Positions 1-64,000 of a stretch of 64,000 nucleotides of DNA are shown one piece after another. Below the pieces are notes generated by a model, which was not told the DNA's origin, did not search any database, and was given only the letters and a program-made list of their open reading frames with translations. This stretch comes from a virus. Location of the stretch: positions 6,297 to 70,296 of IMG/VR virus record IMGVR_UViG_3300032093_000089; one strand, given 5' to 3'. The first letter of the stretch is position 1. Every line of letters begins with the position of its first letter. Both the position numbers and the translations under genes were made by a program.

Positions 1-526
1 TCTGACGGAAGACAACAAGCGTGCCCACAAGATTCCTATGGTGCTAACCCTTAAGGGTTTGAATGGCACTGATGTATCTGAAAAGGTGCGCATGTATGAA
101 AAGGAAATGTCCAAGTGTTTGAGCAAAGCATTGGACGCTGAAGTTCCCCTTAACTTCAATGAAAAGTTCTACGCTACTACCGTATTTGCTCCGGTACTTG
201 CCAACGAAATGCGTGGAGCCAACAACGTTGAGATCTGCGCAATTGAATCCTTTGACATCCCTGATTACAGCACTCAAGAAGACGCCATCGAATCATTGAA
301 TCGCATGTCGATTCCTGATGAGGATCGTGAATCTACTTGGAAGTTCCAGGAACTGTTTAACGATTACATCAACCAACATGCAAAACAAGATGCTGAAAAG
401 CTAAACGGTGCTTATGGAATCAAAGATGGAGTAGAGATTCTTCCTGTATCTCGTACCTTTGATCCTGTTGACGTAAAAGCATTGCCTGCTCGTAATTCCA
501 TGACTGGAGAAGACGATTCACTTTGA
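1..526 (+). CDS. DUF5895-like protein (possible ssDNA-binding/recombination), 5'-truncated
   Basis: Frame is open from nt 2 (LTEDNKRAHKIPMVLTLKG), resembling cyanobacterial DUF5895; acidic C-terminus GEDDSL. Confidence 0.45.
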   Translation, partial: LTEDNKRAHKIPMVLTLKGLNGTDVSEKVRMYEKEMSKCLSKALDAEVPLNFNEKFYATTVFAPVLANEMRGANNVEICAIESFDIPDYSTQEDAIESLNRMSIPDEDRESTWKFQELFNDYINQHAKQDAEKLNGAYGIKDGVEILPVSRTFDPVDVKALPARNSMTGEDDSL

Positions 527-793
527 TGAGAGATCCGGGTTAGTCAGGTCTTCTTGTTCAACTGCAACATTGTTAAAGATGAACATGTCTTGAACTAACC
601 CACGAATTACACCTTGACGTTGAGTGGCGATCCTCGCTAAGAGGGTCGCCATTTCTTTCAAGGTACTTACCGAATTACATTCATCAATGGATCGTTTTAT
701 TTTTTCTTCCCAAAACTTATCCTCCATTGAAGGTTCAATTTGGAACTCACTAAGTGGAACGTACTTAATTTCCATTGGTACACCACTGAACAA
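518..793 (-). CDS. NblA-like helical hairpin protein (divergent)
   Basis: EPSMEDKFWEEKIKRSIDECNSVSTLKEMATLLARIATQRQGVIRGLV fits NblA two-helix spacing. Confidence 0.4.
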   Translation of the reverse strand: MFSGVPMEIKYVPLSEFQIEPSMEDKFWEEKIKRSIDECNSVSTLKEMATLLARIATQRQGVIRGLVQDMFIFNNVAVEQEDLTNPDLSSK

Positions 794-817
794 TTTATTT
801 TAATCCTAGCTAAACAA

Positions 818-1024
818 ATGAAACCTAAAGAAAAAGCTGCAATTGTTACAGCCGGTACTTTTGGTTTAATCGGTGCCGGTATTGTTGCAGTTGTGGGCAG
901 CCCTGTTGCTTGGGGTGCACTTGCCTATGCAACTTATCGGATTGCTAAAAGTGCTTATGCCAAAGCCCCATCATCGGGTAAACTTAAAGGGCAAGGGGAC
1001 CAGGACACAGACCTCTTCATTTAA
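818..1024 (+). CDS. small membrane protein
   Basis: ATG 818; hydrophobic Gly/Ala segment AAIVTAGTFGLIGAGIVAVVG. Confidence 0.6.
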   Translation: MKPKEKAAIVTAGTFGLIGAGIVAVVGSPVAWGALAYATYRIAKSAYAKAPSSGKLKGQGDQDTDLFI

Positions 1025-1048
1025 TTCAAACTTAACTCAATTCAACTC

Positions 1049-1996
1049 ATGTCAAACCAAACGGTCCAAGACCTCAGCCAGGCACAGGCGTGCATCTACA
1101 CGCGGACGAACCTCCGTCGTGCCTTTCAGGATTTTGACGACACTGACATCTCTGGCATTTATTTGCGAGATGATCTTTGCCTTGTGGCTCGGCGCGATGG
1201 TAGTGAGCAAACTTACAACCGGCAAATAATTGTATCTGCGTTTCAGCAGTACACCCATCGTCTTAAAGACTTCTTTTCTTACCTAGGTCCTAATTACAGG
1301 GGTCCAAGCATTTGGCATAACGGTGCCTACATTATGTTCAAAGGTTGGCACCATTCCCATGCCCTTGGACACACAACAGGTAGCGCACAACTGCAAACAC
1401 ATTGGGCAGACAAATTTATACATTTGTCAGACCGTGCCAAACTCATTGCTCTTTTACAATCAGATCAAACAGATCTTGGACATCTGGTAGCGCCGGACGG
1501 GCTTCGGTTGCCGAATCGGGGGGTTGACTTGGAGTCTGACCTGGAGGAAGAAACCTCAAGCGTATCGGCAATCAATGTTGAACCTTATTGTTCATGTGGG
1601 TCCTTTCAGCGTCAGCTTCTTAATGTTTCAGGATTTCAGCAGGAGATCCAAGGATTCAAACCCTGGTGTATCCATTTGACTTGGTTCCACAAGTACCGGG
1701 AGCTACTGTGCAAGCGGACTGAAGCTCGCAACGCAAGCCCTGGTGGTACGCCTGATAAGTGTGTGGCATGGTGGTATGCGCCGCCTTCTGATGCCACTAG
1801 TGATGGGCGTTTTGTTTTGCTACACACTAAGTCTGGTGCACAGGCACCGTTGACCCATTGGCGTACCTACAAACCAAAACAAACCTTTAACCAACAAGAT
1901 GCATGGGATTTATTTTTTAGTATGTTAGAGGCGGGTTATGTACCATTCCCTGGTATAGCGCTACCTCAACTGCAGGCTGCGGTTAAAAAATCATGA
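1049..1996 (+). CDS. SWIM zinc-finger domain protein
   Basis: CSCGSF-x(n)-WCIHL = CxC...CxH SWIM signature. Confidence 0.65.
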   Translation: MSNQTVQDLSQAQACIYTRTNLRRAFQDFDDTDISGIYLRDDLCLVARRDGSEQTYNRQIIVSAFQQYTHRLKDFFSYLGPNYRGPSIWHNGAYIMFKGWHHSHALGHTTGSAQLQTHWADKFIHLSDRAKLIALLQSDQTDLGHLVAPDGLRLPNRGVDLESDLEEETSSVSAINVEPYCSCGSFQRQLLNVSGFQQEIQGFKPWCIHLTWFHKYRELLCKRTEARNASPGGTPDKCVAWWYAPPSDATSDGRFVLLHTKSGAQAPLTHWRTYKPKQTFNQQDAWDLFFSMLEAGYVPFPGIALPQLQAAVKKS

Positions 1997-2026
1997 CCTC
2001 AGATGCAGAGAAAGTATTAAAAGCAC

Positions 2027-2242
2027 ATGTTGAACACGAACTGGGTAAACAAACTACAGATCCAAGTAATTGATGAGGAGAATGGTGGTTGCACCATTCA
2101 AATTGAATGGGATGACACCGATCCAGAGCTGGAAGAATGGACCAGCTGGGGAGAGGAAGGCCAACAACAATTCATTATTGATGCGTTGTACCAAGCCCTT
2201 GAGTGCTATCTGGATGATGACTTGACAGATCCGGTAGACTAA
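2027..2242 (+). CDS. acidic hypothetical protein
   Basis: ORF in + strand gene run. Confidence 0.6.
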   Translation: MLNTNWVNKLQIQVIDEENGGCTIQIEWDDTDPELEEWTSWGEEGQQQFIIDALYQALECYLDDDLTDPVD

Positions 2243-2243
2243 C

Positions 2244-2288
2244 CCTGCTTGCAGGTAAAGCCGTCCTGGTCACGACGTAAAACTGACT
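2244..2288 (+). promoter_or_regulatory. candidate cis-regulatory RNA (CUUG hairpin + H-type pseudoknot)
   Basis: cctg-cttg-cagg hairpin; cgtc(2262-65)/gacg(2274-77) stem whose loop ggtca pairs with tgact(2284-88). Confidence 0.4.
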
Positions 2289-2309
2289 ACACCCAACACA
2301 ACTCAACTT

Positions 2310-2429
2310 ATGTTTGAAGCCTTGGCATCAGTCGTACTTCCTTTCTTGAAGGATCTTCTTTGGACAGCAGCCGTAGCGCTGCTGGCCTACACACTCAACA
2401 AAGTTCAATCCCATTTCAACACCATTTGA
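2310..2429 (+). CDS. 39-aa hydrophobic peptide (not in ORF track)
   Basis: MFEALASVVLPFLKDLLWTAAVALLAYTLNKVQSHFNTI*; ends 2 nt before next ATG. Confidence 0.55.
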   Translation: MFEALASVVLPFLKDLLWTAAVALLAYTLNKVQSHFNTI

Positions 2430-2431
2430 TC

Positions 2432-3160
2432 ATGACTCAGATCACTCAAACTAAACTCAAAGAACTTAACGTCCTTCAGCTATACGAGCACTATGGTGCC
2501 CTGGAACGTTCTCTTCCTTTGCTTACTCCTGAGTCCCAGGACATGGCGCGAGCCGAGCTGGAAACTTGCGCCAAGCTACGGTCTGAAAAGATTGATCGTA
2601 TCCATTACGCGATGGCGTCCCATGAGGATGCAGTGGAGCGCGTTAAACAGGAGATTGAGCTGCTGAGCCAAGCCAGGCGGCATCACGAGGCACAACTCCG
2701 TGGCCTAAAAGGACTGCTGAGTTGGCTACGGCGAGCGCTGCCTAAAGACGAAAACAAAATCACAGGATGCAAATACCAGTTTGTCCTGGTTAAGAAAAAA
2801 GACCTAACGGTTGAGATCTCCAGTGATGTTGAGCAATGGCAGGCAGATGAGCGTATGCAATTCTGTATAGAACAAGAAGTAACCACAACCAAACAAACTG
2901 TGTTACGTTCTATGGATGGAACGATTTTTGAAACCAAAATCGAACCTAAAACTAAAACCGAAATCATCCCAAATCTAGATGCCATCCGTAACGCGTATCA
3001 AACCGGCCAACCCATCCCCCATGGAGTCAAAGTCACCCAGGACTACAGCATCCGTACCAAACGAATCGTTGGCGAGCCCGGAGTGGATGAAGGCTTGGTT
3101 GCCGTGGAAACACCCGAACATTTGGGAGAAGTTTTACGAGAAGCTGGAACCTCCGACTGA
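2432..3160 (+). CDS. Siphovirus Gp157-like coiled-coil protein
   Basis: EKIDRI...coiled coil...NLDAIRNAYQTGQPIPHGVKV typical of Gp157; start likely ATG 2432. Confidence 0.6.
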   Translation: MTQITQTKLKELNVLQLYEHYGALERSLPLLTPESQDMARAELETCAKLRSEKIDRIHYAMASHEDAVERVKQEIELLSQARRHHEAQLRGLKGLLSWLRRALPKDENKITGCKYQFVLVKKKDLTVEISSDVEQWQADERMQFCIEQEVTTTKQTVLRSMDGTIFETKIEPKTKTEIIPNLDAIRNAYQTGQPIPHGVKVTQDYSIRTKRIVGEPGVDEGLVAVETPEHLGEVLREAGTSD

Positions 3161-3401
3161 TCTAGAAGATGCTCACATCAAAATGAGTTGCCACAACCAT
3201 GCCGTTGATGATTGCAACTTGCAACTGCAAATCAATGAGCTAGAAACTTCTATGCTTTATGACGGCGATCAAGTTCCTCCATACCAAACCAGCAATGCTG
3301 AAGATCTTGAATACAAGAAACTAAAGCTGTTGCAAGGCAAGCGCTTTCATCAAAATGCTGCTCGTGCCTATTGGTATTACATGGTACGTGCTGATAAATA
3401 A
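2979..3401 (+). CDS. hypothetical protein (true start probably near 3087)
   Basis: ORF fills gap to next gene. Confidence 0.55.
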   Translation: MPSVTRIKPANPSPMESKSPRTTASVPNESLASPEWMKAWLPWKHPNIWEKFYEKLEPPTDLEDAHIKMSCHNHAVDDCNLQLQINELETSMLYDGDQVPPYQTSNAEDLEYKKLKLLQGKRFHQNAARAYWYYMVRADK

Positions 3402-3436
3402 CAACTCATACAATAAATAGATAAGCAAGGAGTCCC

Positions 3437-3700
3437 ATGATTGACGGAAACGTTTCCAAACTATTGGCAGGGTTTACACATGATGGGACTCCCCTTGCAG
3501 CTATTGTTGGCAGTAAGCAAGAATGGGGTGTCACAATTTTGTGTTCTTCTATGCTTGCTAATGAAAATTTAGCTGCACAAATGACAGCAGAAGAAATGGT
3601 AGATGCTGCTATCAACTATTACAATGTGATTCAAGACCGCCTTGGGTACTACCAGCAACAACAAGCTCACTCTCTAGAACGCTTGATCAACAACCAATGA
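3437..3700 (+). CDS. hypothetical protein
   Basis: AAGGAG Shine-Dalgarno upstream of ATG. Confidence 0.7.
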   Translation: MIDGNVSKLLAGFTHDGTPLAAIVGSKQEWGVTILCSSMLANENLAAQMTAEEMVDAAINYYNVIQDRLGYYQQQQAHSLERLINNQ

Positions 3701-3787
3701 TTCTGCCAAAAGCTTGTTATGCACTTCTTAACAAAGTAAATTTAATTTAATTTTGCTGCTAACCTAAACAGGTCTTTATTTGAATCA

Positions 3788-3979
3788 ATGGATCCTATTG
3801 TTGTGCCAAAAGTAACCGTTTCTTTTGCGGTTGATGTGGAAGTTGAGTACGATCCGTTTGTTGGTAAAACCCCAACAGAAATGGCAGTTGCTCTCCAAGA
3901 CGAAATAGATGAGTTGCTTTTTGAAGCTAGCTCTGGCGTCGTTGGTGTTTTTACTTCCATTACTTCTATTGCGCAATGA
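3788..3979 (+). CDS. hypothetical protein
   Basis: ATGA-coupled to next ORF. Confidence 0.6.
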   Translation: MDPIVVPKVTVSFAVDVEVEYDPFVGKTPTEMAVALQDEIDELLFEASSGVVGVFTSITSIAQ

Positions 3980-4218
3980 ACAATCTTATTGGCTGGGACA
4001 TTCAAGAACAAGAAAAACGCATTGAATTCATGGAGCATATGTATAAATGCTCTGGACGCGAAGATTCAAACCATCCTCTGCACAGTAAATACACAGGGCT
4101 GTGGCAAGATTTCTGCCTTAAAGAAGCTGGTTATGCCATGAGGAACCGTTGGTTTGAAATGAAAGAAGCAGTTGAACGGTATGAAGCAGGTGAATTGGAA
4201 CCTGTTTTTATTACTTAA
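3976..4218 (+). CDS. hypothetical phage protein
   Basis: MEHMYxxSGR...HPxHxxYTGLWQ motif recalled from cyanophage small ORFs. Confidence 0.65.
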   Translation: MNNLIGWDIQEQEKRIEFMEHMYKCSGREDSNHPLHSKYTGLWQDFCLKEAGYAMRNRWFEMKEAVERYEAGELEPVFIT

Positions 4219-4244
4219 GGTTTACAGTAAACACCAAACTCTTG

Positions 4245-4277
4245 AAAGGTGATTCAAAATAAATGAGTCACCTTTTT
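4245..4277 (+). terminator. hairpin / putative intrinsic terminator
   Basis: aaaggtgattca-aaataaa-tgagtcaccttt followed by T. Confidence 0.5.
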
Positions 4278-4281
4278 ACTT

Positions 4282-4629
4282 ATGTACAACAATCAACAAC
4301 CAATGGATACTATAAAAGCCTGGCAAAATTGGTACCACAAAAATCAACGAGTTTCATCCATGACAAAACCAATGGTTACTAAAGACAGTAAAGAGAAACT
4401 GCACAATACTGTTGGCGTAGTTACTACTTTGATTGAAGCAGAAGCTATTAAAAAAGCAACAGAATATTTTGCTGACACAATTACTGAATATAGCTGTGAA
4501 CTAGACGGCGTTCAGCTTTACAACTGTTTGCTTACTGCAGCTCAAAATAATTTGAAACATACAGAAGAAGAATATAAAAAAGCAAAACAACTAATTGATT
4601 TACTACAAAATCAAAACAATGAAAACTAA
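4282..4629 (+). CDS. hypothetical protein
   Basis: ORF in gene run. Confidence 0.6.
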   Translation: MYNNQQPMDTIKAWQNWYHKNQRVSSMTKPMVTKDSKEKLHNTVGVVTTLIEAEAIKKATEYFADTITEYSCELDGVQLYNCLLTAAQNNLKHTEEEYKKAKQLIDLLQNQNNEN

Positions 4630-4822
4630 AACTAAATACCCTATTTGGGTTTGTAATGACTGTGGAATGCGTTGGGGTGCCTGGTATCAACCTGGAGCTG
4701 TAGCTCCTAAATCACACTGCTCTACCTGTCATTACGGTACTTGTGATGTATGTGGTGCCCAAGAAGTATCCGTAACTGAACCAAGGGATTATGGGCATCT
4801 TATTGATGGTTGGTCTCAGTAA
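4619..4822 (+). CDS. small zinc-ribbon protein
   Basis: CNDC, CSTC, CDVC motifs. Confidence 0.6.
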   Translation: MKTKTKYPIWVCNDCGMRWGAWYQPGAVAPKSHCSTCHYGTCDVCGAQEVSVTEPRDYGHLIDGWSQ

Positions 4823-4859
4823 ACGAATGAGATAATAAAAGAAACAAAAGTTACAAGTT

Positions 4860-6146
4860 ATGACGTTATATAGAGATCCAGCTAGCAATGGATTGTTTCA
4901 CACACATAAAGTTCAAACTTGTAGCGGACAACCACTTGAAGTAAAAACAATAGGTGTAGCTAATGATGCTTTTGGAAGGTTACGTATTTCAGACCCTTTT
5001 ACTCTTTTTGATTCAAGTCATCGTTATCAAGACAATGGTCTTTGGAGCACAGCTACGGGCGTTAGTTCAGATGCAACATTCAATGCCAATGCAGGTCTTG
5101 TAGACCTTAATGTAACAACTACATCTGGTGGTTATGTGACAAGAGAAACTAAACAAGTTTTTTCTTATCAACCAGGTAAATCACTGCTTGTGCTTAATAC
5201 CTTTACATTAGAGCCTGCTAAAACAAACTTGCGTCAACGTGTTGGTTACTTTAATGCATCTAATGGTTTATATATTGAACTTAATGGGGGAACTTTAAGT
5301 TTTGTTGAGCGCAGTTCAGTTACGGGAAGCGTAGCTGAAACAAGCGTTGCTCAAGCCCAATGGAATATTGATAAACTGGATGGCGCTGGTCCCTCTGGTA
5401 AAACACTTGATATCACCAAAGCACAAATCTTTTGGATGGATATTGAATGGCTTGGCCTTGGAACAGTGAGATTGGGTTTTGTTATTGATGGAGTTTTTAT
5501 ACACTGTCATTCTTTTCACCATGCAAACTTAATTGAAGATACTTATATAACAACTGCAAGCTTGCCACTTCGTTATGAGATTATAAACCTTGGTACTACA
5601 GCAAGCAGCAGTACTCTCAAGCAAGTTTGTTCAACTGTTATATCGGAAGGCGGGTATGAATTGCGTGGTGATCAACGTGCAATTGGCACTTTAATTTCTG
5701 CTCCTTATGACTTAACTGCTACTGGTGTTCGATATCCTGTAGTTTCTATTCGTTTAAAAACAAGCCCAAATCGTTTAGATGCTATTGTTATTCCAACTGC
5801 ACTCAGTGTGCTTGGAGATGGAAACAACGGAACTTATACATGGGAAGTGGTTCAAAATGCAACAACTTCTGGCGGCACTTGGTCAAGTGCAGGAAGTGAT
5901 TCCGCTGTTGAATACAACATCAGTGGGTTAAGCACAAGTGGAGGAACTATTCTTGCAAAAGGTTATTTTTCTTCTACAACTTTAAGCAGTGTTTCCGTTG
6001 ACATCTTAAAAGAAGCATTGTTTGCTTTTCAACTTAGGCGTAATGGTTTGACCAATTCACCAGAAGAGTTTGGTCTTGTGGTTGAAAGTAAAGTTGCAGG
6101 ACATGATGTTTATGGTTCACTTGACTTTGAAGAGATTAGTCGTTGA
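4860..6146 (+). CDS. beta-rich putative virion structural protein
   Basis: DAFGRLRISDPFTLFDS / YQPGKS / WLGLGTVRLG motifs recalled from cyanophage proteins; Ser/Thr/Gly-rich. Confidence 0.55.
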   Translation: MTLYRDPASNGLFHTHKVQTCSGQPLEVKTIGVANDAFGRLRISDPFTLFDSSHRYQDNGLWSTATGVSSDATFNANAGLVDLNVTTTSGGYVTRETKQVFSYQPGKSLLVLNTFTLEPAKTNLRQRVGYFNASNGLYIELNGGTLSFVERSSVTGSVAETSVAQAQWNIDKLDGAGPSGKTLDITKAQIFWMDIEWLGLGTVRLGFVIDGVFIHCHSFHHANLIEDTYITTASLPLRYEIINLGTTASSSTLKQVCSTVISEGGYELRGDQRAIGTLISAPYDLTATGVRYPVVSIRLKTSPNRLDAIVIPTALSVLGDGNNGTYTWEVVQNATTSGGTWSSAGSDSAVEYNISGLSTSGGTILAKGYFSSTTLSSVSVDILKEALFAFQLRRNGLTNSPEEFGLVVESKVAGHDVYGSLDFEEISR

Positions 6147-6172
6147 TAAACTAAAACTACTGATTAAATCTT

Positions 6173-6724
6173 ATGTATACTCCTGGTCCTGGTCAGCTCC
6201 AGCAGGCTCAAACCCCTCCGCTTCAGGCAGTTCCTCAACCGCAGGACAAACCCAAAACTCCTGGTAAATCAAAAAATGGTGATGTTGGGGCTTTTATCCA
6301 GCAGTGCATCTCCCTTTGTTCCTACCTGAAGGAACTTCAAACACAAGCCCATCTCATTCACTTGAATTACGAGGGATCTAACTTTCTCGGAGTGCACGGC
6401 TTCCTTGGAGACCAGTACGAGGCGCATCTTGGGCAGTTTGATAAGCTGGCTGAATTCATCCGCAGCATGGATTACCTAATGCCCATGTGCGCCAAGGGAT
6501 TAGCAGATGCTGGCCCTGGTATCCAACATGTTACCAGCTACAAAGGATCTGATCAGCTTGCCACGTACTATAAAAACCTGGAGGAGTTGGGCATGAAGAC
6601 CAAAAAGCTGGAGCCTATTGCCGCCAAGATTGGTGCTATTGACATCCAGAACTATATGGCTGAGCTGTGCGGGGAAGCCTTTAAGGCTGCTTGGTTTGTT
6701 AAGGCGACTCTTCGTAATGGGTAA
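6173..6724 (+). CDS. Dps/ferritin-like protein
   Basis: HLNYEGSNFLGVHGFLGDQYE...DKLAEFI matches Dps HWNVxGxxFxxLH...DxxAER pattern. Confidence 0.75.
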   Translation: MYTPGPGQLQQAQTPPLQAVPQPQDKPKTPGKSKNGDVGAFIQQCISLCSYLKELQTQAHLIHLNYEGSNFLGVHGFLGDQYEAHLGQFDKLAEFIRSMDYLMPMCAKGLADAGPGIQHVTSYKGSDQLATYYKNLEELGMKTKKLEPIAAKIGAIDIQNYMAELCGEAFKAAWFVKATLRNG

Positions 6725-6959
6725 GACGGTGGCAGTTGCAGCAGAGAGGAATACATTTTTCAATCTCTGTTTTTATTGTGCTCCAGGCGTAAGCACGACT
6801 TACCATGAATGATACGTTTTTATCTTTATCACCAATGTGATGAAACTCTAACAAACGGTGATCATTTAGTCCGCACTCTTGGCATTCCAAGGTTTTTTTA
6901 TAATTTAAAAGCTTCTGTCTATTCTGATAGATGCGTTCTTTATCCTTAGACCAAGTCAT
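6699..6959 (-). CDS. HNH endonuclease-like protein
   Basis: CQEC...EFHH...KCIPLCCNCHRLTH. Confidence 0.75.
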   Translation of the reverse strand: MTWSKDKERIYQNRQKLLNYKKTLECQECGLNDHRLLEFHHIGDKDKNVSFMVSRAYAWSTIKTEIEKCIPLCCNCHRLTHYEESP

Positions 6960-7013
6960 GTGTAACCGTTACTCGTATTTTTAATATACGCAGTTTATTA
7001 AGAATGTGAATAA

Positions 7014-7087
7014 TCGGAGATGCAGGATTTGAACCTGCGGCCCTCTGCTCCCAAAGCAGATGCGCTACCAAACTGCGCTAATCCCCG
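7014..7087 (-). tRNA. tRNA-Pro(TGG), no encoded CCA
   Basis: CGGGGAT TAGCGCAGTTTGGTAGCGC A TCTGC TTTGGGA GCAGA GGGCC GCAGG TTCAAAT CCTGC ATCTCCG A: complete cloverleaf. Confidence 0.95.
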
Positions 7088-7089
7088 AG

Positions 7090-7236
7090 AATGAGGCCTC
7101 CTTCCAGGCTATCTGCCTGACGAGTACCCCATCTGACACCAGGAAAGGCTACCCACACCAAGATAACGGTGGACCTCAGAACTGGCCGCCTAGTTTCCCA
7201 GGACTTAGTCCCGATCAAAAGAGAGCGGGAACTCCG
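7090..7236 (-). ncRNA. candidate structured RNA 5' of tRNA-Pro
   Basis: GC-rich gap with several stems: CCUGG-GAAA-CUAGG, CACCG/UGGUG, GAGGUC/GGCCUC, CCUUUCC/GGAAGG. Confidence 0.45.
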
Positions 7237-7911
7237 TTATTCTACCTGCTCATTTGGTGTTTTCCAGAAGTAATCGTCCTGTTCTCCAAGGCGACCCCAC
7301 TTCGGTGCTTGCTCTACATCAAAGTAACGGGTAGATACCTTGAAGTCAGGCGTCTTCAAGTTGTGATGGGTCAGTGATGGATCGCACATGCGACAACGGT
7401 TATTGGGATAAGCACCAATTTGACCGTTGTCCAGAGCCACGATGTTATGGGATTTGTGCTCATCGGGAAACTCCGCAAAGTAAAAGTCGGGTTCGTTCCT
7501 ATGAGGATGATAGTTGTCAATCGTAAATAAATATGTGCCTTTCATTACACCGGCACTACGTGTCATAACTTGAAACTCCATATTAAAGATCAAGTTTTTC
7601 TCAATGACCGTGAGCCCGTGATCAAACCCGTTCCAGAACTGCAGGTCAGTCAGCTCCAGGTCTGGGGTAGGTGGGTTGGGTTTGTCCGGGTAGTCAGAGT
7701 CCCAGGACAAGAACGCACTGATAGGAAGCTTGTCATACAGGGCACCGTACTCCGTCAGGTACGTCTCAAAGTACAAGGCACGCCCCGTAAGAGATTTACA
7801 GGATACCCAGTAACCAGGGGTGTACTCACCATGGCCATCATGTAGGTCACGCAAATACTCACGCCTGACCCACACCTTGACTGGTGGGACATTGGCAACC
7901 AGGGTTGTCAT
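7237..7911 (-). CDS. conserved cyanophage hypothetical protein
   Basis: YGALYDKLPISAF, YLFTID, EHKSHN, GAYPNNR motifs recalled from cyanophage ORFs. Confidence 0.75.
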   Translation of the reverse strand: MTTLVANVPPVKVWVRREYLRDLHDGHGEYTPGYWVSCKSLTGRALYFETYLTEYGALYDKLPISAFLSWDSDYPDKPNPPTPDLELTDLQFWNGFDHGLTVIEKNLIFNMEFQVMTRSAGVMKGTYLFTIDNYHPHRNEPDFYFAEFPDEHKSHNIVALDNGQIGAYPNNRCRMCDPSLTHHNLKTPDFKVSTRYFDVEQAPKWGRLGEQDDYFWKTPNEQVE

Positions 7912-7975
7912 CTCAAGTCCTAATGAACTCCTAATCTACTTCAAATTAGGAACAAATTAGAAGTTCGTTTGACAA

Positions 7976-8047
7976 TCGACCGGACTGGAATCGAACCAGC
8001 TATCCAACTCCCTTGTCGGGGTGTCCTTACCAATGGACTAACGGTCG
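7976..8047 (-). tRNA. tRNA-like element with non-canonical anticodon arm
   Basis: Acceptor CGACCGT/CCGGTCG-A, D arm GTCC-ATTGGTAA-GGAC, T arm GCTGG-TTCGATT-CCAGT; anticodon arm does not fold as 5 bp + 7 nt loop. Confidence 0.6.
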
Positions 8048-8065
8048 GTCACTAAAAATCATAGC

Positions 8066-8126
8066 AAAAACCCCAGGCTCTCACACCCAGGGTTGTAAAA
8101 CAATACCCGTTCCATCTGGGATGGAC
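8066..8126 (-). ncRNA. candidate ~60-nt two-hairpin sRNA (or just a terminator)
   Basis: TAGAAT at 8138-8133, hairpin UCCAUC/GAUGGA, then CCCUGGG-UGUGAGAG-CCUGGGG-UUUUU. Confidence 0.4.
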
Positions 8127-8140
8127 ACTTGTATTCTAGA

Positions 8141-8308
8141 TTACTTTTTCTTAGCAGCAGCTTCTTTTTTCTTGGCGATCATCTCTTTAAACTTATCGCG
8201 TGCTGCAGTTTGTTTATCAGAGGCGCCTGCTTTACCTTTAGGAGGAACCGGTTTGCCTTTAGGCGGAACAGCTTTGCCTTTGGCAATAGGGGGTTTCTTG
8301 GCAACCAT
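8141..8308 (-). CDS. 55-aa Lys/Pro-rich basic protein (not in ORF track)
   Basis: MVAKKPPIAKGKAVPPKGKPVPPKGKAGASDKQTAARDKFKEMIAKKKEAAAKKK*. Confidence 0.7.
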   Translation of the reverse strand: MVAKKPPIAKGKAVPPKGKPVPPKGKAGASDKQTAARDKFKEMIAKKKEAAAKKK

Positions 8309-8349
8309 GGTATCTAGTGGATGTTTAAGATCATCTTTTATATTCTAAA

Positions 8350-8550
8350 TTACTTTTTCTTAAGGGTTCTAGCTTTTTTGCTGGCTTTCTTTGCTGCTTC
8401 TGTGTTAGGTACAAACTGTTTACCTTGTTTGCTACCAGCTTTTTTCTTTGCGTCGGTCTTGGCACGTTCTTCTTTCGAGAGGGAGGCCCAAGCCTTCTCA
8501 GGTAAGTAACGTTTAGTTTGGCCTTTTTGAATTGCTTTGTCGGCTGGCAT
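8350..8550 (-). CDS. basic protein, DUF5872 C-terminal-like
   Basis: RYLPEKAWASLSKEERAKTDAKKKAGSKQGKQFVPNT. Confidence 0.7.
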   Translation of the reverse strand: MPADKAIQKGQTKRYLPEKAWASLSKEERAKTDAKKKAGSKQGKQFVPNTEAAKKASKKARTLKKK

Positions 8551-8834
8551 TACTTTGACTCCTTGTATTTCTTGGCCGCAGACTTTGCTTTGGCTCGTTT
8601 TTCGTACTCATCTTTGGTGGACCACTTTTCCTTGCCCCACTTCTCTAAAGACTTTTGTTTCTCACCTTTACCACCTTTGTATCCACCACCTGCTTCTTTA
8701 TATTCCTGCGCAACTAGTTGGGCCTTACGAGCACTCCATTGGCCTGGTTTGCCACCCTTAGAGCCAGCCATTACGCGATCTTTAATACTCTCGCGTAATC
8801 CAGGTTTGGAATATTTACTATCGTCTTGCGCCAT
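8550..8834 (-). CDS. basic protein, DUF5872 N-terminal-like
   Basis: GSKGGKPGQWSARKAQLVAQEYKEAGGGY. Confidence 0.7.
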   Translation of the reverse strand: MAQDDSKYSKPGLRESIKDRVMAGSKGGKPGQWSARKAQLVAQEYKEAGGGYKGGKGEKQKSLEKWGKEKWSTKDEYEKRAKAKSAAKKYKESK

Positions 8835-8856
8835 TTAACTATTACTTATCTGTTTA

Positions 8857-9834
8857 TTATAAACAACCTTTAATTAAATCTCTAATTCCATCTTTAAAAT
8901 TATATTGTGCACTCCAACCAAGCTTTTGAATCTTGTTTGGGTTGATGGCATATTTCAAATCATTGCCGGGCCTATCAGTTACATGTTGAATTAACCTTGA
9001 ATGAGGCGCATGCTCCGGCCTTAACTCATCTAAAACACTGCAAATTGTGTACACAACTTCAATGTTGGTGAGTTCTCCGTCGCCGCCAATACAATACTGC
9101 TGACCCACCAATCCTTTATCCATTACCAATAACAGGGCATTAACGTGATCTTCCACATGCAGCCAATCACGTATGTTCTCCCCTTTTCCATGAACCGTGA
9201 TCGGTTTTTCCGCCAACGCATTGGTAATCGTCATTGGTATTAGCTTCTCTGGATGTTGACCAGGGCCATAGTTATTGCTGCAGTTTGTTATGACCGCAGG
9301 AAACTTGTAGGTGTTGTGCCAGGCCATCACTAAATGGTCGCTGGCTGCTTTACTTGCTGAGTAGGGTGAGCGTGGGTTATATGGCGTAGTTTCTACAAAA
9401 TAGGTTTCAATGTCGTCTGGACGCAAAGATCCAAATACCTCGTCGGTGCTTACATGAAGGAATTTAAAATCATCTTCCATGTATAAACGACAAGCTTCTA
9501 GTAAGTTAAATGTACCAACAATGTTGCTGTAAATAAAATCTTTGGGGTTGTGAATAGAATTATCAACATGACTTTCGGCGGCAAGGTGAAAAATTTTATC
9601 AGGTTGTAAAATACGAATCCACTCCTGAACAATAGTTTCATCGGTTAAGTTGTACGGCAATAATTGATATCGATTTTTAGCATCAGTATAAGTATTTAAC
9701 TCAGCTGCATTACTGGCATAACCAAGTTTGTCAAAATTGTAAATAAATAAATTAGGAATTTTAAGGAGACGTTTAATTAAATGACGCCCAATAAATCCGG
9801 CACCGCCGGTAACAAGAATTTTTTCCATATTCAT
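8857..9834 (-). CDS. rfbB: dTDP-glucose 4,6-dehydratase
   Basis: TGGAGFIG, HLAAESHVDNSI, VSTDEVFG, SPYSASKA, CSNNYGPGQHPEKLIP, RDWLHVEDH. Confidence 0.93.
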   Translation of the reverse strand: MNMEKILVTGGAGFIGRHLIKRLLKIPNLFIYNFDKLGYASNAAELNTYTDAKNRYQLLPYNLTDETIVQEWIRILQPDKIFHLAAESHVDNSIHNPKDFIYSNIVGTFNLLEACRLYMEDDFKFLHVSTDEVFGSLRPDDIETYFVETTPYNPRSPYSASKAASDHLVMAWHNTYKFPAVITNCSNNYGPGQHPEKLIPMTITNALAEKPITVHGKGENIRDWLHVEDHVNALLLVMDKGLVGQQYCIGGDGELTNIEVVYTICSVLDELRPEHAPHSRLIQHVTDRPGNDLKYAINPNKIQKLGWSAQYNFKDGIRDLIKGCL

Positions 9835-9837
9835 ATA

Positions 9838-10506
9838 CTAATCAAAAACTTCTGCTTTTTTCAAGGGTGTTCCATGTTTATCTTTAATGGATAAAATAGG
9901 GTTTTTAAATTTTTTCCAACTGATATTTAAATCTTCATCAGACCAAAGCAATGTTCGTTCGTACTCTGGGTTATGTACTTGAGTTATTTTATACAACACG
10001 TCAGCTCGATCTCCTAGTACGCAATACCCATGAGCAAATCCAGGTGGAATCCATAGCATGTCATAAGGTCGTTTGTCTCCATTGAGGTAAACATTCAACC
10101 ATTGACCAAACGTTTCAGAAGATTTACGGATGTCCACAACAACATCTTGGATTTCACCACGAATACAACGGACTAGCTTCCCTTGTTGATGAGGCGGTAA
10201 CTGGTAGTGCAATCCACGGAGAACGTTACGGTTTGAAATCACATAAGAATCTTGGCAAAATGTGTGGTCGCCAAAAATTTTTTTGTGTTTAACTTCATGC
10301 CAATGATCGGAAAAGGTTCCACGTTCATCCTCATATCGATCAACCGTAATTAACTTCAAGCCATCCAGATGCAGTGGACAGACTTTCATGCGTGGTTCAA
10401 AACGATTGGGGAAACCGGGTAGCACTGATTCCAAACTGGTAAAGTAACGCTTTAAACGTTCTTGTTCAGCTGAAACTTTATAGTTGTTGGTTTGAGGGGT
10501 GACCAA
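9838..10506 (-). CDS. rfbC: dTDP-4-dehydrorhamnose 3,5-epimerase family (RmlC cupin)
   Basis: DERGTF, VLRGLHYQ, QGKLVRCIRGEIQDVVVDIR, WIPPGFAHG. Confidence 0.92.
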   Translation of the reverse strand: MVTPQTNNYKVSAEQERLKRYFTSLESVLPGFPNRFEPRMKVCPLHLDGLKLITVDRYEDERGTFSDHWHEVKHKKIFGDHTFCQDSYVISNRNVLRGLHYQLPPHQQGKLVRCIRGEIQDVVVDIRKSSETFGQWLNVYLNGDKRPYDMLWIPPGFAHGYCVLGDRADVLYKITQVHNPEYERTLLWSDEDLNISWKKFKNPILSIKDKHGTPLKKAEVFD

Positions 10507-10720
10507 ATTTTTCCATCAATGCGTCCATACATTCTAAAGATTCCAGACGCATCAGGATATCAGAAATTGCATTGATAGTAATTGGATGTTCAGCTCGTGC
10601 TGCAAAAGCTAAAGCATCACGAAGATTAGTGGTAGCAAGATGAACTGCTTCCTTAACTTGATTGGATAATGCCATTTCAGAATGCCTTGGTCTTCTTACT
10701 ATAACGGCTGTGCCAAACAT
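10478..10720 (-). CDS. hypothetical protein (start probably MALSNQV)
   Basis: LRDALAFAARAEHP motif recalled from cyanophage ORFs. Confidence 0.6.
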   Translation of the reverse strand: MFGTAVIVRRPRHSEMALSNQVKEAVHLATTNLRDALAFAARAEHPITINAISDILMRLESLECMDALMEKFGHPSNQQL

Positions 10721-10783
10721 GCAGTTTAAAATCTCTGCTATTAGTTTGGCACAGGTTTTTAAATTGGGTATTCGGTTGTTTTT

Positions 10784-12001
10784 TTATTTTTGTAGGGAAT
10801 ACTCTAATACAGTTGTTGAAATGTATTCAAGGTTTTCACGAGTAATTGTGGGGGCGGTGCCCAGGAAAAATACATGCTTTAACACTTGATAGGCATTTGG
10901 ATAATCTTTTGCATTGCCTAAGTGTCTGTACGCAGGATGAAGCAACAAATTACCGGCAAAATAATTGCGGGTTTGAATTCCGTTTTCTTCTAGATGCAAC
11001 TGTAAAGTTTTCTTTACAAGTTCGTTATTGCAGATAATGGGGACTCCAAACCATGATGTTTCTGCTTCTGGTAGCTCTTGTACAACACGTACTGCGTCAC
11101 CAAAAACTTCAAGAATTTTTTTAATTTGTGTGTAGTTAAACCGGCGCTTGGAATGGATCTCGTCAAACTTTTTTAATTGAACCTGACCCACTGCACCTTG
11201 CATGTCAATTGGTTTTAAGTTGTAACCAATCTGACTAAACACATATTTGTGATCTACGATTCCGTCGTAACCATCAAGCCATGTGTCAAAACGTTTGCCG
11301 CAACTACCATTGATTAGCTGGTTGCAGGCACCAACGCAATAGCAGTCACGCCCCCACCAAGCAAACTGGCGTGCGAGTGTCACAACATCTGAAATGTTTG
11401 ACGACACCATTCCACCTTCCATTGTGGTGATGTGGTGCGCAGGATAAAAAGAACAAGATGCAGCAACGGCATGTTGTGTCAGATATTCATTTTTCCATTT
11501 GGACCCAAGGGAATCACAATTATCTGCAACGTATTTAATTTCGTATTGATCACAGATGTTTAATAAACGATCCATGTTGTAACTGTTGCCTAACACTGGG
11601 CTGCTAAATACAGCAACAGTTTTAGGTGTAATAGCTTCTTCAACTCGATCAAGATCCCAATTCAAATCATCCCAAGTTATGTCTACAAATTTAGGGACAA
11701 GATTATTTTGAATGATTGGGTTAATGGTGGTGGGAAAACCAACAACACTTACGATAATTTCAGAGCCATCTGGCCATTCAAAATATTTTTTAAGGGCAGC
11801 AATCATTACAAGATTAGCGGAGCTACCACTATTAACCATTAAGGAATCAGAGAATCCAAAACGTTTAGAAAACTGTCGTTCAAATTTATCTACTTCTTTT
11901 CCAGCTGGGTACCAAGCACCTTCTTTCAAGCAAGCAATAGCTGCGTCAATTTCTGTTCCATCAAAGTACGGTCCGGAGTACAGAACTTTTGATTTAGACA
12001 T
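10784..12001 (-). CDS. rfbH: RfbH/AscC (E1)-type NDP-4-keto-6-deoxyglucose 3-dehydrase, DegT family
   Basis: NSGSSANL, DNCDSLGS, SFYPAHHITTMEGG (His in place of PLP Lys), Cys cluster GRDCYC...C.......C, DHKYVFSQIGYNLK. Confidence 0.85.
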   Translation of the reverse strand: MSKSKVLYSGPYFDGTEIDAAIACLKEGAWYPAGKEVDKFERQFSKRFGFSDSLMVNSGSSANLVMIAALKKYFEWPDGSEIIVSVVGFPTTINPIIQNNLVPKFVDITWDDLNWDLDRVEEAITPKTVAVFSSPVLGNSYNMDRLLNICDQYEIKYVADNCDSLGSKWKNEYLTQHAVAASCSFYPAHHITTMEGGMVSSNISDVVTLARQFAWWGRDCYCVGACNQLINGSCGKRFDTWLDGYDGIVDHKYVFSQIGYNLKPIDMQGAVGQVQLKKFDEIHSKRRFNYTQIKKILEVFGDAVRVVQELPEAETSWFGVPIICNNELVKKTLQLHLEENGIQTRNYFAGNLLLHPAYRHLGNAKDYPNAYQVLKHVFFLGTAPTITRENLEYISTTVLEYSLQK

Positions 12002-12792
12002 AGATCTTGCAATCCTTTTTCAAAGGAAATGAGTGGTTTGAAGCCATGCGAAGCAAGCTTGCCACAGTTTAAACCAAAGTGAACGGCTTGGTTGTAGCCG
12101 CTTGGTACATTGTTACGCAACACATACCCTCTTGAATCAACAAGCTGCTTTGCGCTGTCAAGAGCATCACCCAATCTTGTGGAAACTCCTGTACCAATAT
12201 TGTAGATACTGTTGCCATCACCGTTTTTACACAGGAACTGTAAGGCCCTACATGTATCTAAGATATGAATAAAGTCGCGAGAAACATCAATGTGTACACT
12301 GATGTCTTTATGGGTTTTTAAACGATTGACCAGGTAGTGTAATGCATTTCGTTTTTGGTTGCCAGTATCAGGTCCACCATAAACATTGCCCAACCTAAAG
12401 ATTCGATAAGTAATACCAAAGGTTTCACAATATTCTTTTACAAGTTTTTCGGCTGCGTACTTAGTAATTGAATAAAAACCGTTTGGATCACAGAGGGCCT
12501 GCTCGTCTGGGTAAACATGGTTTGGTCCATATACAAACCAACTACTTACAAAATTAAAGGTATCAATCCCTGTTTTGCGGCACATCTCAAGACGCCTCAT
12601 GAGCTGTACTAAATTTGTATCAATATCTACATGGCAATTTTCACGAAAAGTTTGATTGTCCGTTGTACTAATTAAGTACAGGACATTTTTTGTATTGGGC
12701 TCCAGCTGTGCTCGGGGTATGCAGAAAGAAGGGAATAAACCGTTGAAGTAAGTTCCGATAATTCCTGTGCTTCCGTACAGACTTAAATCCAT
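11926..12792 (-). CDS. NAD-dependent epimerase/reductase (extended SDR)
   Basis: GSTGIIG, SSWFVYG, YSITK (YxxxK), RLGNVYG, RDFIHILD. Confidence 0.85.
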   Translation of the reverse strand: MDLSLYGSTGIIGTYFNGLFPSFCIPRAQLEPNTKNVLYLISTTDNQTFRENCHVDIDTNLVQLMRRLEMCRKTGIDTFNFVSSWFVYGPNHVYPDEQALCDPNGFYSITKYAAEKLVKEYCETFGITYRIFRLGNVYGGPDTGNQKRNALHYLVNRLKTHKDISVHIDVSRDFIHILDTCRALQFLCKNGDGNSIYNIGTGVSTRLGDALDSAKQLVDSRGYVLRNNVPSGYNQAVHFGLNCGKLASHGFKPLISFEKGLQDLCLNQKFCTPDRTLMEQKLTQLLLA

Positions 12793-13517
12793 CGCTGCCT
12801 TTGGCTACGAACTGGATCATACAACCAGTAGTCAAGAGGAAGATCCATATCAAATGGTGTGGTGTACTTTTCTTGTCCAGGAAGACCGCCCCATTTCTCC
12901 ACGTAGTAACGTCCATTTTCTTGGTACGTCATACGGTTTTTTGCATAAATTACAGGATCTCTTTTGATTGTGGCGCTAACAGTATGGTGATATTCCAGGG
13001 GCAGGTGCTCCCATTCAATGTCAGCCATCTTCATGCGGTAACGATGGTCGTTATCTTCGTAGTAAGCAGGGAAAAAATTTTCGTCCAAGTAACCAACTTC
13101 ATACAGAAGTTCCGGTGTAAAAATCATGGACGAATATCCGTTTTGTGTTTCATCACAAAGGATTCCAACAAACGGGGTCTCTAATCGCTGAGCAAGTTTT
13201 TTTAATTCGCCTGGCTTGGGATGCCAATCAACTGACAGAATGCACCAATAGGGGCAGTCAATGTTCTGTTTAATGATTTGGTTGATAGCTCCGGAGAATC
13301 CAACGTTCATAAAATTATGTACAACTTCAACATTTTTGACGTATTTACTACCACCTTTAATCTTGTCAATGGCCTGACGCACCTCAGGATCCTGGCCGAT
13401 GGAGTTATCAAGAATGAAGTAACGGTTAACTGGATAATCAATTGAATTGAATTGTTGTAACAAGTCATCGGCTCCGTTGAGGATCATGGTGCCGATCATC
13501 TCAATAGGTTTTGTCAT
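12783..13517 (-). CDS. glycosyltransferase family 2-like
   Basis: ILDNS, NVGFSGAINQII, VGYLDENFFPAYYEDNDHRYR. Confidence 0.8.
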   Translation of the reverse strand: MTKPIEMIGTMILNGADDLLQQFNSIDYPVNRYFILDNSIGQDPEVRQAIDKIKGGSKYVKNVEVVHNFMNVGFSGAINQIIKQNIDCPYWCILSVDWHPKPGELKKLAQRLETPFVGILCDETQNGYSSMIFTPELLYEVGYLDENFFPAYYEDNDHRYRMKMADIEWEHLPLEYHHTVSATIKRDPVIYAKNRMTYQENGRYYVEKWGGLPGQEKYTTPFDMDLPLDYWLYDPVRSQRQRWI

Positions 13518-13699
13518 AGATCAACTCGCAGGTACTCTTCGTCGTCAGCAATCAATCGTTGTTCCAGGAGATCTGCTTCTGTTGTTTCAACATCTTCGAA
13601 AGCAATTCCGTTGCGAAGCTTGTAGTCTCGTTGTAAAAACTCAATAAGATTGATGTCAGATTCGCAATAGTAAAACCGCGTTAGATTACAAGACACCAA
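13514..13699 (-). CDS. hypothetical protein
   Basis: Overlap-coupled in operon. Confidence 0.5.
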   Translation of the reverse strand: MVSCNLTRFYYCESDINLIEFLQRDYKLRNGIAFEDVETTEADLLEQRLIADDEEYLRVDL

Positions 13700-13925
13700 T
13701 CAATTCCCATACACTGACTTTATAGATCAATTCCAATTGGAGTATCAAGATGATACCAAACATTGCAAAGCGCCCATTCCAGCGTTCTGCGTAATGGATA
13801 TAGTCATCCGGATGAAACGGGATTTTATTGAAATGCAAATCTACTAGGTACTCTTTCCACAGGGTTTTGAGTGCCCAAATAAAAAGATCTCGTAGAAACT
13901 CAAACCAAAGTTGGATTTTTCTCAT
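13686..13925 (-). CDS. hli: high-light-inducible protein (CAB-like)
   Basis: AERWNGRFAMFG (ExxNGRxAM) followed by TM helix. Confidence 0.85.
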   Translation of the reverse strand: MRKIQLWFEFLRDLFIWALKTLWKEYLVDLHFNKIPFHPDDYIHYAERWNGRFAMFGIILILQLELIYKVSVWELIGVL

Positions 13926-14026
13926 GCTGCTAGGTGCAATCCACCAAATATAACAAACGTATCGACCACTGTAATCACAAGAATTGAAAAGAGCAGAAGC
14001 ACAATTGCCACCGTAAATCTTGTCAT
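13922..14026 (-). CDS. 34-aa single-TM peptide (not in ORF track)
   Basis: MTRFTVAIVLLLFSILVITVVDTFVIFGGLHLAA*; ATGA overlap with hli. Confidence 0.55.
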   Translation of the reverse strand: MTRFTVAIVLLLFSILVITVVDTFVIFGGLHLAA

Positions 14027-14090
14027 GGTTTACTTTTGCACGCTATGCTTTAAATAATATACAAAACCGTTAACGGTTGCTAAAGTTAAT

Positions 14091-14927
14091 ATGGCTGAAC
14101 CTTGGATCCAGACCAAGAACGAGCAACCTGAAACAATGCGGGATCTAAACAAGACCGCAGCCAGAATTACGCTTAACGGAAAACGGCATTACACCACACC
14201 GTTGCCTACTGGGCCTGCGCCATCTGTAACTACAATCATTAGCGAGACAGCTTCCGAGGCAAATAAACGGAAGCTTGAAATGTGGTCAAAAGCTAACCCA
14301 GGCGTGAAAGAAGCTGCTGCCGAAAGGGGTACAGCTATTCACTATGGCATGGAGCAGTATCTTAAAGGGAATAAATCACCTGATATTCCTGATGGGTATA
14401 AAGATTTTTGGGCGGGTATGCCTTCGATCCTTGATCAATTCCAAGAAATTTTATGGGCGGAATCGCCGGTTCTTGATAAATTTAACTTCACTATTGGCAG
14501 TGATGACGTTGCTCGTGTGTGGGGTTGCGATGGTGACGGGAGAAGTTGGGCTGGCGCTCCCGACATCATTGCTGTGGCTAATAACAAGCTCACTCTGGCT
14601 GATTTAAAAACCAGTGTCAAACCTTATAGCCGCAAATGGCCTAAGGACTTAGATAAAGGATCACCGGAATGGCGTGATCTGTTGGGGGGTCATATGAAAT
14701 TTAAAAAAACCTGCAAACAACTTGCCGCTTACGACATTGCGATCCAGCAAACACTAGGTATAAAAGTCCAGCAAGCAGCCATTCTTGTGTCTACGCCGGT
14801 ACGCACCCAGGTCTTTAAAATCTCCAGGCGGTTTCTGGATGTGCTGCATGAGGATTGGTATAAAATTGTTGCTGAATATTACGAACAGGTCGAGAACTGC
14901 ACTGGTTATGATCCGAATCTTATTTAA
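14091..14927 (+). CDS. PD-(D/E)XK exonuclease (lambda-exo/Cas4-like)
   Basis: PSVTTII, RGTAIH, AGAPD, ADLKTS, QLAAY. Confidence 0.85.
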   Translation: MAEPWIQTKNEQPETMRDLNKTAARITLNGKRHYTTPLPTGPAPSVTTIISETASEANKRKLEMWSKANPGVKEAAAERGTAIHYGMEQYLKGNKSPDIPDGYKDFWAGMPSILDQFQEILWAESPVLDKFNFTIGSDDVARVWGCDGDGRSWAGAPDIIAVANNKLTLADLKTSVKPYSRKWPKDLDKGSPEWRDLLGGHMKFKKTCKQLAAYDIAIQQTLGIKVQQAAILVSTPVRTQVFKISRRFLDVLHEDWYKIVAEYYEQVENCTGYDPNLI

Positions 14928-15177
14928 AGATATTGTTGCTGCCATTGCTGAATGGTGGAAAAAACTTTGGTTTGAATCCAGGCTGAAGGCCCGTCTCAAG
15001 ATGATTGAACTTGAGAATCAAATTGAATCTGAGATAGAAAGAGAGAAGGCCGCTAGGCCGATGTATACCGAACACCCTATTGATCCTGCGCTACAGACAG
15101 GGGAATCTCAAAAACTCGGTGGGGCCATGCAACTCACAGCACCCTGGTACAAAAATGACTGCATGGACGCCCGATAA
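14908..15177 (+). CDS. hypothetical protein
   Basis: Likely start MIRILFKD; overlaps exonuclease end. Confidence 0.5.
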   Translation: MIRILFKDIVAAIAEWWKKLWFESRLKARLKMIELENQIESEIEREKAARPMYTEHPIDPALQTGESQKLGGAMQLTAPWYKNDCMDAR

Positions 15178-15367
15178 TCAGAAGGTTTCTTGGAGTAAAA
15201 CGGATCCGGAGGAGCAACGCCGCCGGGTTGCTTGGTCTGTAGCTACGTCTTGCGCAATTGAGACAGGTGAGTCTCCAGTTGACATCTACAACCGCCTATT
15301 AAAGAAATTTCAAGATGTAAATGCCTACGGACACATGGCTCTAGATGAGTCCAATGAGTCTAAGTAA
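15155..15367 (+). CDS. hypothetical protein
   Basis: Likely start MTAWTPD. Confidence 0.5.
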   Translation: MTAWTPDNQKVSWSKTDPEEQRRRVAWSVATSCAIETGESPVDIYNRLLKKFQDVNAYGHMALDESNESK

Positions 15368-15437
15368 TTCCGGAAAATTGTAAGGGTCTGGTTGGATTGG
15401 TCGCCGTAGGATAAGAAAACACTCAGTTCCGCCCCAG

Positions 15438-15623
15438 ATGGAAATTCACATTTCCCTGGGAGAGTGGATAAATACTCTCCAGATCCGCATGACTAATGCG
15501 GTGGATGGGGATTGTTTTTATCTGCCCTCTCCTATGCATTTACATGCATTTCAACTGGTGAAGGACGCCTCATTTCCTGATCGAAACTTTAGAGTAGAAC
15601 TTAAAGAAGAAAGTAAAGCATGA
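15438..15623 (+). CDS. hypothetical protein
   Basis: ATGA-coupled to primase. Confidence 0.55.
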   Translation: MEIHISLGEWINTLQIRMTNAVDGDCFYLPSPMHLHAFQLVKDASFPDRNFRVELKEESKA

Positions 15624-18259
15624 CCAACCAGAACCAGCAGGCCCTTCGCCCAGGGGAAATTAATCTCGCCTATATCCCCATGGATTGGCCTCTCACTCCT
15701 CTGGGTGCCAAGAAAGATCCTTACATCAACGGGTGGCAGAACAAACCGTTTAGTGTCCGTGAGATTGAAGAGGAAATCGTAACAGGCAAATGCCGTGCCA
15801 TTGGTCTGTTAGGTGGTCCCGTCTACAACCATCCTTACGGCTTGGTCTGGGTTGATATTGATGGTCCCAGCGTGTACAAGCTGGTGGAGGGCATCTCGGA
15901 TATGCCCCTGCTCCAGGCATTGCCGCCAACACTCACCATCATGAGTGGCAAGGTTGGCCGCGAACGTAAGCTCTACAAGCTCAATCGCGACAAGCACAAG
16001 CACTTCGTCAGGAATAAATACACCTGGCATGCGGAAGAAGAAAAAGAAAAACTCGAAATCTTATGGCAACGTCACCAAGGCGTGCTCATGGGTTTGCACC
16101 CAGAAACCGAAGGCTACTTTACAGCTGAATGCCAGGGCTTTGAGTGGGTGGATGAGCTGCCGGAATTTCCGGACTGGCTTCTGAATGCCATCATCAACAA
16201 AAATGTTCGTCAGGGTACACCTGCTAAAGAGCGTACTCGATTCGTTGGCCCTGGCTTTGCCATCAACGCTGAGGTGTCCTTAGAGCGGGACATGAAGCTG
16301 GCAACAGAAGCCATGTGGGCACTGCCGCCGGAAGCAACAGATGACTACGACATCTGGATCACGATTGGTCAGACGCTCCACAGCTTGGACGAATCTCTGC
16401 TTGAGCAGTGGGATGAATGGTCCAAGCAATCAGAAAAGTATAGGGATGGTGAGTGCCACAAGCGGTGGCGATCCTTCTCAAAAAACGGCGGTCGGGGACT
16501 TGGGTCTCTCATTCATATCGCTCAAGAGCATGGCTGGAAGCCTTCTCAGGAGCATCGTGCGATGAATGTAGACGATGACACGCTAGAGCACGTATCCAAA
16601 TTGTTGGCTGAATTAGAAGAGGATTTACAGATGGCACCGGAAGTTCTTGAGGAAACCACTGCTCCCATTGTTGCTCCGCCGATGTGGACGAAACGGCAAA
16701 AGCCGGTGTCATCAGACAAGTCAGGCAAAGACCAACGAACGCGAAACCCTTCATCAAACGTCGTTACCGATGTGGTGTTGGACCTGTATAAAGGAAATCT
16801 GCTTTTTAGTCAACCACACGGGCAATTCTTCATGTACGAGAAAGAAGCTCGTGGTCTGTGGTCTGCCCTGACCAAGATCGAAGTCATGGGTGACATCCGA
16901 TCCAAGCTGCAGCAACTGGGGGACTTCCTTCCTAATGGTTTCAGCACCAACCTGATGACCGATGTCTGCGCACAACTGCAGTCAGTGCTTGCTTTTGAGG
17001 AGTGGTATGACGGTACTGAACTACTGTTGTTTACCAATGGGGTATTGAACGTTTCAAATCGAGAGCTGATTGGTTTTAGTCGAGAGATGCATCTGGTTCA
17101 ACAGATGCCATACCCTTACGATCCGTCCGCTACTTGTGAAGAAATTATTAAATGGCTGAAGAATACGCAACACGATAGCTGGGAACGCACTCAGGTTCTG
17201 CGGGCCTGGCTACGGGCAACCCTGCTTGGCCGTTACGAAACTCAAAAGTTTGTTGAAATCGTGGGTCCCGGCAAGTCGGGGAAATCTACTTATGCCAACC
17301 TGGCCGTAGCACTTGTAGGTAAAAGTAATACGTACTCCACGGACTTTGAAAACCTGGAGAAAAATCGCTTTGAAGCAGCTGCCTATATGGGTAAAAAGCT
17401 TCTGTTGTTTCAGGATGCAGACCGTTGGGGTGGTTCGGTTTCCAGGCTGAAAGCTATTACAGGTAATGATTGGATCCGTAGTGAACGCAAGTATCAAGGC
17501 GAAGGGTTGGATCCTTTTCAGTACCACGGGGTAGTGATGATTACGGCAAACGAAGCCATTCAGTCCACTGACTATACCTCTGGTCTTGCTCGTCGTCGCC
17601 TTACCATTCCGTTCGACCGTCCGTTCACGGGCGGACCAAATGAACAAAAGGAACTGATTAAGTTCAACTCCAAGGGGGAGCCACAAGGTGTGTTCTCACC
17701 TCTACTGCCAGGGCTTGTGAACTGGCTTTTGGATATGACAGAAGATGAGATGCGTGAATATCTAATGGAAACTTCCAAGAAAGTGAAGTTCTTCCAGAAA
17801 TACGAGAAGATGCAAAACCTTCGGTCTAATCCGTTACTGGACTGGATGGAACATAAGGTGATCTACGACCCAGGTATCAGCTCAGCAGTAGGCTTTACCA
17901 AGAATGCGCCGATGGGATCATCTCATATTTACGCTAATCAAGACAAATGGTTGTACGCCAGCTACGCAGAGTTCTGTCGTCAATGCAACGTAGGCATCAT
18001 GTCGCGTAATCGATTTGAACCTCTATTTATTGATATCTGTAAGCACCAGCTAAAAATCAATGCCTTCCCCATGCGTAATACCAGGGGGATGAGGGTTGTA
18101 AATGTAGCGGTCAGAGAGTCCAGCCCAAAATATGAAGGTTGGCCATCCATCGTTGAAGTGTCATCTGATAAAGAGAAATACAAGGAATTCTATGGTATGT
18201 CGCTAGAAGTAAACCTTGATGCGACAATAGAAGATGAACTTGAAACTGCAGATGTCTAA
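15620..18259 (+). CDS. primase-helicase (Prim-Pol + PriCT-2 + D5-like SF3 helicase)
   Basis: WVDIDG, GLHPETE, YDIWITIG..WDEWS..KY..GEC..RWRSF, Walker A GPGKSGKS, LKAITGND, LARRR. Confidence 0.92.
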   Translation: MTNQNQQALRPGEINLAYIPMDWPLTPLGAKKDPYINGWQNKPFSVREIEEEIVTGKCRAIGLLGGPVYNHPYGLVWVDIDGPSVYKLVEGISDMPLLQALPPTLTIMSGKVGRERKLYKLNRDKHKHFVRNKYTWHAEEEKEKLEILWQRHQGVLMGLHPETEGYFTAECQGFEWVDELPEFPDWLLNAIINKNVRQGTPAKERTRFVGPGFAINAEVSLERDMKLATEAMWALPPEATDDYDIWITIGQTLHSLDESLLEQWDEWSKQSEKYRDGECHKRWRSFSKNGGRGLGSLIHIAQEHGWKPSQEHRAMNVDDDTLEHVSKLLAELEEDLQMAPEVLEETTAPIVAPPMWTKRQKPVSSDKSGKDQRTRNPSSNVVTDVVLDLYKGNLLFSQPHGQFFMYEKEARGLWSALTKIEVMGDIRSKLQQLGDFLPNGFSTNLMTDVCAQLQSVLAFEEWYDGTELLLFTNGVLNVSNRELIGFSREMHLVQQMPYPYDPSATCEEIIKWLKNTQHDSWERTQVLRAWLRATLLGRYETQKFVEIVGPGKSGKSTYANLAVALVGKSNTYSTDFENLEKNRFEAAAYMGKKLLLFQDADRWGGSVSRLKAITGNDWIRSERKYQGEGLDPFQYHGVVMITANEAIQSTDYTSGLARRRLTIPFDRPFTGGPNEQKELIKFNSKGEPQGVFSPLLPGLVNWLLDMTEDEMREYLMETSKKVKFFQKYEKMQNLRSNPLLDWMEHKVIYDPGISSAVGFTKNAPMGSSHIYANQDKWLYASYAEFCRQCNVGIMSRNRFEPLFIDICKHQLKINAFPMRNTRGMRVVNVAVRESSPKYEGWPSIVEVSSDKEKYKEFYGMSLEVNLDATIEDELETADV

Positions 18260-18614
18260 TGGGCGTCACTTAATTCTGGATTTGTATGAATGCGATCCAG
18301 AAGCATTGGATGATTACGACCTGCTGGAAGAGTGGTTGGAAGCTGCTCTTCTGATGTCAAAAGCAACCATCATCCGAATCTTTGGTGAGAAGTTTCAGCC
18401 CCAAGGAGTCACCCTACTGGCCTTGTTAGCTGAATCCCATGCGTCCATTCATACTTGGCCGGAGATGGGATACGCCGCCATTGACCTCTACACCTGCGGG
18501 GATACGACCAACACCCACAAGGCTGCCCAGTTCTTGAAGCACAAGCTTAAAGCAAACGTAGCGGAAGAACGGGAGCTACTACGTTCTGTTACTCCAACAG
18601 CAGATAAGAAATAA
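18234..18614 (+). CDS. speD: S-adenosylmethionine decarboxylase proenzyme
   Basis: GRHLILD, FQPQGVT, LAE|SHASIHTWPE, DLYTCG. Confidence 0.92.
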   Translation: MNLKLQMSNGRHLILDLYECDPEALDDYDLLEEWLEAALLMSKATIIRIFGEKFQPQGVTLLALLAESHASIHTWPEMGYAAIDLYTCGDTTNTHKAAQFLKHKLKANVAEERELLRSVTPTADKK

Positions 18615-18631
18615 AAAATTAATAAAAGTTT

Positions 18632-18657
18632 ACCCTTGTTTCGGCAAGGGTTTTTTT
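18632..18657 (+). terminator. intrinsic terminator
   Basis: acccttgt-ttcg-gcaagggt with T run. Confidence 0.85.
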
Positions 18658-18734
18658 GTGCCGCACGAACGTACTAAGGCACGAACGGAAGCAGTACAGG
18701 AATACCAAAATCTTAATGTGGGACTCGTTTGTTG

Positions 18735-18855
18735 GTGCAGAGATGCAGACTTTGGGGGGGTTTCAATCCTTACATGATGTAAATGACACTATCAGTCAAA
18801 GTGTCATTTAGCTCTAATAAAGATAAAAAAGGGGGTAAAGTCTGCAAGTCTGCAC
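18735..18855. repeat. nested inverted repeats, putative replication origin or protein-binding site
   Basis: Outer 19-bp arms (2 mismatches) and inner perfect 11-bp arms, with 26-nt spacers on both sides. Confidence 0.6.
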
Positions 18856-18910
18856 GGGCAAATGACAAAGCGACCCCCTAGAATGTCATTGGTTCCCTGA
18901 GAAGCCAGTC

Positions 18911-19600
18911 GTGGCAAGCGTTGTCAAAAAGCTCCAGCAAATCGAAAGGGATTTCGGGCAGCCCAACTTCCGGCACGTCCAGGGGATCGAGAACCTGGAG
19001 GAAGAAAACCTGAACAAACTGGGTTACTACCGGGGGTTCGCATGCCCTCACGGTCATCTCATCCGAGACTCAGAACGCCACTGGTGCTATGAGTGCGCCA
19101 AGAAAATCCTGAGCAACGTCTGTGGGTTTGATATGAACTACCTACATAAGGACTACAAACACAAGTACGCCAAACTCTGGAAGATGGTGAAGGTCTGCTT
19201 CCCGGAAGACTGCTGGGATATGGAGATTCCTGGTGGTGGTACGCCCAAGAGGGTGTGCTTACCCTCGTATCGGTCGGGCTACAGCAAGCAAAAGTCCGAA
19301 AACGTCAACATCCACAAAGCGATCTACCAGTGTGCATGGGGGGACGTGGGGGCTCTGGTGGTGACCAGGCTGTGCAGCAACCCTAAATGCGCCAACCCCT
19401 TACATATGGTTTCCAGTTTTAATCGCAACTTTCCGCCTGCAAGCGTTACTCCTTTAGAACTGGAGTTTAAAGCTGAAAAGCTAATGTTATTTAATCGGCA
19501 GTCTCAACATGAGTCTGGTATGCAACCAGTAATACAGCAAGAGTACAAAAATGTTATTACACATCCAGAATACGTAAAAGAACAAAAGGAAGAAAGTTAA
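18911..19600 (+). CDS. zinc-binding HNH/His-Me-like protein
   Basis: CPHGH..CYEC; DCW; VVTRLCSNPKCANPLHM. Confidence 0.6.
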   Translation: MASVVKKLQQIERDFGQPNFRHVQGIENLEEENLNKLGYYRGFACPHGHLIRDSERHWCYECAKKILSNVCGFDMNYLHKDYKHKYAKLWKMVKVCFPEDCWDMEIPGGGTPKRVCLPSYRSGYSKQKSENVNIHKAIYQCAWGDVGALVVTRLCSNPKCANPLHMVSSFNRNFPPASVTPLELEFKAEKLMLFNRQSQHESGMQPVIQQEYKNVITHPEYVKEQKEES

Positions 19601-19678
19601 ACGGATTCCCAGGCTATCTGTAAATTTTCTTTTTATTGTCAAGAAAATTAGTATACTGATCTCAGTTAAGTTGTAAAA

Positions 19679-20923
19679 ATGACTGACAACAAGCCCAAAT
19701 TGCTTTGGATTGGAGATATTGTTGCAACTACGGGCTTTGCTCGTGTTACCGAAAATGTCCTTAGCCGCCTAAAAGATCGGTATGAAATTCATGTACTTGG
19801 TTGCAATTGGCATGGTGATTACACTCCTCTTCAAAATGAGTACTTTTTATACCCGGCGTCTAACCGCTTTCAGCAGGCACCGTTTGGAGAAGATCGTATT
19901 CGGGAATTGGTAGAGCGTATCCGCCCTGATGTTGTCCTTACAATTAACGACAGCTGGATTATCAATGAACAATGGCGACGAATTGCTGATTTGCGCGATC
20001 AATTGAATTTTAAATTCGTGGGTTATTATCCCATGGATTCATATGAATGGTATGGAGCACTTCTTGATACCCTCAACGATTGGGATGCGGCCATTTGCTA
20101 TACAGAATTTGGCGCACAAGAAACAATCAATGCTGGATCCAAGGTTCCAATTACCGTCATTCCTCATGGAATGACTAAAAATCAATTTTATCCAACGGAT
20201 AAGAAAAAAGCCAGAGAAGAGCTTGGCCTTAATCCAGACGATTTTATTGTTTTTAATGGTAATCGTAATCAATTCCGCAAACGAATTGACATTACAATCA
20301 GTGCGTTTGCCAAGTTTGCTGTTGATCGCCCTGATACAAAACTTTATCTCCACATGGGGATGAAGGATCAGGGTTGGGACATCATGCCGTTATTCGCCAG
20401 GGAAATGGTGCGGCAGGGTCTTGATCCCAACAACAGAATTATTATGACAACTCCGCATTCAAACCCTCCTTCAGTCCCGGTAGAGCTATTGAATACAATT
20501 TATAACGTTGCAGACGTTGGTGTTAACACATGTAAAGGTGAGGGTTGGGGACTTGTTAATTTTGAACACGCTGCTTGCCGCGTTGCTCAAGTAGTGCCTA
20601 ATCACACTTCTTGTAAAGAAATCTTTGATGGCACTGGAGAACTTATTCGTTCTCTGCATGGTGATGTAGACGTTAATTTTGGCCGGATTATGCCATGCCC
20701 GGATGACAATCATCTAGCACAGATCTTGGGAGAGCTTTATGAAAATCGTAACAAACTTGATCAAGTTGCTCAGGCTTGTTACGACCGTGTAACGGATACC
20801 TGTTTTGATTGGAGTACGGTGTCCGATCAATTTGATGAAGTGTTTCAGGAAGTTCTTTCCAAGAAAGAAGAAAAAATCCCACAAATTGTAAAACCAAAAG
20901 CTCGAAAAAAAGCTAAAAAATAA
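19679..20923 (+). CDS. glycosyltransferase GT-B (GT4-like)
   Basis: TGFARV, IPHG, RNQFRKRID, GEGWGLVNFEHAAC (Ex7E). Confidence 0.88.
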   Translation: MTDNKPKLLWIGDIVATTGFARVTENVLSRLKDRYEIHVLGCNWHGDYTPLQNEYFLYPASNRFQQAPFGEDRIRELVERIRPDVVLTINDSWIINEQWRRIADLRDQLNFKFVGYYPMDSYEWYGALLDTLNDWDAAICYTEFGAQETINAGSKVPITVIPHGMTKNQFYPTDKKKAREELGLNPDDFIVFNGNRNQFRKRIDITISAFAKFAVDRPDTKLYLHMGMKDQGWDIMPLFAREMVRQGLDPNNRIIMTTPHSNPPSVPVELLNTIYNVADVGVNTCKGEGWGLVNFEHAACRVAQVVPNHTSCKEIFDGTGELIRSLHGDVDVNFGRIMPCPDDNHLAQILGELYENRNKLDQVAQACYDRVTDTCFDWSTVSDQFDEVFQEVLSKKEEKIPQIVKPKARKKAKK

Positions 20924-20933
20924 TTAAACAATA

Positions 20934-20959
20934 AAGGCTCCGTTAATCGGAGCTTTTTT
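20934..20959 (+). terminator. intrinsic terminator
   Basis: ggctccg-ttaat-cggagct followed by T run. Confidence 0.8.
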
Positions 20960-21015
20960 ATGACACTGACTACTCAAATAATGAAGAGTAGAATGTTAAA
21001 AAGTTGATTATCATA

Positions 21016-21759
21016 ATGCGTGCTTCAACCCAACAAAGACAAAGAACCAAAGAAAATCCTTTAATCTTGGGTTCATTTGAACAGCTTTCTGTTAGGAGGT
21101 TGACCGGAGCTTTGGGACCAAAAAATAAACTTGTTGGGCGCTCTGATACAAGCTTGACATCTAATGGAGGTTTTGGTGAAGGTACTTACAATCATTGGTT
21201 TCAAATTAATTTATTATCTCCTGCCTGGATTATTCTTGCAAAAGGAGGTCCAAGGCCCAAGTATATAAACGTTTCTGCTTATGACTTGAATTTGACTCCA
21301 ATTGAAGGACGTGCAATTTTTGATGTAGACAGCATTCCAGAAACTCGCAATGGGGATGTCTACCATCCTTATGTTGGTCATGTAATGAATAAACAATCAA
21401 ACCTATATAATTATTTTTTTCCAGAGCGTTTAGATAAAGGAGATGAAAGATACTACCCATTAGGTGTTGGTGGTTATTTATTGTGCGTATCCACTACTCG
21501 CAATGAACCTTTGGATTACGAAGTATGTATTGTTGTGGAGTTTCCCACGACTACATTAGATATTGTTTTAGAAGATTATGCATATCTTTTATATGAAAAT
21601 TTGGATGAAAGTTTTGTAATTGCGGATACTGTTAGCGATTATGTTGAAACAGGTATTCATGCTCATTCGTTATCCGAATGGGATGATGCTTGGAAACGTG
21701 AGCATCAACAAGGCGATCCCTTTCCTGCTCCGCTAGTGCCCCTGGCAACTCAACCTTAA
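21016..21759 (+). CDS. hypothetical protein
   Basis: Long ORF; TAGAAT 20 nt upstream of ATG 21016. Confidence 0.7.
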   Translation: MRASTQQRQRTKENPLILGSFEQLSVRRLTGALGPKNKLVGRSDTSLTSNGGFGEGTYNHWFQINLLSPAWIILAKGGPRPKYINVSAYDLNLTPIEGRAIFDVDSIPETRNGDVYHPYVGHVMNKQSNLYNYFFPERLDKGDERYYPLGVGGYLLCVSTTRNEPLDYEVCIVVEFPTTTLDIVLEDYAYLLYENLDESFVIADTVSDYVETGIHAHSLSEWDDAWKREHQQGDPFPAPLVPLATQP

Positions 21760-21810
21760 TTAAAACTACGCTAAACTCGGGCTTATTAAATTTGATGCAA
21801 TATAAAAAGG

Positions 21811-22248
21811 ATGTCATTTCGGACAAAACGGCGGAAAAAAACCGGAAAACTTTCTTTGCCGACCGGGTTTTTTGTGAAGGTACGACTTATCCCTTGGGTC
21901 AAGACCCAGAATGGTTGTGTGTGGTTAGCCAGCATGGCCGCATCCAAGTCAGACCGTCAGGTGAACGATTGGCTGGATCGAAGAAGAAACCATCGTGTCC
22001 GCCGGATGGATATGAATTTGACCGGTAAGCACGGAAACCAGCTTCAGGTGTTAGCTGTTCGCTTTACTCGTCAAATGGAAATATTGATTCCACAGGGTGA
22101 CTCTGTATTTTTTATATGCGAGTCAGCCAAGCCCGATAAACAATTTCGCGTTTGGAAAAAATGGTTTCTTAAACATGAAAACAATCAATGGGAGTTTGAT
22201 GAAAAAAACAAAGGATTTTTCTTTTATAGAAGTAAAGATTTAGAATAA
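21811..22248 (+). CDS. hypothetical basic protein
   Basis: 145-aa ORF. Confidence 0.6.
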   Translation: MSFRTKRRKKTGKLSLPTGFFVKVRLIPWVKTQNGCVWLASMAASKSDRQVNDWLDRRRNHRVRRMDMNLTGKHGNQLQVLAVRFTRQMEILIPQGDSVFFICESAKPDKQFRVWKKWFLKHENNQWEFDEKNKGFFFYRSKDLE

Positions 22249-22268
22249 AAAAAACAGGGATAAACCCA

Positions 22269-22433
22269 ATGGACAAACTCAATCAGTATTTAGAAGTTGC
22301 ACTTGCTGTTCATGCAACTGCTTCTGTAATTGTTGCGTTAACACCGACACCCTCTGATGATAAATTGGTTGGTAAGTTTTATAAACTTATCGAGATCCTA
22401 GCTCTTGTTGTTGGGCGTGCCAAGCAACGTTAA
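22269..22433 (+). CDS. putative holin (not in ORF track)
   Basis: MDKLNQYLEVALAVHATASVIVALTPTPSDDKLVGKFYKLIEILALVVGRAKQR*; hydrophobic helices, TPTPxDD motif; abuts endolysin. Confidence 0.55.
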   Translation: MDKLNQYLEVALAVHATASVIVALTPTPSDDKLVGKFYKLIEILALVVGRAKQR

Positions 22434-23458
22434 TAATTCCAGCGAATTTTTTGTTTGGTTGCGCGTATTCCTAAATGCACAAACCCCTTGGGAGCACCGT
22501 ATCCAAGTGAGGCGGGCCAGTGTTTATCACAGTATTTTTCAACTTCGTAAATACTGGCCCCTTTGATGTAAAAATCAATGGCTCCTACGTTGGGAGCATT
22601 ATATAGGTGCTCAGAAGAAGAAGCGCCTCCAACAGAACGATTAATGGCGGGAGGGCGATATCCACTTGTGATAATTACAGGTTTGCCTCCAAAGTTTTTG
22701 CGAACTTGTTCAATAAATCTACACAATTCAATTGCAGTGTCACATTGATATTTTTGTGTAAAACGACGTGCTTCTTGGTTTAAACAAATTTCACCATAAG
22801 TAATGTTAGGTGTTACTTTGTATTCAAAAGGGCTGTTAGGTAAAAAAGGATTTGCTGCTGGCACTGAATCAGGCTTTGATAAAACAGGGATCGTTTTGAT
22901 TTGACGATCCATAATTTGAATCAATTTTATTGCGTAATTAGGATCTGTAGCATATTTTTCTTTTACCAATAACTCTGCACATTCATTCCTATTTTCGGCG
23001 CGATTGACACCTTTATATTGACCAAAATCTTTGTACCACCGATCCACTAAGTAATGGACACATGTTGTTAAATCAGGAAAATCAAGAAACCCCGCTTTAA
23101 TTAGGATCCAGTTACCGTTAATAAATTCTTGAGTACTGACATTAGAGCCCGATCCTTTTAATCCAAAAAAATTATTAACACCAGAGGTATGTTCTCCCCA
23201 GCCCGACTCTAATGCCCATTGTGCTGCTACACATTCAGGAAATCTTGCACCTGCTTTTTTAGCAGCAGCAAAAACGCCTTCCCATGTATTAGAAAAAAGT
23301 TCTTGCGGAAGTTTATGTTTTTCTTCGTTATTACGATAGCGTTCGGCAAAACCGTCTAACTGCTCAAGTGTTAGCTGTTTTTGTAGCCAGTCCCAGGCTT
23401 CATTTTGATGCTTTAATTTGTTGTAGTGCTCGGCTGCATCACGTAGTTTTATTGGCAT
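22430..23458 (-). CDS. endolysin: GH73 glucosaminidase + peptidase M15A
   Basis: AQWALESGWG, NNFFGLKG, YATDPNY; ITSGYR, SSEH, AIDF, GFVHLG. Confidence 0.88.
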   Translation of the reverse strand: MPIKLRDAAEHYNKLKHQNEAWDWLQKQLTLEQLDGFAERYRNNEEKHKLPQELFSNTWEGVFAAAKKAGARFPECVAAQWALESGWGEHTSGVNNFFGLKGSGSNVSTQEFINGNWILIKAGFLDFPDLTTCVHYLVDRWYKDFGQYKGVNRAENRNECAELLVKEKYATDPNYAIKLIQIMDRQIKTIPVLSKPDSVPAANPFLPNSPFEYKVTPNITYGEICLNQEARRFTQKYQCDTAIELCRFIEQVRKNFGGKPVIITSGYRPPAINRSVGGASSSEHLYNAPNVGAIDFYIKGASIYEVEKYCDKHWPASLGYGAPKGFVHLGIRATKQKIRWNY

Positions 23459-24149
23459 TGTCCAACAACTGTTTGAAATTGCCTACATATACTTTAGGTC
23501 CAACATGCATACATGTAGACGTGGTATTAATCCAAATATCAAACCCTAACTGTTTTAATTTTTCGCAAAGATAAATATCCTCGCCCATAAAATGTTCGCC
23601 AATAAAATCGTACTGACAGATATTAAACAGTTGTTTACCACGAAATTCAGTTAGGGTGCTGTTGTCCGCCAATGCTTTCAAGGCTTTTCGGCCCAGCTTT
23701 AAACAGCTGGTGCTTACCCTGTCCGCCTTTACCCAATTTCCTTCTTGCTTGGGTTCGCCTGCAAAAGAGATGTCGTAACTTTCAATATCAGTTTTTTTGA
23801 CTGTAGGGATAGCCACTACATCTCGTGCATCGGTAATAACATCCAAAAAAGATTGAGCGTTACAAAAAACGTCGGAGTCAATAAAGATAAGGTTGTCAAA
23901 ATCACCCTTAATGGCAGCTGTCAACAGTTCGTTTCGGGCCATGGGGAGGATGCTCTCATAAGACAAAAGAATCATCTGAACATCAATACCCTTCATCTGA
24001 CAAAGCTTTGTGATCTCATGGATGGCGTAGCTGTACCAGGCATCAACACGGCCGTCGAGAGCAGGAGTCCCAATCAGTACACGCTTTGGTTGTTTCTGAG
24101 ATTGTTTAAAAGTTTTTGCCACTGGGAAAACCTTTTTTGCCATGTCCAA
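23439..24149 (-). CDS. glycosyltransferase GT-A-like
   Basis: IGTPALDG, ARNEL, IFIDSD (DxD), GEDIYLC, CMHVG. Confidence 0.75.
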   Translation of the reverse strand: MDMAKKVFPVAKTFKQSQKQPKRVLIGTPALDGRVDAWYSYAIHEITKLCQMKGIDVQMILLSYESILPMARNELLTAAIKGDFDNLIFIDSDVFCNAQSFLDVITDARDVVAIPTVKKTDIESYDISFAGEPKQEGNWVKADRVSTSCLKLGRKALKALADNSTLTEFRGKQLFNICQYDFIGEHFMGEDIYLCEKLKQLGFDIWINTTSTCMHVGPKVYVGNFKQLLDNANKTT

Positions 24150-24997
24150 TGTTTATTGTAAAATTTTGTTTGATCAGCTAAATTCTGTTGATTTTCTGGT
24201 GACCAATAATTGTCAATGACCCTGTTCAAAAGAATAGCGTAATTTTGTGCCAATCGTTCATAATTACTGTCGTAACTTATAAAGTCAGCGTATTCACCAC
24301 AGGTTTCAAACAATGCACCGTAATTAGTGACCACTGCTTGGCATCCAGCGCACATTGCTTCTATTGCTGAAATGCAAGAAGTTTCTTCAAATATGCTGGG
24401 ATAAGCAAAAATATGAGCGTCTTGAAGGGCGGAACGGATCTCTTCGTTTGGCGCGTATCCTTTAACATTAATTCCAGGGGTGTTTTTTAATTCTGCAAAC
24501 AGCTGATCAAACTGTCCCTCCAAGGATTTAGCAAACGACTTGCCGTAAATAATTGTTGAAGAATATACGTCCAGTTCAATGTCATCTCTGTTGAGAATTT
24601 GAAAAGCACGCAATAATACATGCAGTCCGCGCCAGGGGGTTGATGTGTAGATCAACTTGAGCTTACCTTTAGGTTTATGTTTTAGCTCAAAAGCTGTCGT
24701 TGCATTTTTAATAACAACTGACTTCCAGGCTGGCGTGTTGAATTTTTCCCTAAATTTTTCATAACACCAATGAGAGTCATAAATAAAACAATCAATTTTA
24801 TCAACAAAATTAGGGCTCTTCATGCCCTGTACATTTTCTTGGTCGTAACTCAATTCTTGTAAAAGAATGTTTTTTTTACCTGGAACAATCAATTCAGGCC
24901 TGCATACAGAAACAATCAAGTTAATTCCGGAGAAATTTAACTTGCTTTTTAATGTTTCAACAAGGATTTCTGTGCCGCCTTTTGGTTGATCAGGCAT
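24074..24997 (-). CDS. glycosyltransferase GT-B (GT4-like)
   Basis: GGTE, YTSTPWRGL, YPSIFEETSCISAIEAM; start likely MPDQPKGG. Confidence 0.85.
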   Translation of the reverse strand: MPDQPKGGTEILVETLKSKLNFSGINLIVSVCRPELIVPGKKNILLQELSYDQENVQGMKSPNFVDKIDCFIYDSHWCYEKFREKFNTPAWKSVVIKNATTAFELKHKPKGKLKLIYTSTPWRGLHVLLRAFQILNRDDIELDVYSSTIIYGKSFAKSLEGQFDQLFAELKNTPGINVKGYAPNEEIRSALQDAHIFAYPSIFEETSCISAIEAMCAGCQAVVTNYGALFETCGEYADFISYDSNYERLAQNYAILLNRVIDNYWSPENQQNLADQTKFYNKHWTWQKRFSQWQKLLNNLRNNQSVY

Positions 24998-25595
24998 TAC
25001 ATTCAAACAGGAAATCAACCTGGAGTAACTGATTGTTCCGATCATAGATATTATCGATGATGTCTCGCAAGTAGTATCCTTTTTTATCCAAGTAGCTGAT
25101 TACACTTCCTGCTAAAGGAGCACCATGATTGTATTGCTGGACTGATGTTTCCAAGAGCAGATATCGTGGTCGTGTTTGTTTGAAGTATTTTTTGCCGCCT
25201 TTCAAAATGTCAAGTTCAGCGCCTTGTACATCAAGCTTAATTAAATCAAATGATGGAAAGTTTAAATCATCTATTGCATACATCCACTTTTTGAGCACCA
25301 CGGGATTGGTGTAGTAGATCGTGTTCTCACGATAGATGGAACTTCCGGTTGTGCAGCTTTCCTCCGGAAGCGTGTAGAAATCTACTTGTTTAGTTTCTTT
25401 GCCAAGTAGATAAAAATCTGTGTTAAACGCTTGAAGGAATGGCGCCTGTCGTTCGTCTCCCTCAATACATTTGATGCGTGCACCAGGAAACAACTGATGG
25501 GCTAGGCGTGCAAACTCGCCGCGATAAGCTCCAACATCTAAAACACTTGTGACAGGGTGCTCTAGATGCTGGAGGCGCTGTCGAAACCGATCCAT
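24990..25595 (-). CDS. FkbM-family methyltransferase
   Basis: VLDVGAYRGEF, LIKLDVQGAELDIL, LLQVDFLF. Confidence 0.88.
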   Translation of the reverse strand: MDRFRQRLQHLEHPVTSVLDVGAYRGEFARLAHQLFPGARIKCIEGDERQAPFLQAFNTDFYLLGKETKQVDFYTLPEESCTTGSSIYRENTIYYTNPVVLKKWMYAIDDLNFPSFDLIKLDVQGAELDILKGGKKYFKQTRPRYLLLETSVQQYNHGAPLAGSVISYLDKKGYYLRDIIDNIYDRNNQLLQVDFLFECNA

Positions 25596-25602
25596 TGAGG
25601 GA

Positions 25603-25914
25603 TCAGCTCAGAGAGGTAATGTCAAAATCGTTAATTTTTTCTTCCGTAGGGGTTCCGGTCATGCTGCCGTAGAAGCTATCAAAAACCATGTCCAGATGCA
25701 CGGTATTGCAAAAATCCAACAGCTCAGCTTTAGTGAAATCAGCGGGCTCTTTATCTAAATACTCAACATCTGCTCCACGATCAAAATTTTTGATCAAACC
25801 ATTGCAGCTGTATACAACGGTAAGATCCCAACTTTTTACTTTACCGTTAGTTTTAACAGTGGGGATAGCCCTGGAAAGTGCCTTGGTAGCACCGATAGCG
25901 TTAATAAAAGCCAT
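25603..25914 (-). CDS. hypothetical protein, possible tail-fibre assembly
   Basis: Directly downstream of tail fibre. Confidence 0.5.
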   Translation of the reverse strand: MAFINAIGATKALSRAIPTVKTNGKVKSWDLTVVYSCNGLIKNFDRGADVEYLDKEPADFTKAELLDFCNTVHLDMVFDSFYGSMTGTPTEEKINDFDITSLS

Positions 25915-25956
25915 TGTAAAAAACCTTACTCAATTAATTTTAACAGTTTTTTTGTA

Positions 25957-28900
25957 TTAATTTACTTTGTCCTCTAATAAAGCAAGTCGTTCAGAAAGTT
26001 CTTGCACGGCTTTAACCAAAATTGGATATGTCTTCATGGGATCAGCTTCCCACATGTTTGGGTTGTCCTTATGAACAAGGCGTGTGTACTCACTACAGTT
26101 AAACGTTTGTTCAACTTGGTCCAGCTCTTGGGCGATAAAACCAAAATCTTTTCTACCTTTTTTGGAGCCGTCTCTGGTCGCCCAATCAAACTGAACAGGG
26201 CGCAGAGCCTGAATAAAAGTGACGCCAAAAGGTAAATTTTGAATATTTGTTTTATCTCGAACGTCTGAAAGCGTAGAAATTGTAGTATCAGCACAGCGAA
26301 GGTTTACAACATCCGCATTTCCAAGGGTGAATTCACCGGTTACAGTTGCTGCGCTTGCTTGAGCATTATTACCAATACAGGTATTGTTAACCCCAGTTGT
26401 TAAAGTGTTTCCTGCATTGTTACCAACTGCAGTGTTACCAGTGGCTATTGTATTGGCAATTAAAGTACCAAAACCAACTGCAACGTTACTACTGCCTGTT
26501 GTATTAGCACCTAAACCGCTAACACCAACTGCAACGTTGGCAGCGCCTGTTGTATTACCAATTAAAGCACGGTAACCAATTGCAGTGTTGTTATTGGCTA
26601 TTGTATTAGCAAGTAAAGCAAAACTACCAACTGCAACGTTTTGAGTGCCTGTTGTATTAGCACCTAAAGCACCATAACCAACTGCAGTGTTGTTACTGGC
26701 TGTTGTATTAACATCTAAAGCACTGTCACCAACTGCAGTGTTTTGAGAGCCTGTTGTATTAGCATTTAAAGCAAGGTAACCAAATGCCGTGTTGAAACTG
26801 GCTGTTGTATTAGAACCTAAAGCACTATAACCAACTGCTGTGTTGTTATCGCCTGTTGTATTAGCATCTAAAGCAATATCACCAACTGCGGTATTACCAG
26901 CGCCTATTGTATTACTGTCTAAACATTGAAAACCAACTGCAGTATTATCAGCGCCTGTTGTATTAGCAGTTAAAGCATCGTCACCAATTGCAGTGTTACC
27001 AGTGGCTGTTGTATTAGAACCTAAAGCACTGATACCAACTGCAGTGTTACTAGAGCCTACTGTATTGGCATCTAAAGCATTGTCACCAACCGCAACGTTA
27101 TCAATGCCTGTTGTATTAAGAAGTAAGGCATTTTCACCAATTGCAACGTTATTAGCGCCTGTTGTATTGGCATCTAAAGCGTTATGACCAACTGCAGTGT
27201 TACCAGCGCCTGTTGTATTGGTAGCTAAAGCATTGACACCAACTGCAGTGTTACGGGAGCCTACTGTATTAGCAACTAAACCACTAACACCAACTGCAGT
27301 GTTACCAGCGCCTGTTGTATTGGCAGCTAAAGCAGCACGACCAACTGCAGTGTTACCAGAGGCTGTTGTATTAGAAGTTAAAGCACTGGAACCAATTGCG
27401 GTGTTACTAACACCTGTTGTATTGACATCTAAAGCATTGTAACCAACAGCAGTGTTATTGTTGCCTGTTGTATTAGCTTTACCTACTTGATAGCCAATAA
27501 ACGTATTGTTAATTCCTGTATTAACTAAACCAGCTTCAAAACCAAGACTGGTTTCAAATGGTGTAACGCTATCCGTCTGGCCGGATAAATTAGCTGAAGC
27601 CGAAACAGAGGCCCAGGTTGTAGTGCCATCTGAGTTTGTCTGTAAATATGTACCAGAAATTCCCGTTGTTGCTGGAAAGCTGAACAGACCATATGGACGA
27701 ATATCACCGGAGCCACTGACAATTAAAACACCACCACTGGCGTAATAGGCACTACCAGAGATAACACCGCTTGTAAATACACCGCTACCAAAATATCCAC
27801 TGCCGCTAACACTGATGCTACCTGTTGTAGTTTGTGTAAAGTTAGCAACTGTAAAGTTACCGGTTACTGCATTAACGGTTACAGCCTCAACTGTGGCGCC
27901 AGTAATGTACGTACCAGAAATACGAGTAAAGTTACCAGTTGCGACTGTTAGGTTACCAAATAAACCTGTATTACCAGTTACTGTGCCACCAGAAATGGTC
28001 ACACTTTCTACCCTGGTAGTGCCGGTAATAAAACCAAATGTTGCGTTATCACCAACAACACTTTGCCCAGAAAGTTGCGTTGTAAATACACCACTTACAC
28101 CACTGATTAATGTGCCGTTAAGTCTTGTAAAGTTACCAGTTGCGCCCGTTAGATTGTCAAATAAACCAGTATTACCCGTTACTGTGTTACCGGAAACAGT
28201 TCCGCCTTCTACTCGGGTAATACCTGTGACGTAGTTAAAAACCGCGTTCTCACCAACAAAATTTTCTCCAGAAACCTCTGTTGTAAATACGCCGCTTACG
28301 CCTGTAATGTTCGTAAAGTTGCCTGCGGTTCCTGTAATGGTTGCGCCAGAAATCTGAGATGTAAATACCCCACTAATTCCTGTAACTGTACCAAAATTAC
28401 CAACAGCGCCCGTGACAATTGCACCAGAAATACTGGTGGTAAAAACACCAGAAACACCAGTGATATTGCTGAAACGGCCCGCATCTCCTGTAATGATTGC
28501 ACCAGAGATTCGATCTGTGAATGCCCCGCTTACTGCATTGACGTTTGCAAAGGAACCTGTAATGCCTGTTATAACAGCGCCTGAAAGTTGAGAAGTAAAG
28601 ACACCAGAGATACCCGTAATGAGAGTAAAACGCCCTGCATTGCCTGTAATAACAGAACCAGAAACTGAATTAAAAATGCCAGTGACAAAATTACCAGTTG
28701 TTGCGTTGATGGTATTACCAGTGACAGTTGCACCACTCAGGGTAGTGGTAAAGACTCCACTAACAGCTGTAACCCTGGTAAAGGAGCCAGATACACCTGT
28801 AATTGTGGCGCCAGAAATACTGGTCAGCCCGTAAATTTCGTTACCAGTCAAGATAGCAAAACCACCAGTTGCACCTGTAACTGTGGTGCCAGACAGTGTT

Positions 28901-30123
28901 CCGCTGACCGTAAGGCCAGATGAAATGGTTCCGTTACCGCTGATAATCAGGTTTCCGCCAGCAATAATGTTGCCTGTCGTGGTGATTGTTGGAATAGAAA
29001 GAGTTTCAACAAAAACGCCAGTCAGAGCTTCGATTCGTTGGAATAACCCACTTACTCCAGTAATTGTTAAACCAGAAACACGAGAAGTAAAGACGCCCGT
29101 TGTACCGGTAATTGAAGTAAACCTTCCAACATTACCCGTGATAATGGCGCCGGATACGTCACTAGTGAATACACCTGATACGCCAGTAACAACCGTTGCG
29201 TTAACAGATGTACCAGTAATTGCAGCGCCCGATAATTGAGTAGTGAAAGCTCCGAAAGATCCGGTAAAGTTCGTAAAGGCACCCGTTGCGCCAGTAATGG
29301 TTGTTCCTGAAAGTTGGGATGTAAAAGCACCCGAAACTCCAGTTAATGTTGCAAATAAACCAGTAGCTCCGGTGATAGTTAAACCAGAGAGCCGTGTAGT
29401 GAATGTGCCACTAACACCTGTGGTGTTTGTACTAAGAATCGCGTCACCAGTAATGATCGCGCCAGATAAACGGGTTGTGAAGACACCGCTAACCCCCGTA
29501 ATATTGCTAAAGCGTCCTGCGTCACCGGTAACAACGGCACCTGAAATTTGAGTCGTAAAGACCCCATTTACACCCGTAACGTTTGTACCACTGATATTTG
29601 AAAAAATACCGGTTGCACTGTTAACGGTTTGTCCGGATATGTTGTTAAATAAACCTGTTGTACCAGTAATTGTTACCGCATTGACACGGGTAAAATTACC
29701 AGTACCAACTGTTTCCGTACCGACCGTTAATGTTGTGATATTTCCGGTTGTGGCATTAACGTTTAAACCGTTAATTTGAATACCAGTTATCGTCGCACCA
29801 CTTAAAACATTTTGTACCTGTGCGTTACCAGTAACAACTAGGTGAGCAAAAGTACCAGTGCCACTAACGTTGAGTACGTTGGGGTTAAAAATTCCGCTAA
29901 CTGTTAAATTGTTGGCAACAACCAGGGAGCCGCCAATTGTGATATCTCCGGTTGTGGAGTTAAGGTAGTAATTGTTTAAATATTGCTTTATATTGGCAAA
30001 ATTTAATTTTTTATTCTTTAAACCGGGGTCTATTTCTGCAACGTCAACGACCATCAGCAAGTCGTCATCATTGATTGATGACGACAAAATTGCTGGCAGC
30101 TCTGTTATACGCCTATTAGCCAC
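25957..30123 (-). CDS. long tail fibre with beta-roll repeats and C-terminal S74 chaperone
   Basis: N-term RRITELP..DLLMVVD; ~22-aa G/T repeats; 14-aa NTAVGxxALxxNTT repeats; SDVRDKTNI..GFIAQEL. Confidence 0.9.
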   Translation of the reverse strand: MANRRITELPAILSSSINDDDLLMVVDVAEIDPGLKNKKLNFANIKQYLNNYYLNSTTGDITIGGSLVVANNLTVSGIFNPNVLNVSGTGTFAHLVVTGNAQVQNVLSGATITGIQINGLNVNATTGNITTLTVGTETVGTGNFTRVNAVTITGTTGLFNNISGQTVNSATGIFSNISGTNVTGVNGVFTTQISGAVVTGDAGRFSNITGVSGVFTTRLSGAIITGDAILSTNTTGVSGTFTTRLSGLTITGATGLFATLTGVSGAFTSQLSGTTITGATGAFTNFTGSFGAFTTQLSGAAITGTSVNATVVTGVSGVFTSDVSGAIITGNVGRFTSITGTTGVFTSRVSGLTITGVSGLFQRIEALTGVFVETLSIPTITTTGNIIAGGNLIISGNGTISSGLTVSGTLSGTTVTGATGGFAILTGNEIYGLTSISGATITGVSGSFTRVTAVSGVFTTTLSGATVTGNTINATTGNFVTGIFNSVSGSVITGNAGRFTLITGISGVFTSQLSGAVITGITGSFANVNAVSGAFTDRISGAIITGDAGRFSNITGVSGVFTTSISGAIVTGAVGNFGTVTGISGVFTSQISGATITGTAGNFTNITGVSGVFTTEVSGENFVGENAVFNYVTGITRVEGGTVSGNTVTGNTGLFDNLTGATGNFTRLNGTLISGVSGVFTTQLSGQSVVGDNATFGFITGTTRVESVTISGGTVTGNTGLFGNLTVATGNFTRISGTYITGATVEAVTVNAVTGNFTVANFTQTTTGSISVSGSGYFGSGVFTSGVISGSAYYASGGVLIVSGSGDIRPYGLFSFPATTGISGTYLQTNSDGTTTWASVSASANLSGQTDSVTPFETSLGFEAGLVNTGINNTFIGYQVGKANTTGNNNTAVGYNALDVNTTGVSNTAIGSSALTSNTTASGNTAVGRAALAANTTGAGNTAVGVSGLVANTVGSRNTAVGVNALATNTTGAGNTAVGHNALDANTTGANNVAIGENALLLNTTGIDNVAVGDNALDANTVGSSNTAVGISALGSNTTATGNTAIGDDALTANTTGADNTAVGFQCLDSNTIGAGNTAVGDIALDANTTGDNNTAVGYSALGSNTTASFNTAFGYLALNANTTGSQNTAVGDSALDVNTTASNNTAVGYGALGANTTGTQNVAVGSFALLANTIANNNTAIGYRALIGNTTGAANVAVGVSGLGANTTGSSNVAVGFGTLIANTIATGNTAVGNNAGNTLTTGVNNTCIGNNAQASAATVTGEFTLGNADVVNLRCADTTISTLSDVRDKTNIQNLPFGVTFIQALRPVQFDWATRDGSKKGRKDFGFIAQELDQVEQTFNCSEYTRLVHKDNPNMWEADPMKTYPILVKAVQELSERLALLEDKVN

Positions 30124-30174
30124 TACACAAACACGAGCTTTATAAAGTAAATTATAAAAGACCTGTGTTTAGCT

Positions 30175-30567
30175 TTATTTCATTCTAATTTCAACCCTGG
30201 GCAAAATATTGGTTGCAAAATACCAGGTACCTTGGGCGCCCAAAACCAAGCCACAGGCCATTGCAAAAACTAAAATTAATTCTGCAATGGTTAAATTGCG
30301 TCGCACATAAACAACTTGAGGGTTTTGTTGAATTGGAACTTGAAAACTGGTTTGTGCCTTTTGTGGAGGAGTGGAATATTCCTCTTGTGCAGGACGAAAT
30401 TCTTGAGCCTGATCCTGACGTTGAAGCATGGTTATCCGGATCGCTTCTTGACGCGCCCGCTCTTTCAGGGACTCAAGCATTGCCGGATCAAGCGTCCCAG
30501 GAAGAGGGTTTTGAGGCGGAGTGGTGATTTGAGGTGGGGTGCTGTAAGGAACCTGGTCTTCCATAAT
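30175..30567 (-). CDS. hypothetical membrane-anchored protein
   Basis: P/Q-rich N-terminus, C-terminal TM helix; start uncertain. Confidence 0.6.
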   Translation of the reverse strand: MMEDQVPYSTPPQITTPPQNPLPGTLDPAMLESLKERARQEAIRITMLQRQDQAQEFRPAQEEYSTPPQKAQTSFQVPIQQNPQVVYVRRNLTIAELILVFAMACGLVLGAQGTWYFATNILPRVEIRMK

Positions 30568-30618
30568 CATGCAGAAAACTAATTTACACCCTAACATCTA
30601 AAGAGATCGTTTGAAGCA

Positions 30619-31026
30619 ATGTCATCAATTGGTATCAGAAAAGGATTAGAAGACATTGCCCATGAGCTGAAGGGTGTGCGAAACATCCTGGCATCCATGT
30701 GGCATAGCCGGTATCAAACCGAAGAAACAGACAGGTTAAATCCACAGGCTTTTACTGATGAGTACATATCCACTGAAGAATGCTCTCGTCGCCTGGCAGT
30801 TTCTGATCAAACCATTCGAAACTGGATTGCAGTCGGAAAAAAACAACCAGAAAAAGGTTGGACTGAAGGATTGCATTACGTCAACATTGCTCCGGATCCA
30901 GGTAAAAAAGCGGTTATCCGTATTCCTTGGAACTATTTGGTAATGTCCTTTTCCAAGAATAAGGAAATTAGCTTGTCCGATTTCTATGGAAACAAATATA
31001 AAAGTACTCAGGAAAAACTTGAATAA
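30619..31026 (+). CDS. MerR/Xis-like HTH DNA-binding protein
   Basis: YISTEECSRRLAVSDQTIRNWI..WTEGLHY. Confidence 0.7.
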   Translation: MSSIGIRKGLEDIAHELKGVRNILASMWHSRYQTEETDRLNPQAFTDEYISTEECSRRLAVSDQTIRNWIAVGKKQPEKGWTEGLHYVNIAPDPGKKAVIRIPWNYLVMSFSKNKEISLSDFYGNKYKSTQEKLE

Positions 31027-31523
31027 TGACTAACCGATTCCAAGATATTGATTTATTTAATCTCACAGTTAAGAACTGTTTTGAATATTTACCTGAATCC
31101 TTGTTTAATCAGGTTCAGGAATTTTTGCCGCCTTCTGGTTCTTTTGATGATGGGTGCTTAAGACGTTATTTAGAAAACATTAAAAATTATGAAGAAGAAG
31201 ATGTCAACTCTGGAATGACATTGGCGAACAGGTTGCGAATTGCTTTTGTTGATATGAATCCAGATACTATTTGTGGTAAATTTCCACAGGCGGAACTTCC
31301 TCTGAAGCGCCGATTAAGATGCGTTGCAGAATACTTAATTCGTTCCGGGGAATTCGATAAACTCCGTGATGAAAATAACAAGCTTATTAAAAAACGAGGC
31401 AACCTAGGCAAGCTAGTGGTCATTTACAAACCATTACCAAAACTTCTAGAATCTCTTACAAAGCAGGGATTGATTCCAAATGAACCGTCGAGAAAAGTTG
31501 ATTCACTCTGCGTTGCAGGGTGA
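31026..31523 (+). CDS. hypothetical protein (possible winged helix)
   Basis: TAATG-coupled ORF. Confidence 0.65.
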   Translation: MTNRFQDIDLFNLTVKNCFEYLPESLFNQVQEFLPPSGSFDDGCLRRYLENIKNYEEEDVNSGMTLANRLRIAFVDMNPDTICGKFPQAELPLKRRLRCVAEYLIRSGEFDKLRDENNKLIKKRGNLGKLVVIYKPLPKLLESLTKQGLIPNEPSRKVDSLCVAG

Positions 31524-31863
31524 TGTAGATGAAACTAAAGCCAAGATGCTTGGCCAGACGGTTGATTTTATTTTGGGTGACATGGGTGAAATGTACTACC
31601 GTTTCTGGCAGGCCGCTGGTCCTGGTGTGATTTGTTTTCAACCAAAACAGGAACGCGGGGTGTTTTATATGTCGTTAGAGGAAATAAACAGTGCAAAAGA
31701 AGCGTTTGAGCGGGATAACAACCACGATCTGGTAGAAACGTTCCGTCGAATTCTGGAGGCCGCCCAAAAAATTGATCCCGAAGAAAAGGCAGGTTACATC
31801 ATTAATGATGATGAAGGGATTCGTTATTTGGAAATCGATTACAACAAGGTAGTGGACGTATGA
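31480..31863 (+). CDS. hypothetical protein
   Basis: Coupled ORF. Confidence 0.65.
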   Translation: MNRREKLIHSALQGDVDETKAKMLGQTVDFILGDMGEMYYRFWQAAGPGVICFQPKQERGVFYMSLEEINSAKEAFERDNNHDLVETFRRILEAAQKIDPEEKAGYIINDDEGIRYLEIDYNKVVDV

Positions 31864-32447
31864 GCATTCGTCGCGTTACCGGCAGACGCGAAGATCTTGA
31901 ATTGATAACGCCCACGGAGTTGGTACAGGCTGCCAATATTGTCATGGGTAGCATCAATCTAGATCCCGCCAGCTCTAAAGTAGCTCAAAACTATGTGCAA
32001 GCTGATGAGTTTTTCAGCCCACAGCAAGATGGGCTTAACATGCAACAGTGGTTTGGAAAAGTGTATCTCTTTCCTCCCAGTGGTTGCTACTACTTTGATA
32101 AAAAGTTAGATAAATGGAAGATGACCAGGGCTTCATCTCCGACCCTGGTATCGTCTCACGCTGTGTGGTTTCGTCAACTGTACCGAAAGTGGTTAGCCGA
32201 CGAAGTGGAACAAGGTATATATTTCACCAACTGTCCTGACATGATTCGATACGAACAAAAAATCTTTGATTTTCCTATCTGTTTTCTGAAGACAGTACCA
32301 ACGTTAATCAAAAATACTAGCGAAGGAATCGGACAGCACAAGACCTGTAGCTCATTTGTGGTGTATCTACAACCAAAAAGTAATTCCGGCGCTGCAACTA
32401 TGAAATTTATTGAAACATACGAGCAATTTGGCCGCGTTATCTACTGA
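31860..32447 (+). CDS. phage N6-adenine methyltransferase-like protein with altered motif IV
   Basis: LDPASS..ADEFFS..DGL..QWFGKVYLFPPSG (NPPY replaced by FPPS). Confidence 0.65.
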   Translation: MSIRRVTGRREDLELITPTELVQAANIVMGSINLDPASSKVAQNYVQADEFFSPQQDGLNMQQWFGKVYLFPPSGCYYFDKKLDKWKMTRASSPTLVSSHAVWFRQLYRKWLADEVEQGIYFTNCPDMIRYEQKIFDFPICFLKTVPTLIKNTSEGIGQHKTCSSFVVYLQPKSNSGAATMKFIETYEQFGRVIY

Positions 32448-32480
32448 GTTCTGTATAGTTAAAGACGATTGATGGAATCC

Positions 32481-33068
32481 ATGGGAATCCTTTGCGACAC
32501 TGAAATTAAAGCATTTGCCCTGAACCAGGGAATGATCAAGCCGTTTACTGATCGTTTGGTAAACGAAGAAAGTGGACGCCGTATTTTGAGCTATGGACTT
32601 AGCTCATATGGTTATGACATTCGTCTTTCACCTAAACAGTGTTTAATCTTTGGGCGCATCCAGGAAGGAGTGTCCGATCCAAAAGATTTCAATCCCAAAA
32701 TTCTTTCAGATTCTGAACTTTTAGAAGATGAGAAGGGGCAGTATTTTCTTCTGCCGCCTTATGGCTACTGTTTAGCGGTAGCAGAAGAACGTCTTCAGCT
32801 GCCTCAAGACGTGACTGTGATCGCCATGGGCAAGAGCAGCTATGCACGTTCTGGCATTATCGCTAACATTACTCCGGCAGAGGCTGGCTGGGAAGGTTAT
32901 CTAACCTTAGAAATCAGTAATGCTACGGGTCAATTCAATCGCATCTACGCCAACGAGGGCATCATTCAGCTGTTGTTCCTACGTGGCACCCCCTGTGAGG
33001 TCTCGTACCAAGACCGGAAGGGTAAGTACCAGAACCAGGCACAAGAAGTCGTTTACTCCAAGGCCTGA
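32481..33068 (+). CDS. dcd: dCTP deaminase
   Basis: SYGLSSYGYD, GKSSYARSG, PAEAGWEGYLTLEISN, YQDRKGKYQNQ. Confidence 0.92.
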   Translation: MGILCDTEIKAFALNQGMIKPFTDRLVNEESGRRILSYGLSSYGYDIRLSPKQCLIFGRIQEGVSDPKDFNPKILSDSELLEDEKGQYFLLPPYGYCLAVAEERLQLPQDVTVIAMGKSSYARSGIIANITPAEAGWEGYLTLEISNATGQFNRIYANEGIIQLLFLRGTPCEVSYQDRKGKYQNQAQEVVYSKA

Positions 33069-33070
33069 GC

Positions 33071-33277
33071 ATGAATCGCGATAACCTTGAGCAGAGGATG
33101 GATGTCCTTGAGATCTTGGAAAAACAAGTTGTGTTTCTTGAGAACCAAGAACTATCCTCTGCTCTGGCGCGGTTCCGACCAGAGAATACTCAGTGGGTTT
33201 TGAATATGCTTCAGGACTTACTCGGCCAGATGCAAGACGCCCTTGATTCTGAAGACTTTAGCCAAAATTGGAATTAA
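33071..33277 (+). CDS. hypothetical protein
   Basis: Follows dcd. Confidence 0.6.
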   Translation: MNRDNLEQRMDVLEILEKQVVFLENQELSSALARFRPENTQWVLNMLQDLLGQMQDALDSEDFSQNWN

Positions 33278-33654
33278 TTAAAACCGTAGAAAGCACCTGA
33301 TTGAGATCTTGGTTTTTTAGCGTATCCAACACTGCCTACAGTTCCGTATTCATCACCCATACTGGGAACTTCAACACCCCCAATCGTTGCTTCTGATCGT
33401 GGAGTTTCACCCCGTAACGTAGGTTCGTCAATAGATGCTTTCTGTCGAAATTTATTGGACGCCTTGGCGGCAGTAATGAAACGCCTAATGCGTGTTTGAT
33501 CGTCATTAATTTCTGCAACGCCAGGACGCTCTTCTTCCGAAATACGCCGTAAGTCCGTATCGTAATTACGTTCGGGGTTAAGATCGGTTACTTCCGAACC
33601 AGAACTTCCTGAGTCCTGTCTTGGGTCGTAAGTAGGGTCAAAGAATCTTGGCAT
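33274..33654 (-). CDS. hypothetical protein
   Basis: Start likely MPRFFDP to avoid overlap with divergent gene. Confidence 0.6.
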   Translation of the reverse strand: MPRFFDPTYDPRQDSGSSGSEVTDLNPERNYDTDLRRISEEERPGVAEINDDQTRIRRFITAAKASNKFRQKASIDEPTLRGETPRSEATIGGVEVPSMGDEYGTVGSVGYAKKPRSQSGAFYGFN

Positions 33655-33690
33655 AGTATTATTGTAAGAGGAGTAACTCAAGTACTGAAT

Positions 33691-34038
33691 ATGATGCATA
33701 ACGCAGCATCGTTCTTGGATGCGTTTGTACAAGATGAAGTAAAGTCACGTTGTCTTACGGAAGAAGACTTCGGTCAGCCTCTCGCAAATGAAGAAAATGA
33801 TGTACCCTTATATGACATGTACAACCGAGGATTAGCGGCATGTCAGGAAGGGAACGAGAGGCAAAATCTTTCACTAGCAGAGGGTCAACGTCCTGGTCTG
33901 ACAGGTTATATCCCCTCAGCGGAAGAGGGCTCAATGATGGGAGCCAGCCCGAAACCCAAAACTCTGGTGATGGAACTGGAAGCAGTACCGGAGGGGGAGA
34001 GGGACCTTTCCGCCAAACGTCGTGGTTTGCGCCGGTAG
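33691..34038 (+). CDS. hypothetical protein
   Basis: 115-aa ORF. Confidence 0.6.
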   Translation: MMHNAASFLDAFVQDEVKSRCLTEEDFGQPLANEENDVPLYDMYNRGLAACQEGNERQNLSLAEGQRPGLTGYIPSAEEGSMMGASPKPKTLVMELEAVPEGERDLSAKRRGLRR

Positions 34039-34415
34039 AAGACGATATCCCCTCCGACGTTGTTGGGCTTGATGAGTGTAAAGACGGTATTTGCCCTGTA
34101 CCCTGGGCAAAAGCTGTTGACCTGTTGGAGAATTCAGAATTCCCTAAAGGTTTTGGAGAAAGCACTATTGAGTCTACGCTTCAGGGGCCTCCCGTGATTC
34201 AGGAAGATCCTGTAAACCATCCCTCTCATTACACTGATGGGGGCATTGAATGCATCGAAGCCATTGAGGCGGCTTTAACCATCGAAGAATTTCGTGGTTA
34301 CTGCAAGGGAAATTGCATGAAGTATATTTGGCGTGAGCGCCATAAAGGCGGGACAGAATCACTGAAGAAGGCACAGTGGTATCTCAACCGGTTAATTGAA
34401 TTAGGTGACGCTTAA
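33840..34415 (+). CDS. DUF3310 (T7 gp1.7 nucleotide-kinase-like) protein
   Basis: DPVNHPSHYTDGGIECIEAI..GNCMKYIWR..KGGTESLKKAQWYLNRL. Confidence 0.85.
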   Translation: MSGREREAKSFTSRGSTSWSDRLYPLSGRGLNDGSQPETQNSGDGTGSSTGGGEGPFRQTSWFAPVEDDIPSDVVGLDECKDGICPVPWAKAVDLLENSEFPKGFGESTIESTLQGPPVIQEDPVNHPSHYTDGGIECIEAIEAALTIEEFRGYCKGNCMKYIWRERHKGGTESLKKAQWYLNRLIELGDA

Positions 34416-34717
34416 AAAGGTTGTAGCTCATCTTCATCATCGTCGCCGTCTTCGTAAAACGCGCAGGCGGCGGCAAGTTCTTCCAGTTCGAGGTCGGTGG
34501 GTACGTCAAAATCCAGTTGGATATTTTCGTCCGCCAGAATTTCTTTAACTGCTTGCCATTCCATTAAACGTTGATGATAAAGATTCAATAGGGCTGAGTA
34601 AAGTTCATCCCATGTCATCTCCATGGCAACGATCTCAGCCTTACGCATTGAAAATTGGAGTTCCAGGGGCAGCTCAAACTCCCGTGGCTCTACTGATTTC
34701 TCCATTGCGTTTTTCAT
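34412..34717 (-). CDS. nblA: NblA phycobilisome degradation protein
   Basis: LPLELQFSMR..MTWDELYSALLNLYHQRL..VKEIL matches NblA LSLEQQFxxR..MSxxQ...L..LY.Q. Confidence 0.65.
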   Translation of the reverse strand: MKNAMEKSVEPREFELPLELQFSMRKAEIVAMEMTWDELYSALLNLYHQRLMEWQAVKEILADENIQLDFDVPTDLELEELAAACAFYEDGDDDEDELQPF

Positions 34718-34741
34718 GGCTTTGATGAAACTATTTTAAGG

Positions 34742-35395
34742 CTAACCGGCAAATAACGATTCAATGGCATCTGTTTCTGAAAATACCCAGGGATCTTCAT
34801 CGATTGCGAAGGAGTTGGCAAACTCCGCCAAAACGTATGGATTGATGTTCTCTTCCAACTGTCGTATGGCACGTACTTGGTTGGGAGCAGCGGTGTAATT
34901 ACGAAAAGCTCTCATTAAAACTTCAGTTGAAAGCCAGGGGTTTTCGTTGATCTCGTGCAGAAAAAGTTCAACTTCCTCGCGACGCCTATCAATAAGGCCA
35001 CCAATGACCCTATGGCTTTCATCAAAGATCCAATGCGTCATTTCTTCTGCTACAGCAGCCCAGTCTTCCTGTTGGATGCAATCAACAATGGGGCTGTAAA
35101 GAAACGGTTTCCAGCCTACCGAGTGAACAAAAGAAATCAAGCCCTGTTCCGTTAATCCATGCAGATGAATATCCAGATCTGCTAGAAGACCACGGATAGC
35201 TTTGACTTCACAGAACAGGTATTCCAGTGCTTTTTCCTTGGTGCACCATTGCCCTTTCTTAACGGGAGAACCGTCCGGATAATATTGGGTACCATACCCA
35301 ATCGCGTAAGTACCCGCCTCATCTGCAGAAAACGCCTTCTCATTGAATCCTTCGTATTTACGAATTAAAGCAACAGCTTCTCGCAGATCAGACAT
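34742..35395 (-). CDS. GH24 phage lysozyme
   Basis: LIRKYEG..D..G..AIGYG, LISFVHSVG, GLIDRRREE. Confidence 0.82.
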   Translation of the reverse strand: MSDLREAVALIRKYEGFNEKAFSADEAGTYAIGYGTQYYPDGSPVKKGQWCTKEKALEYLFCEVKAIRGLLADLDIHLHGLTEQGLISFVHSVGWKPFLYSPIVDCIQQEDWAAVAEEMTHWIFDESHRVIGGLIDRRREEVELFLHEINENPWLSTEVLMRAFRNYTAAPNQVRAIRQLEENINPYVLAEFANSFAIDEDPWVFSETDAIESLFAG

Positions 35396-35442
35396 GGGAG
35401 TACAACAAGTACTCCCATATTACACATATAAAAATACAGTTG

Positions 35443-35568
35443 TTATCGACCTTGGCCACGCATTTTTTTACGGCCATGGCTAGGCAAGCTATTTTGCCCT
35501 TGTCCTTGACGCGTTTTCTTAGGCTTGGACTCAAGTTTGACGCTTGTTACTGCTTTGGGTTTAGCCAT
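35443..35568 (-). CDS. 41-aa basic peptide (not in ORF track)
   Basis: MAKPKAVTSVKLESKPKKTRQGQGQNSLPSHGRKKMRGQGR*. Confidence 0.65.
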   Translation of the reverse strand: MAKPKAVTSVKLESKPKKTRQGQGQNSLPSHGRKKMRGQGR

Positions 35569-35603
35569 GACGGGATTGAATTGGCGTTACCACTTTACCT
35601 CAT

Positions 35604-35903
35604 CTACCATTTCACGCGGTGACTCCAGTACCTAGCAGACATGATTCCTGGATTTGAATCCTGGGCATTATGCCTTGCGTAATATGACTTTTTCCTGGCT
35701 TTATCTTTTTCTGTGGTTGGGTTCTTACCCGCACCTTCTACACCTTGCTGACCAAAACGGATAATCTTTTCCTCACCGCCTTTACATGCTTTTACTACAT
35801 GCGATTTAGTTGCATGGCCAGGGGTACGACGTGGTTTGTTGCACGCCATTTTGTCTTTAGCAATCTTGGCTGCTGTTGCAGCTTTTTTTCTTTTATCTGA
35901 CAT
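35604..35903 (-). CDS. basic hypothetical phage protein
   Basis: KSHVVKAC..KIIRFGQQG..RKKSYYARH..SARYWS. Confidence 0.7.
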   Translation of the reverse strand: MSDKRKKAATAAKIAKDKMACNKPRRTPGHATKSHVVKACKGGEEKIIRFGQQGVEGAGKNPTTEKDKARKKSYYARHNAQDSNPGIMSARYWSHRVKW

Positions 35904-38900
35904 TAGAGGCCCTTAAACATCGAAGCGAATTCACCGAGAAATGCTTGGCCAGTAGCGGAGTTAGGCGCTTCTTCCTCGTCATCATCTTTACCAATTCTAA
36001 AATAGTTTGTATAAAAATCTTTTGCTGTTTCTTTAGAAGTTTTTTCATCAACTTTTTTTTCCTCTTCCGGAAAGAAACCTTCAATCGTTCCAAGGGAGGC
36101 AAATGGATCTGATAGATCTAAACCATAAGTTTTCAACGCCTCATTTTTACCTGATTTAGTAAGCAATACCTGCTCGTTTCGATCTAGGTCAGGGAACATG
36201 TTGGTATAAAATTCATCCTCTGTTCCTTGGTATCCGGATTTTTGAAAAATAGAATATAACTCTGTTGTTGGTTTTGCTAAGTCATCTTTGTAATCTTCTG
36301 GACGATCAATGTACGTTACGCCAAGAATTTCTTGAGTTGGTTTTTCACGTTTTTCATTTAAGTACTTAAGCTGTTCTCTAATATCTTGAGCAGAACCGCT
36401 GCGTAAAGTTTCGATAATAAACTGTTTAACGTCATCAAGAGTACCGTCAACCTCAGAGATACCGTAACGATCTAGTACTTCTTTCCATGCTTCGGGTGTT
36501 TTTTCAGGATCCAAACCCTGAAGTATCTCATCAGCAAATTCTTCTGGTGTAATAAATCGACCAAAAACGGTATCTAATTTGAAAGCTTCTTCTTTCATGA
36601 CCGGAACAACGGTCTCATAAAGATAGTTTTTAATTTTACTAGCATTTGTAATGTCATCAGCTGCATCGTATCCTTGACCTTGTCCTTTAACTTCAAAGTG
36701 CATACGTGCAAATGCTGCTTTGTTGTTAACGTCAATGCCAAAACGATAAATCTGGGAATTCCAATAAGGATCACCTGCTTTTGCTTTGGCCCAATCTTCT
36801 TCTACAGTTTGTTTTTGTTTGGCGTAATCCGTGGTGCGTGATTCGTCACCTGTTGGATTAAAGTAGAAATTTGGATCAAAAGAGCGAGACTCTTGTTGTT
36901 TGATTTCGTCAAGATATTTTTTACTATACAAGTTACCTAACGTTTTGACAGCGTCATAAGTATCTTGTGTTTGGAATGGGTTTTTTTCTTCCTGACGAAC
37001 ATCGAGATACTCAACAAATTCATCCATTGAACGTGCTGTATTAAATCGTGGCATTAAGTATTCATCAATATAGTTTCTGGCAAATTGTGCTTCAATATTC
37101 ATCATTTCAGTTTTATCGCCAACTTGATAAGAAGTTGCAATGCCACGCTCTTTGGCGTCATCTAGGGTTCTGATGTCAGCTTCTAGGCGTGATTGAATTG
37201 GAACCAGTATGGATTTTGCGTCTTCACCTGGGTCGCCTTTGATTGCGTCAAGTATTGTTTTCCCTTCTTCTCCCTGTGCTTCTAAAAAAGTAACAAGCTT
37301 TTCAGTGGTATCAAATCCAGCTGATTTTAAAAACCCATCGTTAAATTTCCCTGTTGTTGCATCAAAAGGCTTTTTATCAGTAGAAGTAAAAGCGGAAATA
37401 ATATCTTTTTTTTCTTCCAGGGGTTCAAATATTGAATAATCAATGCTGTATTTTTCTTTAATTGCTTTGTCAAACCACTGTTGCCAGTTGTAACCAACAT
37501 TACTGCGCATACCAGTGACATTCTGAAGGGCGCCCAAAAGATCTTCTTCTGCTTTATCAGCAGACGTATAGGAAAGGATGCCACCAACACCAGTGTCTCC
37601 CAGAAGGCTGTTGGCAAGTTGTTTATTAATATCCAGAACTTCTGAAAAACCTGAGAAGCCACGGTAAAAACTCATTACCTCTTGCTCAGCTCGAACCTTT
37701 TTCATCTGTTGAATTGTATCTTTAAGTATGGTTTGATTAAGAGCTGCAAACTTTTTCGTATCAACCTGCGCTTTGGCGCCAATTAATTCATTAATGGCTT
37801 CCTCAAGTTGAGTGATGCCAGTGCCAGTATTAACGTTGTATGTCAGTGATATTTGTTTATCTTCAGGACGCTCTGACAGACGAAAAAGAGCTGCAAATTC
37901 ATCTGCTTTTGTTGGGTCTAAATATTTTTCTTTTGCAAGTTGAGTCCAATAAGAATCGCCCTGGCGGGCTTTAGTCCATTCATTGGAAACTTCTGGGATA
38001 TTTAATAAACGCTCAGTAATTGTGTCGGAATCAATCCCGAGTTGAAGATCTCGAATGTCTTGAATTTCTTTATCAGTTAAAACATTTTCTGTATATATGT
38101 TTGCCGCAATGATATCTTCTTCCTTGTTACCGCGCAGATTTTGCGCTTTGCCTGTGGTTGTATAGTGCTGCCAATAGTAATTATTTTCACCATAACGTTC
38201 AGTAATATCGATATCATCAGCAGCAACAGCTTTATTCCAGGCTGCGTTGACCGTTGGGTTTTGATTTTTGTAATAAGCGGGATCAAACGTACCGTGAGGA
38301 GGTGTCGCTCCAAGAGAGCTGTCCCATGGAATGAGTTTTTCTGTTTGATAAAAAAGTTTATAGTTATCTTTTGCATTGTCAATTACGGTTTGTGCATCTT
38401 TTGCACTCAAACCCGCCTTTATTAAATCTCCCGTAAAAAGTTGATCCCTATTGCTGACATAATCCCCGCCTTTGGTGGTAGAAGCAAGAGAAACGGTTTT
38501 GGAATAAACGTTATTTATTGCAGTATTTTGAGTGTTCTGCTTTAAATTATCAGCATTTAACTTAATATTGTTTGCGTTTAATTTTCTAGCTTCTTCGTTT
38601 AAGCGGTAATTTTCTTCATTTAATGCTTTATTCGCTGTGTTTGTAGTAGTATTTTGTGCGTTTAATGCTGTATTTGTTTGTCGTGTTTTTTCTATTTCTA
38701 TATTTTTTTCTGCGTTATCTAAATTCTTTTGATAGTTAGTTTCGTTTAACTCTCTGTTTATTTTATTTGTCTTAGTGTTATTTTTATTCGTATCTTCATT
38801 GATATCATTTTGAATTTGTATTCTATCCCAAGCAATTTTATCAGTTGTATAAGTCCCGCCCGGCTGTCCAAAAACTCCAGTCGGATAGTCTGCAGGGTTT

Positions 38901-39121
38901 GGTGCAGGAGTATTGTCTATTGGGTAGTCTGTACGCAGTATGGGATAATCAATTTTGTAATTAGTAAATAAAAGATTGGGGACAGGATAATTTGTTTTTA
39001 AATTTGTAGGATGTTTTGTAAACCTGGAAGTGTCGTTATCAGTTTTAAAAGTTGTTGGGTAATCTGCTTTTTCATTAGTAACAACCCATGAACGTTGTGC
39101 CGCATCGTAACGAATGGCCAT
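35903..39121 (-). CDS. large putative virion protein
   Basis: 1072 aa in structural block; Asn-rich coiled coil; repeated FDPxYY motifs. Confidence 0.6.
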   Translation of the reverse strand: MAIRYDAAQRSWVVTNEKADYPTTFKTDNDTSRFTKHPTNLKTNYPVPNLLFTNYKIDYPILRTDYPIDNTPAPNPADYPTGVFGQPGGTYTTDKIAWDRIQIQNDINEDTNKNNTKTNKINRELNETNYQKNLDNAEKNIEIEKTRQTNTALNAQNTTTNTANKALNEENYRLNEEARKLNANNIKLNADNLKQNTQNTAINNVYSKTVSLASTTKGGDYVSNRDQLFTGDLIKAGLSAKDAQTVIDNAKDNYKLFYQTEKLIPWDSSLGATPPHGTFDPAYYKNQNPTVNAAWNKAVAADDIDITERYGENNYYWQHYTTTGKAQNLRGNKEEDIIAANIYTENVLTDKEIQDIRDLQLGIDSDTITERLLNIPEVSNEWTKARQGDSYWTQLAKEKYLDPTKADEFAALFRLSERPEDKQISLTYNVNTGTGITQLEEAINELIGAKAQVDTKKFAALNQTILKDTIQQMKKVRAEQEVMSFYRGFSGFSEVLDINKQLANSLLGDTGVGGILSYTSADKAEEDLLGALQNVTGMRSNVGYNWQQWFDKAIKEKYSIDYSIFEPLEEKKDIISAFTSTDKKPFDATTGKFNDGFLKSAGFDTTEKLVTFLEAQGEEGKTILDAIKGDPGEDAKSILVPIQSRLEADIRTLDDAKERGIATSYQVGDKTEMMNIEAQFARNYIDEYLMPRFNTARSMDEFVEYLDVRQEEKNPFQTQDTYDAVKTLGNLYSKKYLDEIKQQESRSFDPNFYFNPTGDESRTTDYAKQKQTVEEDWAKAKAGDPYWNSQIYRFGIDVNNKAAFARMHFEVKGQGQGYDAADDITNASKIKNYLYETVVPVMKEEAFKLDTVFGRFITPEEFADEILQGLDPEKTPEAWKEVLDRYGISEVDGTLDDVKQFIIETLRSGSAQDIREQLKYLNEKREKPTQEILGVTYIDRPEDYKDDLAKPTTELYSIFQKSGYQGTEDEFYTNMFPDLDRNEQVLLTKSGKNEALKTYGLDLSDPFASLGTIEGFFPEEEKKVDEKTSKETAKDFYTNYFRIGKDDDEEEAPNSATGQAFLGEFASMFKGL

Positions 39122-39154
39122 TATTACAAACCTTTTTTAATATCTTACCAACAA

Positions 39155-39523
39155 TTAAACCGCAATATTTGGCTGCAAATTAAAATAACTTTCTTGAAAA
39201 AGGTCAACCAACTCTTGGGAAGTCCAGGCTTTAATCCTATCCAGTTGGATTTGTTCAAAAAATTCTTGTTGTAGATACCACTCTTCCATCTTTGTACTTG
39301 CTTTATTTGTGTTACACCTTCTGCACGCAGGGACCAGATTATTTCTGTTGTTAGATCCAGACTTAAACCTTGGAATTACGTGATCCAAACTTGTTGCTTC
39401 TGCCTTGCAATAAGCGCATTGGTTATCCCAAGCTTCGTAAATGGATTGTCGATAGCGTCTCTTGGCTAGTTTGGGAGTTAATTCAATGAGCAGGGCGAGG
39501 GGTTCCTGTTCACTATTGAACAT
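39155..39523 (-). CDS. HNH endonuclease
   Basis: CAYC..LDHVIPRFKSGSNNRNNLVPACRRCNTNK. Confidence 0.88.
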   Translation of the reverse strand: MFNSEQEPLALLIELTPKLAKRRYRQSIYEAWDNQCAYCKAEATSLDHVIPRFKSGSNNRNNLVPACRRCNTNKASTKMEEWYLQQEFFEQIQLDRIKAWTSQELVDLFQESYFNLQPNIAV

Positions 39524-39660
39524 GCTCTTTAGTAGCTGTTAAACCATTTTAATTTCCCCTTACATGTATCAACACGTAACAAAAATCTAAAACAAAGCTT
39601 AAGGAGCTTGTGGGTTGTGGCTGGAGCGTTATCCTATCAGTGTACACGTTTTTGTGCGTC

Positions 39661-39879
39661 ATGATCAAAGCAAATGGGTGGGTCACCATCCAAAAGGCCG
39701 AAGAGCTTCTTGGGCTTGATCGAAAGACACTTTTCAAATACCGCGACAACGGTACGTTAAAACTAGGGCCGCATTACGCCGCTTTCCCTGAAACACGCTC
39801 TCGCGATACCTATCGTTGGAATGTTTCAGCTGTCAGGCAACAGCTGAAAAAACACGAGAAAGCTGCTTCTCTGGTTTGA
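39661..39879 (+). CDS. excisionase-like HTH protein
   Basis: WVTIQKAEELLGLDRKTLFKYRDNGTLKLGPHY..YRWNV. Confidence 0.65.
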   Translation: MIKANGWVTIQKAEELLGLDRKTLFKYRDNGTLKLGPHYAAFPETRSRDTYRWNVSAVRQQLKKHEKAASLV

Positions 39880-40255
39880 AGGGACGAGTATGATCTTTAC
39901 GGATGCGATGCGCGAGCAAAAGATCAGTTATGTTTAACTGAGTTTCTTGATAAGCCATGGCTCTGTATAAGGAAAAAGACAGGAAATCCCAACGGCTCTG
40001 TAGTTTGCAGGGCTGTTTTTTTTTGAGTTCAAAAAGTAAAACCCACTGTGGATGCAGTGGGTGGATCATACGTTTTTTACCGGGAACACAAATAGAATCG
40101 TCATCACTCCAATGGAAATCAATTAACTGATCTGGTTTGATTCCAAAGGTGGCAACCATGGCATAGAGCCACGCTACATCTTTTGTTTTTTTATGAGAAG
40201 CCAGCTGAAAGTACTCATCTACAATCCGCTGATCAACAGGCGGTGCTTGAGACAT
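39833..40255 (-). CDS. truncated, catalytically degenerate tyrosine-recombinase-like protein
   Basis: WLYAMVATFGIKPDQL, HPLHPQWV, TDLLLAHRIR echo cyanobacterial integrase boxes; start likely MSQAPP. Confidence 0.5.
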   Translation of the reverse strand: MSQAPPVDQRIVDEYFQLASHKKTKDVAWLYAMVATFGIKPDQLIDFHWSDDDSICVPGKKRMIHPLHPQWVLLFELKKKQPCKLQSRWDFLSFSLYRAMAYQETQLNITDLLLAHRIRKDHTRPFKPEKQLSRVFSAVA

Positions 40256-40363
40256 GGCTGAGATGAGTTGGATGACCAAATCCTAAGAAGGCGTGGTTTC
40301 CACTCGCAAGTAATAAAAAATTTCTTAATCAGTCCTGCTGGACTAATACAAGTTTACATTATA

Positions 40364-40588
40364 TTACTCTGGTCCAACACCACTTGAGAAGGCTCCCCAG
40401 GCCAACCCAACTGCTTCCATGGTAGATAGCTCGCCTGATGTATAGGGAAGGTGTACAACATCTCCTGGGGTGTACACAATGGGGCTCCCGCTAAAGAATA
40501 CGGGACTAAAACCAAACTGGCTACGGCTTAACTGTTCTTCTGATGTTACGTACCGTGTCTCAACCACGTCACCAAATTCAACGCTCAT
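40364..40588 (-). CDS. hypothetical protein
   Basis: ATGA-coupled. Confidence 0.6.
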   Translation of the reverse strand: MSVEFGDVVETRYVTSEEQLSRSQFGFSPVFFSGSPIVYTPGDVVHLPYTSGELSTMEAVGLAWGAFSSGVGPE

Positions 40589-42042
40589 GTGAAAGAACCA
40601 TCCTTATTTTGAAGGGAAAAGTTTTCCAACCTAATAAAGCTAGTTGGAATGTTTAAAAGTTTTTGAAGCATTGGCAACATTTGTGGCGATTGTAGATTCT
40701 TGGGTGGCATATCCATGTACGACAAGCCTTTAATAGAATTCATGTAGTTGATATTGTTTTTTACATTTGCCAGCTCCCTTGTTAAACGTTGTTCCCAGGC
40801 CACGATTCCCTCGTCCATTTCTACAGGTAAGTCAGATGGTTCAGGTAAAAGAATCCCTTCCTGGAAACGGAGGGCGTAAATGTGTTTGCAGTAACGCATC
40901 TCTTCTAACAATGGACTCCAGTAGTCACTAAAGGAGATGATCTGATTGTCCTTAGCTTTGTAGTCGACAAACGTGGAGGGGCCTTCTGATGCGCCAGGAG
41001 AACTTGTGTTCCTCAAGTAGCGGCCACCAAACTCGCGGAATAAACCTGGGTTATCTATAGACTCAAAGGTTAGCTCAAGATTTCTATTGTTAGTAAGCTC
41101 TGTGTCAACGTTGTTGTTTACGTTGCCAAAAGAGTCGGTTAAGATTTCATGCCGACCAAATTTCAAACCCGCAGGCCTGGTATATGGGAATCTTTTTGTT
41201 GTTTGATTTTCATTGCGTTTACTAAAATCAGCGTAACTACGACGACTAAAATCTTGGCAAGTGCAGGAGTATCTACTGCCAAGAATCAAGAAACGATTAA
41301 AAGCAGGCGGCCTAGTAGCAGGGGTAACAAAAACTCCATCAATGGTTGCCTCAAAGGATCCATTTTTCTGTAGCTTCAGGATTCCATTGTCCTGATCGAT
41401 GTCTATCAAAAGGGACTGCACGTACCCATATTTGGTATCAGTAGCAGGATTGAGTGATGCCGCAGTAATAGGAATACCTTCTGCTGTTAAAACGCGATCT
41501 TCCACAACCTCGCCAATAAGAGGTTTAAGGTTGGGACCACCACCAACCCCTGGTATATATAAAGGAGGGGGAAGTGGGTTGGCCGAAGACCAACTCCCCG
41601 CAAGTTTTACATACCAGTAGTCGGCGTCTTCTGTATAAGAGTCGACGCTGGCCCTTGTTCCCGTGCTATCAAATACATTATCAAAACGAAGAAGAGCACT
41701 TACACGGCACCCTGTCCAATGAATGCCAAATTCACGGTTTGATGTAGGGAATCCTTGTAGAACACCAATAATTACTGGGTCATTACCAGGGGGCAACGAA
41801 GTTCCTGCTGGTACAGGTAGTGTGTAACGAAAAGGAAAGTTATATGATTTTTGAATACCTACTGCGACAGCAATCTCATAACCACGTCTCCATCGTGCCC
41901 AGGCAGACTCGCGGTCCATGGCAACGATAGAATTTGGTACCGAACTCCTGGAGAATTCAGTGGTAATTGGTTTTATGGCACCCAGCTTGTAATCTGTGCG
42001 GTTGTTAAAGGTACCAAATTGACCTCCAACTTTCTGCGCCAT
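40585..42042 (-). CDS. hypothetical protein with split SWIM-like Zn motif
   Basis: YSCTCQDF ... YCKHIYAL about 120 aa apart. Confidence 0.6.
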   Translation of the reverse strand: MAQKVGGQFGTFNNRTDYKLGAIKPITTEFSRSSVPNSIVAMDRESAWARWRRGYEIAVAVGIQKSYNFPFRYTLPVPAGTSLPPGNDPVIIGVLQGFPTSNREFGIHWTGCRVSALLRFDNVFDSTGTRASVDSYTEDADYWYVKLAGSWSSANPLPPPLYIPGVGGGPNLKPLIGEVVEDRVLTAEGIPITAASLNPATDTKYGYVQSLLIDIDQDNGILKLQKNGSFEATIDGVFVTPATRPPAFNRFLILGSRYSCTCQDFSRRSYADFSKRNENQTTKRFPYTRPAGLKFGRHEILTDSFGNVNNNVDTELTNNRNLELTFESIDNPGLFREFGGRYLRNTSSPGASEGPSTFVDYKAKDNQIISFSDYWSPLLEEMRYCKHIYALRFQEGILLPEPSDLPVEMDEGIVAWEQRLTRELANVKNNINYMNSIKGLSYMDMPPKNLQSPQMLPMLQKLLNIPTSFIRLENFSLQNKDGSFT

Positions 42043-42044
42043 TT

Positions 42045-42824
42045 TTAATAGAAACCGCCTTGTGCGTAAACGTGTGCGCCTGGGGTATAACCAGAAACGT
42101 TGGGACCGTCCGCAAATACACCAACATAAATACGGTCGCCACGCTCTAAGTAAATACCACGGTTACGAAGAGGCACACCGTTAGCCAGATCAGTAGTATT
42201 ACCTGCGGCCACAGTTGGAGCAGTTAGTTGTGGCATTACATCTGAACAATCAACACGTTGAGTGTTGGCTGGCACTTGTTTAGCGAATAAAAGTCTGTAA
42301 TCTCCAGACGCAGGGATGGGGGTTGTGGTACCACGGGTGTGATAGAACACGAAAGTAACTTCTGGCTGATTGCCATAGCTGACACCGTTGTAGTTAAAAC
42401 CGCTTGAAGTGCCACCTGAATATACCAAGTTAGTATTAATTCCTGTCAGGGTAGTTGCACCGGTATATGTGTAATAACCAAAACCACTGGCAGAAGGATT
42501 GGCGAGAACACCGGTTTGAGATACAAATACTATTTGACCACTGGTCAAAGAAATCACAGTGCCAGAAGTGCCGCTTGAGACGACGTAATCAGCATCACGA
42601 TAATAATCGTTGCGGACAATACTGATCGAATCAATCACGCCACCATTATTATTATCTTCCTCCAGGGGCGCATCCATGTCCACCAAGATGGAAGGGGCCT
42701 GACCACCCTGCACAAAAATTGTATTGCCGGCCTGATTACCCACGGTTTGAGTTGTGACACGCACAGAATCAAACAGTGGGCGGTCAATCAGGAGGGGCTG
42801 CTTATTCGTAGAAGTGCTGGCCAC
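42045..42824 (-). CDS. putative virion structural protein
   Basis: S/T/G-rich beta protein in structural block. Confidence 0.55.
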   Translation of the reverse strand: MASTSTNKQPLLIDRPLFDSVRVTTQTVGNQAGNTIFVQGGQAPSILVDMDAPLEEDNNNGGVIDSISIVRNDYYRDADYVVSSGTSGTVISLTSGQIVFVSQTGVLANPSASGFGYYTYTGATTLTGINTNLVYSGGTSSGFNYNGVSYGNQPEVTFVFYHTRGTTTPIPASGDYRLLFAKQVPANTQRVDCSDVMPQLTAPTVAAGNTTDLANGVPLRNRGIYLERGDRIYVGVFADGPNVSGYTPGAHVYAQGGFY

Positions 42825-42860
42825 GTCTTTGCTTTACTTTTTTCTCATTATAAAGGACTG

Positions 42861-43103
42861 TTATGCCCTTGGTGTTAAACCAAACTCAGTCATGAAAGAC
42901 ATGTAGTCAGTAAACCCTTTTGGATATTTGACAGCTTCATTGAATAAACTTTCAGGATTCCTCTGAAGATTGAGGAATCGCTGAAAGGATTCACTGTCCA
43001 TCGTTGTTTCAGTATTAGGAGCAAACCGAAAACGATTAGATCCATACACTGAACGATAGTATTCGCCAGGGCTGTACTTATCCGCATAATCAGCGTATGA
43101 CAT
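42861..43103 (-). CDS. hypothetical protein
   Basis: TGATG-coupled. Confidence 0.55.
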   Translation of the reverse strand: MSYADYADKYSPGEYYRSVYGSNRFRFAPNTETTMDSESFQRFLNLQRNPESLFNEAVKYPKGFTDYMSFMTEFGLTPRA

Positions 43104-43786
43104 CAGTAAAGGCCTCCAAGTGGACCTAAGCCCATCGTGCCGAACACATCTGGGACACTAGGGAATGCCCGTTGCATCAAGCCTTCCATCAGACCCGCCT
43201 TAACCGTATCCAACAGTGAGGTTGCCTTCCGCTTCCGAAGAGCGGTTGTCAACGCCTCTGTTGAAATTTGCGGTTCGATTGCAGGTGCAGGTGCAGGCCT
43301 AGATACCGGAGCAGCCGCAACCGGCGTTCCAACAGGAGGTATATCCCCAAGCACACGACGTGCGTTGTTATAAAGATCACCTCCTTTGCGGAAACGTGGC
43401 AAAGCACCCGAAACAGAAGTTCCAAAAGAATCCTTTTGATTTAAAGAAACATTTGGATTTCCACCAAGGACAGTGGCATAAGCACGACCAATACCCATGC
43501 CAGGCCGGTAGCCACGGTCTTCAAAATAACGGAGAACAGCAGGCATCTGACCAGCTCTGGTCTGTGGACCTGAGATGCCATACATCTGTTGCTCATTCTG
43601 TCCAAATTGAATTAGGCCTTTGTGGCGTCCACCAGCACCCCCAACAATATTGGGGTCCATATTGGCGCCAGACTCCAAAGATAGGAAGGCACCAAACTCA
43701 TAGGGGTCCAGGCCAAGTTTCCTAGCGCCTTGGATAATTGCCATGCGTTCTTCTTGTGGAAGAATACCAACGCGTGCGGGAGCCAT
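43103..43786 (-). CDS. lytic-transglycosylase-like virion protein
   Basis: LSLESG..DP...GLIQF (SLT-like ES/GLMQ motifs); start likely MAPARV. Confidence 0.6.
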   Translation of the reverse strand: MAPARVGILPQEERMAIIQGARKLGLDPYEFGAFLSLESGANMDPNIVGGAGGRHKGLIQFGQNEQQMYGISGPQTRAGQMPAVLRYFEDRGYRPGMGIGRAYATVLGGNPNVSLNQKDSFGTSVSGALPRFRKGGDLYNNARRVLGDIPPVGTPVAAAPVSRPAPAPAIEPQISTEALTTALRKRKATSLLDTVKAGLMEGLMQRAFPSVPDVFGTMGLGPLGGLY

Positions 43787-43788
43787 CT

Positions 43789-45240
43789 TTACCGGTTCCT
43801 CCCTTTCAGGCGTTGTAGTTCGCGGTAAGCAAGACCGGGATTCGCTTGAGCCCATTGCATCAGGGCTTCTGGTTGCATCCCCATAGCACCACCAAGATCC
43901 TTCAGCTGGCGCTGTAGCTCTCCAGTCTGTTCCATACTCCTACCCAGTTGCTGCTGGCCCGCATAGAAGGAAGGAAGGGAGACACCTGCAGGAGCAGCGT
44001 ACTGCTGAGCAGCATTAAGTACTTCTTGAGAGAGTTGGCGTTGTTGGACATTTTGACGTTGTGCGGGAACACCGGCCCCAGTAGACATGCCAGCCCCGCC
44101 ATAGGTAGGGCCACCTGCAAATGATCCACCAATGGGAACATCTGAGGCAATGGGTGTCTGTTGTCCGGCTTGTGCTCCAGAACTACTTACACCCGGAGGT
44201 GGCGGCAGAGGAGGAGCAGGAGGCGGTGGAGAACCACCACCGCCAAAAGATTGGCTTGCAGGAATAAATATATTATCAGGAGGATTTAACGCTCTGCCTG
44301 TTTTGTAATCATAAGTAATCCCATTAACTGTATAGTTTTGACCAATATCTCTTAGAGCATTGGATTGACGAATAAGCTCAGATTCATCTTTTGGTCCTGC
44401 CGGGGTTGCACCAAATATAGTTGTGACGCCAAGTTTAGGAATTACTCCGCCGGGTGTATAAGCAAAAAGCTCGGCATTGCCTCTATTAACATCATTTTCA
44501 GGAAAGAAAGCAGAAATTGCACCGCCCGCAAGATATGCTCCTGCATTAAGAGGGTTTAAAGGATTAAAAAGCTTACCTGTTTTTCCCAATAAAGTTGTGG
44601 GTGTTCTGGTTGCTAATGGGTTCAAAGCCGTAGGGCCAATCCCTTGAAGATTCCTCATCAGGCTGCCCACCTGACCAAAGTTGATCCCACCACCACCGGC
44701 TAAAGTACGCGCAGCCTTCTCAGATGTTCCACCAAATTGCTTTAGGAACTCACGACGCAAAGCGGGATCTCTAGCAAACTGACCACCCGTTTGAATTGCG
44801 GTTTGCAGAGGGCTAGTAACTACAGCTTGTCCAGTGCGAATAACATCTCCGATAACAGGAGCTTTTAATGCACCGGTTGCGTACTGTTGCGCACCACGCG
44901 CCAGCTGTGGGACAGCACCTGCAGCTTCTTGGATAGCACGGTTAACCATCCCTGCCTGAGCAGAACGCTGAATACCGGCTGGCATACCAGCCACGTCGCT
45001 AATTAACCCTGTAAAACGTGCGGGAATATTACCAAAGTTGGGGCCGGCAAACTGACCGGGTAGTCCACGCTGGAGCACATTTTCAGCTTTGGATGCCAGT
45101 GCGCGATACGTTTGCGGATTGGTGACAGTATCAGCAACCTGTCTAACAGCTTGAGGTGCTGCTTTGGCACCAAAACCTTTTACTGCGCGAAGAGCGGCTG
45201 GAGCGCTTCGCATGAACATCTGCAGGAATGTATTACCCAT
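43789..45240 (-). CDS. Gly/Ala/Gln-rich putative internal virion protein
   Basis: Low-complexity ORF in structural block. Confidence 0.55.
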   Translation of the reverse strand: MGNTFLQMFMRSAPAALRAVKGFGAKAAPQAVRQVADTVTNPQTYRALASKAENVLQRGLPGQFAGPNFGNIPARFTGLISDVAGMPAGIQRSAQAGMVNRAIQEAAGAVPQLARGAQQYATGALKAPVIGDVIRTGQAVVTSPLQTAIQTGGQFARDPALRREFLKQFGGTSEKAARTLAGGGGINFGQVGSLMRNLQGIGPTALNPLATRTPTTLLGKTGKLFNPLNPLNAGAYLAGGAISAFFPENDVNRGNAELFAYTPGGVIPKLGVTTIFGATPAGPKDESELIRQSNALRDIGQNYTVNGITYDYKTGRALNPPDNIFIPASQSFGGGGSPPPPAPPLPPPPGVSSSGAQAGQQTPIASDVPIGGSFAGGPTYGGAGMSTGAGVPAQRQNVQQRQLSQEVLNAAQQYAAPAGVSLPSFYAGQQQLGRSMEQTGELQRQLKDLGGAMGMQPEALMQWAQANPGLAYRELQRLKGRNR

Positions 45241-45701
45241 TAGCGCCAAACCTCATGAAGATAAATACGAGAACCCACTGCAGTATCAGCTGGCCCAGGT
45301 AAAGCCTGAATAAACTCTGCACCTGATCGTTCATAACGATATCGTGCCTGAAAAGGATCCTTGTAGTTTGGAACGTACAAGATATTTGCTAAACGATTAG
45401 TTTCGTAGAGATAAATTTCATCCCAAACTTTAAGAGCTTCTTTGGCGTTGCTAGAACGAATTGTACGATCAACGTCGCCAATGATGCTTTCTAACCGAGT
45501 AGAAGGAGAAGTTGCGACTTCTGTTTTCTTTTCAGCCGTATCACAACGGCCGATTTGAATAACAATTTTGTCATAGAAATATGAATCTGGTACGGTATTC
45601 ATGGCTTCTTCCAAACGGGCGTAGTCCCCCGCTGGCACGGAAACCGTGAAATAGCCCAGGTGATACCTGACCCTACTTTTGTCAAAGTCAGATAACTGCA
45701 C
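45240..45701 (-). CDS. putative head-tail adaptor
   Basis: LSDFDKSRVRYHLGY N-terminus; position after capsid genes. Confidence 0.5.
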   Translation of the reverse strand: MQLSDFDKSRVRYHLGYFTVSVPAGDYARLEEAMNTVPDSYFYDKIVIQIGRCDTAEKKTEVATSPSTRLESIIGDVDRTIRSSNAKEALKVWDEIYLYETNRLANILYVPNYKDPFQARYRYERSGAEFIQALPGPADTAVGSRIYLHEVWR

Positions 45702-45744
45702 TTCTAACTTCCAGTATCAATTAATTATAGTTCTAGAAAATCAA

Positions 45745-46506
45745 TCATAATCCAAAAAATTGACTTGTCGCATACTGTTGACCCTGAAGGTAAGGGTCGG
45801 AACCCGTGAACTGAGAAAGAAAGTTTCTAGGTGTTAATGCTTGCTGAAGTGCACCACCAATCAATCCTTCCTTCAGCTGCTCCATCAGGGGCTTAGGTTT
45901 TTCTTTTTCGCCAATCACATTGATGAGTGCATCAATCAGTTTGCCTTGTTGCGTTTGGTTTTCAATTTGATTCTGGACATACGCTTGAGCCCAGACCTCT
46001 GGCGTAACGTCAGTTGTGGTTCCTGTTGCGCTTGTAGCGGCCTCGTTGCGCCGTGTAGTAGCCGCCTGGGGCAACTCACTTAAATGGAACGTTTGTAGCT
46101 CGTAGGGGCCAGTACGTAATGCAGATACATTACCTGCAGTGCCTTGGCCTGAATGTGTTGAAACAGATCCCTGACCAAGAAAGCGAAGTGCAGTTCCTTC
46201 CGGAAAGCCGTAATCTTCACCTTTATGATCTGTAGAAGCGCCAGGAGAAGGAGCAGTCCTTAATCCCATGGGACTGGTGATTGTTGCAGCTGGATTTAAA
46301 CGGAACCCCTGGGACTCAGGGCTATAAAGTTGCTGCCAGTTCTCTTGGTTAGGTAAACGAAACTGAAGAAACTGTCCAATATCTTTACGAGCTTTAGAAA
46401 GAGGAAAACGTTTCCCATCCTTCATGACTTCCCAATGAGCATGAGGGCCAGTGGACGTACCTCCAGTGGCACCAACTTTGCCCAAGAATAACGCTGGCCC
46501 TGCCAT
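45745..46506 (-). CDS. M23 peptidase-like protein, circularly permuted
   Basis: GATGGTSTGPHAHWEV precedes ITSPMGLR..HKGED and TFHL. Confidence 0.65.
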   Translation of the reverse strand: MAGPALFLGKVGATGGTSTGPHAHWEVMKDGKRFPLSKARKDIGQFLQFRLPNQENWQQLYSPESQGFRLNPAATITSPMGLRTAPSPGASTDHKGEDYGFPEGTALRFLGQGSVSTHSGQGTAGNVSALRTGPYELQTFHLSELPQAATTRRNEAATSATGTTTDVTPEVWAQAYVQNQIENQTQQGKLIDALINVIGEKEKPKPLMEQLKEGLIGGALQQALTPRNFLSQFTGSDPYLQGQQYATSQFFGL

Positions 46507-46531
46507 CTCTTTTTCTTTTTATTTTAAAACT

Positions 46532-46558
46532 AAAAAACCCCCCAGTTTCCCAGGGGGT
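46532..46558 (-). terminator. intrinsic terminator after capsid transcript
   Basis: CCCCCTGG-GAAA-CTGGGGGG-TTTTTT on - strand. Confidence 0.8.
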
Positions 46559-46580
46559 AGAAATTGTGCGTTAGAAAAAG

Positions 46581-47009
46581 TTACACACGAATTAAATTAG
46601 CTGCCAGGACGGCATCCCAGTCAACACGTTTGATCTGCCTGAGCTGCTCTAAGTTGTTGAACCTTTCACCCGATAAGGACATTTGAAGGTCTTTAATTTC
46701 TCGGGCAGTTTTAAGACCAATGCCTTTAATGTGATCAGCGATCATTTGGGCAGTGGCACCGTTAATGTTCAACCGTGTTTCCGGAGGAAAAGAACGGGGT
46801 TCTTCCTGTGCAGCCTTGTCTTTAACTTGAAGAGTTTTAACCTTTTTTGTTGCCTCTTCATCGGGCATCAGTTCGGTTTTGTAAGCGGTGTAAAGGAGAC
46901 CGTCTTGGTCTTCAACCATGAACCAATCACCGTTGTCCCATTCACTTACAACCTTTACTCGTGCACCTGTTTTTTTATGCTGATACAGCATTGCGGCAAC
47001 GGTAGACAT
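46581..47009 (-). CDS. helix-hairpin-helix (ComEA-like) protein
   Basis: LNINGATAQMIADHIKGIGLKTAREI..FNNLEQL. Confidence 0.75.
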   Translation of the reverse strand: MSTVAAMLYQHKKTGARVKVVSEWDNGDWFMVEDQDGLLYTAYKTELMPDEEATKKVKTLQVKDKAAQEEPRSFPPETRLNINGATAQMIADHIKGIGLKTAREIKDLQMSLSGERFNNLEQLRQIKRVDWDAVLAANLIRV

Positions 47010-47044
47010 AGGACCAGAGCATTTCTGGTCCTAGTTTAACTCAA

Positions 47045-47842
47045 TCAGCTGACAGTGCGGCCAAGTAAATAGCCGTCAATATCCTCGTAACCAGGAGCTT
47101 CATCCGGTTGGATGTAGCAGACTTCCACAACCAGGTAACCGACACGGCCTGCGACAGAATCGGCATCTGAAATGTAGATGCCACCCGAAGTACTGGTGTC
47201 ATTAGCAGCACCCTTAGCAAACACCTTCAGGGTGGTGCCAGTGGTAGCGGCGTAGTTAAGAGTACCGCCAGACACGCCAGCGGCGCCAGTAGCAGTAAGG
47301 AAGGGGTTGGTGCCATATGCAGCACTGCCACCAGCGAAATAAATCTTGGTAGCGGCGTCACCGGACACAGTAGAAGTCAGGTTGGCCTGAATGGGGCCTT
47401 CACCCACGCCAGAAGCAGCAGTAGGACCGCTGGAATCGCGACCAAAGGAGATCACGTTACCGGTAGCGGCGAACACACCAGAAGCAACACGGCCATCGCC
47501 CCAGCCAGAAGCCACTGAGATCGCGGCGCGATACACATAGGCGGGCAGGGTTGTGGTGCCAGAGATCACCATTCCGGTGATGTCGGGGCGCGTGTCGTCC
47601 TGGCGATAAGGTGAAGGAACGATTACGTTTCCGGTTGCCAGAGGAGAACCAGAAGTTTGGGTAACCGCGACATAACCGCGTTGTTGGAAGTAACGGTAAC
47701 CAGGAACAGCCAACACAGAGGTGGGGCCGCCTTTCGAAGCGTTATTAACGCCGTCGTCGTTGGTATCAATATTCTTGTACCAACCGTTCAGGGGCTCTGC
47801 CCAGTTACCTGGGTAGATTTTCTTAGCGGACAAATAGGTCAT
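47045..47842 (-). CDS. putative capsid decoration / minor structural protein
   Basis: Directly after MCP with similar GC3 bias; S/T/G/A-rich. Confidence 0.6.
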   Translation of the reverse strand: MTYLSAKKIYPGNWAEPLNGWYKNIDTNDDGVNNASKGGPTSVLAVPGYRYFQQRGYVAVTQTSGSPLATGNVIVPSPYRQDDTRPDITGMVISGTTTLPAYVYRAAISVASGWGDGRVASGVFAATGNVISFGRDSSGPTAASGVGEGPIQANLTSTVSGDAATKIYFAGGSAAYGTNPFLTATGAAGVSGGTLNYAATTGTTLKVFAKGAANDTSTSGGIYISDADSVAGRVGYLVVEVCYIQPDEAPGYEDIDGYLLGRTVS

Positions 47843-47876
47843 TTATTTTTTCCTATGTTTGTATGTAATTTAATTA

Positions 47877-49040
47877 TCAAACAGTGCCGTCGTCTTGAAC
47901 GAAGCTGTAGGCGGTGGTCACGAAGTCCTTGTTCAGGATTTCGAAGCCAGCGTACAGTTGCCAGATCAAGATGATGAAGCGGCTGAAGTCGTCGTTGTTG
48001 TTGATCAACACCTGAGCATTCGGGCCACCGATACCAACACCCACAGACTGAGGACCAAAGAAGAAACCTTGGGCAACTTCCTTGGCGCTGTAGCTAGAGC
48101 CAGCGTCGAAAGAAGCCTGGATATTCTTAATCGGGAAGTTGGTTGACTCGAAGAACTTCACGCCTTCAAACTGGACGCCAGTAGGCATCACGGGCTCACC
48201 AGCCAGGAAGTAGCCCTGACCAGCTTGGGGACCCATGTAGAAGCTGGCGTTGTTAGGCATCATGGGGTTACCCATGTACATGCCTTGGCCAGGGTTGCCG
48301 GCGTAACGAGCGATCTCGCGGAAGTCGGGGTCACGACGCAGGTGCATCATGAAAGTAGGATCGCAAATGCAGCGATACAGACCATCAGAGAAGGTCGGCA
48401 CGTTGCGCTTACGCAGATCCTTCACCACGTTCAGCAGGTCAGTACGCACCGAGAACTGCTGGAGGTCAGCGGTGTACTCAGTGCTGCTGTAGGTGATTTG
48501 ACCAGAAGCATTCTTGGTCTTGCTACCAGGGAAGAAGTAACCACCCTGAGTAGTAGATGCAGCACCGTTAGCTTCAGCTTTGGAGAGTTCGTCAATGAAC
48601 ACGCGGTCGCGCCAACGACGATAGTCATCGAGCAGCGTCAGGCTACCGATGGACTGGTGGAACATGTTAAGGTTCCCGGTGTCCAGCAGCAGACGCTGAG
48701 CAGTGATCAGAGTCTCGCGAGCAATCTTGAAGGTGCTGGGCTGGGTCGGATCACCCGGGTCTGCAGGGCCAGTGTATTCCTTAAGCACCACCAGGACTTT
48801 CTCCTTGGTGATGTTACGGCTGTTAGCAGTACCAATAGTCTGGTCGGACACGCGCTCACGGCTGTCCTTGGTACCAGGGGTACCCCAGAACTTATAGCGG
48901 TCTAACTGAACGGTTTGACCAGGCTGACGAGTGAAGTCATGAACGACCACAGGCTCGACTGCCATTTCTGCAATGTAGGCAGGATGGGGACGGTAAAGTT
49001 CCGCACCCAAGATTTTTGGAAAATCGTTATCAATGAACAC
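47877..49040 (-). CDS. major capsid protein
   Basis: 387 aa after portal and scaffold; QPGQTVQLDRY E-loop-like segment; strong codon bias; GGAGGA SD before GTG. Confidence 0.85.
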   Translation of the reverse strand: MFIDNDFPKILGAELYRPHPAYIAEMAVEPVVVHDFTRQPGQTVQLDRYKFWGTPGTKDSRERVSDQTIGTANSRNITKEKVLVVLKEYTGPADPGDPTQPSTFKIARETLITAQRLLLDTGNLNMFHQSIGSLTLLDDYRRWRDRVFIDELSKAEANGAASTTQGGYFFPGSKTKNASGQITYSSTEYTADLQQFSVRTDLLNVVKDLRKRNVPTFSDGLYRCICDPTFMMHLRRDPDFREIARYAGNPGQGMYMGNPMMPNNASFYMGPQAGQGYFLAGEPVMPTGVQFEGVKFFESTNFPIKNIQASFDAGSSYSAKEVAQGFFFGPQSVGVGIGGPNAQVLINNNDDFSRFIILIWQLYAGFEILNKDFVTTAYSFVQDDGTV

Positions 49041-49160
49041 TTTTTGTTATCCTCCAGAGTCTCAGGAAGGTAGGTTATCGGGTGAAAGATTTAGACATTT
49101 ATATGTCTTATCTAACACAAATTTTAGCAGTCGGTAATTTATTCAATTACCGACAAACTA

Positions 49161-50123
49161 TCACTCCATTACGAATAATTTATTCGCAACAACTTGGGGC
49201 TGAGCGTGATTCAGAACACGCCAGGCATTCTGGGGATCACGAGCCAGGGTTTCGTTAAAATCTCCCCAGAAATTACCGGGTTGCTGAGGAGCAGCAGCAG
49301 CCGGAGGAGCGGGCATGAAACCCAGTTCAGGTTGTTGAATCTGCTGGGTGGGATAACCAGGGGTTTCCAATTGGGCCTCGCTTTCGTACACAGGATAAGG
49401 ACCTTCCGGACCAAAGAACTTCAGCGTGTAATCGCTGAGCACGTCAGGGTTGGTCAGAATTTCGTTATAAGCGAGGTTCTCTTGGTGCTCGTTTACAGAA
49501 AATTCAGCGTAACCCTTGACCGCCTCACTTGCGCGGTTTCCCCATGCGACGGCGCTGTCCAGCATTGTTTCCAGCTGGAGTGCGTAGTTGTTCAGGATTG
49601 ACGGGGCCTCGATCCCGAACGCGTCCATCACCTGGCGGGACTCCTGGCTCATTCCCACCAGGTCCGCGATTGCCTCCAATGATGGAGTCGAGGAGGTTTG
49701 GGAAGAGCTGGGCGAGTATGCCTGGCTGGGATATGAGGTCGGCGGAGCCGATTGTGGCGTAGCTTGGGGGCTGGTCAACCCGTAGTTTGCCGGGGTATAG
49801 GTCGTCGGTGCCGACTGTTGACCCTGGAACGGGGATTGAACTGGTGCGCTCAGAAGGTTCACCACCTTGTTGAACGCCGATTCCCACGGACTCGAGATTG
49901 ATTCCGCCGTCTGGACCGAGGGGGATTGGGGGGCGTACTGAGACGGCGCGAATTGGTAATTGGGGCTCGCCTGGGGCACTGCTTGGGGGTAACTGGTACC
50001 CACCTGATAAGCCACTGGAGCCGCCTGCACCTGAGGTGCTGCCACCACGTAGCTGCTTGGAGCTACCGCTACGGGCGACGGTTGGCTCGTCTGTGGGATC
50101 GATTGGACGGTAGCGTCCTGCAT
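49161..50123 (-). CDS. putative scaffolding protein
   Basis: Between portal and MCP; P/Q/S-rich N-terminus, helical core; AAGGAG SD. Confidence 0.65.
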   Translation of the reverse strand: MQDATVQSIPQTSQPSPVAVAPSSYVVAAPQVQAAPVAYQVGTSYPQAVPQASPNYQFAPSQYAPQSPSVQTAESISSPWESAFNKVVNLLSAPVQSPFQGQQSAPTTYTPANYGLTSPQATPQSAPPTSYPSQAYSPSSSQTSSTPSLEAIADLVGMSQESRQVMDAFGIEAPSILNNYALQLETMLDSAVAWGNRASEAVKGYAEFSVNEHQENLAYNEILTNPDVLSDYTLKFFGPEGPYPVYESEAQLETPGYPTQQIQQPELGFMPAPPAAAAPQQPGNFWGDFNETLARDPQNAWRVLNHAQPQVVANKLFVME

Positions 50124-51873
50124 AACTCATCTCCTTTTGTAGAGCTTCTAAAGTTCGATACAGATATGGAGTTAAATCCAATCTTGGATCCGCAGCCATC
50201 GGAAGATCCGGTGATTGCGGGTGGGGGGTCTGCATCATTCCTCCCACTAAGCGAGCAAACTGAGAGTATGCACTCTGTAGTTCGTTCACCATCCTGAACG
50301 GGAACCCAGATAACATCTCGGCCCGTTCCTCATCCGTTTTAGACGGAAAGAGGTACTTCAGTGCTTCAATGCTATCAACACCTAATTCTTGTAGATTTCG
50401 AACAACAATGGAGTTGTTCAAAATATCTTGTGTTGAATCCTCGTAAACAGGACCCATCCATCTCCAAAGAATCGTTACGTCCCCATCTGGAATCAAACCA
50501 GTAACACCAGGTGGGATCTGTTGGGTTTGAACAGAAGCAAGCATTAACTGCTTGATTTGTTCATTAAAGCCGTCAAGTGCGGCTTCGTACAAATCCAATT
50601 CATCTTGGCTTGCTCCTTCTGCTGGATCAATTGGTTTTTCAATGCCAGCGGCAGCGGCCAATGTTTCTCGGAACATGCGTTCCTCTTGAAAAATAATTAA
50701 TTCCAGGCATCGACTGATGCCGTGGGTATAAATAGAATTTGCTTTTTTCTTAGATGTTGCTGCAACTCGCCCAAACAAAGATTTGTATTCAGTAGCAGTG
50801 ACGCCAGCAGAAATAGATAGCTCATCTACGCCACCAAGAGCGGTACGAATTTCTTCTCTGTATTGACGGGCAAAAGCATTTTGATCACCCGTAATAGCAT
50901 CAGGGACAATATAACCAACACGGTCGTTTGGTTCCAGGTTTGCAATTACGCGTGGCACACGAATCTGACCGTCAACACCCCGAGTAATTGGATCTTGTTT
51001 AAACGTAGAACGACTATAAGAACTTAAGCTGCCAAAACCAGAGTTCGCGGCAATTGACGGACGTTGTACCGCACCATCAGTACCCGACTCCATTAGGTCC
51101 GTCTTAGGACGAGACGACAGAAGAGTAGGGTTACCAAAGAAAGTAACGTTCTTCCGCATGGTGCGAACCAAGTCATCGTGCGTCACGATATGGTTGGCAA
51201 CTGCATCAAACTCGCCATAGCCTTCCATGGCAAATCCCTTCGGGTTGTTGAAGATCTCAACGCAAGGGATAAAACCTAAGGAGTTTTTAAAAGTTTTGGT
51301 TTTTCCAGGATTAGCAAAAGAAGGCATCTCGAAAGACATCTCTCCTTCCGAGTGCGTTTCTTCAATCTGTTTAGCTTTAATTGAAAGTTTGATATAACGT
51401 TTAGCGCCTTGATCTGCAGTCGTTGCACTGCCGGTTACGTTTGTGACATTGATATTATCACCAAAACCAAAACCACGACGCACCTTGTAGCTGTAGATGA
51501 TGATCACTTCCTCCAGCTCACCATCTACGTTGTAGAAGCTGCGATATTCGTGCTCACGGAAATAATAAAGCCTGTAATTCTGTTTGGTTGGACGGATATA
51601 AAACAACCCTTTGCCGTCACATAAAAAGTAATCCCAAATGGAATCCAAACGGGTATCGAGCTGGTTGTATTTCAGTACGCGATCAATGAAATCTTTACGC
51701 TGATTACCAAAGTTATCTTGACCAGGAAAAAATTCAACACCCTGACGAATGCCAAACAATTTCATTTGCGCCAGGTGGGAGGCAACAACGCTCGTGTCAA
51801 CAATAGCGTTACCATCTTTCTCGATATACGCGTTGACAATTTCTTGCAGTCTGGCGCTAGAGCTAGTTGCCAT
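49525..51873 (-). CDS. portal protein
   Basis: Position between terminase and scaffold/MCP; NSLGFIPCVEIFN..GEF motif typical of portals. Confidence 0.75.
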   Translation of the reverse strand: MATSSSARLQEIVNAYIEKDGNAIVDTSVVASHLAQMKLFGIRQGVEFFPGQDNFGNQRKDFIDRVLKYNQLDTRLDSIWDYFLCDGKGLFYIRPTKQNYRLYYFREHEYRSFYNVDGELEEVIIIYSYKVRRGFGFGDNINVTNVTGSATTADQGAKRYIKLSIKAKQIEETHSEGEMSFEMPSFANPGKTKTFKNSLGFIPCVEIFNNPKGFAMEGYGEFDAVANHIVTHDDLVRTMRKNVTFFGNPTLLSSRPKTDLMESGTDGAVQRPSIAANSGFGSLSSYSRSTFKQDPITRGVDGQIRVPRVIANLEPNDRVGYIVPDAITGDQNAFARQYREEIRTALGGVDELSISAGVTATEYKSLFGRVAATSKKKANSIYTHGISRCLELIIFQEERMFRETLAAAAGIEKPIDPAEGASQDELDLYEAALDGFNEQIKQLMLASVQTQQIPPGVTGLIPDGDVTILWRWMGPVYEDSTQDILNNSIVVRNLQELGVDSIEALKYLFPSKTDEERAEMLSGFPFRMVNELQSAYSQFARLVGGMMQTPHPQSPDLPMAADPRLDLTPYLYRTLEALQKEMSYAGRYRPIDPTDEPTVARSGSSKQLRGGSTSGAGGSSGLSGGYQLPPSSAPGEPQLPIRAVSVRPPIPLGPDGGINLESVGIGVQQGGEPSERTSSIPVPGSTVGTDDLYPGKLRVDQPPSYATIGSADLISQPGILAQLFPNLLDSIIGGNRGPGGNEPGVPPGDGRVRDRGPVNPEQLRTPAGNNAGQRRRMGKPRK

Positions 51874-52017
51874 TCACTTGTTGCTCCGTTTCTTTTTTAA
51901 TCTTAGCAGTTTTTTTATCTTCTTTTTTCTTCTGAAGCCAACGACCAAAAAAGGTTAACTCAGCCGGAGTGTATAGCTCCGGATGCTTAAGCGCTTGTTT
52001 GATCAGCTTCTTTGTTT

Positions 52018-52371
52018 TCACATTACGCCCCCAAAGTAGAGCCCTGCTTGGCCAAGTTGTGGCCCACGATAGAACTGTGAATTTGCCATACCTGCCATGT
52101 TGCCGATGGCATTAGGAAGATTACTGCTACCCATAGCCATTGGAAGGCCCAAGGGAGAAGTGCCTGGCATTGGTTGGGGGCCGGGGCGTCCGTACACATC
52201 TTCTACTGCCTCCTTGCTTTCACCAGGAAGAACAGGTTGACCCCCTGGCTTTTTGCCAGGAATTTGAAAAGCTGACCCAAAAGGATTGCCCGCCATCATG
52301 GGAAGACGCATAGCACCTTCGTTACCCAGGCCACCGCCGTAAAACCCACCTGGTTGAGTTGTATAAAACAT
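52018..52371 (-). CDS. Gly/Pro-rich hypothetical protein
   Basis: ORF with upstream TAAAAT. Confidence 0.6.
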   Translation of the reverse strand: MFYTTQPGGFYGGGLGNEGAMRLPMMAGNPFGSAFQIPGKKPGGQPVLPGESKEAVEDVYGRPGPQPMPGTSPLGLPMAMGSSNLPNAIGNMAGMANSQFYRGPQLGQAGLYFGGVM

Positions 52372-52396
52372 TTACTTCCGTATCAATTTTTTTATT

Positions 52397-52582
52397 TTAC
52401 TCGTCTTCTTCTACTTCATACAAAGATGGATCAGCAACTTTTGAGATGTGGATGCCATCACCTTGCATATCCCAGTTCACAATATCTCCTTCTTTCCAAC
52501 CGAGTTCTTCCATTAACTCATCTGGGAAAGTGATAAATTGCTCACCGTTTTCGTCTTCTTCCACCTCAAGAATGTAGCTCAT
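52397..52582 (-). CDS. AbrB/MazE-like DNA-binding protein
   Basis: FITFPDELMEELGWKEGDIVNW. Confidence 0.75.
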   Translation of the reverse strand: MSYILEVEEDENGEQFITFPDELMEELGWKEGDIVNWDMQGDGIHISKVADPSLYEVEEDE

Positions 52583-52872
52583 TTTGTCAAAAGCTTTTCC
52601 ATTAGCTTATCAAGTTTGTTATTAATTTCGCGAAAATTATCATGCATTTCTTGAATTTCTCTTAAGAAGTCCACCTTTAAAACGTAGTCCAAAGGCATTC
52701 GATTGATTTGATCTTCCAAGATATCAATCCTCCGTTTCTGTGAATTTGTGTAATCAAAAGCTTGTTGAATATCTTTGTTTTGGCGAGCTAAAATTTTATT
52801 AGCAACCCAAGTCCCGCTGCTAACCGCAGAAACAACAGCAGTAAAAGCTAATGCCAAGTATTCAGGACCCAC
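52579..52872 (-). CDS. N-terminal TM + coiled-coil protein
   Basis: Hydrophobic N-terminus; YVLKVDF..INNKLDKL. Confidence 0.6.
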   Translation of the reverse strand: MGPEYLALAFTAVVSAVSSGTWVANKILARQNKDIQQAFDYTNSQKRRIDILEDQINRMPLDYVLKVDFLREIQEMHDNFREINNKLDKLMEKLLTK

Positions 52873-52904
52873 GGTTTAAACTTACTTTTCTTCTAATTCT
52901 AAAT

Positions 52905-54434
52905 TTAAAAATCAAGATGGAGTTGCCCTTTCCTAGCTAAACCTGTTACTAACCATACCAACGCATCCACACAATCGTCATGGCTACTGACGCCGAAATT
53001 CGTGAGTTCCTCGAAGAGATTTGTGAAATTCCTGAAGCGGTTGAAGATGATTTTTCGATCTTCAAACATGCCAATGATCCCCCTAAACCGTGCCAACTTG
53101 TCCGCACGGAATCCTTTAACGGGATGCCAAATCAAATTGTAGAGACCTTCGTTATTCAAACAAACCCGTTTAAAGTCGGCTTCCAAAGATGCTTGGTACT
53201 GGACGGCTTCTGACCAAATATCACACGTAGAGTAAGTCGGGAAATAGTTATCGTTAGCATCTTTACCAATGATGGACCAGTCATTGAGTAACTCTTTCAT
53301 GGCGTCTAGTTTTTCCAGATTACCCATGACCCGGATACGACGGTAATCAATGATATGAATACGATCTCCGATGCGACCGCCTAAAATCATTACCGTGTAA
53401 TCGTTTTTTTCTTTTACGCCTGCAGATAAGTCAACACCAATTCCAAGTGTATCGAATTCAGTTGAGATCTCTGCTTTAACAATTAATTCTGGTGCCAGAG
53501 ATAGTTCGTTCTGTCGAACGACTTGATTCATATATTGAAACGAAAAAGCGATTGGCGCTTGGCGTTTCTTTTCTTTTAAATAATCCAACGACCACATTTC
53601 TGGCCAGTAAGATTCCTCATCACCAGTAACCGGATCAGTTTGGATGGCAGAAAGAACAATCTGTGTCCAATTGTTTTGTTCATTAAATGTAGTGGAGTGA
53701 ATATCATCATGCCTAAAGCGGGTGCCAAGGCATATAGCCCTGCCTCCTTCGAACATGGTAGGTGCGATCACCGCGTTCCAATTATCCTGCATCATTTTCC
53801 GGATGTCAGGGTTGGAGATATCCGCAGCTGATTTGATGGCGTCATCAATCATGACCAGATGCGAACGCTTAGAGGTCACCGAACCTTTTAGACCAGCAGC
53901 GCAGAGCGTGAATTGTTCATCACCGGTTACGTCAATACCAGCAAACTTATGGTCAATAGACCAATACTCATTACTGGTGACATTTTTTAGTAACCGAACA
54001 GTAGGGAAAATTTCTTGATATTTTTTGCTTTCAATAATCCGTTTAATTGTTGCGGACTTAGAACGTGCAATATCAACCGTATAGGAAAGATAAAGAATCT
54101 GTAGAGGAAGCTTGGCTTGTGCGTGAACACCAATCGCCCACGCAGTTAACAAACCAAGAACTGTACTTTTGGCTGAGCCCCGTGGAGCAAGTAGATCAAC
54201 GTTGGGACCAGCAATTTTAATTAAACAGTTGCTGTCCTCCCCTGTAATGAAATGGCGGTGCCAATCCAAATGATGTTTAGCAGGTTTCTTTTTTTCATCC
54301 ATGTACTCACAGAAGTAACTGAAATCTTCTCGAGCACGTTCAATTAAATCTAAATTTTTCTGTGGCTTAACGTTGTATTTTTGCGCAGCAGCTTTTGCAT
54401 TACGCCTATACGCAAGATGAACGTAAGAGGGCAC
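52905..54434 (-). CDS. terL: terminase large subunit
   Basis: APRGSAKST Walker A, VMIDD Walker B, GTRF..DD, GVDLS, HDDCVDAL. Confidence 0.92.
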   Translation of the reverse strand: MPSYVHLAYRRNAKAAAQKYNVKPQKNLDLIERAREDFSYFCEYMDEKKKPAKHHLDWHRHFITGEDSNCLIKIAGPNVDLLAPRGSAKSTVLGLLTAWAIGVHAQAKLPLQILYLSYTVDIARSKSATIKRIIESKKYQEIFPTVRLLKNVTSNEYWSIDHKFAGIDVTGDEQFTLCAAGLKGSVTSKRSHLVMIDDAIKSAADISNPDIRKMMQDNWNAVIAPTMFEGGRAICLGTRFRHDDIHSTTFNEQNNWTQIVLSAIQTDPVTGDEESYWPEMWSLDYLKEKKRQAPIAFSFQYMNQVVRQNELSLAPELIVKAEISTEFDTLGIGVDLSAGVKEKNDYTVMILGGRIGDRIHIIDYRRIRVMGNLEKLDAMKELLNDWSIIGKDANDNYFPTYSTCDIWSEAVQYQASLEADFKRVCLNNEGLYNLIWHPVKGFRADKLARFRGIIGMFEDRKIIFNRFRNFTNLFEELTNFGVSSHDDCVDALVWLVTGLARKGQLHLDF

Positions 54435-54504
54435 AGGATTAAATCGGAGTATTCCTAAATACTAACCGAAAGCTTTAATCATGAAAGGGATTTCACTAAA
54501 CCCT

Positions 54505-54663
54505 TTACTTTGTCTTCTTGCGTTTCTGTTCTTGGTATTTACGAGCTTTATCTAACGCTGACCGACGTTTTTCTTTATCGGACATCTCAGAGCCGTCTTC
54601 GTTTTTGGCTTCTCGTTTCTTGAAGTGCTCAAGAAGTTCAGGAGGCATTTTATTTTTAGACAT
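54505..54663 (-). CDS. 52-aa charged protein (not in ORF track)
   Basis: MSKNKMPPELLEHFKKREAKNEDGSEMSDKEKRRSALDKARKYQEQKRKKTK*. Confidence 0.6.
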   Translation of the reverse strand: MSKNKMPPELLEHFKKREAKNEDGSEMSDKEKRRSALDKARKYQEQKRKKTK

Positions 54664-54675
54664 TATTTATCAACT

Positions 54676-55107
54676 CTACCGAAGACCACGGGCACGTTGT
54701 ATGAGTTGCTGATACTCAGGGCTACCTGGTTCGGGCATACGAGTACTGCGACCAGGACCAAAAGCAATGCCAGAACGCAAACCTCGAGCCGGACCTTGAC
54801 CAGTACCGCCAAAGGGCGCACCAAAAACTGTTGCACCACGTTCCACAGCGCCGCCTGGGGTTACTTCTGCAGTCTGACCTGTGCCGCTTTGCAGATCACG
54901 GAAAATCTCTTCTCTACGCCCGGTACGGTCCCGCTCACGAGTGATTTCACCACGGCGGAAAGATGATTCTTCCAGGCCGGGAGGAAGTGGTGTACTGCCA
55001 CCGGGGGCTTCCCTTGGGAACATGGAAGCTTTACCTGTTTGACGCGAACGCATCTGCGCTTCGGCTGCACTATTAGCTAAACCTCGATTCTGTGTTGTAG
55101 CGCCCAT
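54676..55107 (-). CDS. hypothetical protein
   Basis: ORF with upstream TAAAAT. Confidence 0.6.
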   Translation of the reverse strand: MGATTQNRGLANSAAEAQMRSRQTGKASMFPREAPGGSTPLPPGLEESSFRRGEITRERDRTGRREEIFRDLQSGTGQTAEVTPGGAVERGATVFGAPFGGTGQGPARGLRSGIAFGPGRSTRMPEPGSPEYQQLIQRARGLR

Positions 55108-55147
55108 AGCTATCGTTTTATTAAGTAATATTTTAGGCGAATTAGCC

Positions 55148-55681
55148 TTACTCTTCTAGTTGCATTCTAGCCCATACACTCATCGAAGCTTCTTGCAAAG
55201 GACCCTCAATAGGATCATCCTTGAAAATAAACATTAGTTCGCGAATTGCTCTATCAGCACCAGCCATTAATAATCCTTTACGATCTCTAGAGGCGGTGAA
55301 CTGATCGATTTGTGCAATAGCACCACGTAGTTCCTTTTGCATGCTAGCAATACGTGCTACACCTGCATCACGCTTAACTACTTCTAGTTCAACAGCATCC
55401 CGTAATTTGTGAATGTCCTCTTGCATTTTTTCAATTTCATACAAGAGGGTTTTACGGTGATCTGCTTTTTTATAATTGTCGTTAATCCAAAGATCACACG
55501 CAACAATACTTCCCGTATACCCAAGGAAGCGGGCATACAGGAAGCACTCGATAATTGAATTGTTCTCTTTAACAAAAGAACAAAAAGATTCTTGAATAGA
55601 AGAATCAAGGTCGTCGACCCACTGGTCGAAAATTTTAATATCGATAAGCTCGTTGGGCCTGACCGTAGTCACGCTCTTCAT
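55148..55681 (-). CDS. hypothetical helical protein, possible terminase small subunit
   Basis: Upstream of terL; coiled-coil; start uncertain. Confidence 0.45.
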   Translation of the reverse strand: MKSVTTVRPNELIDIKIFDQWVDDLDSSIQESFCSFVKENNSIIECFLYARFLGYTGSIVACDLWINDNYKKADHRKTLLYEIEKMQEDIHKLRDAVELEVVKRDAGVARIASMQKELRGAIAQIDQFTASRDRKGLLMAGADRAIRELMFIFKDDPIEGPLQEASMSVWARMQLEE

Positions 55682-55892
55682 CCTGTTGGCGGAATCGTTG
55701 TTGTTGCTCAGCAGAACCTCGTTGTTCTGCCGCGCCTTTACCGATGGTTTCTCGTTCTTGAGCACCTGATTCCTCCATTTTCTTCTTTGAGAACTCGTAA
55801 GCTACACCAGCTGCCTGGCGATATTTGTCGATATCAAACCAGTCATCTGTGCTGTAAGTATCGCTGATATCGCTAGAAGTTGTTGCAGCCAT
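55635..55892 (-). CDS. small putative virion protein
   Basis: DDWFDIDKY motif, Q/E-rich helix. Confidence 0.6.
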   Translation of the reverse strand: MAATTSSDISDTYSTDDWFDIDKYRQAAGVAYEFSKKKMEESGAQERETIGKGAAEQRGSAEQQQRFRQQDEERDYGQAQRAYRY

Positions 55893-55925
55893 TCTAGTAA
55901 CTCAAATTAGAAGTTGGTCGTCATA

Positions 55926-56093
55926 TCAGAAATTACTCATCATGCCGGCCAGACCAGTGCTAAAGATGTCGCGACGGCCTTCAACGCTTTTTTGGCGCTG
56001 CTGACGTTGTTTAGAAGCTTCCAGCCTTTCGAGCAGTTGCTCAAACTTGCTGATATCAAAATAATCGTCGTTGGTGTTGCCAGCAACAGTCAT
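55926..56093 (-). CDS. 55-aa protein (not in ORF track)
   Basis: MTVAGNTNDDYFDISKFEQLLERLEASKQRQQRQKSVEGRRDIFSTGLAGMMSNF*. Confidence 0.65.
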   Translation of the reverse strand: MTVAGNTNDDYFDISKFEQLLERLEASKQRQQRQKSVEGRRDIFSTGLAGMMSNF

Positions 56094-56139
56094 GACAGTT
56101 CCATAACTAATTAACTAATTAATTATAATAGGTATTTTC

Positions 56140-57273
56140 TTAGAAACTAAAAGAACCAACCAAGCTCTTATAGATGTCGCCCTGTGCAGCAATTTTTTGC
56201 ACTTCTTTGGCGCCTTCGTTCTTAAGCTTTTGGGTTTCCTTATCAATTTCACCTTGAAGGTTAGTTAACCCAGCACCATACAGGAACTGACGTGAGTCAC
56301 GTACGTTCTGAAGTTGCTGTTCCACTTCTGCAGGAGTTCCTTCAAACTGATCCGCAAAATTTGGAAGAGTAACTTTTGTACGTGCTGCCAAATCCCCGCC
56401 ATAAGTAGGCAACAAATTCTTATCAAATTTGAAATTGCGTTTACCAGTACCAACGCCTTCAGCGTCCTTAAGCTCGTCACCATACATGGTGTCATAGTAA
56501 GAGTCTAGATAGCTGCGATTAAATTTTTTCTGATACTCCTGACCTTTGTATAGGGATTCTTTAAGTTCATTAACCGTTTGGTAGTAACCCCCTTTAAATT
56601 TCTCCAAACCAGAAGCCATTTCTTCTTCACTGGCTTTACGACCTAAAACTTCTTCATATGCAGCACCCAATCCAGTTTCAAAACGTTTAGGTGCAATTTC
56701 TTCTGAGTACAGTTTGGCAAACTGATTAACATCACCTTCTTTACCAAACATGTCATATTTGGTTGTGTACTCACGCAAATAATCTTGAGCTTGACTAAAA
56801 CCAATTAAACCACTACGTAACTGTCCTTCAAGTGAAGCCTTAAAGGGATTATATCCAGATTCTGCAGATGCTTTACGAGCAGCTTCTGCAGCTGCTGCAG
56901 TTTGCTCTTTGGCAGTAATTCGTTCTTCTTCTCTGGTTGCTTTACTTCGATAAAACAAACGGTCGGCTTCTGCATACTCAAGTCCTTGTTTTTGAAGACC
57001 ATAAAGCTCGGCGTCGCGTTTTGTTTGATATGCTAATTGTTGTTCCGCCAGTGTTCTATTAAACGATGCAGCGTCTGTAGCGCGAGCGTCGGCTTTAAGA
57101 TCTAAAGCATTACGACGTTCATCTGCAATTCTTTGTTGTTCAAGTTGAGTTTTATAAAATGTTGCTTGACGAGCAGCTTCTTCTCGTTCAAACTGAAGTT
57201 CTTGAGCCCGAGTTGCAGCTTGAATTTGGGCTACTTTCTCTGAATTATCTTGAACCCTTCGTCCGCCACTCAT
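56140..57273 (-). CDS. coiled-coil putative internal virion protein
   Basis: A/E/Q-rich helical ORF. Confidence 0.6.
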   Translation of the reverse strand: MSGGRRVQDNSEKVAQIQAATRAQELQFEREEAARQATFYKTQLEQQRIADERRNALDLKADARATDAASFNRTLAEQQLAYQTKRDAELYGLQKQGLEYAEADRLFYRSKATREEERITAKEQTAAAAEAARKASAESGYNPFKASLEGQLRSGLIGFSQAQDYLREYTTKYDMFGKEGDVNQFAKLYSEEIAPKRFETGLGAAYEEVLGRKASEEEMASGLEKFKGGYYQTVNELKESLYKGQEYQKKFNRSYLDSYYDTMYGDELKDAEGVGTGKRNFKFDKNLLPTYGGDLAARTKVTLPNFADQFEGTPAEVEQQLQNVRDSRQFLYGAGLTNLQGEIDKETQKLKNEGAKEVQKIAAQGDIYKSLVGSFSF

Positions 57274-57312
57274 ATCTAATAAATGCTTGTTGTTTTTATT
57301 TTAACTCAAGCT

Positions 57313-58071
57313 TTATCCATAAGAGCTAAAGCCAGCAGAATAGTTGCCAAACATCTTATCTAATACACCACGGTTAATGGCGACTGCTTCTTTAATGCGT
57401 CCTTGACGTTCTTTTTCTGAAAGCTGACGTGCTTCTGGTGACAAGGCAATACCAATGCCTTGACGTTGGCGATAACCTTGCTCAGCTGTTTCCATTGGAT
57501 CTTGGAAAAATGCTTTAAATTTACCAGCGCGTTCGGCTAGTTGTTGGTTTTGAGTATTTAATAAACTGTTATTAGCAAACGCATTATCTGCTACACGCAA
57601 ATTATTACTGGTGTCAATAACGGAATTCAATGCATCCATTGATTTACCGGCAAGCCCGCCACGTATCTCACCGGCTTGGGCAATTAATCCGCGTTGAATA
57701 TCGCCTTCATTTTTAGTTAAGAAGGCATTCATACCATAAGTATAATTATCAGTACGTGCATCTTGAGCTGCCTTAACATTCATAAGGTCAGCAATTGATC
57801 TATAACCACGGTCTAGGCGATTCTGCCCCATAGCCATCGCTGTGCCATACAGCGAAGCAGTTGCAGCCATGTTTGCGGCATTTGCTTGAATCTGAGCAGC
57901 ATTCCGCTGGGCTCGACCTTGAAATATGCCGCCGACAAGGTTGCCGATAGCACCTATGCCAAAACCTCCAAAAGTTGCCCAATCAAATGCCATACCACCG
58001 CCACTGTTTTTTAAAGGTGAATTCGTTAAAAATGAATTCGTTGTAGAGCTGAGATAATCTGCGGCAGACAT
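57313..58071 (-). CDS. putative ejection/pilot-like protein
   Basis: Gly-rich hydrophobic N-terminus followed by A/Q/N coiled coil. Confidence 0.55.
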   Translation of the reverse strand: MSAADYLSSTTNSFLTNSPLKNSGGGMAFDWATFGGFGIGAIGNLVGGIFQGRAQRNAAQIQANAANMAATASLYGTAMAMGQNRLDRGYRSIADLMNVKAAQDARTDNYTYGMNAFLTKNEGDIQRGLIAQAGEIRGGLAGKSMDALNSVIDTSNNLRVADNAFANNSLLNTQNQQLAERAGKFKAFFQDPMETAEQGYRQRQGIGIALSPEARQLSEKERQGRIKEAVAINRGVLDKMFGNYSAGFSSYG

Positions 58072-58099
58072 CTCAATTCCTCCATGGGTTTATTTTAAA

Positions 58100-58651
58100 T
58101 CAAAAATATGTTGGAGCTTGACTGCCTTGAACAACAGGCATATTCATAGGAGTACGTGCAGCAGCAAACGCTGCCGCTAAGCGATCACCAGAGCCAGCAA
58201 TCATATCAGCCGCATAACGTGCAGCTTCTGGTGTACCGTAAGGATTCATGGACATTGCAATACCTTTGGTTAAGTTTTCAAGTCCACTACCCAAAGTATT
58301 AAACATTAAGGATTTCCAACCCTTACGCGTTTGGTATTTATCAAACATTTCAGCTTTGCGTTCTTGTTCTTCTGGAGACATATCTTTTTGATACATATCC
58401 ATCAAACGATTAACAAGCTGTGAATCAGCAGAACCTTGGCTAAAGAAACTTGGACCAACCAGTTTTTGTACTTCAGGGTCTAAATTTTTAAACATTTCAG
58501 CCCGACGGTTGAGTTCATCAAACTCAAATTGAAGCTGATCAGGACCCATTGGAGAAGTAGATGTTCCAAAAGAAGTAAACGGACGAGTACCGGCTAAAGG
58601 TAGTCCGTTAATGTTTTTAGTGACTCCAATATCCGAAAAACTCGTAGCCAT
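58100..58651 (-). CDS. hypothetical virion protein
   Basis: ORF in structural run. Confidence 0.55.
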   Translation of the reverse strand: MATSFSDIGVTKNINGLPLAGTRPFTSFGTSTSPMGPDQLQFEFDELNRRAEMFKNLDPEVQKLVGPSFFSQGSADSQLVNRLMDMYQKDMSPEEQERKAEMFDKYQTRKGWKSLMFNTLGSGLENLTKGIAMSMNPYGTPEAARYAADMIAGSGDRLAAAFAAARTPMNMPVVQGSQAPTYF

Positions 58652-58654
58652 GGA

Positions 58655-59515
58655 TCAACCCCGGAATGCAGAAGAAGCGTACGGATTGCTGGTCATCATG
58701 GTCCGCAGGTTTTCACCAGCCTGGGCCTGAGCACCACCAGCAAGCTGGAAAGCATACTGCTGACGGTTCAGAGCACCAGTCAATTGACCCAACTGTTGGT
58801 TCAGTTGCATCTGACGTTGCACGTCAGCGTTCTTCATTTGATTAGCAATAGGCAGCATGGCCTGGGCTTGCTCAACCGGGATATTGACACCAGCTAAACG
58901 CAGCAACTCAGCCATCTCGCGTTTTTCACCAGTCAGGTTGCTAAGACCAACGCCACCTGGTGAAGTGCCGGGAATCAAACCGGGAGTCTGGCCTGCTTCA
59001 CGCTGTTGTCCAGTAACTGCACTAGCTAGGTTGCCAACTGCTTGCGCAGCTTGGCCAGCAACACCGCCACCAACAGCGCCACCAATAAGGCCGCCCACCG
59101 CACGAATACCAGCAGAAGCAATCTTTCCTCGTGTTCCTGGCATTGCTGTTTGCGCAGCCTGAGCCAAGCCACCAACTAAACCGGCACCTGCAACACCACC
59201 ACCAATCTCGCCAATACCGCGAGGAATTTCGCCTTGAGCAAGGCTACCTAAACCAAAAGCAACAGGAAGACCAAGACCAGCAACAAGTTGGCCCGTACGA
59301 CCACCCACAACATTGCCAGTTGCTTCGCCAGCGCCTCTAAGTTTATTGATTAATTCTTCAAAGTATTTACCACGCGCCTCATCAGCAATTACCTGTTCCC
59401 CAGCTGTTGGGAACTTTCCCTGGCCAGGGGCAAACATACTGCTACCGGCAGTGATGCGATCAATGGGAGTCGACGGTCCCATCATCCCCTCCATTGGGAA
59501 TTGATAATTAGCCAT
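58655..59515 (-). CDS. glycine-zipper putative ejection protein
   Basis: GGxxGGxxG segments; Q-rich C-terminus. Confidence 0.55.
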   Translation of the reverse strand: MANYQFPMEGMMGPSTPIDRITAGSSMFAPGQGKFPTAGEQVIADEARGKYFEELINKLRGAGEATGNVVGGRTGQLVAGLGLPVAFGLGSLAQGEIPRGIGEIGGGVAGAGLVGGLAQAAQTAMPGTRGKIASAGIRAVGGLIGGAVGGGVAGQAAQAVGNLASAVTGQQREAGQTPGLIPGTSPGGVGLSNLTGEKREMAELLRLAGVNIPVEQAQAMLPIANQMKNADVQRQMQLNQQLGQLTGALNRQQYAFQLAGGAQAQAGENLRTMMTSNPYASSAFRG

Positions 59516-59552
59516 ACCCTTGTACGTTCCTATTTAAATTAATTTTATCAGC

Positions 59553-60503
59553 CTACATACCTTGCTGATAATTTTGAAGTTCTTCTAATTTAGGGCGATT
59601 AGCGCTAGCAATTACTTCATTAATCAGATTGCCGGCAGCAACGCCCGCTAAAGAACCCAACCCACCTGCAACAATTCCACGTACAGCCCGTTGCCGTGGT
59701 TCGTAATACTGTTTAACCGTTTGACCGCCGGGGGTTTGAACCCTGCTCTTGATCTGTGCTTCACGTGCCGCAATGGAACCTGCGGCAAAACCACCAACCA
59801 TCGGCAGTGTCACCGGGAACCCAAGCATCCGGGCCTCTGGGTATCCTTGAAGGTTTTCAGAGGTTGCCTTAACAATACCAAGATCTAACAGACCACGTTC
59901 GTTGTACAAGAAGTTTTGGTAGTTGGCGTACCGTTGCGGAGTAAGAGAAGGAATATCTTGTTTGGCAGTTTCGTACTTAAGGGGTTCTCCGGTGCGGCCC
60001 ATAAAGAAGCGGTCAACTAATTCTTGTACAGGTTGAGCTGTTTCCCTCCGATCTTCTGAACCTGGTTCTGAATAAGTTTGGGCGTAACCCTTGGGACGGA
60101 ACATCTCGCCGGGGTTAAGTAAGTTGTAGGTACCAGCGGCTGCTACCGCAGGTGCGGCAATTGCGAGTCCAGCAGCAGCACGCGCCGTAGGAGAAGGAAT
60201 CGTATTAACACCGACCTCCACACCCTTCTGAGCTAACGACAAGGGATGGTTGAAACGCCACCAGTAAGTTCGACTACCGTCGTTTGCAGCATCCACCACA
60301 AGCCTGGACACATATGCCCCAAGAAATTGCGCAGGTGTATCTCTAAGAGTGACACCACGTTTTGCAACTTCCTGTTTAAAACGAGGATCTAAAATGCTCT
60401 GGCCATACCCCAAACCGGTCGTGGCGCTTGTACGTTGAGCTGCATCAGCTTTACGCACTCCAGTTTTAATATCTTGAAGGATATTTTTAAGCTGGAAATT
60501 CAT
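59553..60503 (-). CDS. hypothetical protein with TM-like segments
   Basis: Three Ala/Gly hydrophobic stretches. Confidence 0.55.
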   Translation of the reverse strand: MNFQLKNILQDIKTGVRKADAAQRTSATTGLGYGQSILDPRFKQEVAKRGVTLRDTPAQFLGAYVSRLVVDAANDGSRTYWWRFNHPLSLAQKGVEVGVNTIPSPTARAAAGLAIAAPAVAAAGTYNLLNPGEMFRPKGYAQTYSEPGSEDRRETAQPVQELVDRFFMGRTGEPLKYETAKQDIPSLTPQRYANYQNFLYNERGLLDLGIVKATSENLQGYPEARMLGFPVTLPMVGGFAAGSIAAREAQIKSRVQTPGGQTVKQYYEPRQRAVRGIVAGGLGSLAGVAAGNLINEVIASANRPKLEELQNYQQGM

Positions 60504-61111
60504 CGTAATGCACCGCCACGCATGATGCCGTAAGGATCAAGAGAGGGGTCTACTCTTCCAAGAGTAGATTCAACCCCTTGCATTTGGAACATTGTTCCAG
60601 GAGATAAAGATTGCGCTTGAAGATTATTAATTAAATCACGTTGCATAAGTTGTTGTTCAGCGGTTGCTGTTTGATCCATTGCAACAGGTTCTGCAATTAG
60701 TTGCTGAAGTTGCTGTTGATTTAAACCAGCAATTTGATCAGCTGCAAGCATAGGAGCCGTTGCAATAGCAGCGCCAATACTGCCGGCACCCATGGCTACG
60801 TTCTGAAGCACGGACATGTCTCCTGGCTTGGCACCAGCAAGAAAATTGGCTGCACGTTTACCAGTAAGGTTAGAAAGCATCTCAGGAGTTAGCTTTCCTG
60901 CAAGGCGTGCACCTGCAGCTGATAAACCAATATCTAAACCACCAGTCAACAAGGAAGTACCAAGGCCTCCTCCTCCAAGAGCAGTAAAACCAGTTGTTAA
61001 AACAGCGCCGGGGATGGATGCTTTTGCTGCTTCCCTGGTTGCAGGTGCCGTCATCGCTTGGCCCATACGAGAACCAAGGATACGTTGTAATGCTTGCCCT
61101 GCAAGTTTCAT
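60500..61111 (-). CDS. Gly/Ala-rich hypothetical protein
   Basis: ATGA-coupled. Confidence 0.55.
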   Translation of the reverse strand: MKLAGQALQRILGSRMGQAMTAPATREAAKASIPGAVLTTGFTALGGGGLGTSLLTGGLDIGLSAAGARLAGKLTPEMLSNLTGKRAANFLAGAKPGDMSVLQNVAMGAGSIGAAIATAPMLAADQIAGLNQQQLQQLIAEPVAMDQTATAEQQLMQRDLINNLQAQSLSPGTMFQMQGVESTLGRVDPSLDPYGIMRGGALR

Positions 61112-61151
61112 GTTATCGACGCCCTTTTAATTATTATATTCCCGCTATCTT

Positions 61152-61799
61152 TTAAGTTTCTGCGGGGGCAGGAGGTTCAGTTGGTTCTTCTTCAACCGTT
61201 GTTTCACCAGCGCTTTCTTCTTTTTTTACCTCCAGGGGCTTCATTACCCCCTTCCTGTCCAACAACTGTGCGATAGACATCTTTCCTTCCATTTCGTTTT
61301 CCGCACGATTCTCCGCCGCCGACATCAGATATCCGTTTGGATCTGGATTCCTCATACGAGGCATCGGATTTTTAGAAACTTTATCAGGGCGGACCGTTGG
61401 ACTTAAACGATATGCATCTACCCACACTGGATTAAAATCTGGTTGATCTTGGGGACGTTGCTCCGTAAGAGCCCTACCTTCGTTGAAGTCATACGCTGTT
61501 GGGCGGTTAAAGCGCCCTAAACCTTCAAACAGTTCGTAGTTAGTTGAATCATCGGTATTGGTGCCAAAAAACGGTGAGTTAGAAACAAAATTAAGATCTG
61601 GATTCAATGTACGCTTTCGCGTCATCATCCGTTTAGTTAAATCACTTTCTTTAAACCGTGATGGATTCCAAGGATATTCACCCGTGTTGGGTTTAGTGCG
61701 AAATAATTCATCAAAATCCAAGTTGGCTCGGATCTTGCCATTGTTATTAAATGGGTTGGTTATATAGCGGCCCAGGTCTAGCCTATGGTCCTTTGCCAT
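61152..61799 (-). CDS. hypothetical protein
   Basis: TAATG-coupled. Confidence 0.6.
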   Translation of the reverse strand: MAKDHRLDLGRYITNPFNNNGKIRANLDFDELFRTKPNTGEYPWNPSRFKESDLTKRMMTRKRTLNPDLNFVSNSPFFGTNTDDSTNYELFEGLGRFNRPTAYDFNEGRALTEQRPQDQPDFNPVWVDAYRLSPTVRPDKVSKNPMPRMRNPDPNGYLMSAAENRAENEMEGKMSIAQLLDRKGVMKPLEVKKEESAGETTVEEEPTEPPAPAET

Positions 61800-62023
61800 T
61801 AGCTTTTAGCCTTTTTCTTCTTACCGTGCAATCCTACCAACGTCTGTCGCAACCGAGCTTGTTTGACGGTTTTTTCGTCGTACTTGTCCGGGTTAGAAAG
61901 AACATTCTCTTGTAACTGCGCAGTAGTAATCCCCTTCTTCTTGGCTTTAGCAGTAAAGGCACCTTCTTTCATTTCTGTGCCTTGAATCCACTTCTTGTCC
62001 TTTTTCTTTTTTTCTTCAGCCAT
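61799..62023 (-). CDS. small basic phage protein
   Basis: KKWIQ...KEGAFTAKAK..KQARL. Confidence 0.65.
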   Translation of the reverse strand: MAEEKKKKDKKWIQGTEMKEGAFTAKAKKKGITTAQLQENVLSNPDKYDEKTVKQARLRQTLVGLHGKKKKAKS

Positions 62024-64000
62024 TAGATCAAACCTTGCTTAAAACGAGTGAGGAAACTTTCAGCCGCGCCAGGCTCATTCGATAATTGTAGCGTCCGCAA
62101 CCTGGTTGAAACATCTGCAGAAGCACGTCTCTTCAGTTGTTGTTCAGCGTTGTATTTATCAACATCACTACCGTACATGCTGAGTTCACCAAGCTGTTCA
62201 TTTGAAAGTTTGGAATAAGGATTGGGCAGATCTTCTAACCTAGGTTTACCCGTTAAATCGGTAGGACGACGTTCTGCGGCAGCCGAATATTCATAACCAA
62301 GATCACCATAATCAGATTCACCAAACTCACCTTGTTTACGTACGGCGCCAGATGCGTACTTACGCTCCAGGCCATAAACGCCCATGCCACCACCTTCTTC
62401 TTCAATATCCTCACGGGTGATGCGACCCATGCCACGAATACCACCTTCGTATCCGGCTTGCTGAGAAGCAGGTTTTCCAACGCGTTCAACATCGCCCTGC
62501 CTCATGGGTTCGACGGAACCAATATTCTCAACAACCGAAAGTGCGCTTGGCATACCCACACGTTCAATGCGACGGGTTTCTTCCTGTAATGGCGCCATCA
62601 CTTCCCGGCCTTCGGGGAAGTTTGCCCGCATGTTCTCCAGAAGTTGCTTCTCCAGTGCTTGGCCCGCGAATCCTTCAGCAGCTAAGCGACGGCGCTCATC
62701 ACCACTGCGGGTACGTGCCACGTCAACTGGATCGATCTCACCCTGCTCTTCACGAATGATACGCTCAGCTGTGTTCTTCAGCTCCATGGCGCGGGCAATA
62801 CGCTCATTCACTTGAGCAGTTTGACGACGGTTCTCAGGGCCGTAGTCGTAATCCAAATCAACTTCCTGTGCACGCAAATAACGCTTACCTTGATCTAGAA
62901 GTTGACCAAGGCGTCCTGCAGATTCAGCTTGATCTACCGGAATACCATCAGGTGTCATTGATGCCGCAACATCAATACTGCCGGTTTGATCTTCTAATTG
63001 GTCAATAACACCAATGTTGAGGTGTTCGTTGCGTTGCAACTGTTGCCGCATTCGGCCAGTCGTCTGATCTTCGCCTGATTCCAAGGCATTGATTGCTTGA
63101 TCAACATTGAACGGACGTTTGGTTTGTTGTGTTTCAACCAAAGAATCACCACGGAGTTCGTCCATGATTCGCAGAGCTTTACCCTGCAACTCCATTTGAT
63201 ATTCACGGACAGAAGAACGAACGCGCTGATCAGTACGCGCTTGCCGCTCCACGAGTTGATTATATTCCAGGAGCAGTCGATCAGCTATATCGCCTTCCGG
63301 TTCTGCTGCCTGTTGTACGTATTTAAATAAGTTTTGTTGCGCAGGTGCTGCCGATAATGGCCGAGATTCAGCCTGTGCTACCAATTCACCTGCTTCTTCG
63401 GCTGAAACTGCGGCAGGTGCACGCAATTCCATCAAAGTTGCCTTGACACCAGGGATTTCTGGTTGGGTTACGCCACGACGTGATGCTGCTGCCTGCAATA
63501 AACCTTCAGTGGCTGCTTGACGGCGAGCATCTGCTACTTGCTTTGCCACCATCTCCTTAGGATCGGGGCGGTAAGCAACAAACTCCTCTTCTGCTGCCGG
63601 AAGCCCCCGATTAAGGCGTCCACCGTAAGCGGCATATTCTTCAAACTCATTAACGGTTTCAGGAAAACGTCCTTTTGCCCCAAGAAATCCACGAAGGTCC
63701 TGAAGAGAAGAAGTTGTTTCCTGATCCGGCTCAAATAACGGACCGCGATAAGAAGTGGGGGCTGGACCGCTCCAGGGATCAACAACACCCGGGCCTGTTT
63801 TACCTCGCGGAGGTGCAGACGGCGGCGTGATGTCGCGAACTACAACTGGAATCGGTTGGGTGGGAGGCCGGGGAGTGGGCGGCCGCGCGGTTTGGGCTCC
63901 GGACTGCTGGGTGACACCCCTGAACTGAGGCACGGGCTGGGCTGCACGCCGCACCACATCCTCCTGCACCGGCACGTTGACCGGGGTTACGGCCTGTCTA
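62023..64000 (-). CDS. large E/R/Q-rich protein, 5'-truncated by window end
   Basis: Frame stays open past GTG 63975 to the window edge. Confidence 0.7.
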   Translation of the reverse strand, partial: RQAVTPVNVPVQEDVVRRAAQPVPQFRGVTQQSGAQTARPPTPRPPTQPIPVVVRDITPPSAPPRGKTGPGVVDPWSGPAPTSYRGPLFEPDQETTSSLQDLRGFLGAKGRFPETVNEFEEYAAYGGRLNRGLPAAEEEFVAYRPDPKEMVAKQVADARRQAATEGLLQAAASRRGVTQPEIPGVKATLMELRAPAAVSAEEAGELVAQAESRPLSAAPAQQNLFKYVQQAAEPEGDIADRLLLEYNQLVERQARTDQRVRSSVREYQMELQGKALRIMDELRGDSLVETQQTKRPFNVDQAINALESGEDQTTGRMRQQLQRNEHLNIGVIDQLEDQTGSIDVAASMTPDGIPVDQAESAGRLGQLLDQGKRYLRAQEVDLDYDYGPENRRQTAQVNERIARAMELKNTAERIIREEQGEIDPVDVARTRSGDERRRLAAEGFAGQALEKQLLENMRANFPEGREVMAPLQEETRRIERVGMPSALSVVENIGSVEPMRQGDVERVGKPASQQAGYEGGIRGMGRITREDIEEEGGGMGVYGLERKYASGAVRKQGEFGESDYGDLGYEYSAAAERRPTDLTGKPRLEDLPNPYSKLSNEQLGELSMYGSDVDKYNAEQQLKRRASADVSTRLRTLQLSNEPGAAESFLTRFKQGLI

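Follow-up and report, generated by a model that had tools for sequence, protein, structure and literature searches.

Layout of the glycan-related genes

The window, a stretch of 64,000 nucleotides from IMG/VR record IMGVR_UViG_3300032093_000089, is on sequence grounds assigned to an uncultured freshwater phage, an S-EIV1-type cyanophage, with a TerL at 82.8% to that of Synechococcus phage S-EIVl and presumably with a cyanobacterial host. CheckV estimates the record to be 89% complete, so that about 11% of it is unseen, and a single IMG/VR scan recovered more than 544 relatives. The genes related to glycans form three separately inherited modules: a core GT-B glycosyltransferase (GT), an island of nucleotide-sugar genes and a fibre-adjacent cassette (Table 1).

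Table 1. Features of the three modules and of the tail fibre, in window coordinates
Feature	Position	Strand	Support and remarks
NDP-glucose 4,6-dehydratase, RmlB type	8857..9834	-	last gene of island operon; TIGR01181 388.9 bits; PF16363 4e-81
RmlC-type 3,5-epimerase	9838..10506	-	TIGR01221 191.8 bits (cut-off 155.75); PF00908 9e-58
80-aa backbone ORF, splits island	10478..10720	-	59% identical to S-EIVl ORF
E1/RfbH/ColD-type PMP-dependent NDP-4-keto-6-deoxyhexose 3-dehydrase	10784..12001	-	PDB 3bcx E1 best match, 2.2e-70
Short extended-SDR, predicted 4-ketoreductase	11926..12792	-	PF01370 3.6e-25 over C-terminal part
GT-A (GT2-like) glycosyltransferase	12783..13517	-	first enzyme of island operon; phrog_29879 4.3e-25
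Core GT-B (GT4-like) glycosyltransferase, replication block	19679..20923	+	phrog_2170 7.5e-56
Endolysin (glucosaminidase + M15 peptidase), downstream boundary of fibre slot	22430..23458	-	PF01832 4.3e-18; PF08291 3.5e-21; phrog_10051
GT-A glycosyltransferase, phrog_1574 family, DxD (DSD) motif	23439..24149	-	AF2 pLDDT 92.7
GT-B glycosyltransferase, GT4-like, short N-terminal half	24074..25045	-	PF00534 56.6 bits; phrog_2170
FkbM-family methyltransferase	24990..25595	-	PF05050 50.8 bits; TIGR01444 48.9 bits
103-aa protein directly after fibre gene	25603..25914	-	ORF
Tail fibre, 1388 aa	25957..30123	-	phrog_23837, phrog_4636; PF13884 41.1 bits
Peptidase_S74 intramolecular chaperone domain, fibre residues 1286-1337	26113..26268	-	PF13884 2.2e-10
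17-aa (51-nt) repeat array	26422..27477	-	TRF period 51, 20.7 copies, 74% matches

A preliminary description of this DNA had placed four GTs and an FkbM methyltransferase in one minus-strand run between the fibre and the endolysin. All five enzymes were found at the starts it gave, and the run itself holds only for 23439-25595. The GT4-like gene at 19679 is on the plus strand, between endonuclease and AdoMetDC/primase genes, and the GT2-like gene at 12783 belongs to another minus-strand operon 10 kb from the fibre, with exonuclease, primase, AdoMetDC and endolysin genes in between. The treatment of the four GTs as a single system is likewise not supported, because the GT4 at 19679 is universal, being present even in S-EIVl, which carries it without the other sugar modules, and the GT2 belongs to a separate hypervariable island, each of the GT2 and the cassette being found without the other in some contigs. 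The nucleotide-sugar genes at 8857-12792, just beyond the range of that description, had been overlooked.

Enzymes of the core gene, the island and the cassette

The core GT-B is core to the lineage: it was recovered in all 9 GT-pair-selected relatives whose locus reaches it and in 15 backbone-sampled loci. It scores 27.8 against 26.4 bits for Glycos_transf_1, is 65% identical to the S-EIVl gene annotated as 'glycosyl transferase group I', and has no similarity by BLAST to the cassette GT-B at 24074-25045. GTs are known to glucosylate DNA in phages, and the location of the core gene between endonuclease and AdoMetDC/primase genes would suit at least one GT glycosylating modified bases of the phage DNA against host restriction. 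DNA modification has also been raised for cyanophage GTs in a portion of PMC12801897. However, Pfam scans of nearly all ORFs of at least ~90-110 aa in the 70-kb, 89% complete record recovered no hydroxymethylase or base-modifying enzyme, and the cassette lies within the late fibre-lysis run. We also know of no methyl-capped or dideoxy sugars on DNA, and consider this explanation very improbable.

The island diverges from the exonuclease gene in the order GT-A, SDR reductase, E1-type 3-dehydrase, RmlC and RmlB. It and the exonuclease/primase operon run apart from one common intergenic region, so its expression need not be late. The RmlB exceeds the TIGR01181 equivalog cut-off of 365.1 bits. The 3-dehydrase combines a PAHH motif with a conserved DCYC...C...C pattern in alignments to 3bcx wild type and 3bb8. 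The His of this motif, aligned to E1, occupies the position of the aminotransferase Lys, on which ground an aminotransferase identity was rejected; the 3bb8 chain itself has Lys there. We take the His in place of the Schiff-base Lys, together with the Fe-S-cluster Cys residues, to be the defining residues of the RfbH/E1 3-dehydrases, and the protein scores 359.5 bits against the NF011936 RfbH equivalog cut-off of 423. Two motifs can be read in the SDR sequence, GxxGxxG (residues 7-13) and YxxxK. The GT2-like protein falls just under the PF00535 gathering score (22.5 vs 23.3 bits, E 1.2e-4), and its AF2 model (pLDDT 85.7) adopts the GT-A fold, with GT2-type enzymes matched at E 2e-8 in Foldseek. 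The 80-aa ORF, for which a Pfam scan returned no family, is present in all island types and kept also in relatives devoid of sugar genes. A nucleotidyltransferase is not encoded, hence NDP-glucose would be taken from the host, and the predicted product is an NDP-3,6-dideoxyhexose.

Pathways to 3,6-dideoxyhexoses, perosamine-type sugars and C-methyl sugars are characteristic of O-antigen clusters. Across the lineage the island is occupied by five or more different sets of genes, a diversity resembling that of O-antigens. These features suit the main rival to virion or fibre glycosylation, namely that the island and cassette modify host-surface glycans, altering the LPS O-antigen or another envelope glycan of the infected cell and masking the receptor of this fibre type. 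Such a system would act on intermediates carried by lipids on the cytoplasmic side of the membrane, as a guard against superinfection or the loss of progeny on debris, and an island that need not be late would be compatible with it. Portions of the cyanophage literature (PMC12801897, PMC9599517) take such genes as cell-wall/LPS modification. Against this explanation, Pfam and NCBIfam scans and a check for TM segments recovered no flippase, polymerase, ligase, polyprenyl-phosphate GT or membrane enzyme. None of the enzymes has a TM segment (maximum KD19 1.27), and by the same searches the Gtr-type seroconversion set of GtrA flippase, GtrB bactoprenol GT and GtrC is absent. Furthermore, S-EIVl, the closest isolate, has no annotated integrase.

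In the cassette, the fibre, 103-aa ORF, FkbM, GT-B, GT-A and endolysin genes form a co-directional run, the first two gaps measuring 42 and 7 nt and the later genes overlapping, in which terminator-like sites are not in excess (12 vs 8.3 +/- 3.1). The cassette is thus arranged, as in mycobacteriophages, with GTs and a methyltransferase inside a structural/late block, and its timing is probably late. The FkbM protein exceeds both curated cut-offs (22.7 for PF05050 and 37.7 for TIGR01444). The GT-B exceeds the Glycos_transf_1 gathering score of 26.4 bits, and is only 323 aa long; its phrog_2170 match begins at profile position 113, and a Pfam scan gave no N-terminal Glyco_transf_4 (PF13439) match. 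The ESM Atlas clusters closest to it are 90-100% viral and so give no sign of recent acquisition from bacteria, which also speaks against modification of the host surface. The 103-aa protein has no match in Pfam, PHROG or PADLOC, and hhalign did not relate it to DUF7936. It accompanies FkbM in 6/6 loci and is also found without any GT in two loci (L061 and L078).

The cassette GT-A reaches no Pfam family at cut-off (Anp1, 18.5 vs 28.8 bits), and its AF2 model has the GT-A fold, with D82 and D84 of the DSD motif invariant in 34 sequences. Foldseek returned 302 PDB matches at E <= 0.001 with GT-A enzymes on top, led by the viral GT STIV A197 (5.9e-10) and followed by the protein-glycosylating enzymes COLGALT1, LH3 and ppGalNAc-Ts, although these structural matches are generic (TM ~0.5-0.57). 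Phage proteins of BFVD match the model at TM 0.79-0.85, and a 788-aa phage protein named FkbM also matches it and contains a GT-A domain as a fusion.

Fibre architecture and distribution of the modules in relatives

The fibre comprises a conserved N-terminal anchor, a middle part with a 26-aa period, a 17-aa NTAVG/NTTG repeat and a C-terminal S74 chaperone that clears the PF13884 cut-off of 22 bits. It is Thr/Ser-rich, with 17.2% T and 8.5% S, and its repeat is rich in N-T-T triplets, both as previously noted, the array carrying 16 of the 17 NTT in the protein. The repeat had been given as 14 aa and its triplets as a hint of glycosylation; neither point survives. TRF and autocorrelation, the latter with maxima at 17 and 34, both give 17 aa for the NTT-bearing period, successive NTT lie multiples of 17 apart, and the triplets are no evidence for glycosylation since they hold fixed positions of a structural repeat shared with the cassette-less L061 and L078.

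In the proposed comparison of cassette and fibre type, the GT pair co-varies with the fibre tip. Whether FkbM is there or not, the pair occurs only beside one C-terminal module, consisting of the 17-aa repeat and an S74 domain with 50% identity or more. This module was seen in 10/10 cassette contigs against 0/28 loci that span the slot and lack the cassette. Four cassette genomes occupy four separate positions on the capsid-gene tree, corresponding to 4 changes. The most tightly fibre-linked part is the S74 chaperone, with 50-85% identity in all cassette-bearing relatives and <=34% elsewhere; domains of the S74 type are generally cleaved off the mature fibre. The GTs are more conserved than the fibre, with 74-92% identity for GT-B versus 30-60% for the repeat region. 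The gene order of the window recurs in 10 relatives, with FkbM optional: of the 10 full cassette loci, 6 have it, in 2 cases split, and 4 lack it. In the capsid protein there is no cassette-linked extension or change, the open frames measuring 388-391 aa in 17/17 matches.

The linkage to the fibre tip fits decoration of the fibre; physical adjacency alone could account for it, and a receptor-masking gene tied to the receptor-binding protein predicts the same pattern. T5 llp, which adjoins its receptor-binding gene, is a precedent for such masking. Among 29 backbone-selected loci spanning the slot, one has the cassette, and the usual contents are accessories of the fibre, namely Phage_tail_APC chaperones, DUF7936 and extra fibres. 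Integrases and KilA-N genes also occur there (L026, L045, L092), making the slot a general insertion hot spot, as modification of the host surface would allow. In view of the points on both sides, we regard such modification as rather unlikely.

It is also conceivable that the modules are functionally unrelated, with the core GT4, the island and the cassette each serving its own acceptor, be it a protein of the host, a small molecule, a cell-wall polymer or something else, and the cassette being a passenger moron. The separate inheritance of the three modules and the rarity of the cassette among backbone-sampled loci would agree with this, as would the broken FkbM in two contigs from different samples and the T4-like phages phiM12 and DLP_6, where GT-B homologues lie among nrdC, RNaseH and tRNA genes and not among structural genes. 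On the other hand, the island GT2 (GT2_244) is present in 6/7 cassette genomes, from three capsid clades, versus 1/14 backbone-sampled cassette-less contigs; GT-B and GT-A are kept together in two phage groups that are unrelated; and the fusion protein named FkbM includes a GT-A domain. Nine contigs have the GT2 but no cassette and 1 has the cassette but no GT2, and the frequency of any island sugar module does not differ significantly (7/7 with the cassette vs 9/13 without it, p = 0.15). Overall, a set of unrelated modules appears improbable.

Possible acceptors and comparison with known systems

We consider late glycosylation of the virion or its fibre to be the best reading, with a putative acceptor, and hold it tentatively, at somewhat less than even confidence. 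The island would convert host NDP-glucose to an NDP-3,6-dideoxyhexose for transfer, and the soluble enzymes of the late cassette would act in the cytoplasm on the new fibre or another virion protein. With donors from the island and the host, if the modules do co-operate, a short O-linked glycan might be built and then methyl-capped by FkbM, and the glycan would pass along with the fibre-tip type. A more specific version, which is possible though doubtful, is that the core GT, the hypervariable deoxysugar island and, in some phages, the tip-linked GT pair with its methyl cap generate a variable fibre glycan, defining phage 'serotypes' in S-EIV1-type freshwater cyanophages, with the glycan type swapped horizontally together with the fibre tip.

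In weighing virion or fibre glycosylation we counted in its favor the gene packing, slot contents, tip linkage across the capsid tree and GT conservation, along with the pair in Pelagibacter phage HTVC023P, viral GT-B clusters, GT-A structural neighbors, soluble enzymes, the GT2_244 link and the parallels with mycobacteriophages Corndog and Che8. Counted against it were adjacency, the closest link being to a chaperone domain expected to be lost from the mature fibre, the hot-spot slot, the phiM12/DLP_6 contexts, the L061/L078 repeat and the unchanged capsid, as well as GT2_244 without the cassette, the non-significant island difference and the generic GT-A matches.

To our knowledge, mycobacteriophages are the only phages for which virion glycosylation by phage-encoded enzymes has been demonstrated, and in aquatic phages GT and sugar genes are as a rule assigned, untested, to LPS-related auxiliary functions. 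A variable fibre glycan, if real, would be the first case outside actinophages, with its own supply of rare sugars. Were the fibre the acceptor, glycans would enter the host-range and adsorption biology of cyanophages, and the island would be the phage counterpart of the diversity of O-antigens; if it is the host surface, this would be a receptor-masking system of a lytic phage with its own rare-sugar pathway. The lineage is widespread and offers a compact, comparable system of a universal GT, an island with interchangeable sugar pathways and a tip-tied GT pair.

Several known systems provide parallels. Giant viruses, with glycosylation machinery such as A064R of chlorovirus PBCV-1, resemble the window phage in virus-encoded nucleotide-sugar pathways for rare bacterial-type sugars, in having GTs and a methyltransferase, in a clade-variable sugar gene set and in cytoplasmic enzymes independent of host machinery. 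However, they have eukaryotic hosts and different enzyme families, and in the window phage the link from the island to a virion target is putative. Clade-specific rare-sugar pathways are described for Megavirinae fibril glycans in part of PMC10117803. As regards mycobacteriophages, a section of PMC4351075 describes an O-methyltransferase and GTs (gp35-38) within the structural operon of Corndog, and part of PMC11256854 cites Che8 capsid glycans, with Freeman et al. 2023 as its reference for mycobacteriophage virion glycosylation. These phages share with the window an O-methyltransferase and two or three soluble GTs in the structural block of a tailed phage, and their enzymes are, in the relevant section of PMC4351075, not virion components. 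They differ in an actinobacterial host and a capsid or tail-tube target, whereas the window phage, known here from its genes, has a presumed cyanobacterial host, a fibre-tip link and a capsid without linked change.

In HTVC023P, gp77 and gp78 are a GT-B (phrog_2170) directly followed by a GT-A (phrog_1574), as in the window cassette, with 37% identity between the window GT-B and gp77. This pair, of putative role, lies between tail-fibre-like and ejection proteins, a setting that argues against host-surface modification; HTVC023P differs as a SAR11 podovirus without FkbM and with 2OG-Fe(II) oxygenases as neighbors. The island resembles the Yersinia CDP-ascarylose pathway in its 4,6-dehydratase, E1-like PMP 3-dehydrase, epimerase and SDR reductase, although the dehydratase scores as the dTDP type, E3 reductase and nucleotidyltransferase are missing, the RfbH score is below cut-off and the product is a prediction. 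Finally, the T4-like cyanophages P-SSM2, S-SCSM1 and S-SCSM2R also possess GTs, NDP-sugar epimerases and RmlC, in large clusters of myoviruses that PMC12801897 interprets as modifying the host surface or DNA, whereas the window phage is distinguished by a small S-EIV1-type genome, an E1-type 3-dehydrase and a GT pair linked to the fibre tip.

Glycan genes of the window and their distribution

The source record is a linear sequence of 70,296 bases, estimated to be 89% complete, of which the window covers 64 kb. The closest named relative of the window is S-EIVl, a Synechococcus phage from a high-arctic lake, with 82.8% protein identity in TerL and the same gene order across the entire window; a megablast search of the phage collection returned no DNA near-identical to 8800-30200. 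Scanning IMG/VR once with a backbone-protein pattern recovered at least 544 relatives, among which 80 + 11 + 32 loci were looked at (L numbers denote loci from relatives). The 509-aa TerL of the window is matched in two pieces by the 2541-nt terminase CDS of S-EIVl (L002:9080-11620), and the latter gene appears to carry an intein- or intron-like insertion without counterpart in the window phage.

All five enzymes of the preliminary description, namely four glycosyltransferases (GTs) and an FkbM methyltransferase, lie where their starts had been placed, and the finding of glycan genes is real, with its range to be widened to 8857 and its layout to be corrected. The single minus-strand run proposed to extend from the tail fibre to the endolysin holds for 23439-25595 only. 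The GT4 is on the plus strand, flanked by an endonuclease gene and AdoMetDC/primase genes, and the GT2-like enzyme (GT2_244), 10 kb away from the fibre, is the first gene of an operon of its own on the minus strand. Nor do all the GTs form one system, as had been supposed: the core GT4, the GT2 operon and the fibre-adjacent cassette are three modules with differing distribution in relatives. The core GT4 recurs in S-EIVl (65% identity) and is present in relatives wherever the locus extends to that position; the GT2 operon and the cassette are both absent from S-EIVl. The core GT4 and the GT-B of the cassette were rejected as paralogues, there being no BLAST similarity between them. None of the PADLOC defence-system models matched the enzymes, and promoter and terminator scans gave counts that lie in the range of chance. 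The S-adenosylmethionine decarboxylase of the window is full-length (126 aa; PF02675, 1.3e-35), and the S-EIVl annotation gives only 52 aa (L001:9579-9737).

Coordinates of the features discussed, in window positions
Feature	Position	Strand	Remarks
RmlB equivalog	8857-9834	-	
RmlC equivalog	9838-10506	-	
DegT-fold protein, E1/RfbH/ColD-type PMP 3-dehydrase	10784-12001	-	best match 3bcx
Short SDR	11926-12792	-	GxxGxxG and YxxxK present
GT2-like GT (GT2_244)	12783-13517	-	slightly below Pfam cut-off; GT-A/GT2-like fold in model (pLDDT 85.7); matches phrog_29879
S-adenosylmethionine decarboxylase (AdoMetDC)	18234-18614	+	
Core GT4	19679-20923	+	
Endolysin	22430-23458		
Cassette GT-A	23439-24149	-	236 aa; Anp1 match weak; GT-A fold in model (pLDDT 92.7), DSD motif
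Cassette GT-B	24074-25045	-	above curated cut-off
FkbM methyltransferase	24990-25595	-	above curated cut-off
103-aa ORF	25603-25914		
Tail fibre	25957-30123		
140-aa protein	30175-30597	-	one strong transmembrane segment (KD19 2.32)
TerL	52905-54434	-	

A variable sugar island

Immediately downstream of GT2_244, and in the same operon, are four genes that the preliminary description had missed, encoding an SDR, a DegT-fold protein, RmlC and RmlB. The best match of the DegT-fold protein is E1, the 3-dehydrase of ascarylose synthesis in Yersinia (3bcx, E 2.2e-70), followed by ColD. It has a His where aminotransferases have a Lys and keeps the Cys cluster; on these features, together with the E1 match, assignment as an aminotransferase was rejected. 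The reaction set of E1-like protein, RmlB, RmlC and SDR therefore predicts a route to an NDP-3,6-dideoxyhexose. Neither a nucleotidyltransferase nor an E3-type reductase is encoded in the record, so both would have to be supplied by the host. A limited literature search found no description of a phage-encoded E1-type 3-dehydrase.

The stretch from the exonuclease to the ferritin-like gene that houses this operon (window 6724-14091; L097-L117 and L148-L157 in relatives) is hypervariable throughout the lineage. It holds at least five alternative GT/sugar-pathway sets, none of which occurs in S-EIVl, and in some islands a methyltransferase only. The sets are: 1) GT2_244, SDR and E1-like protein, with or without RmlC/RmlB. 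2) GT2_244 with one or more methyltransferases, including the sugar C-methyltransferase type. 3) Gly_transf_sug, DUF4422, SDR and E1-like protein. 4) Gmd, DegT and a CAP59-like GT. 5) A 514-aa CAP59/GT2-like GT with a HAD-nucleotidyltransferase fusion.

The link between this island and the fibre cassette is suggestive only. GT2_244 is present in 6 of 7 cassette genomes versus 1 of 14 backbone-sampled cassette-less contigs (both slots covered; the 14 being 13 long contigs searched, all negative, and the L083/L105 contig), counts that ignore kinship. The sole cassette genome devoid of GT2_244 has the Gmd/DegT/CAP59 set in its place, and nine contigs have GT2_244 without the cassette. The capsid tree yields two concordant contrasts and one tie. 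Dependence of the cassette on an island sugar module of any kind was rejected (any GT or sugar module, 7/7 versus 9/13, p = 0.15, again ignoring kinship). An early strong contrast reflected E1-like or GT2 genes missing in many cassette-less contigs, where seemingly empty islands held other GT, NTP-transferase or methyltransferase sets.

The fibre cassette and the tip of the fibre

A scan with the GT-B recovered 11 cassette loci, 10 of them full, and in all 10 the order is fibre gene(s), optionally the 103-aa ORF and FkbM, then GT-B, GT-A and endolysin. The optional pair is present in six and absent from four, so the methyl cap is dispensable; in two of the six, from contigs of different samples, FkbM is broken into two ORFs of 80 and 103 aa (L005:9451-10056, L006:9451-10056). 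Of 80 loci selected by a backbone gene, 29 span the slot from fibre to endolysin, and just one of these, on a contig shared with one of the 11, contains the cassette. The other 28 slots are occupied by DUF7936 proteins, tail-fibre assembly chaperones, extra fibre genes, a 2OG-Fe(II) oxygenase with a 'ferrochelatase' (phrog_2954), KilA-N genes and integrases. The oxygenase-'ferrochelatase' pair lies beside glycine-rich fibres (L020:2105-3450, L064:2088-3433, L096:1116-2999) and is also found in the pelagiphage HTVC023P (gp65-67). Tyrosine-integrase and KilA-N genes occupy the slot at L026:1398-1862, L092:3792-4646 and L045:6740-7483; the isolate of the lineage has no annotated integrase. Three candidate relationships were discarded: the 103-aa ORF is not related to DUF7936 (hhalign probability 0.3%), a 236-aa ORF of L020 is the phrog_2954 'ferrochelatase' rather than a GT-A relative (0.1%), and neither FkbM nor GT-A has a tblastn match to the methyltransferase or GT-A of the T4-like phage DLP_6.

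Co-variation of the cassette with fibre type, which the preliminary description had put forward as a check, is borne out: the cassette adjoins the same fibre C-terminal module in 10/10 contigs as well as in the window. This module comprises a linker, the 17-aa repeat with 30-60% identity, and an S74 domain that shares 50-85% identity with that of the window; in the 28 cassette-less loci spanning the slot, S74 identity never exceeds 34%. On the capsid-gene tree the four placeable cassette genomes fall in four separate positions (four changes for four positives), and therefore fibre tip and cassette move together relative to the capsid. Such linkage is what decoration of the fibre predicts, and adjacency predicts it equally, since a recombination event reaching from the conserved N-terminal part of the fibre to the endolysin exchanges everything in that interval. 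The most tightly linked piece of the fibre is the S74 chaperone, which would be cleaved off the mature fibre, as S74 domains generally are.

The fibre (1388 aa) is indeed rich in Thr and Ser (T 17.2%, S 8.5%, N 9.9%, G 14.9%). The many NTT triplets ascribed to its repeat are likewise present, 17 in number, but the period is 51 nt/17 aa (20.7 copies) and not 14 aa. Sixteen of the 17 are spaced by multiples of 17 residues within this repeat, each at a fixed place in its 'NTAVG..AL..NTTG' unit, and NTT looks like a structural ladder position rather than a free sequon. The 17-aa NTT repeat also occurs in two cassette-less loci (L061 and L078). Immediately upstream of the fibre gene, the 140-aa membrane protein is kept in all relatives and might have a holin-like or fibre-associated role.

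Candidate acceptors and comparable systems

Our leading, though tentative, reading is that the fibre-adjacent GT pair and its optional methyl cap form a late module that would glycosylate the virion or its fibre. Several observations favor this: the late operon is tightly packed, the slot is mostly occupied by fibre accessories, and all the enzymes are soluble. A homologous GT-B and GT-A pair (gp77-gp78) lies between tail-fibre-like and ejection proteins in the unrelated HTVC023P. The nearest Atlas clusters of the GT-B family are viral, and among solved structures the GT-A best matches the viral GT STIV A197, with GT-A enzymes that glycosylate proteins coming next. The GT-A model also matches BFVD A0A6J5M7M7_2 (TMq 0.70), a 788-aa uncultured-phage protein named FkbM methyltransferase, which by name and structure match is a predicted fusion of FkbM methyltransferase and GT-A activities. 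Against a virion target, GT-B homologues of T4-like phages sit in non-structural regions, the slot doubles as an insertion hot spot, and the structural matches are generic. The major capsid protein has no extra segment linked to the cassette, its open frame measuring 388-391 aa in 17/17 matches, and the capsid was rejected as the acceptor.

Modification of host-surface glycans is a serious rival, albeit one we regard as less likely; the sugars are of O-antigen type, the diversity of the island is O-antigen-like, and this is the customary reading in cyanophage literature, as voiced in passages of PMC12801897 and PMC9599517, but genes for membrane or lipid-carrier enzymes are lacking. Transfer of sugars to phage DNA is unlikely, with Pfam scans of nearly all record ORFs of about 90-110 aa or more detecting no base-modifying enzyme.

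For the proposed virion or fibre module, the nearest demonstrated system is virion glycosylation in mycobacteriophages. Corndog, according to a part of PMC4351075, has an O-methyltransferase and GTs within the structural operon, for which the authors proposed capsid modification, and capsid glycans of Che8 are cited in a passage of PMC11256854. The closest analogue of the variable sugar island is the fibril glycosylation of giant viruses, with its clade-specific rare-sugar pathways, as outlined in a portion of PMC10117803.
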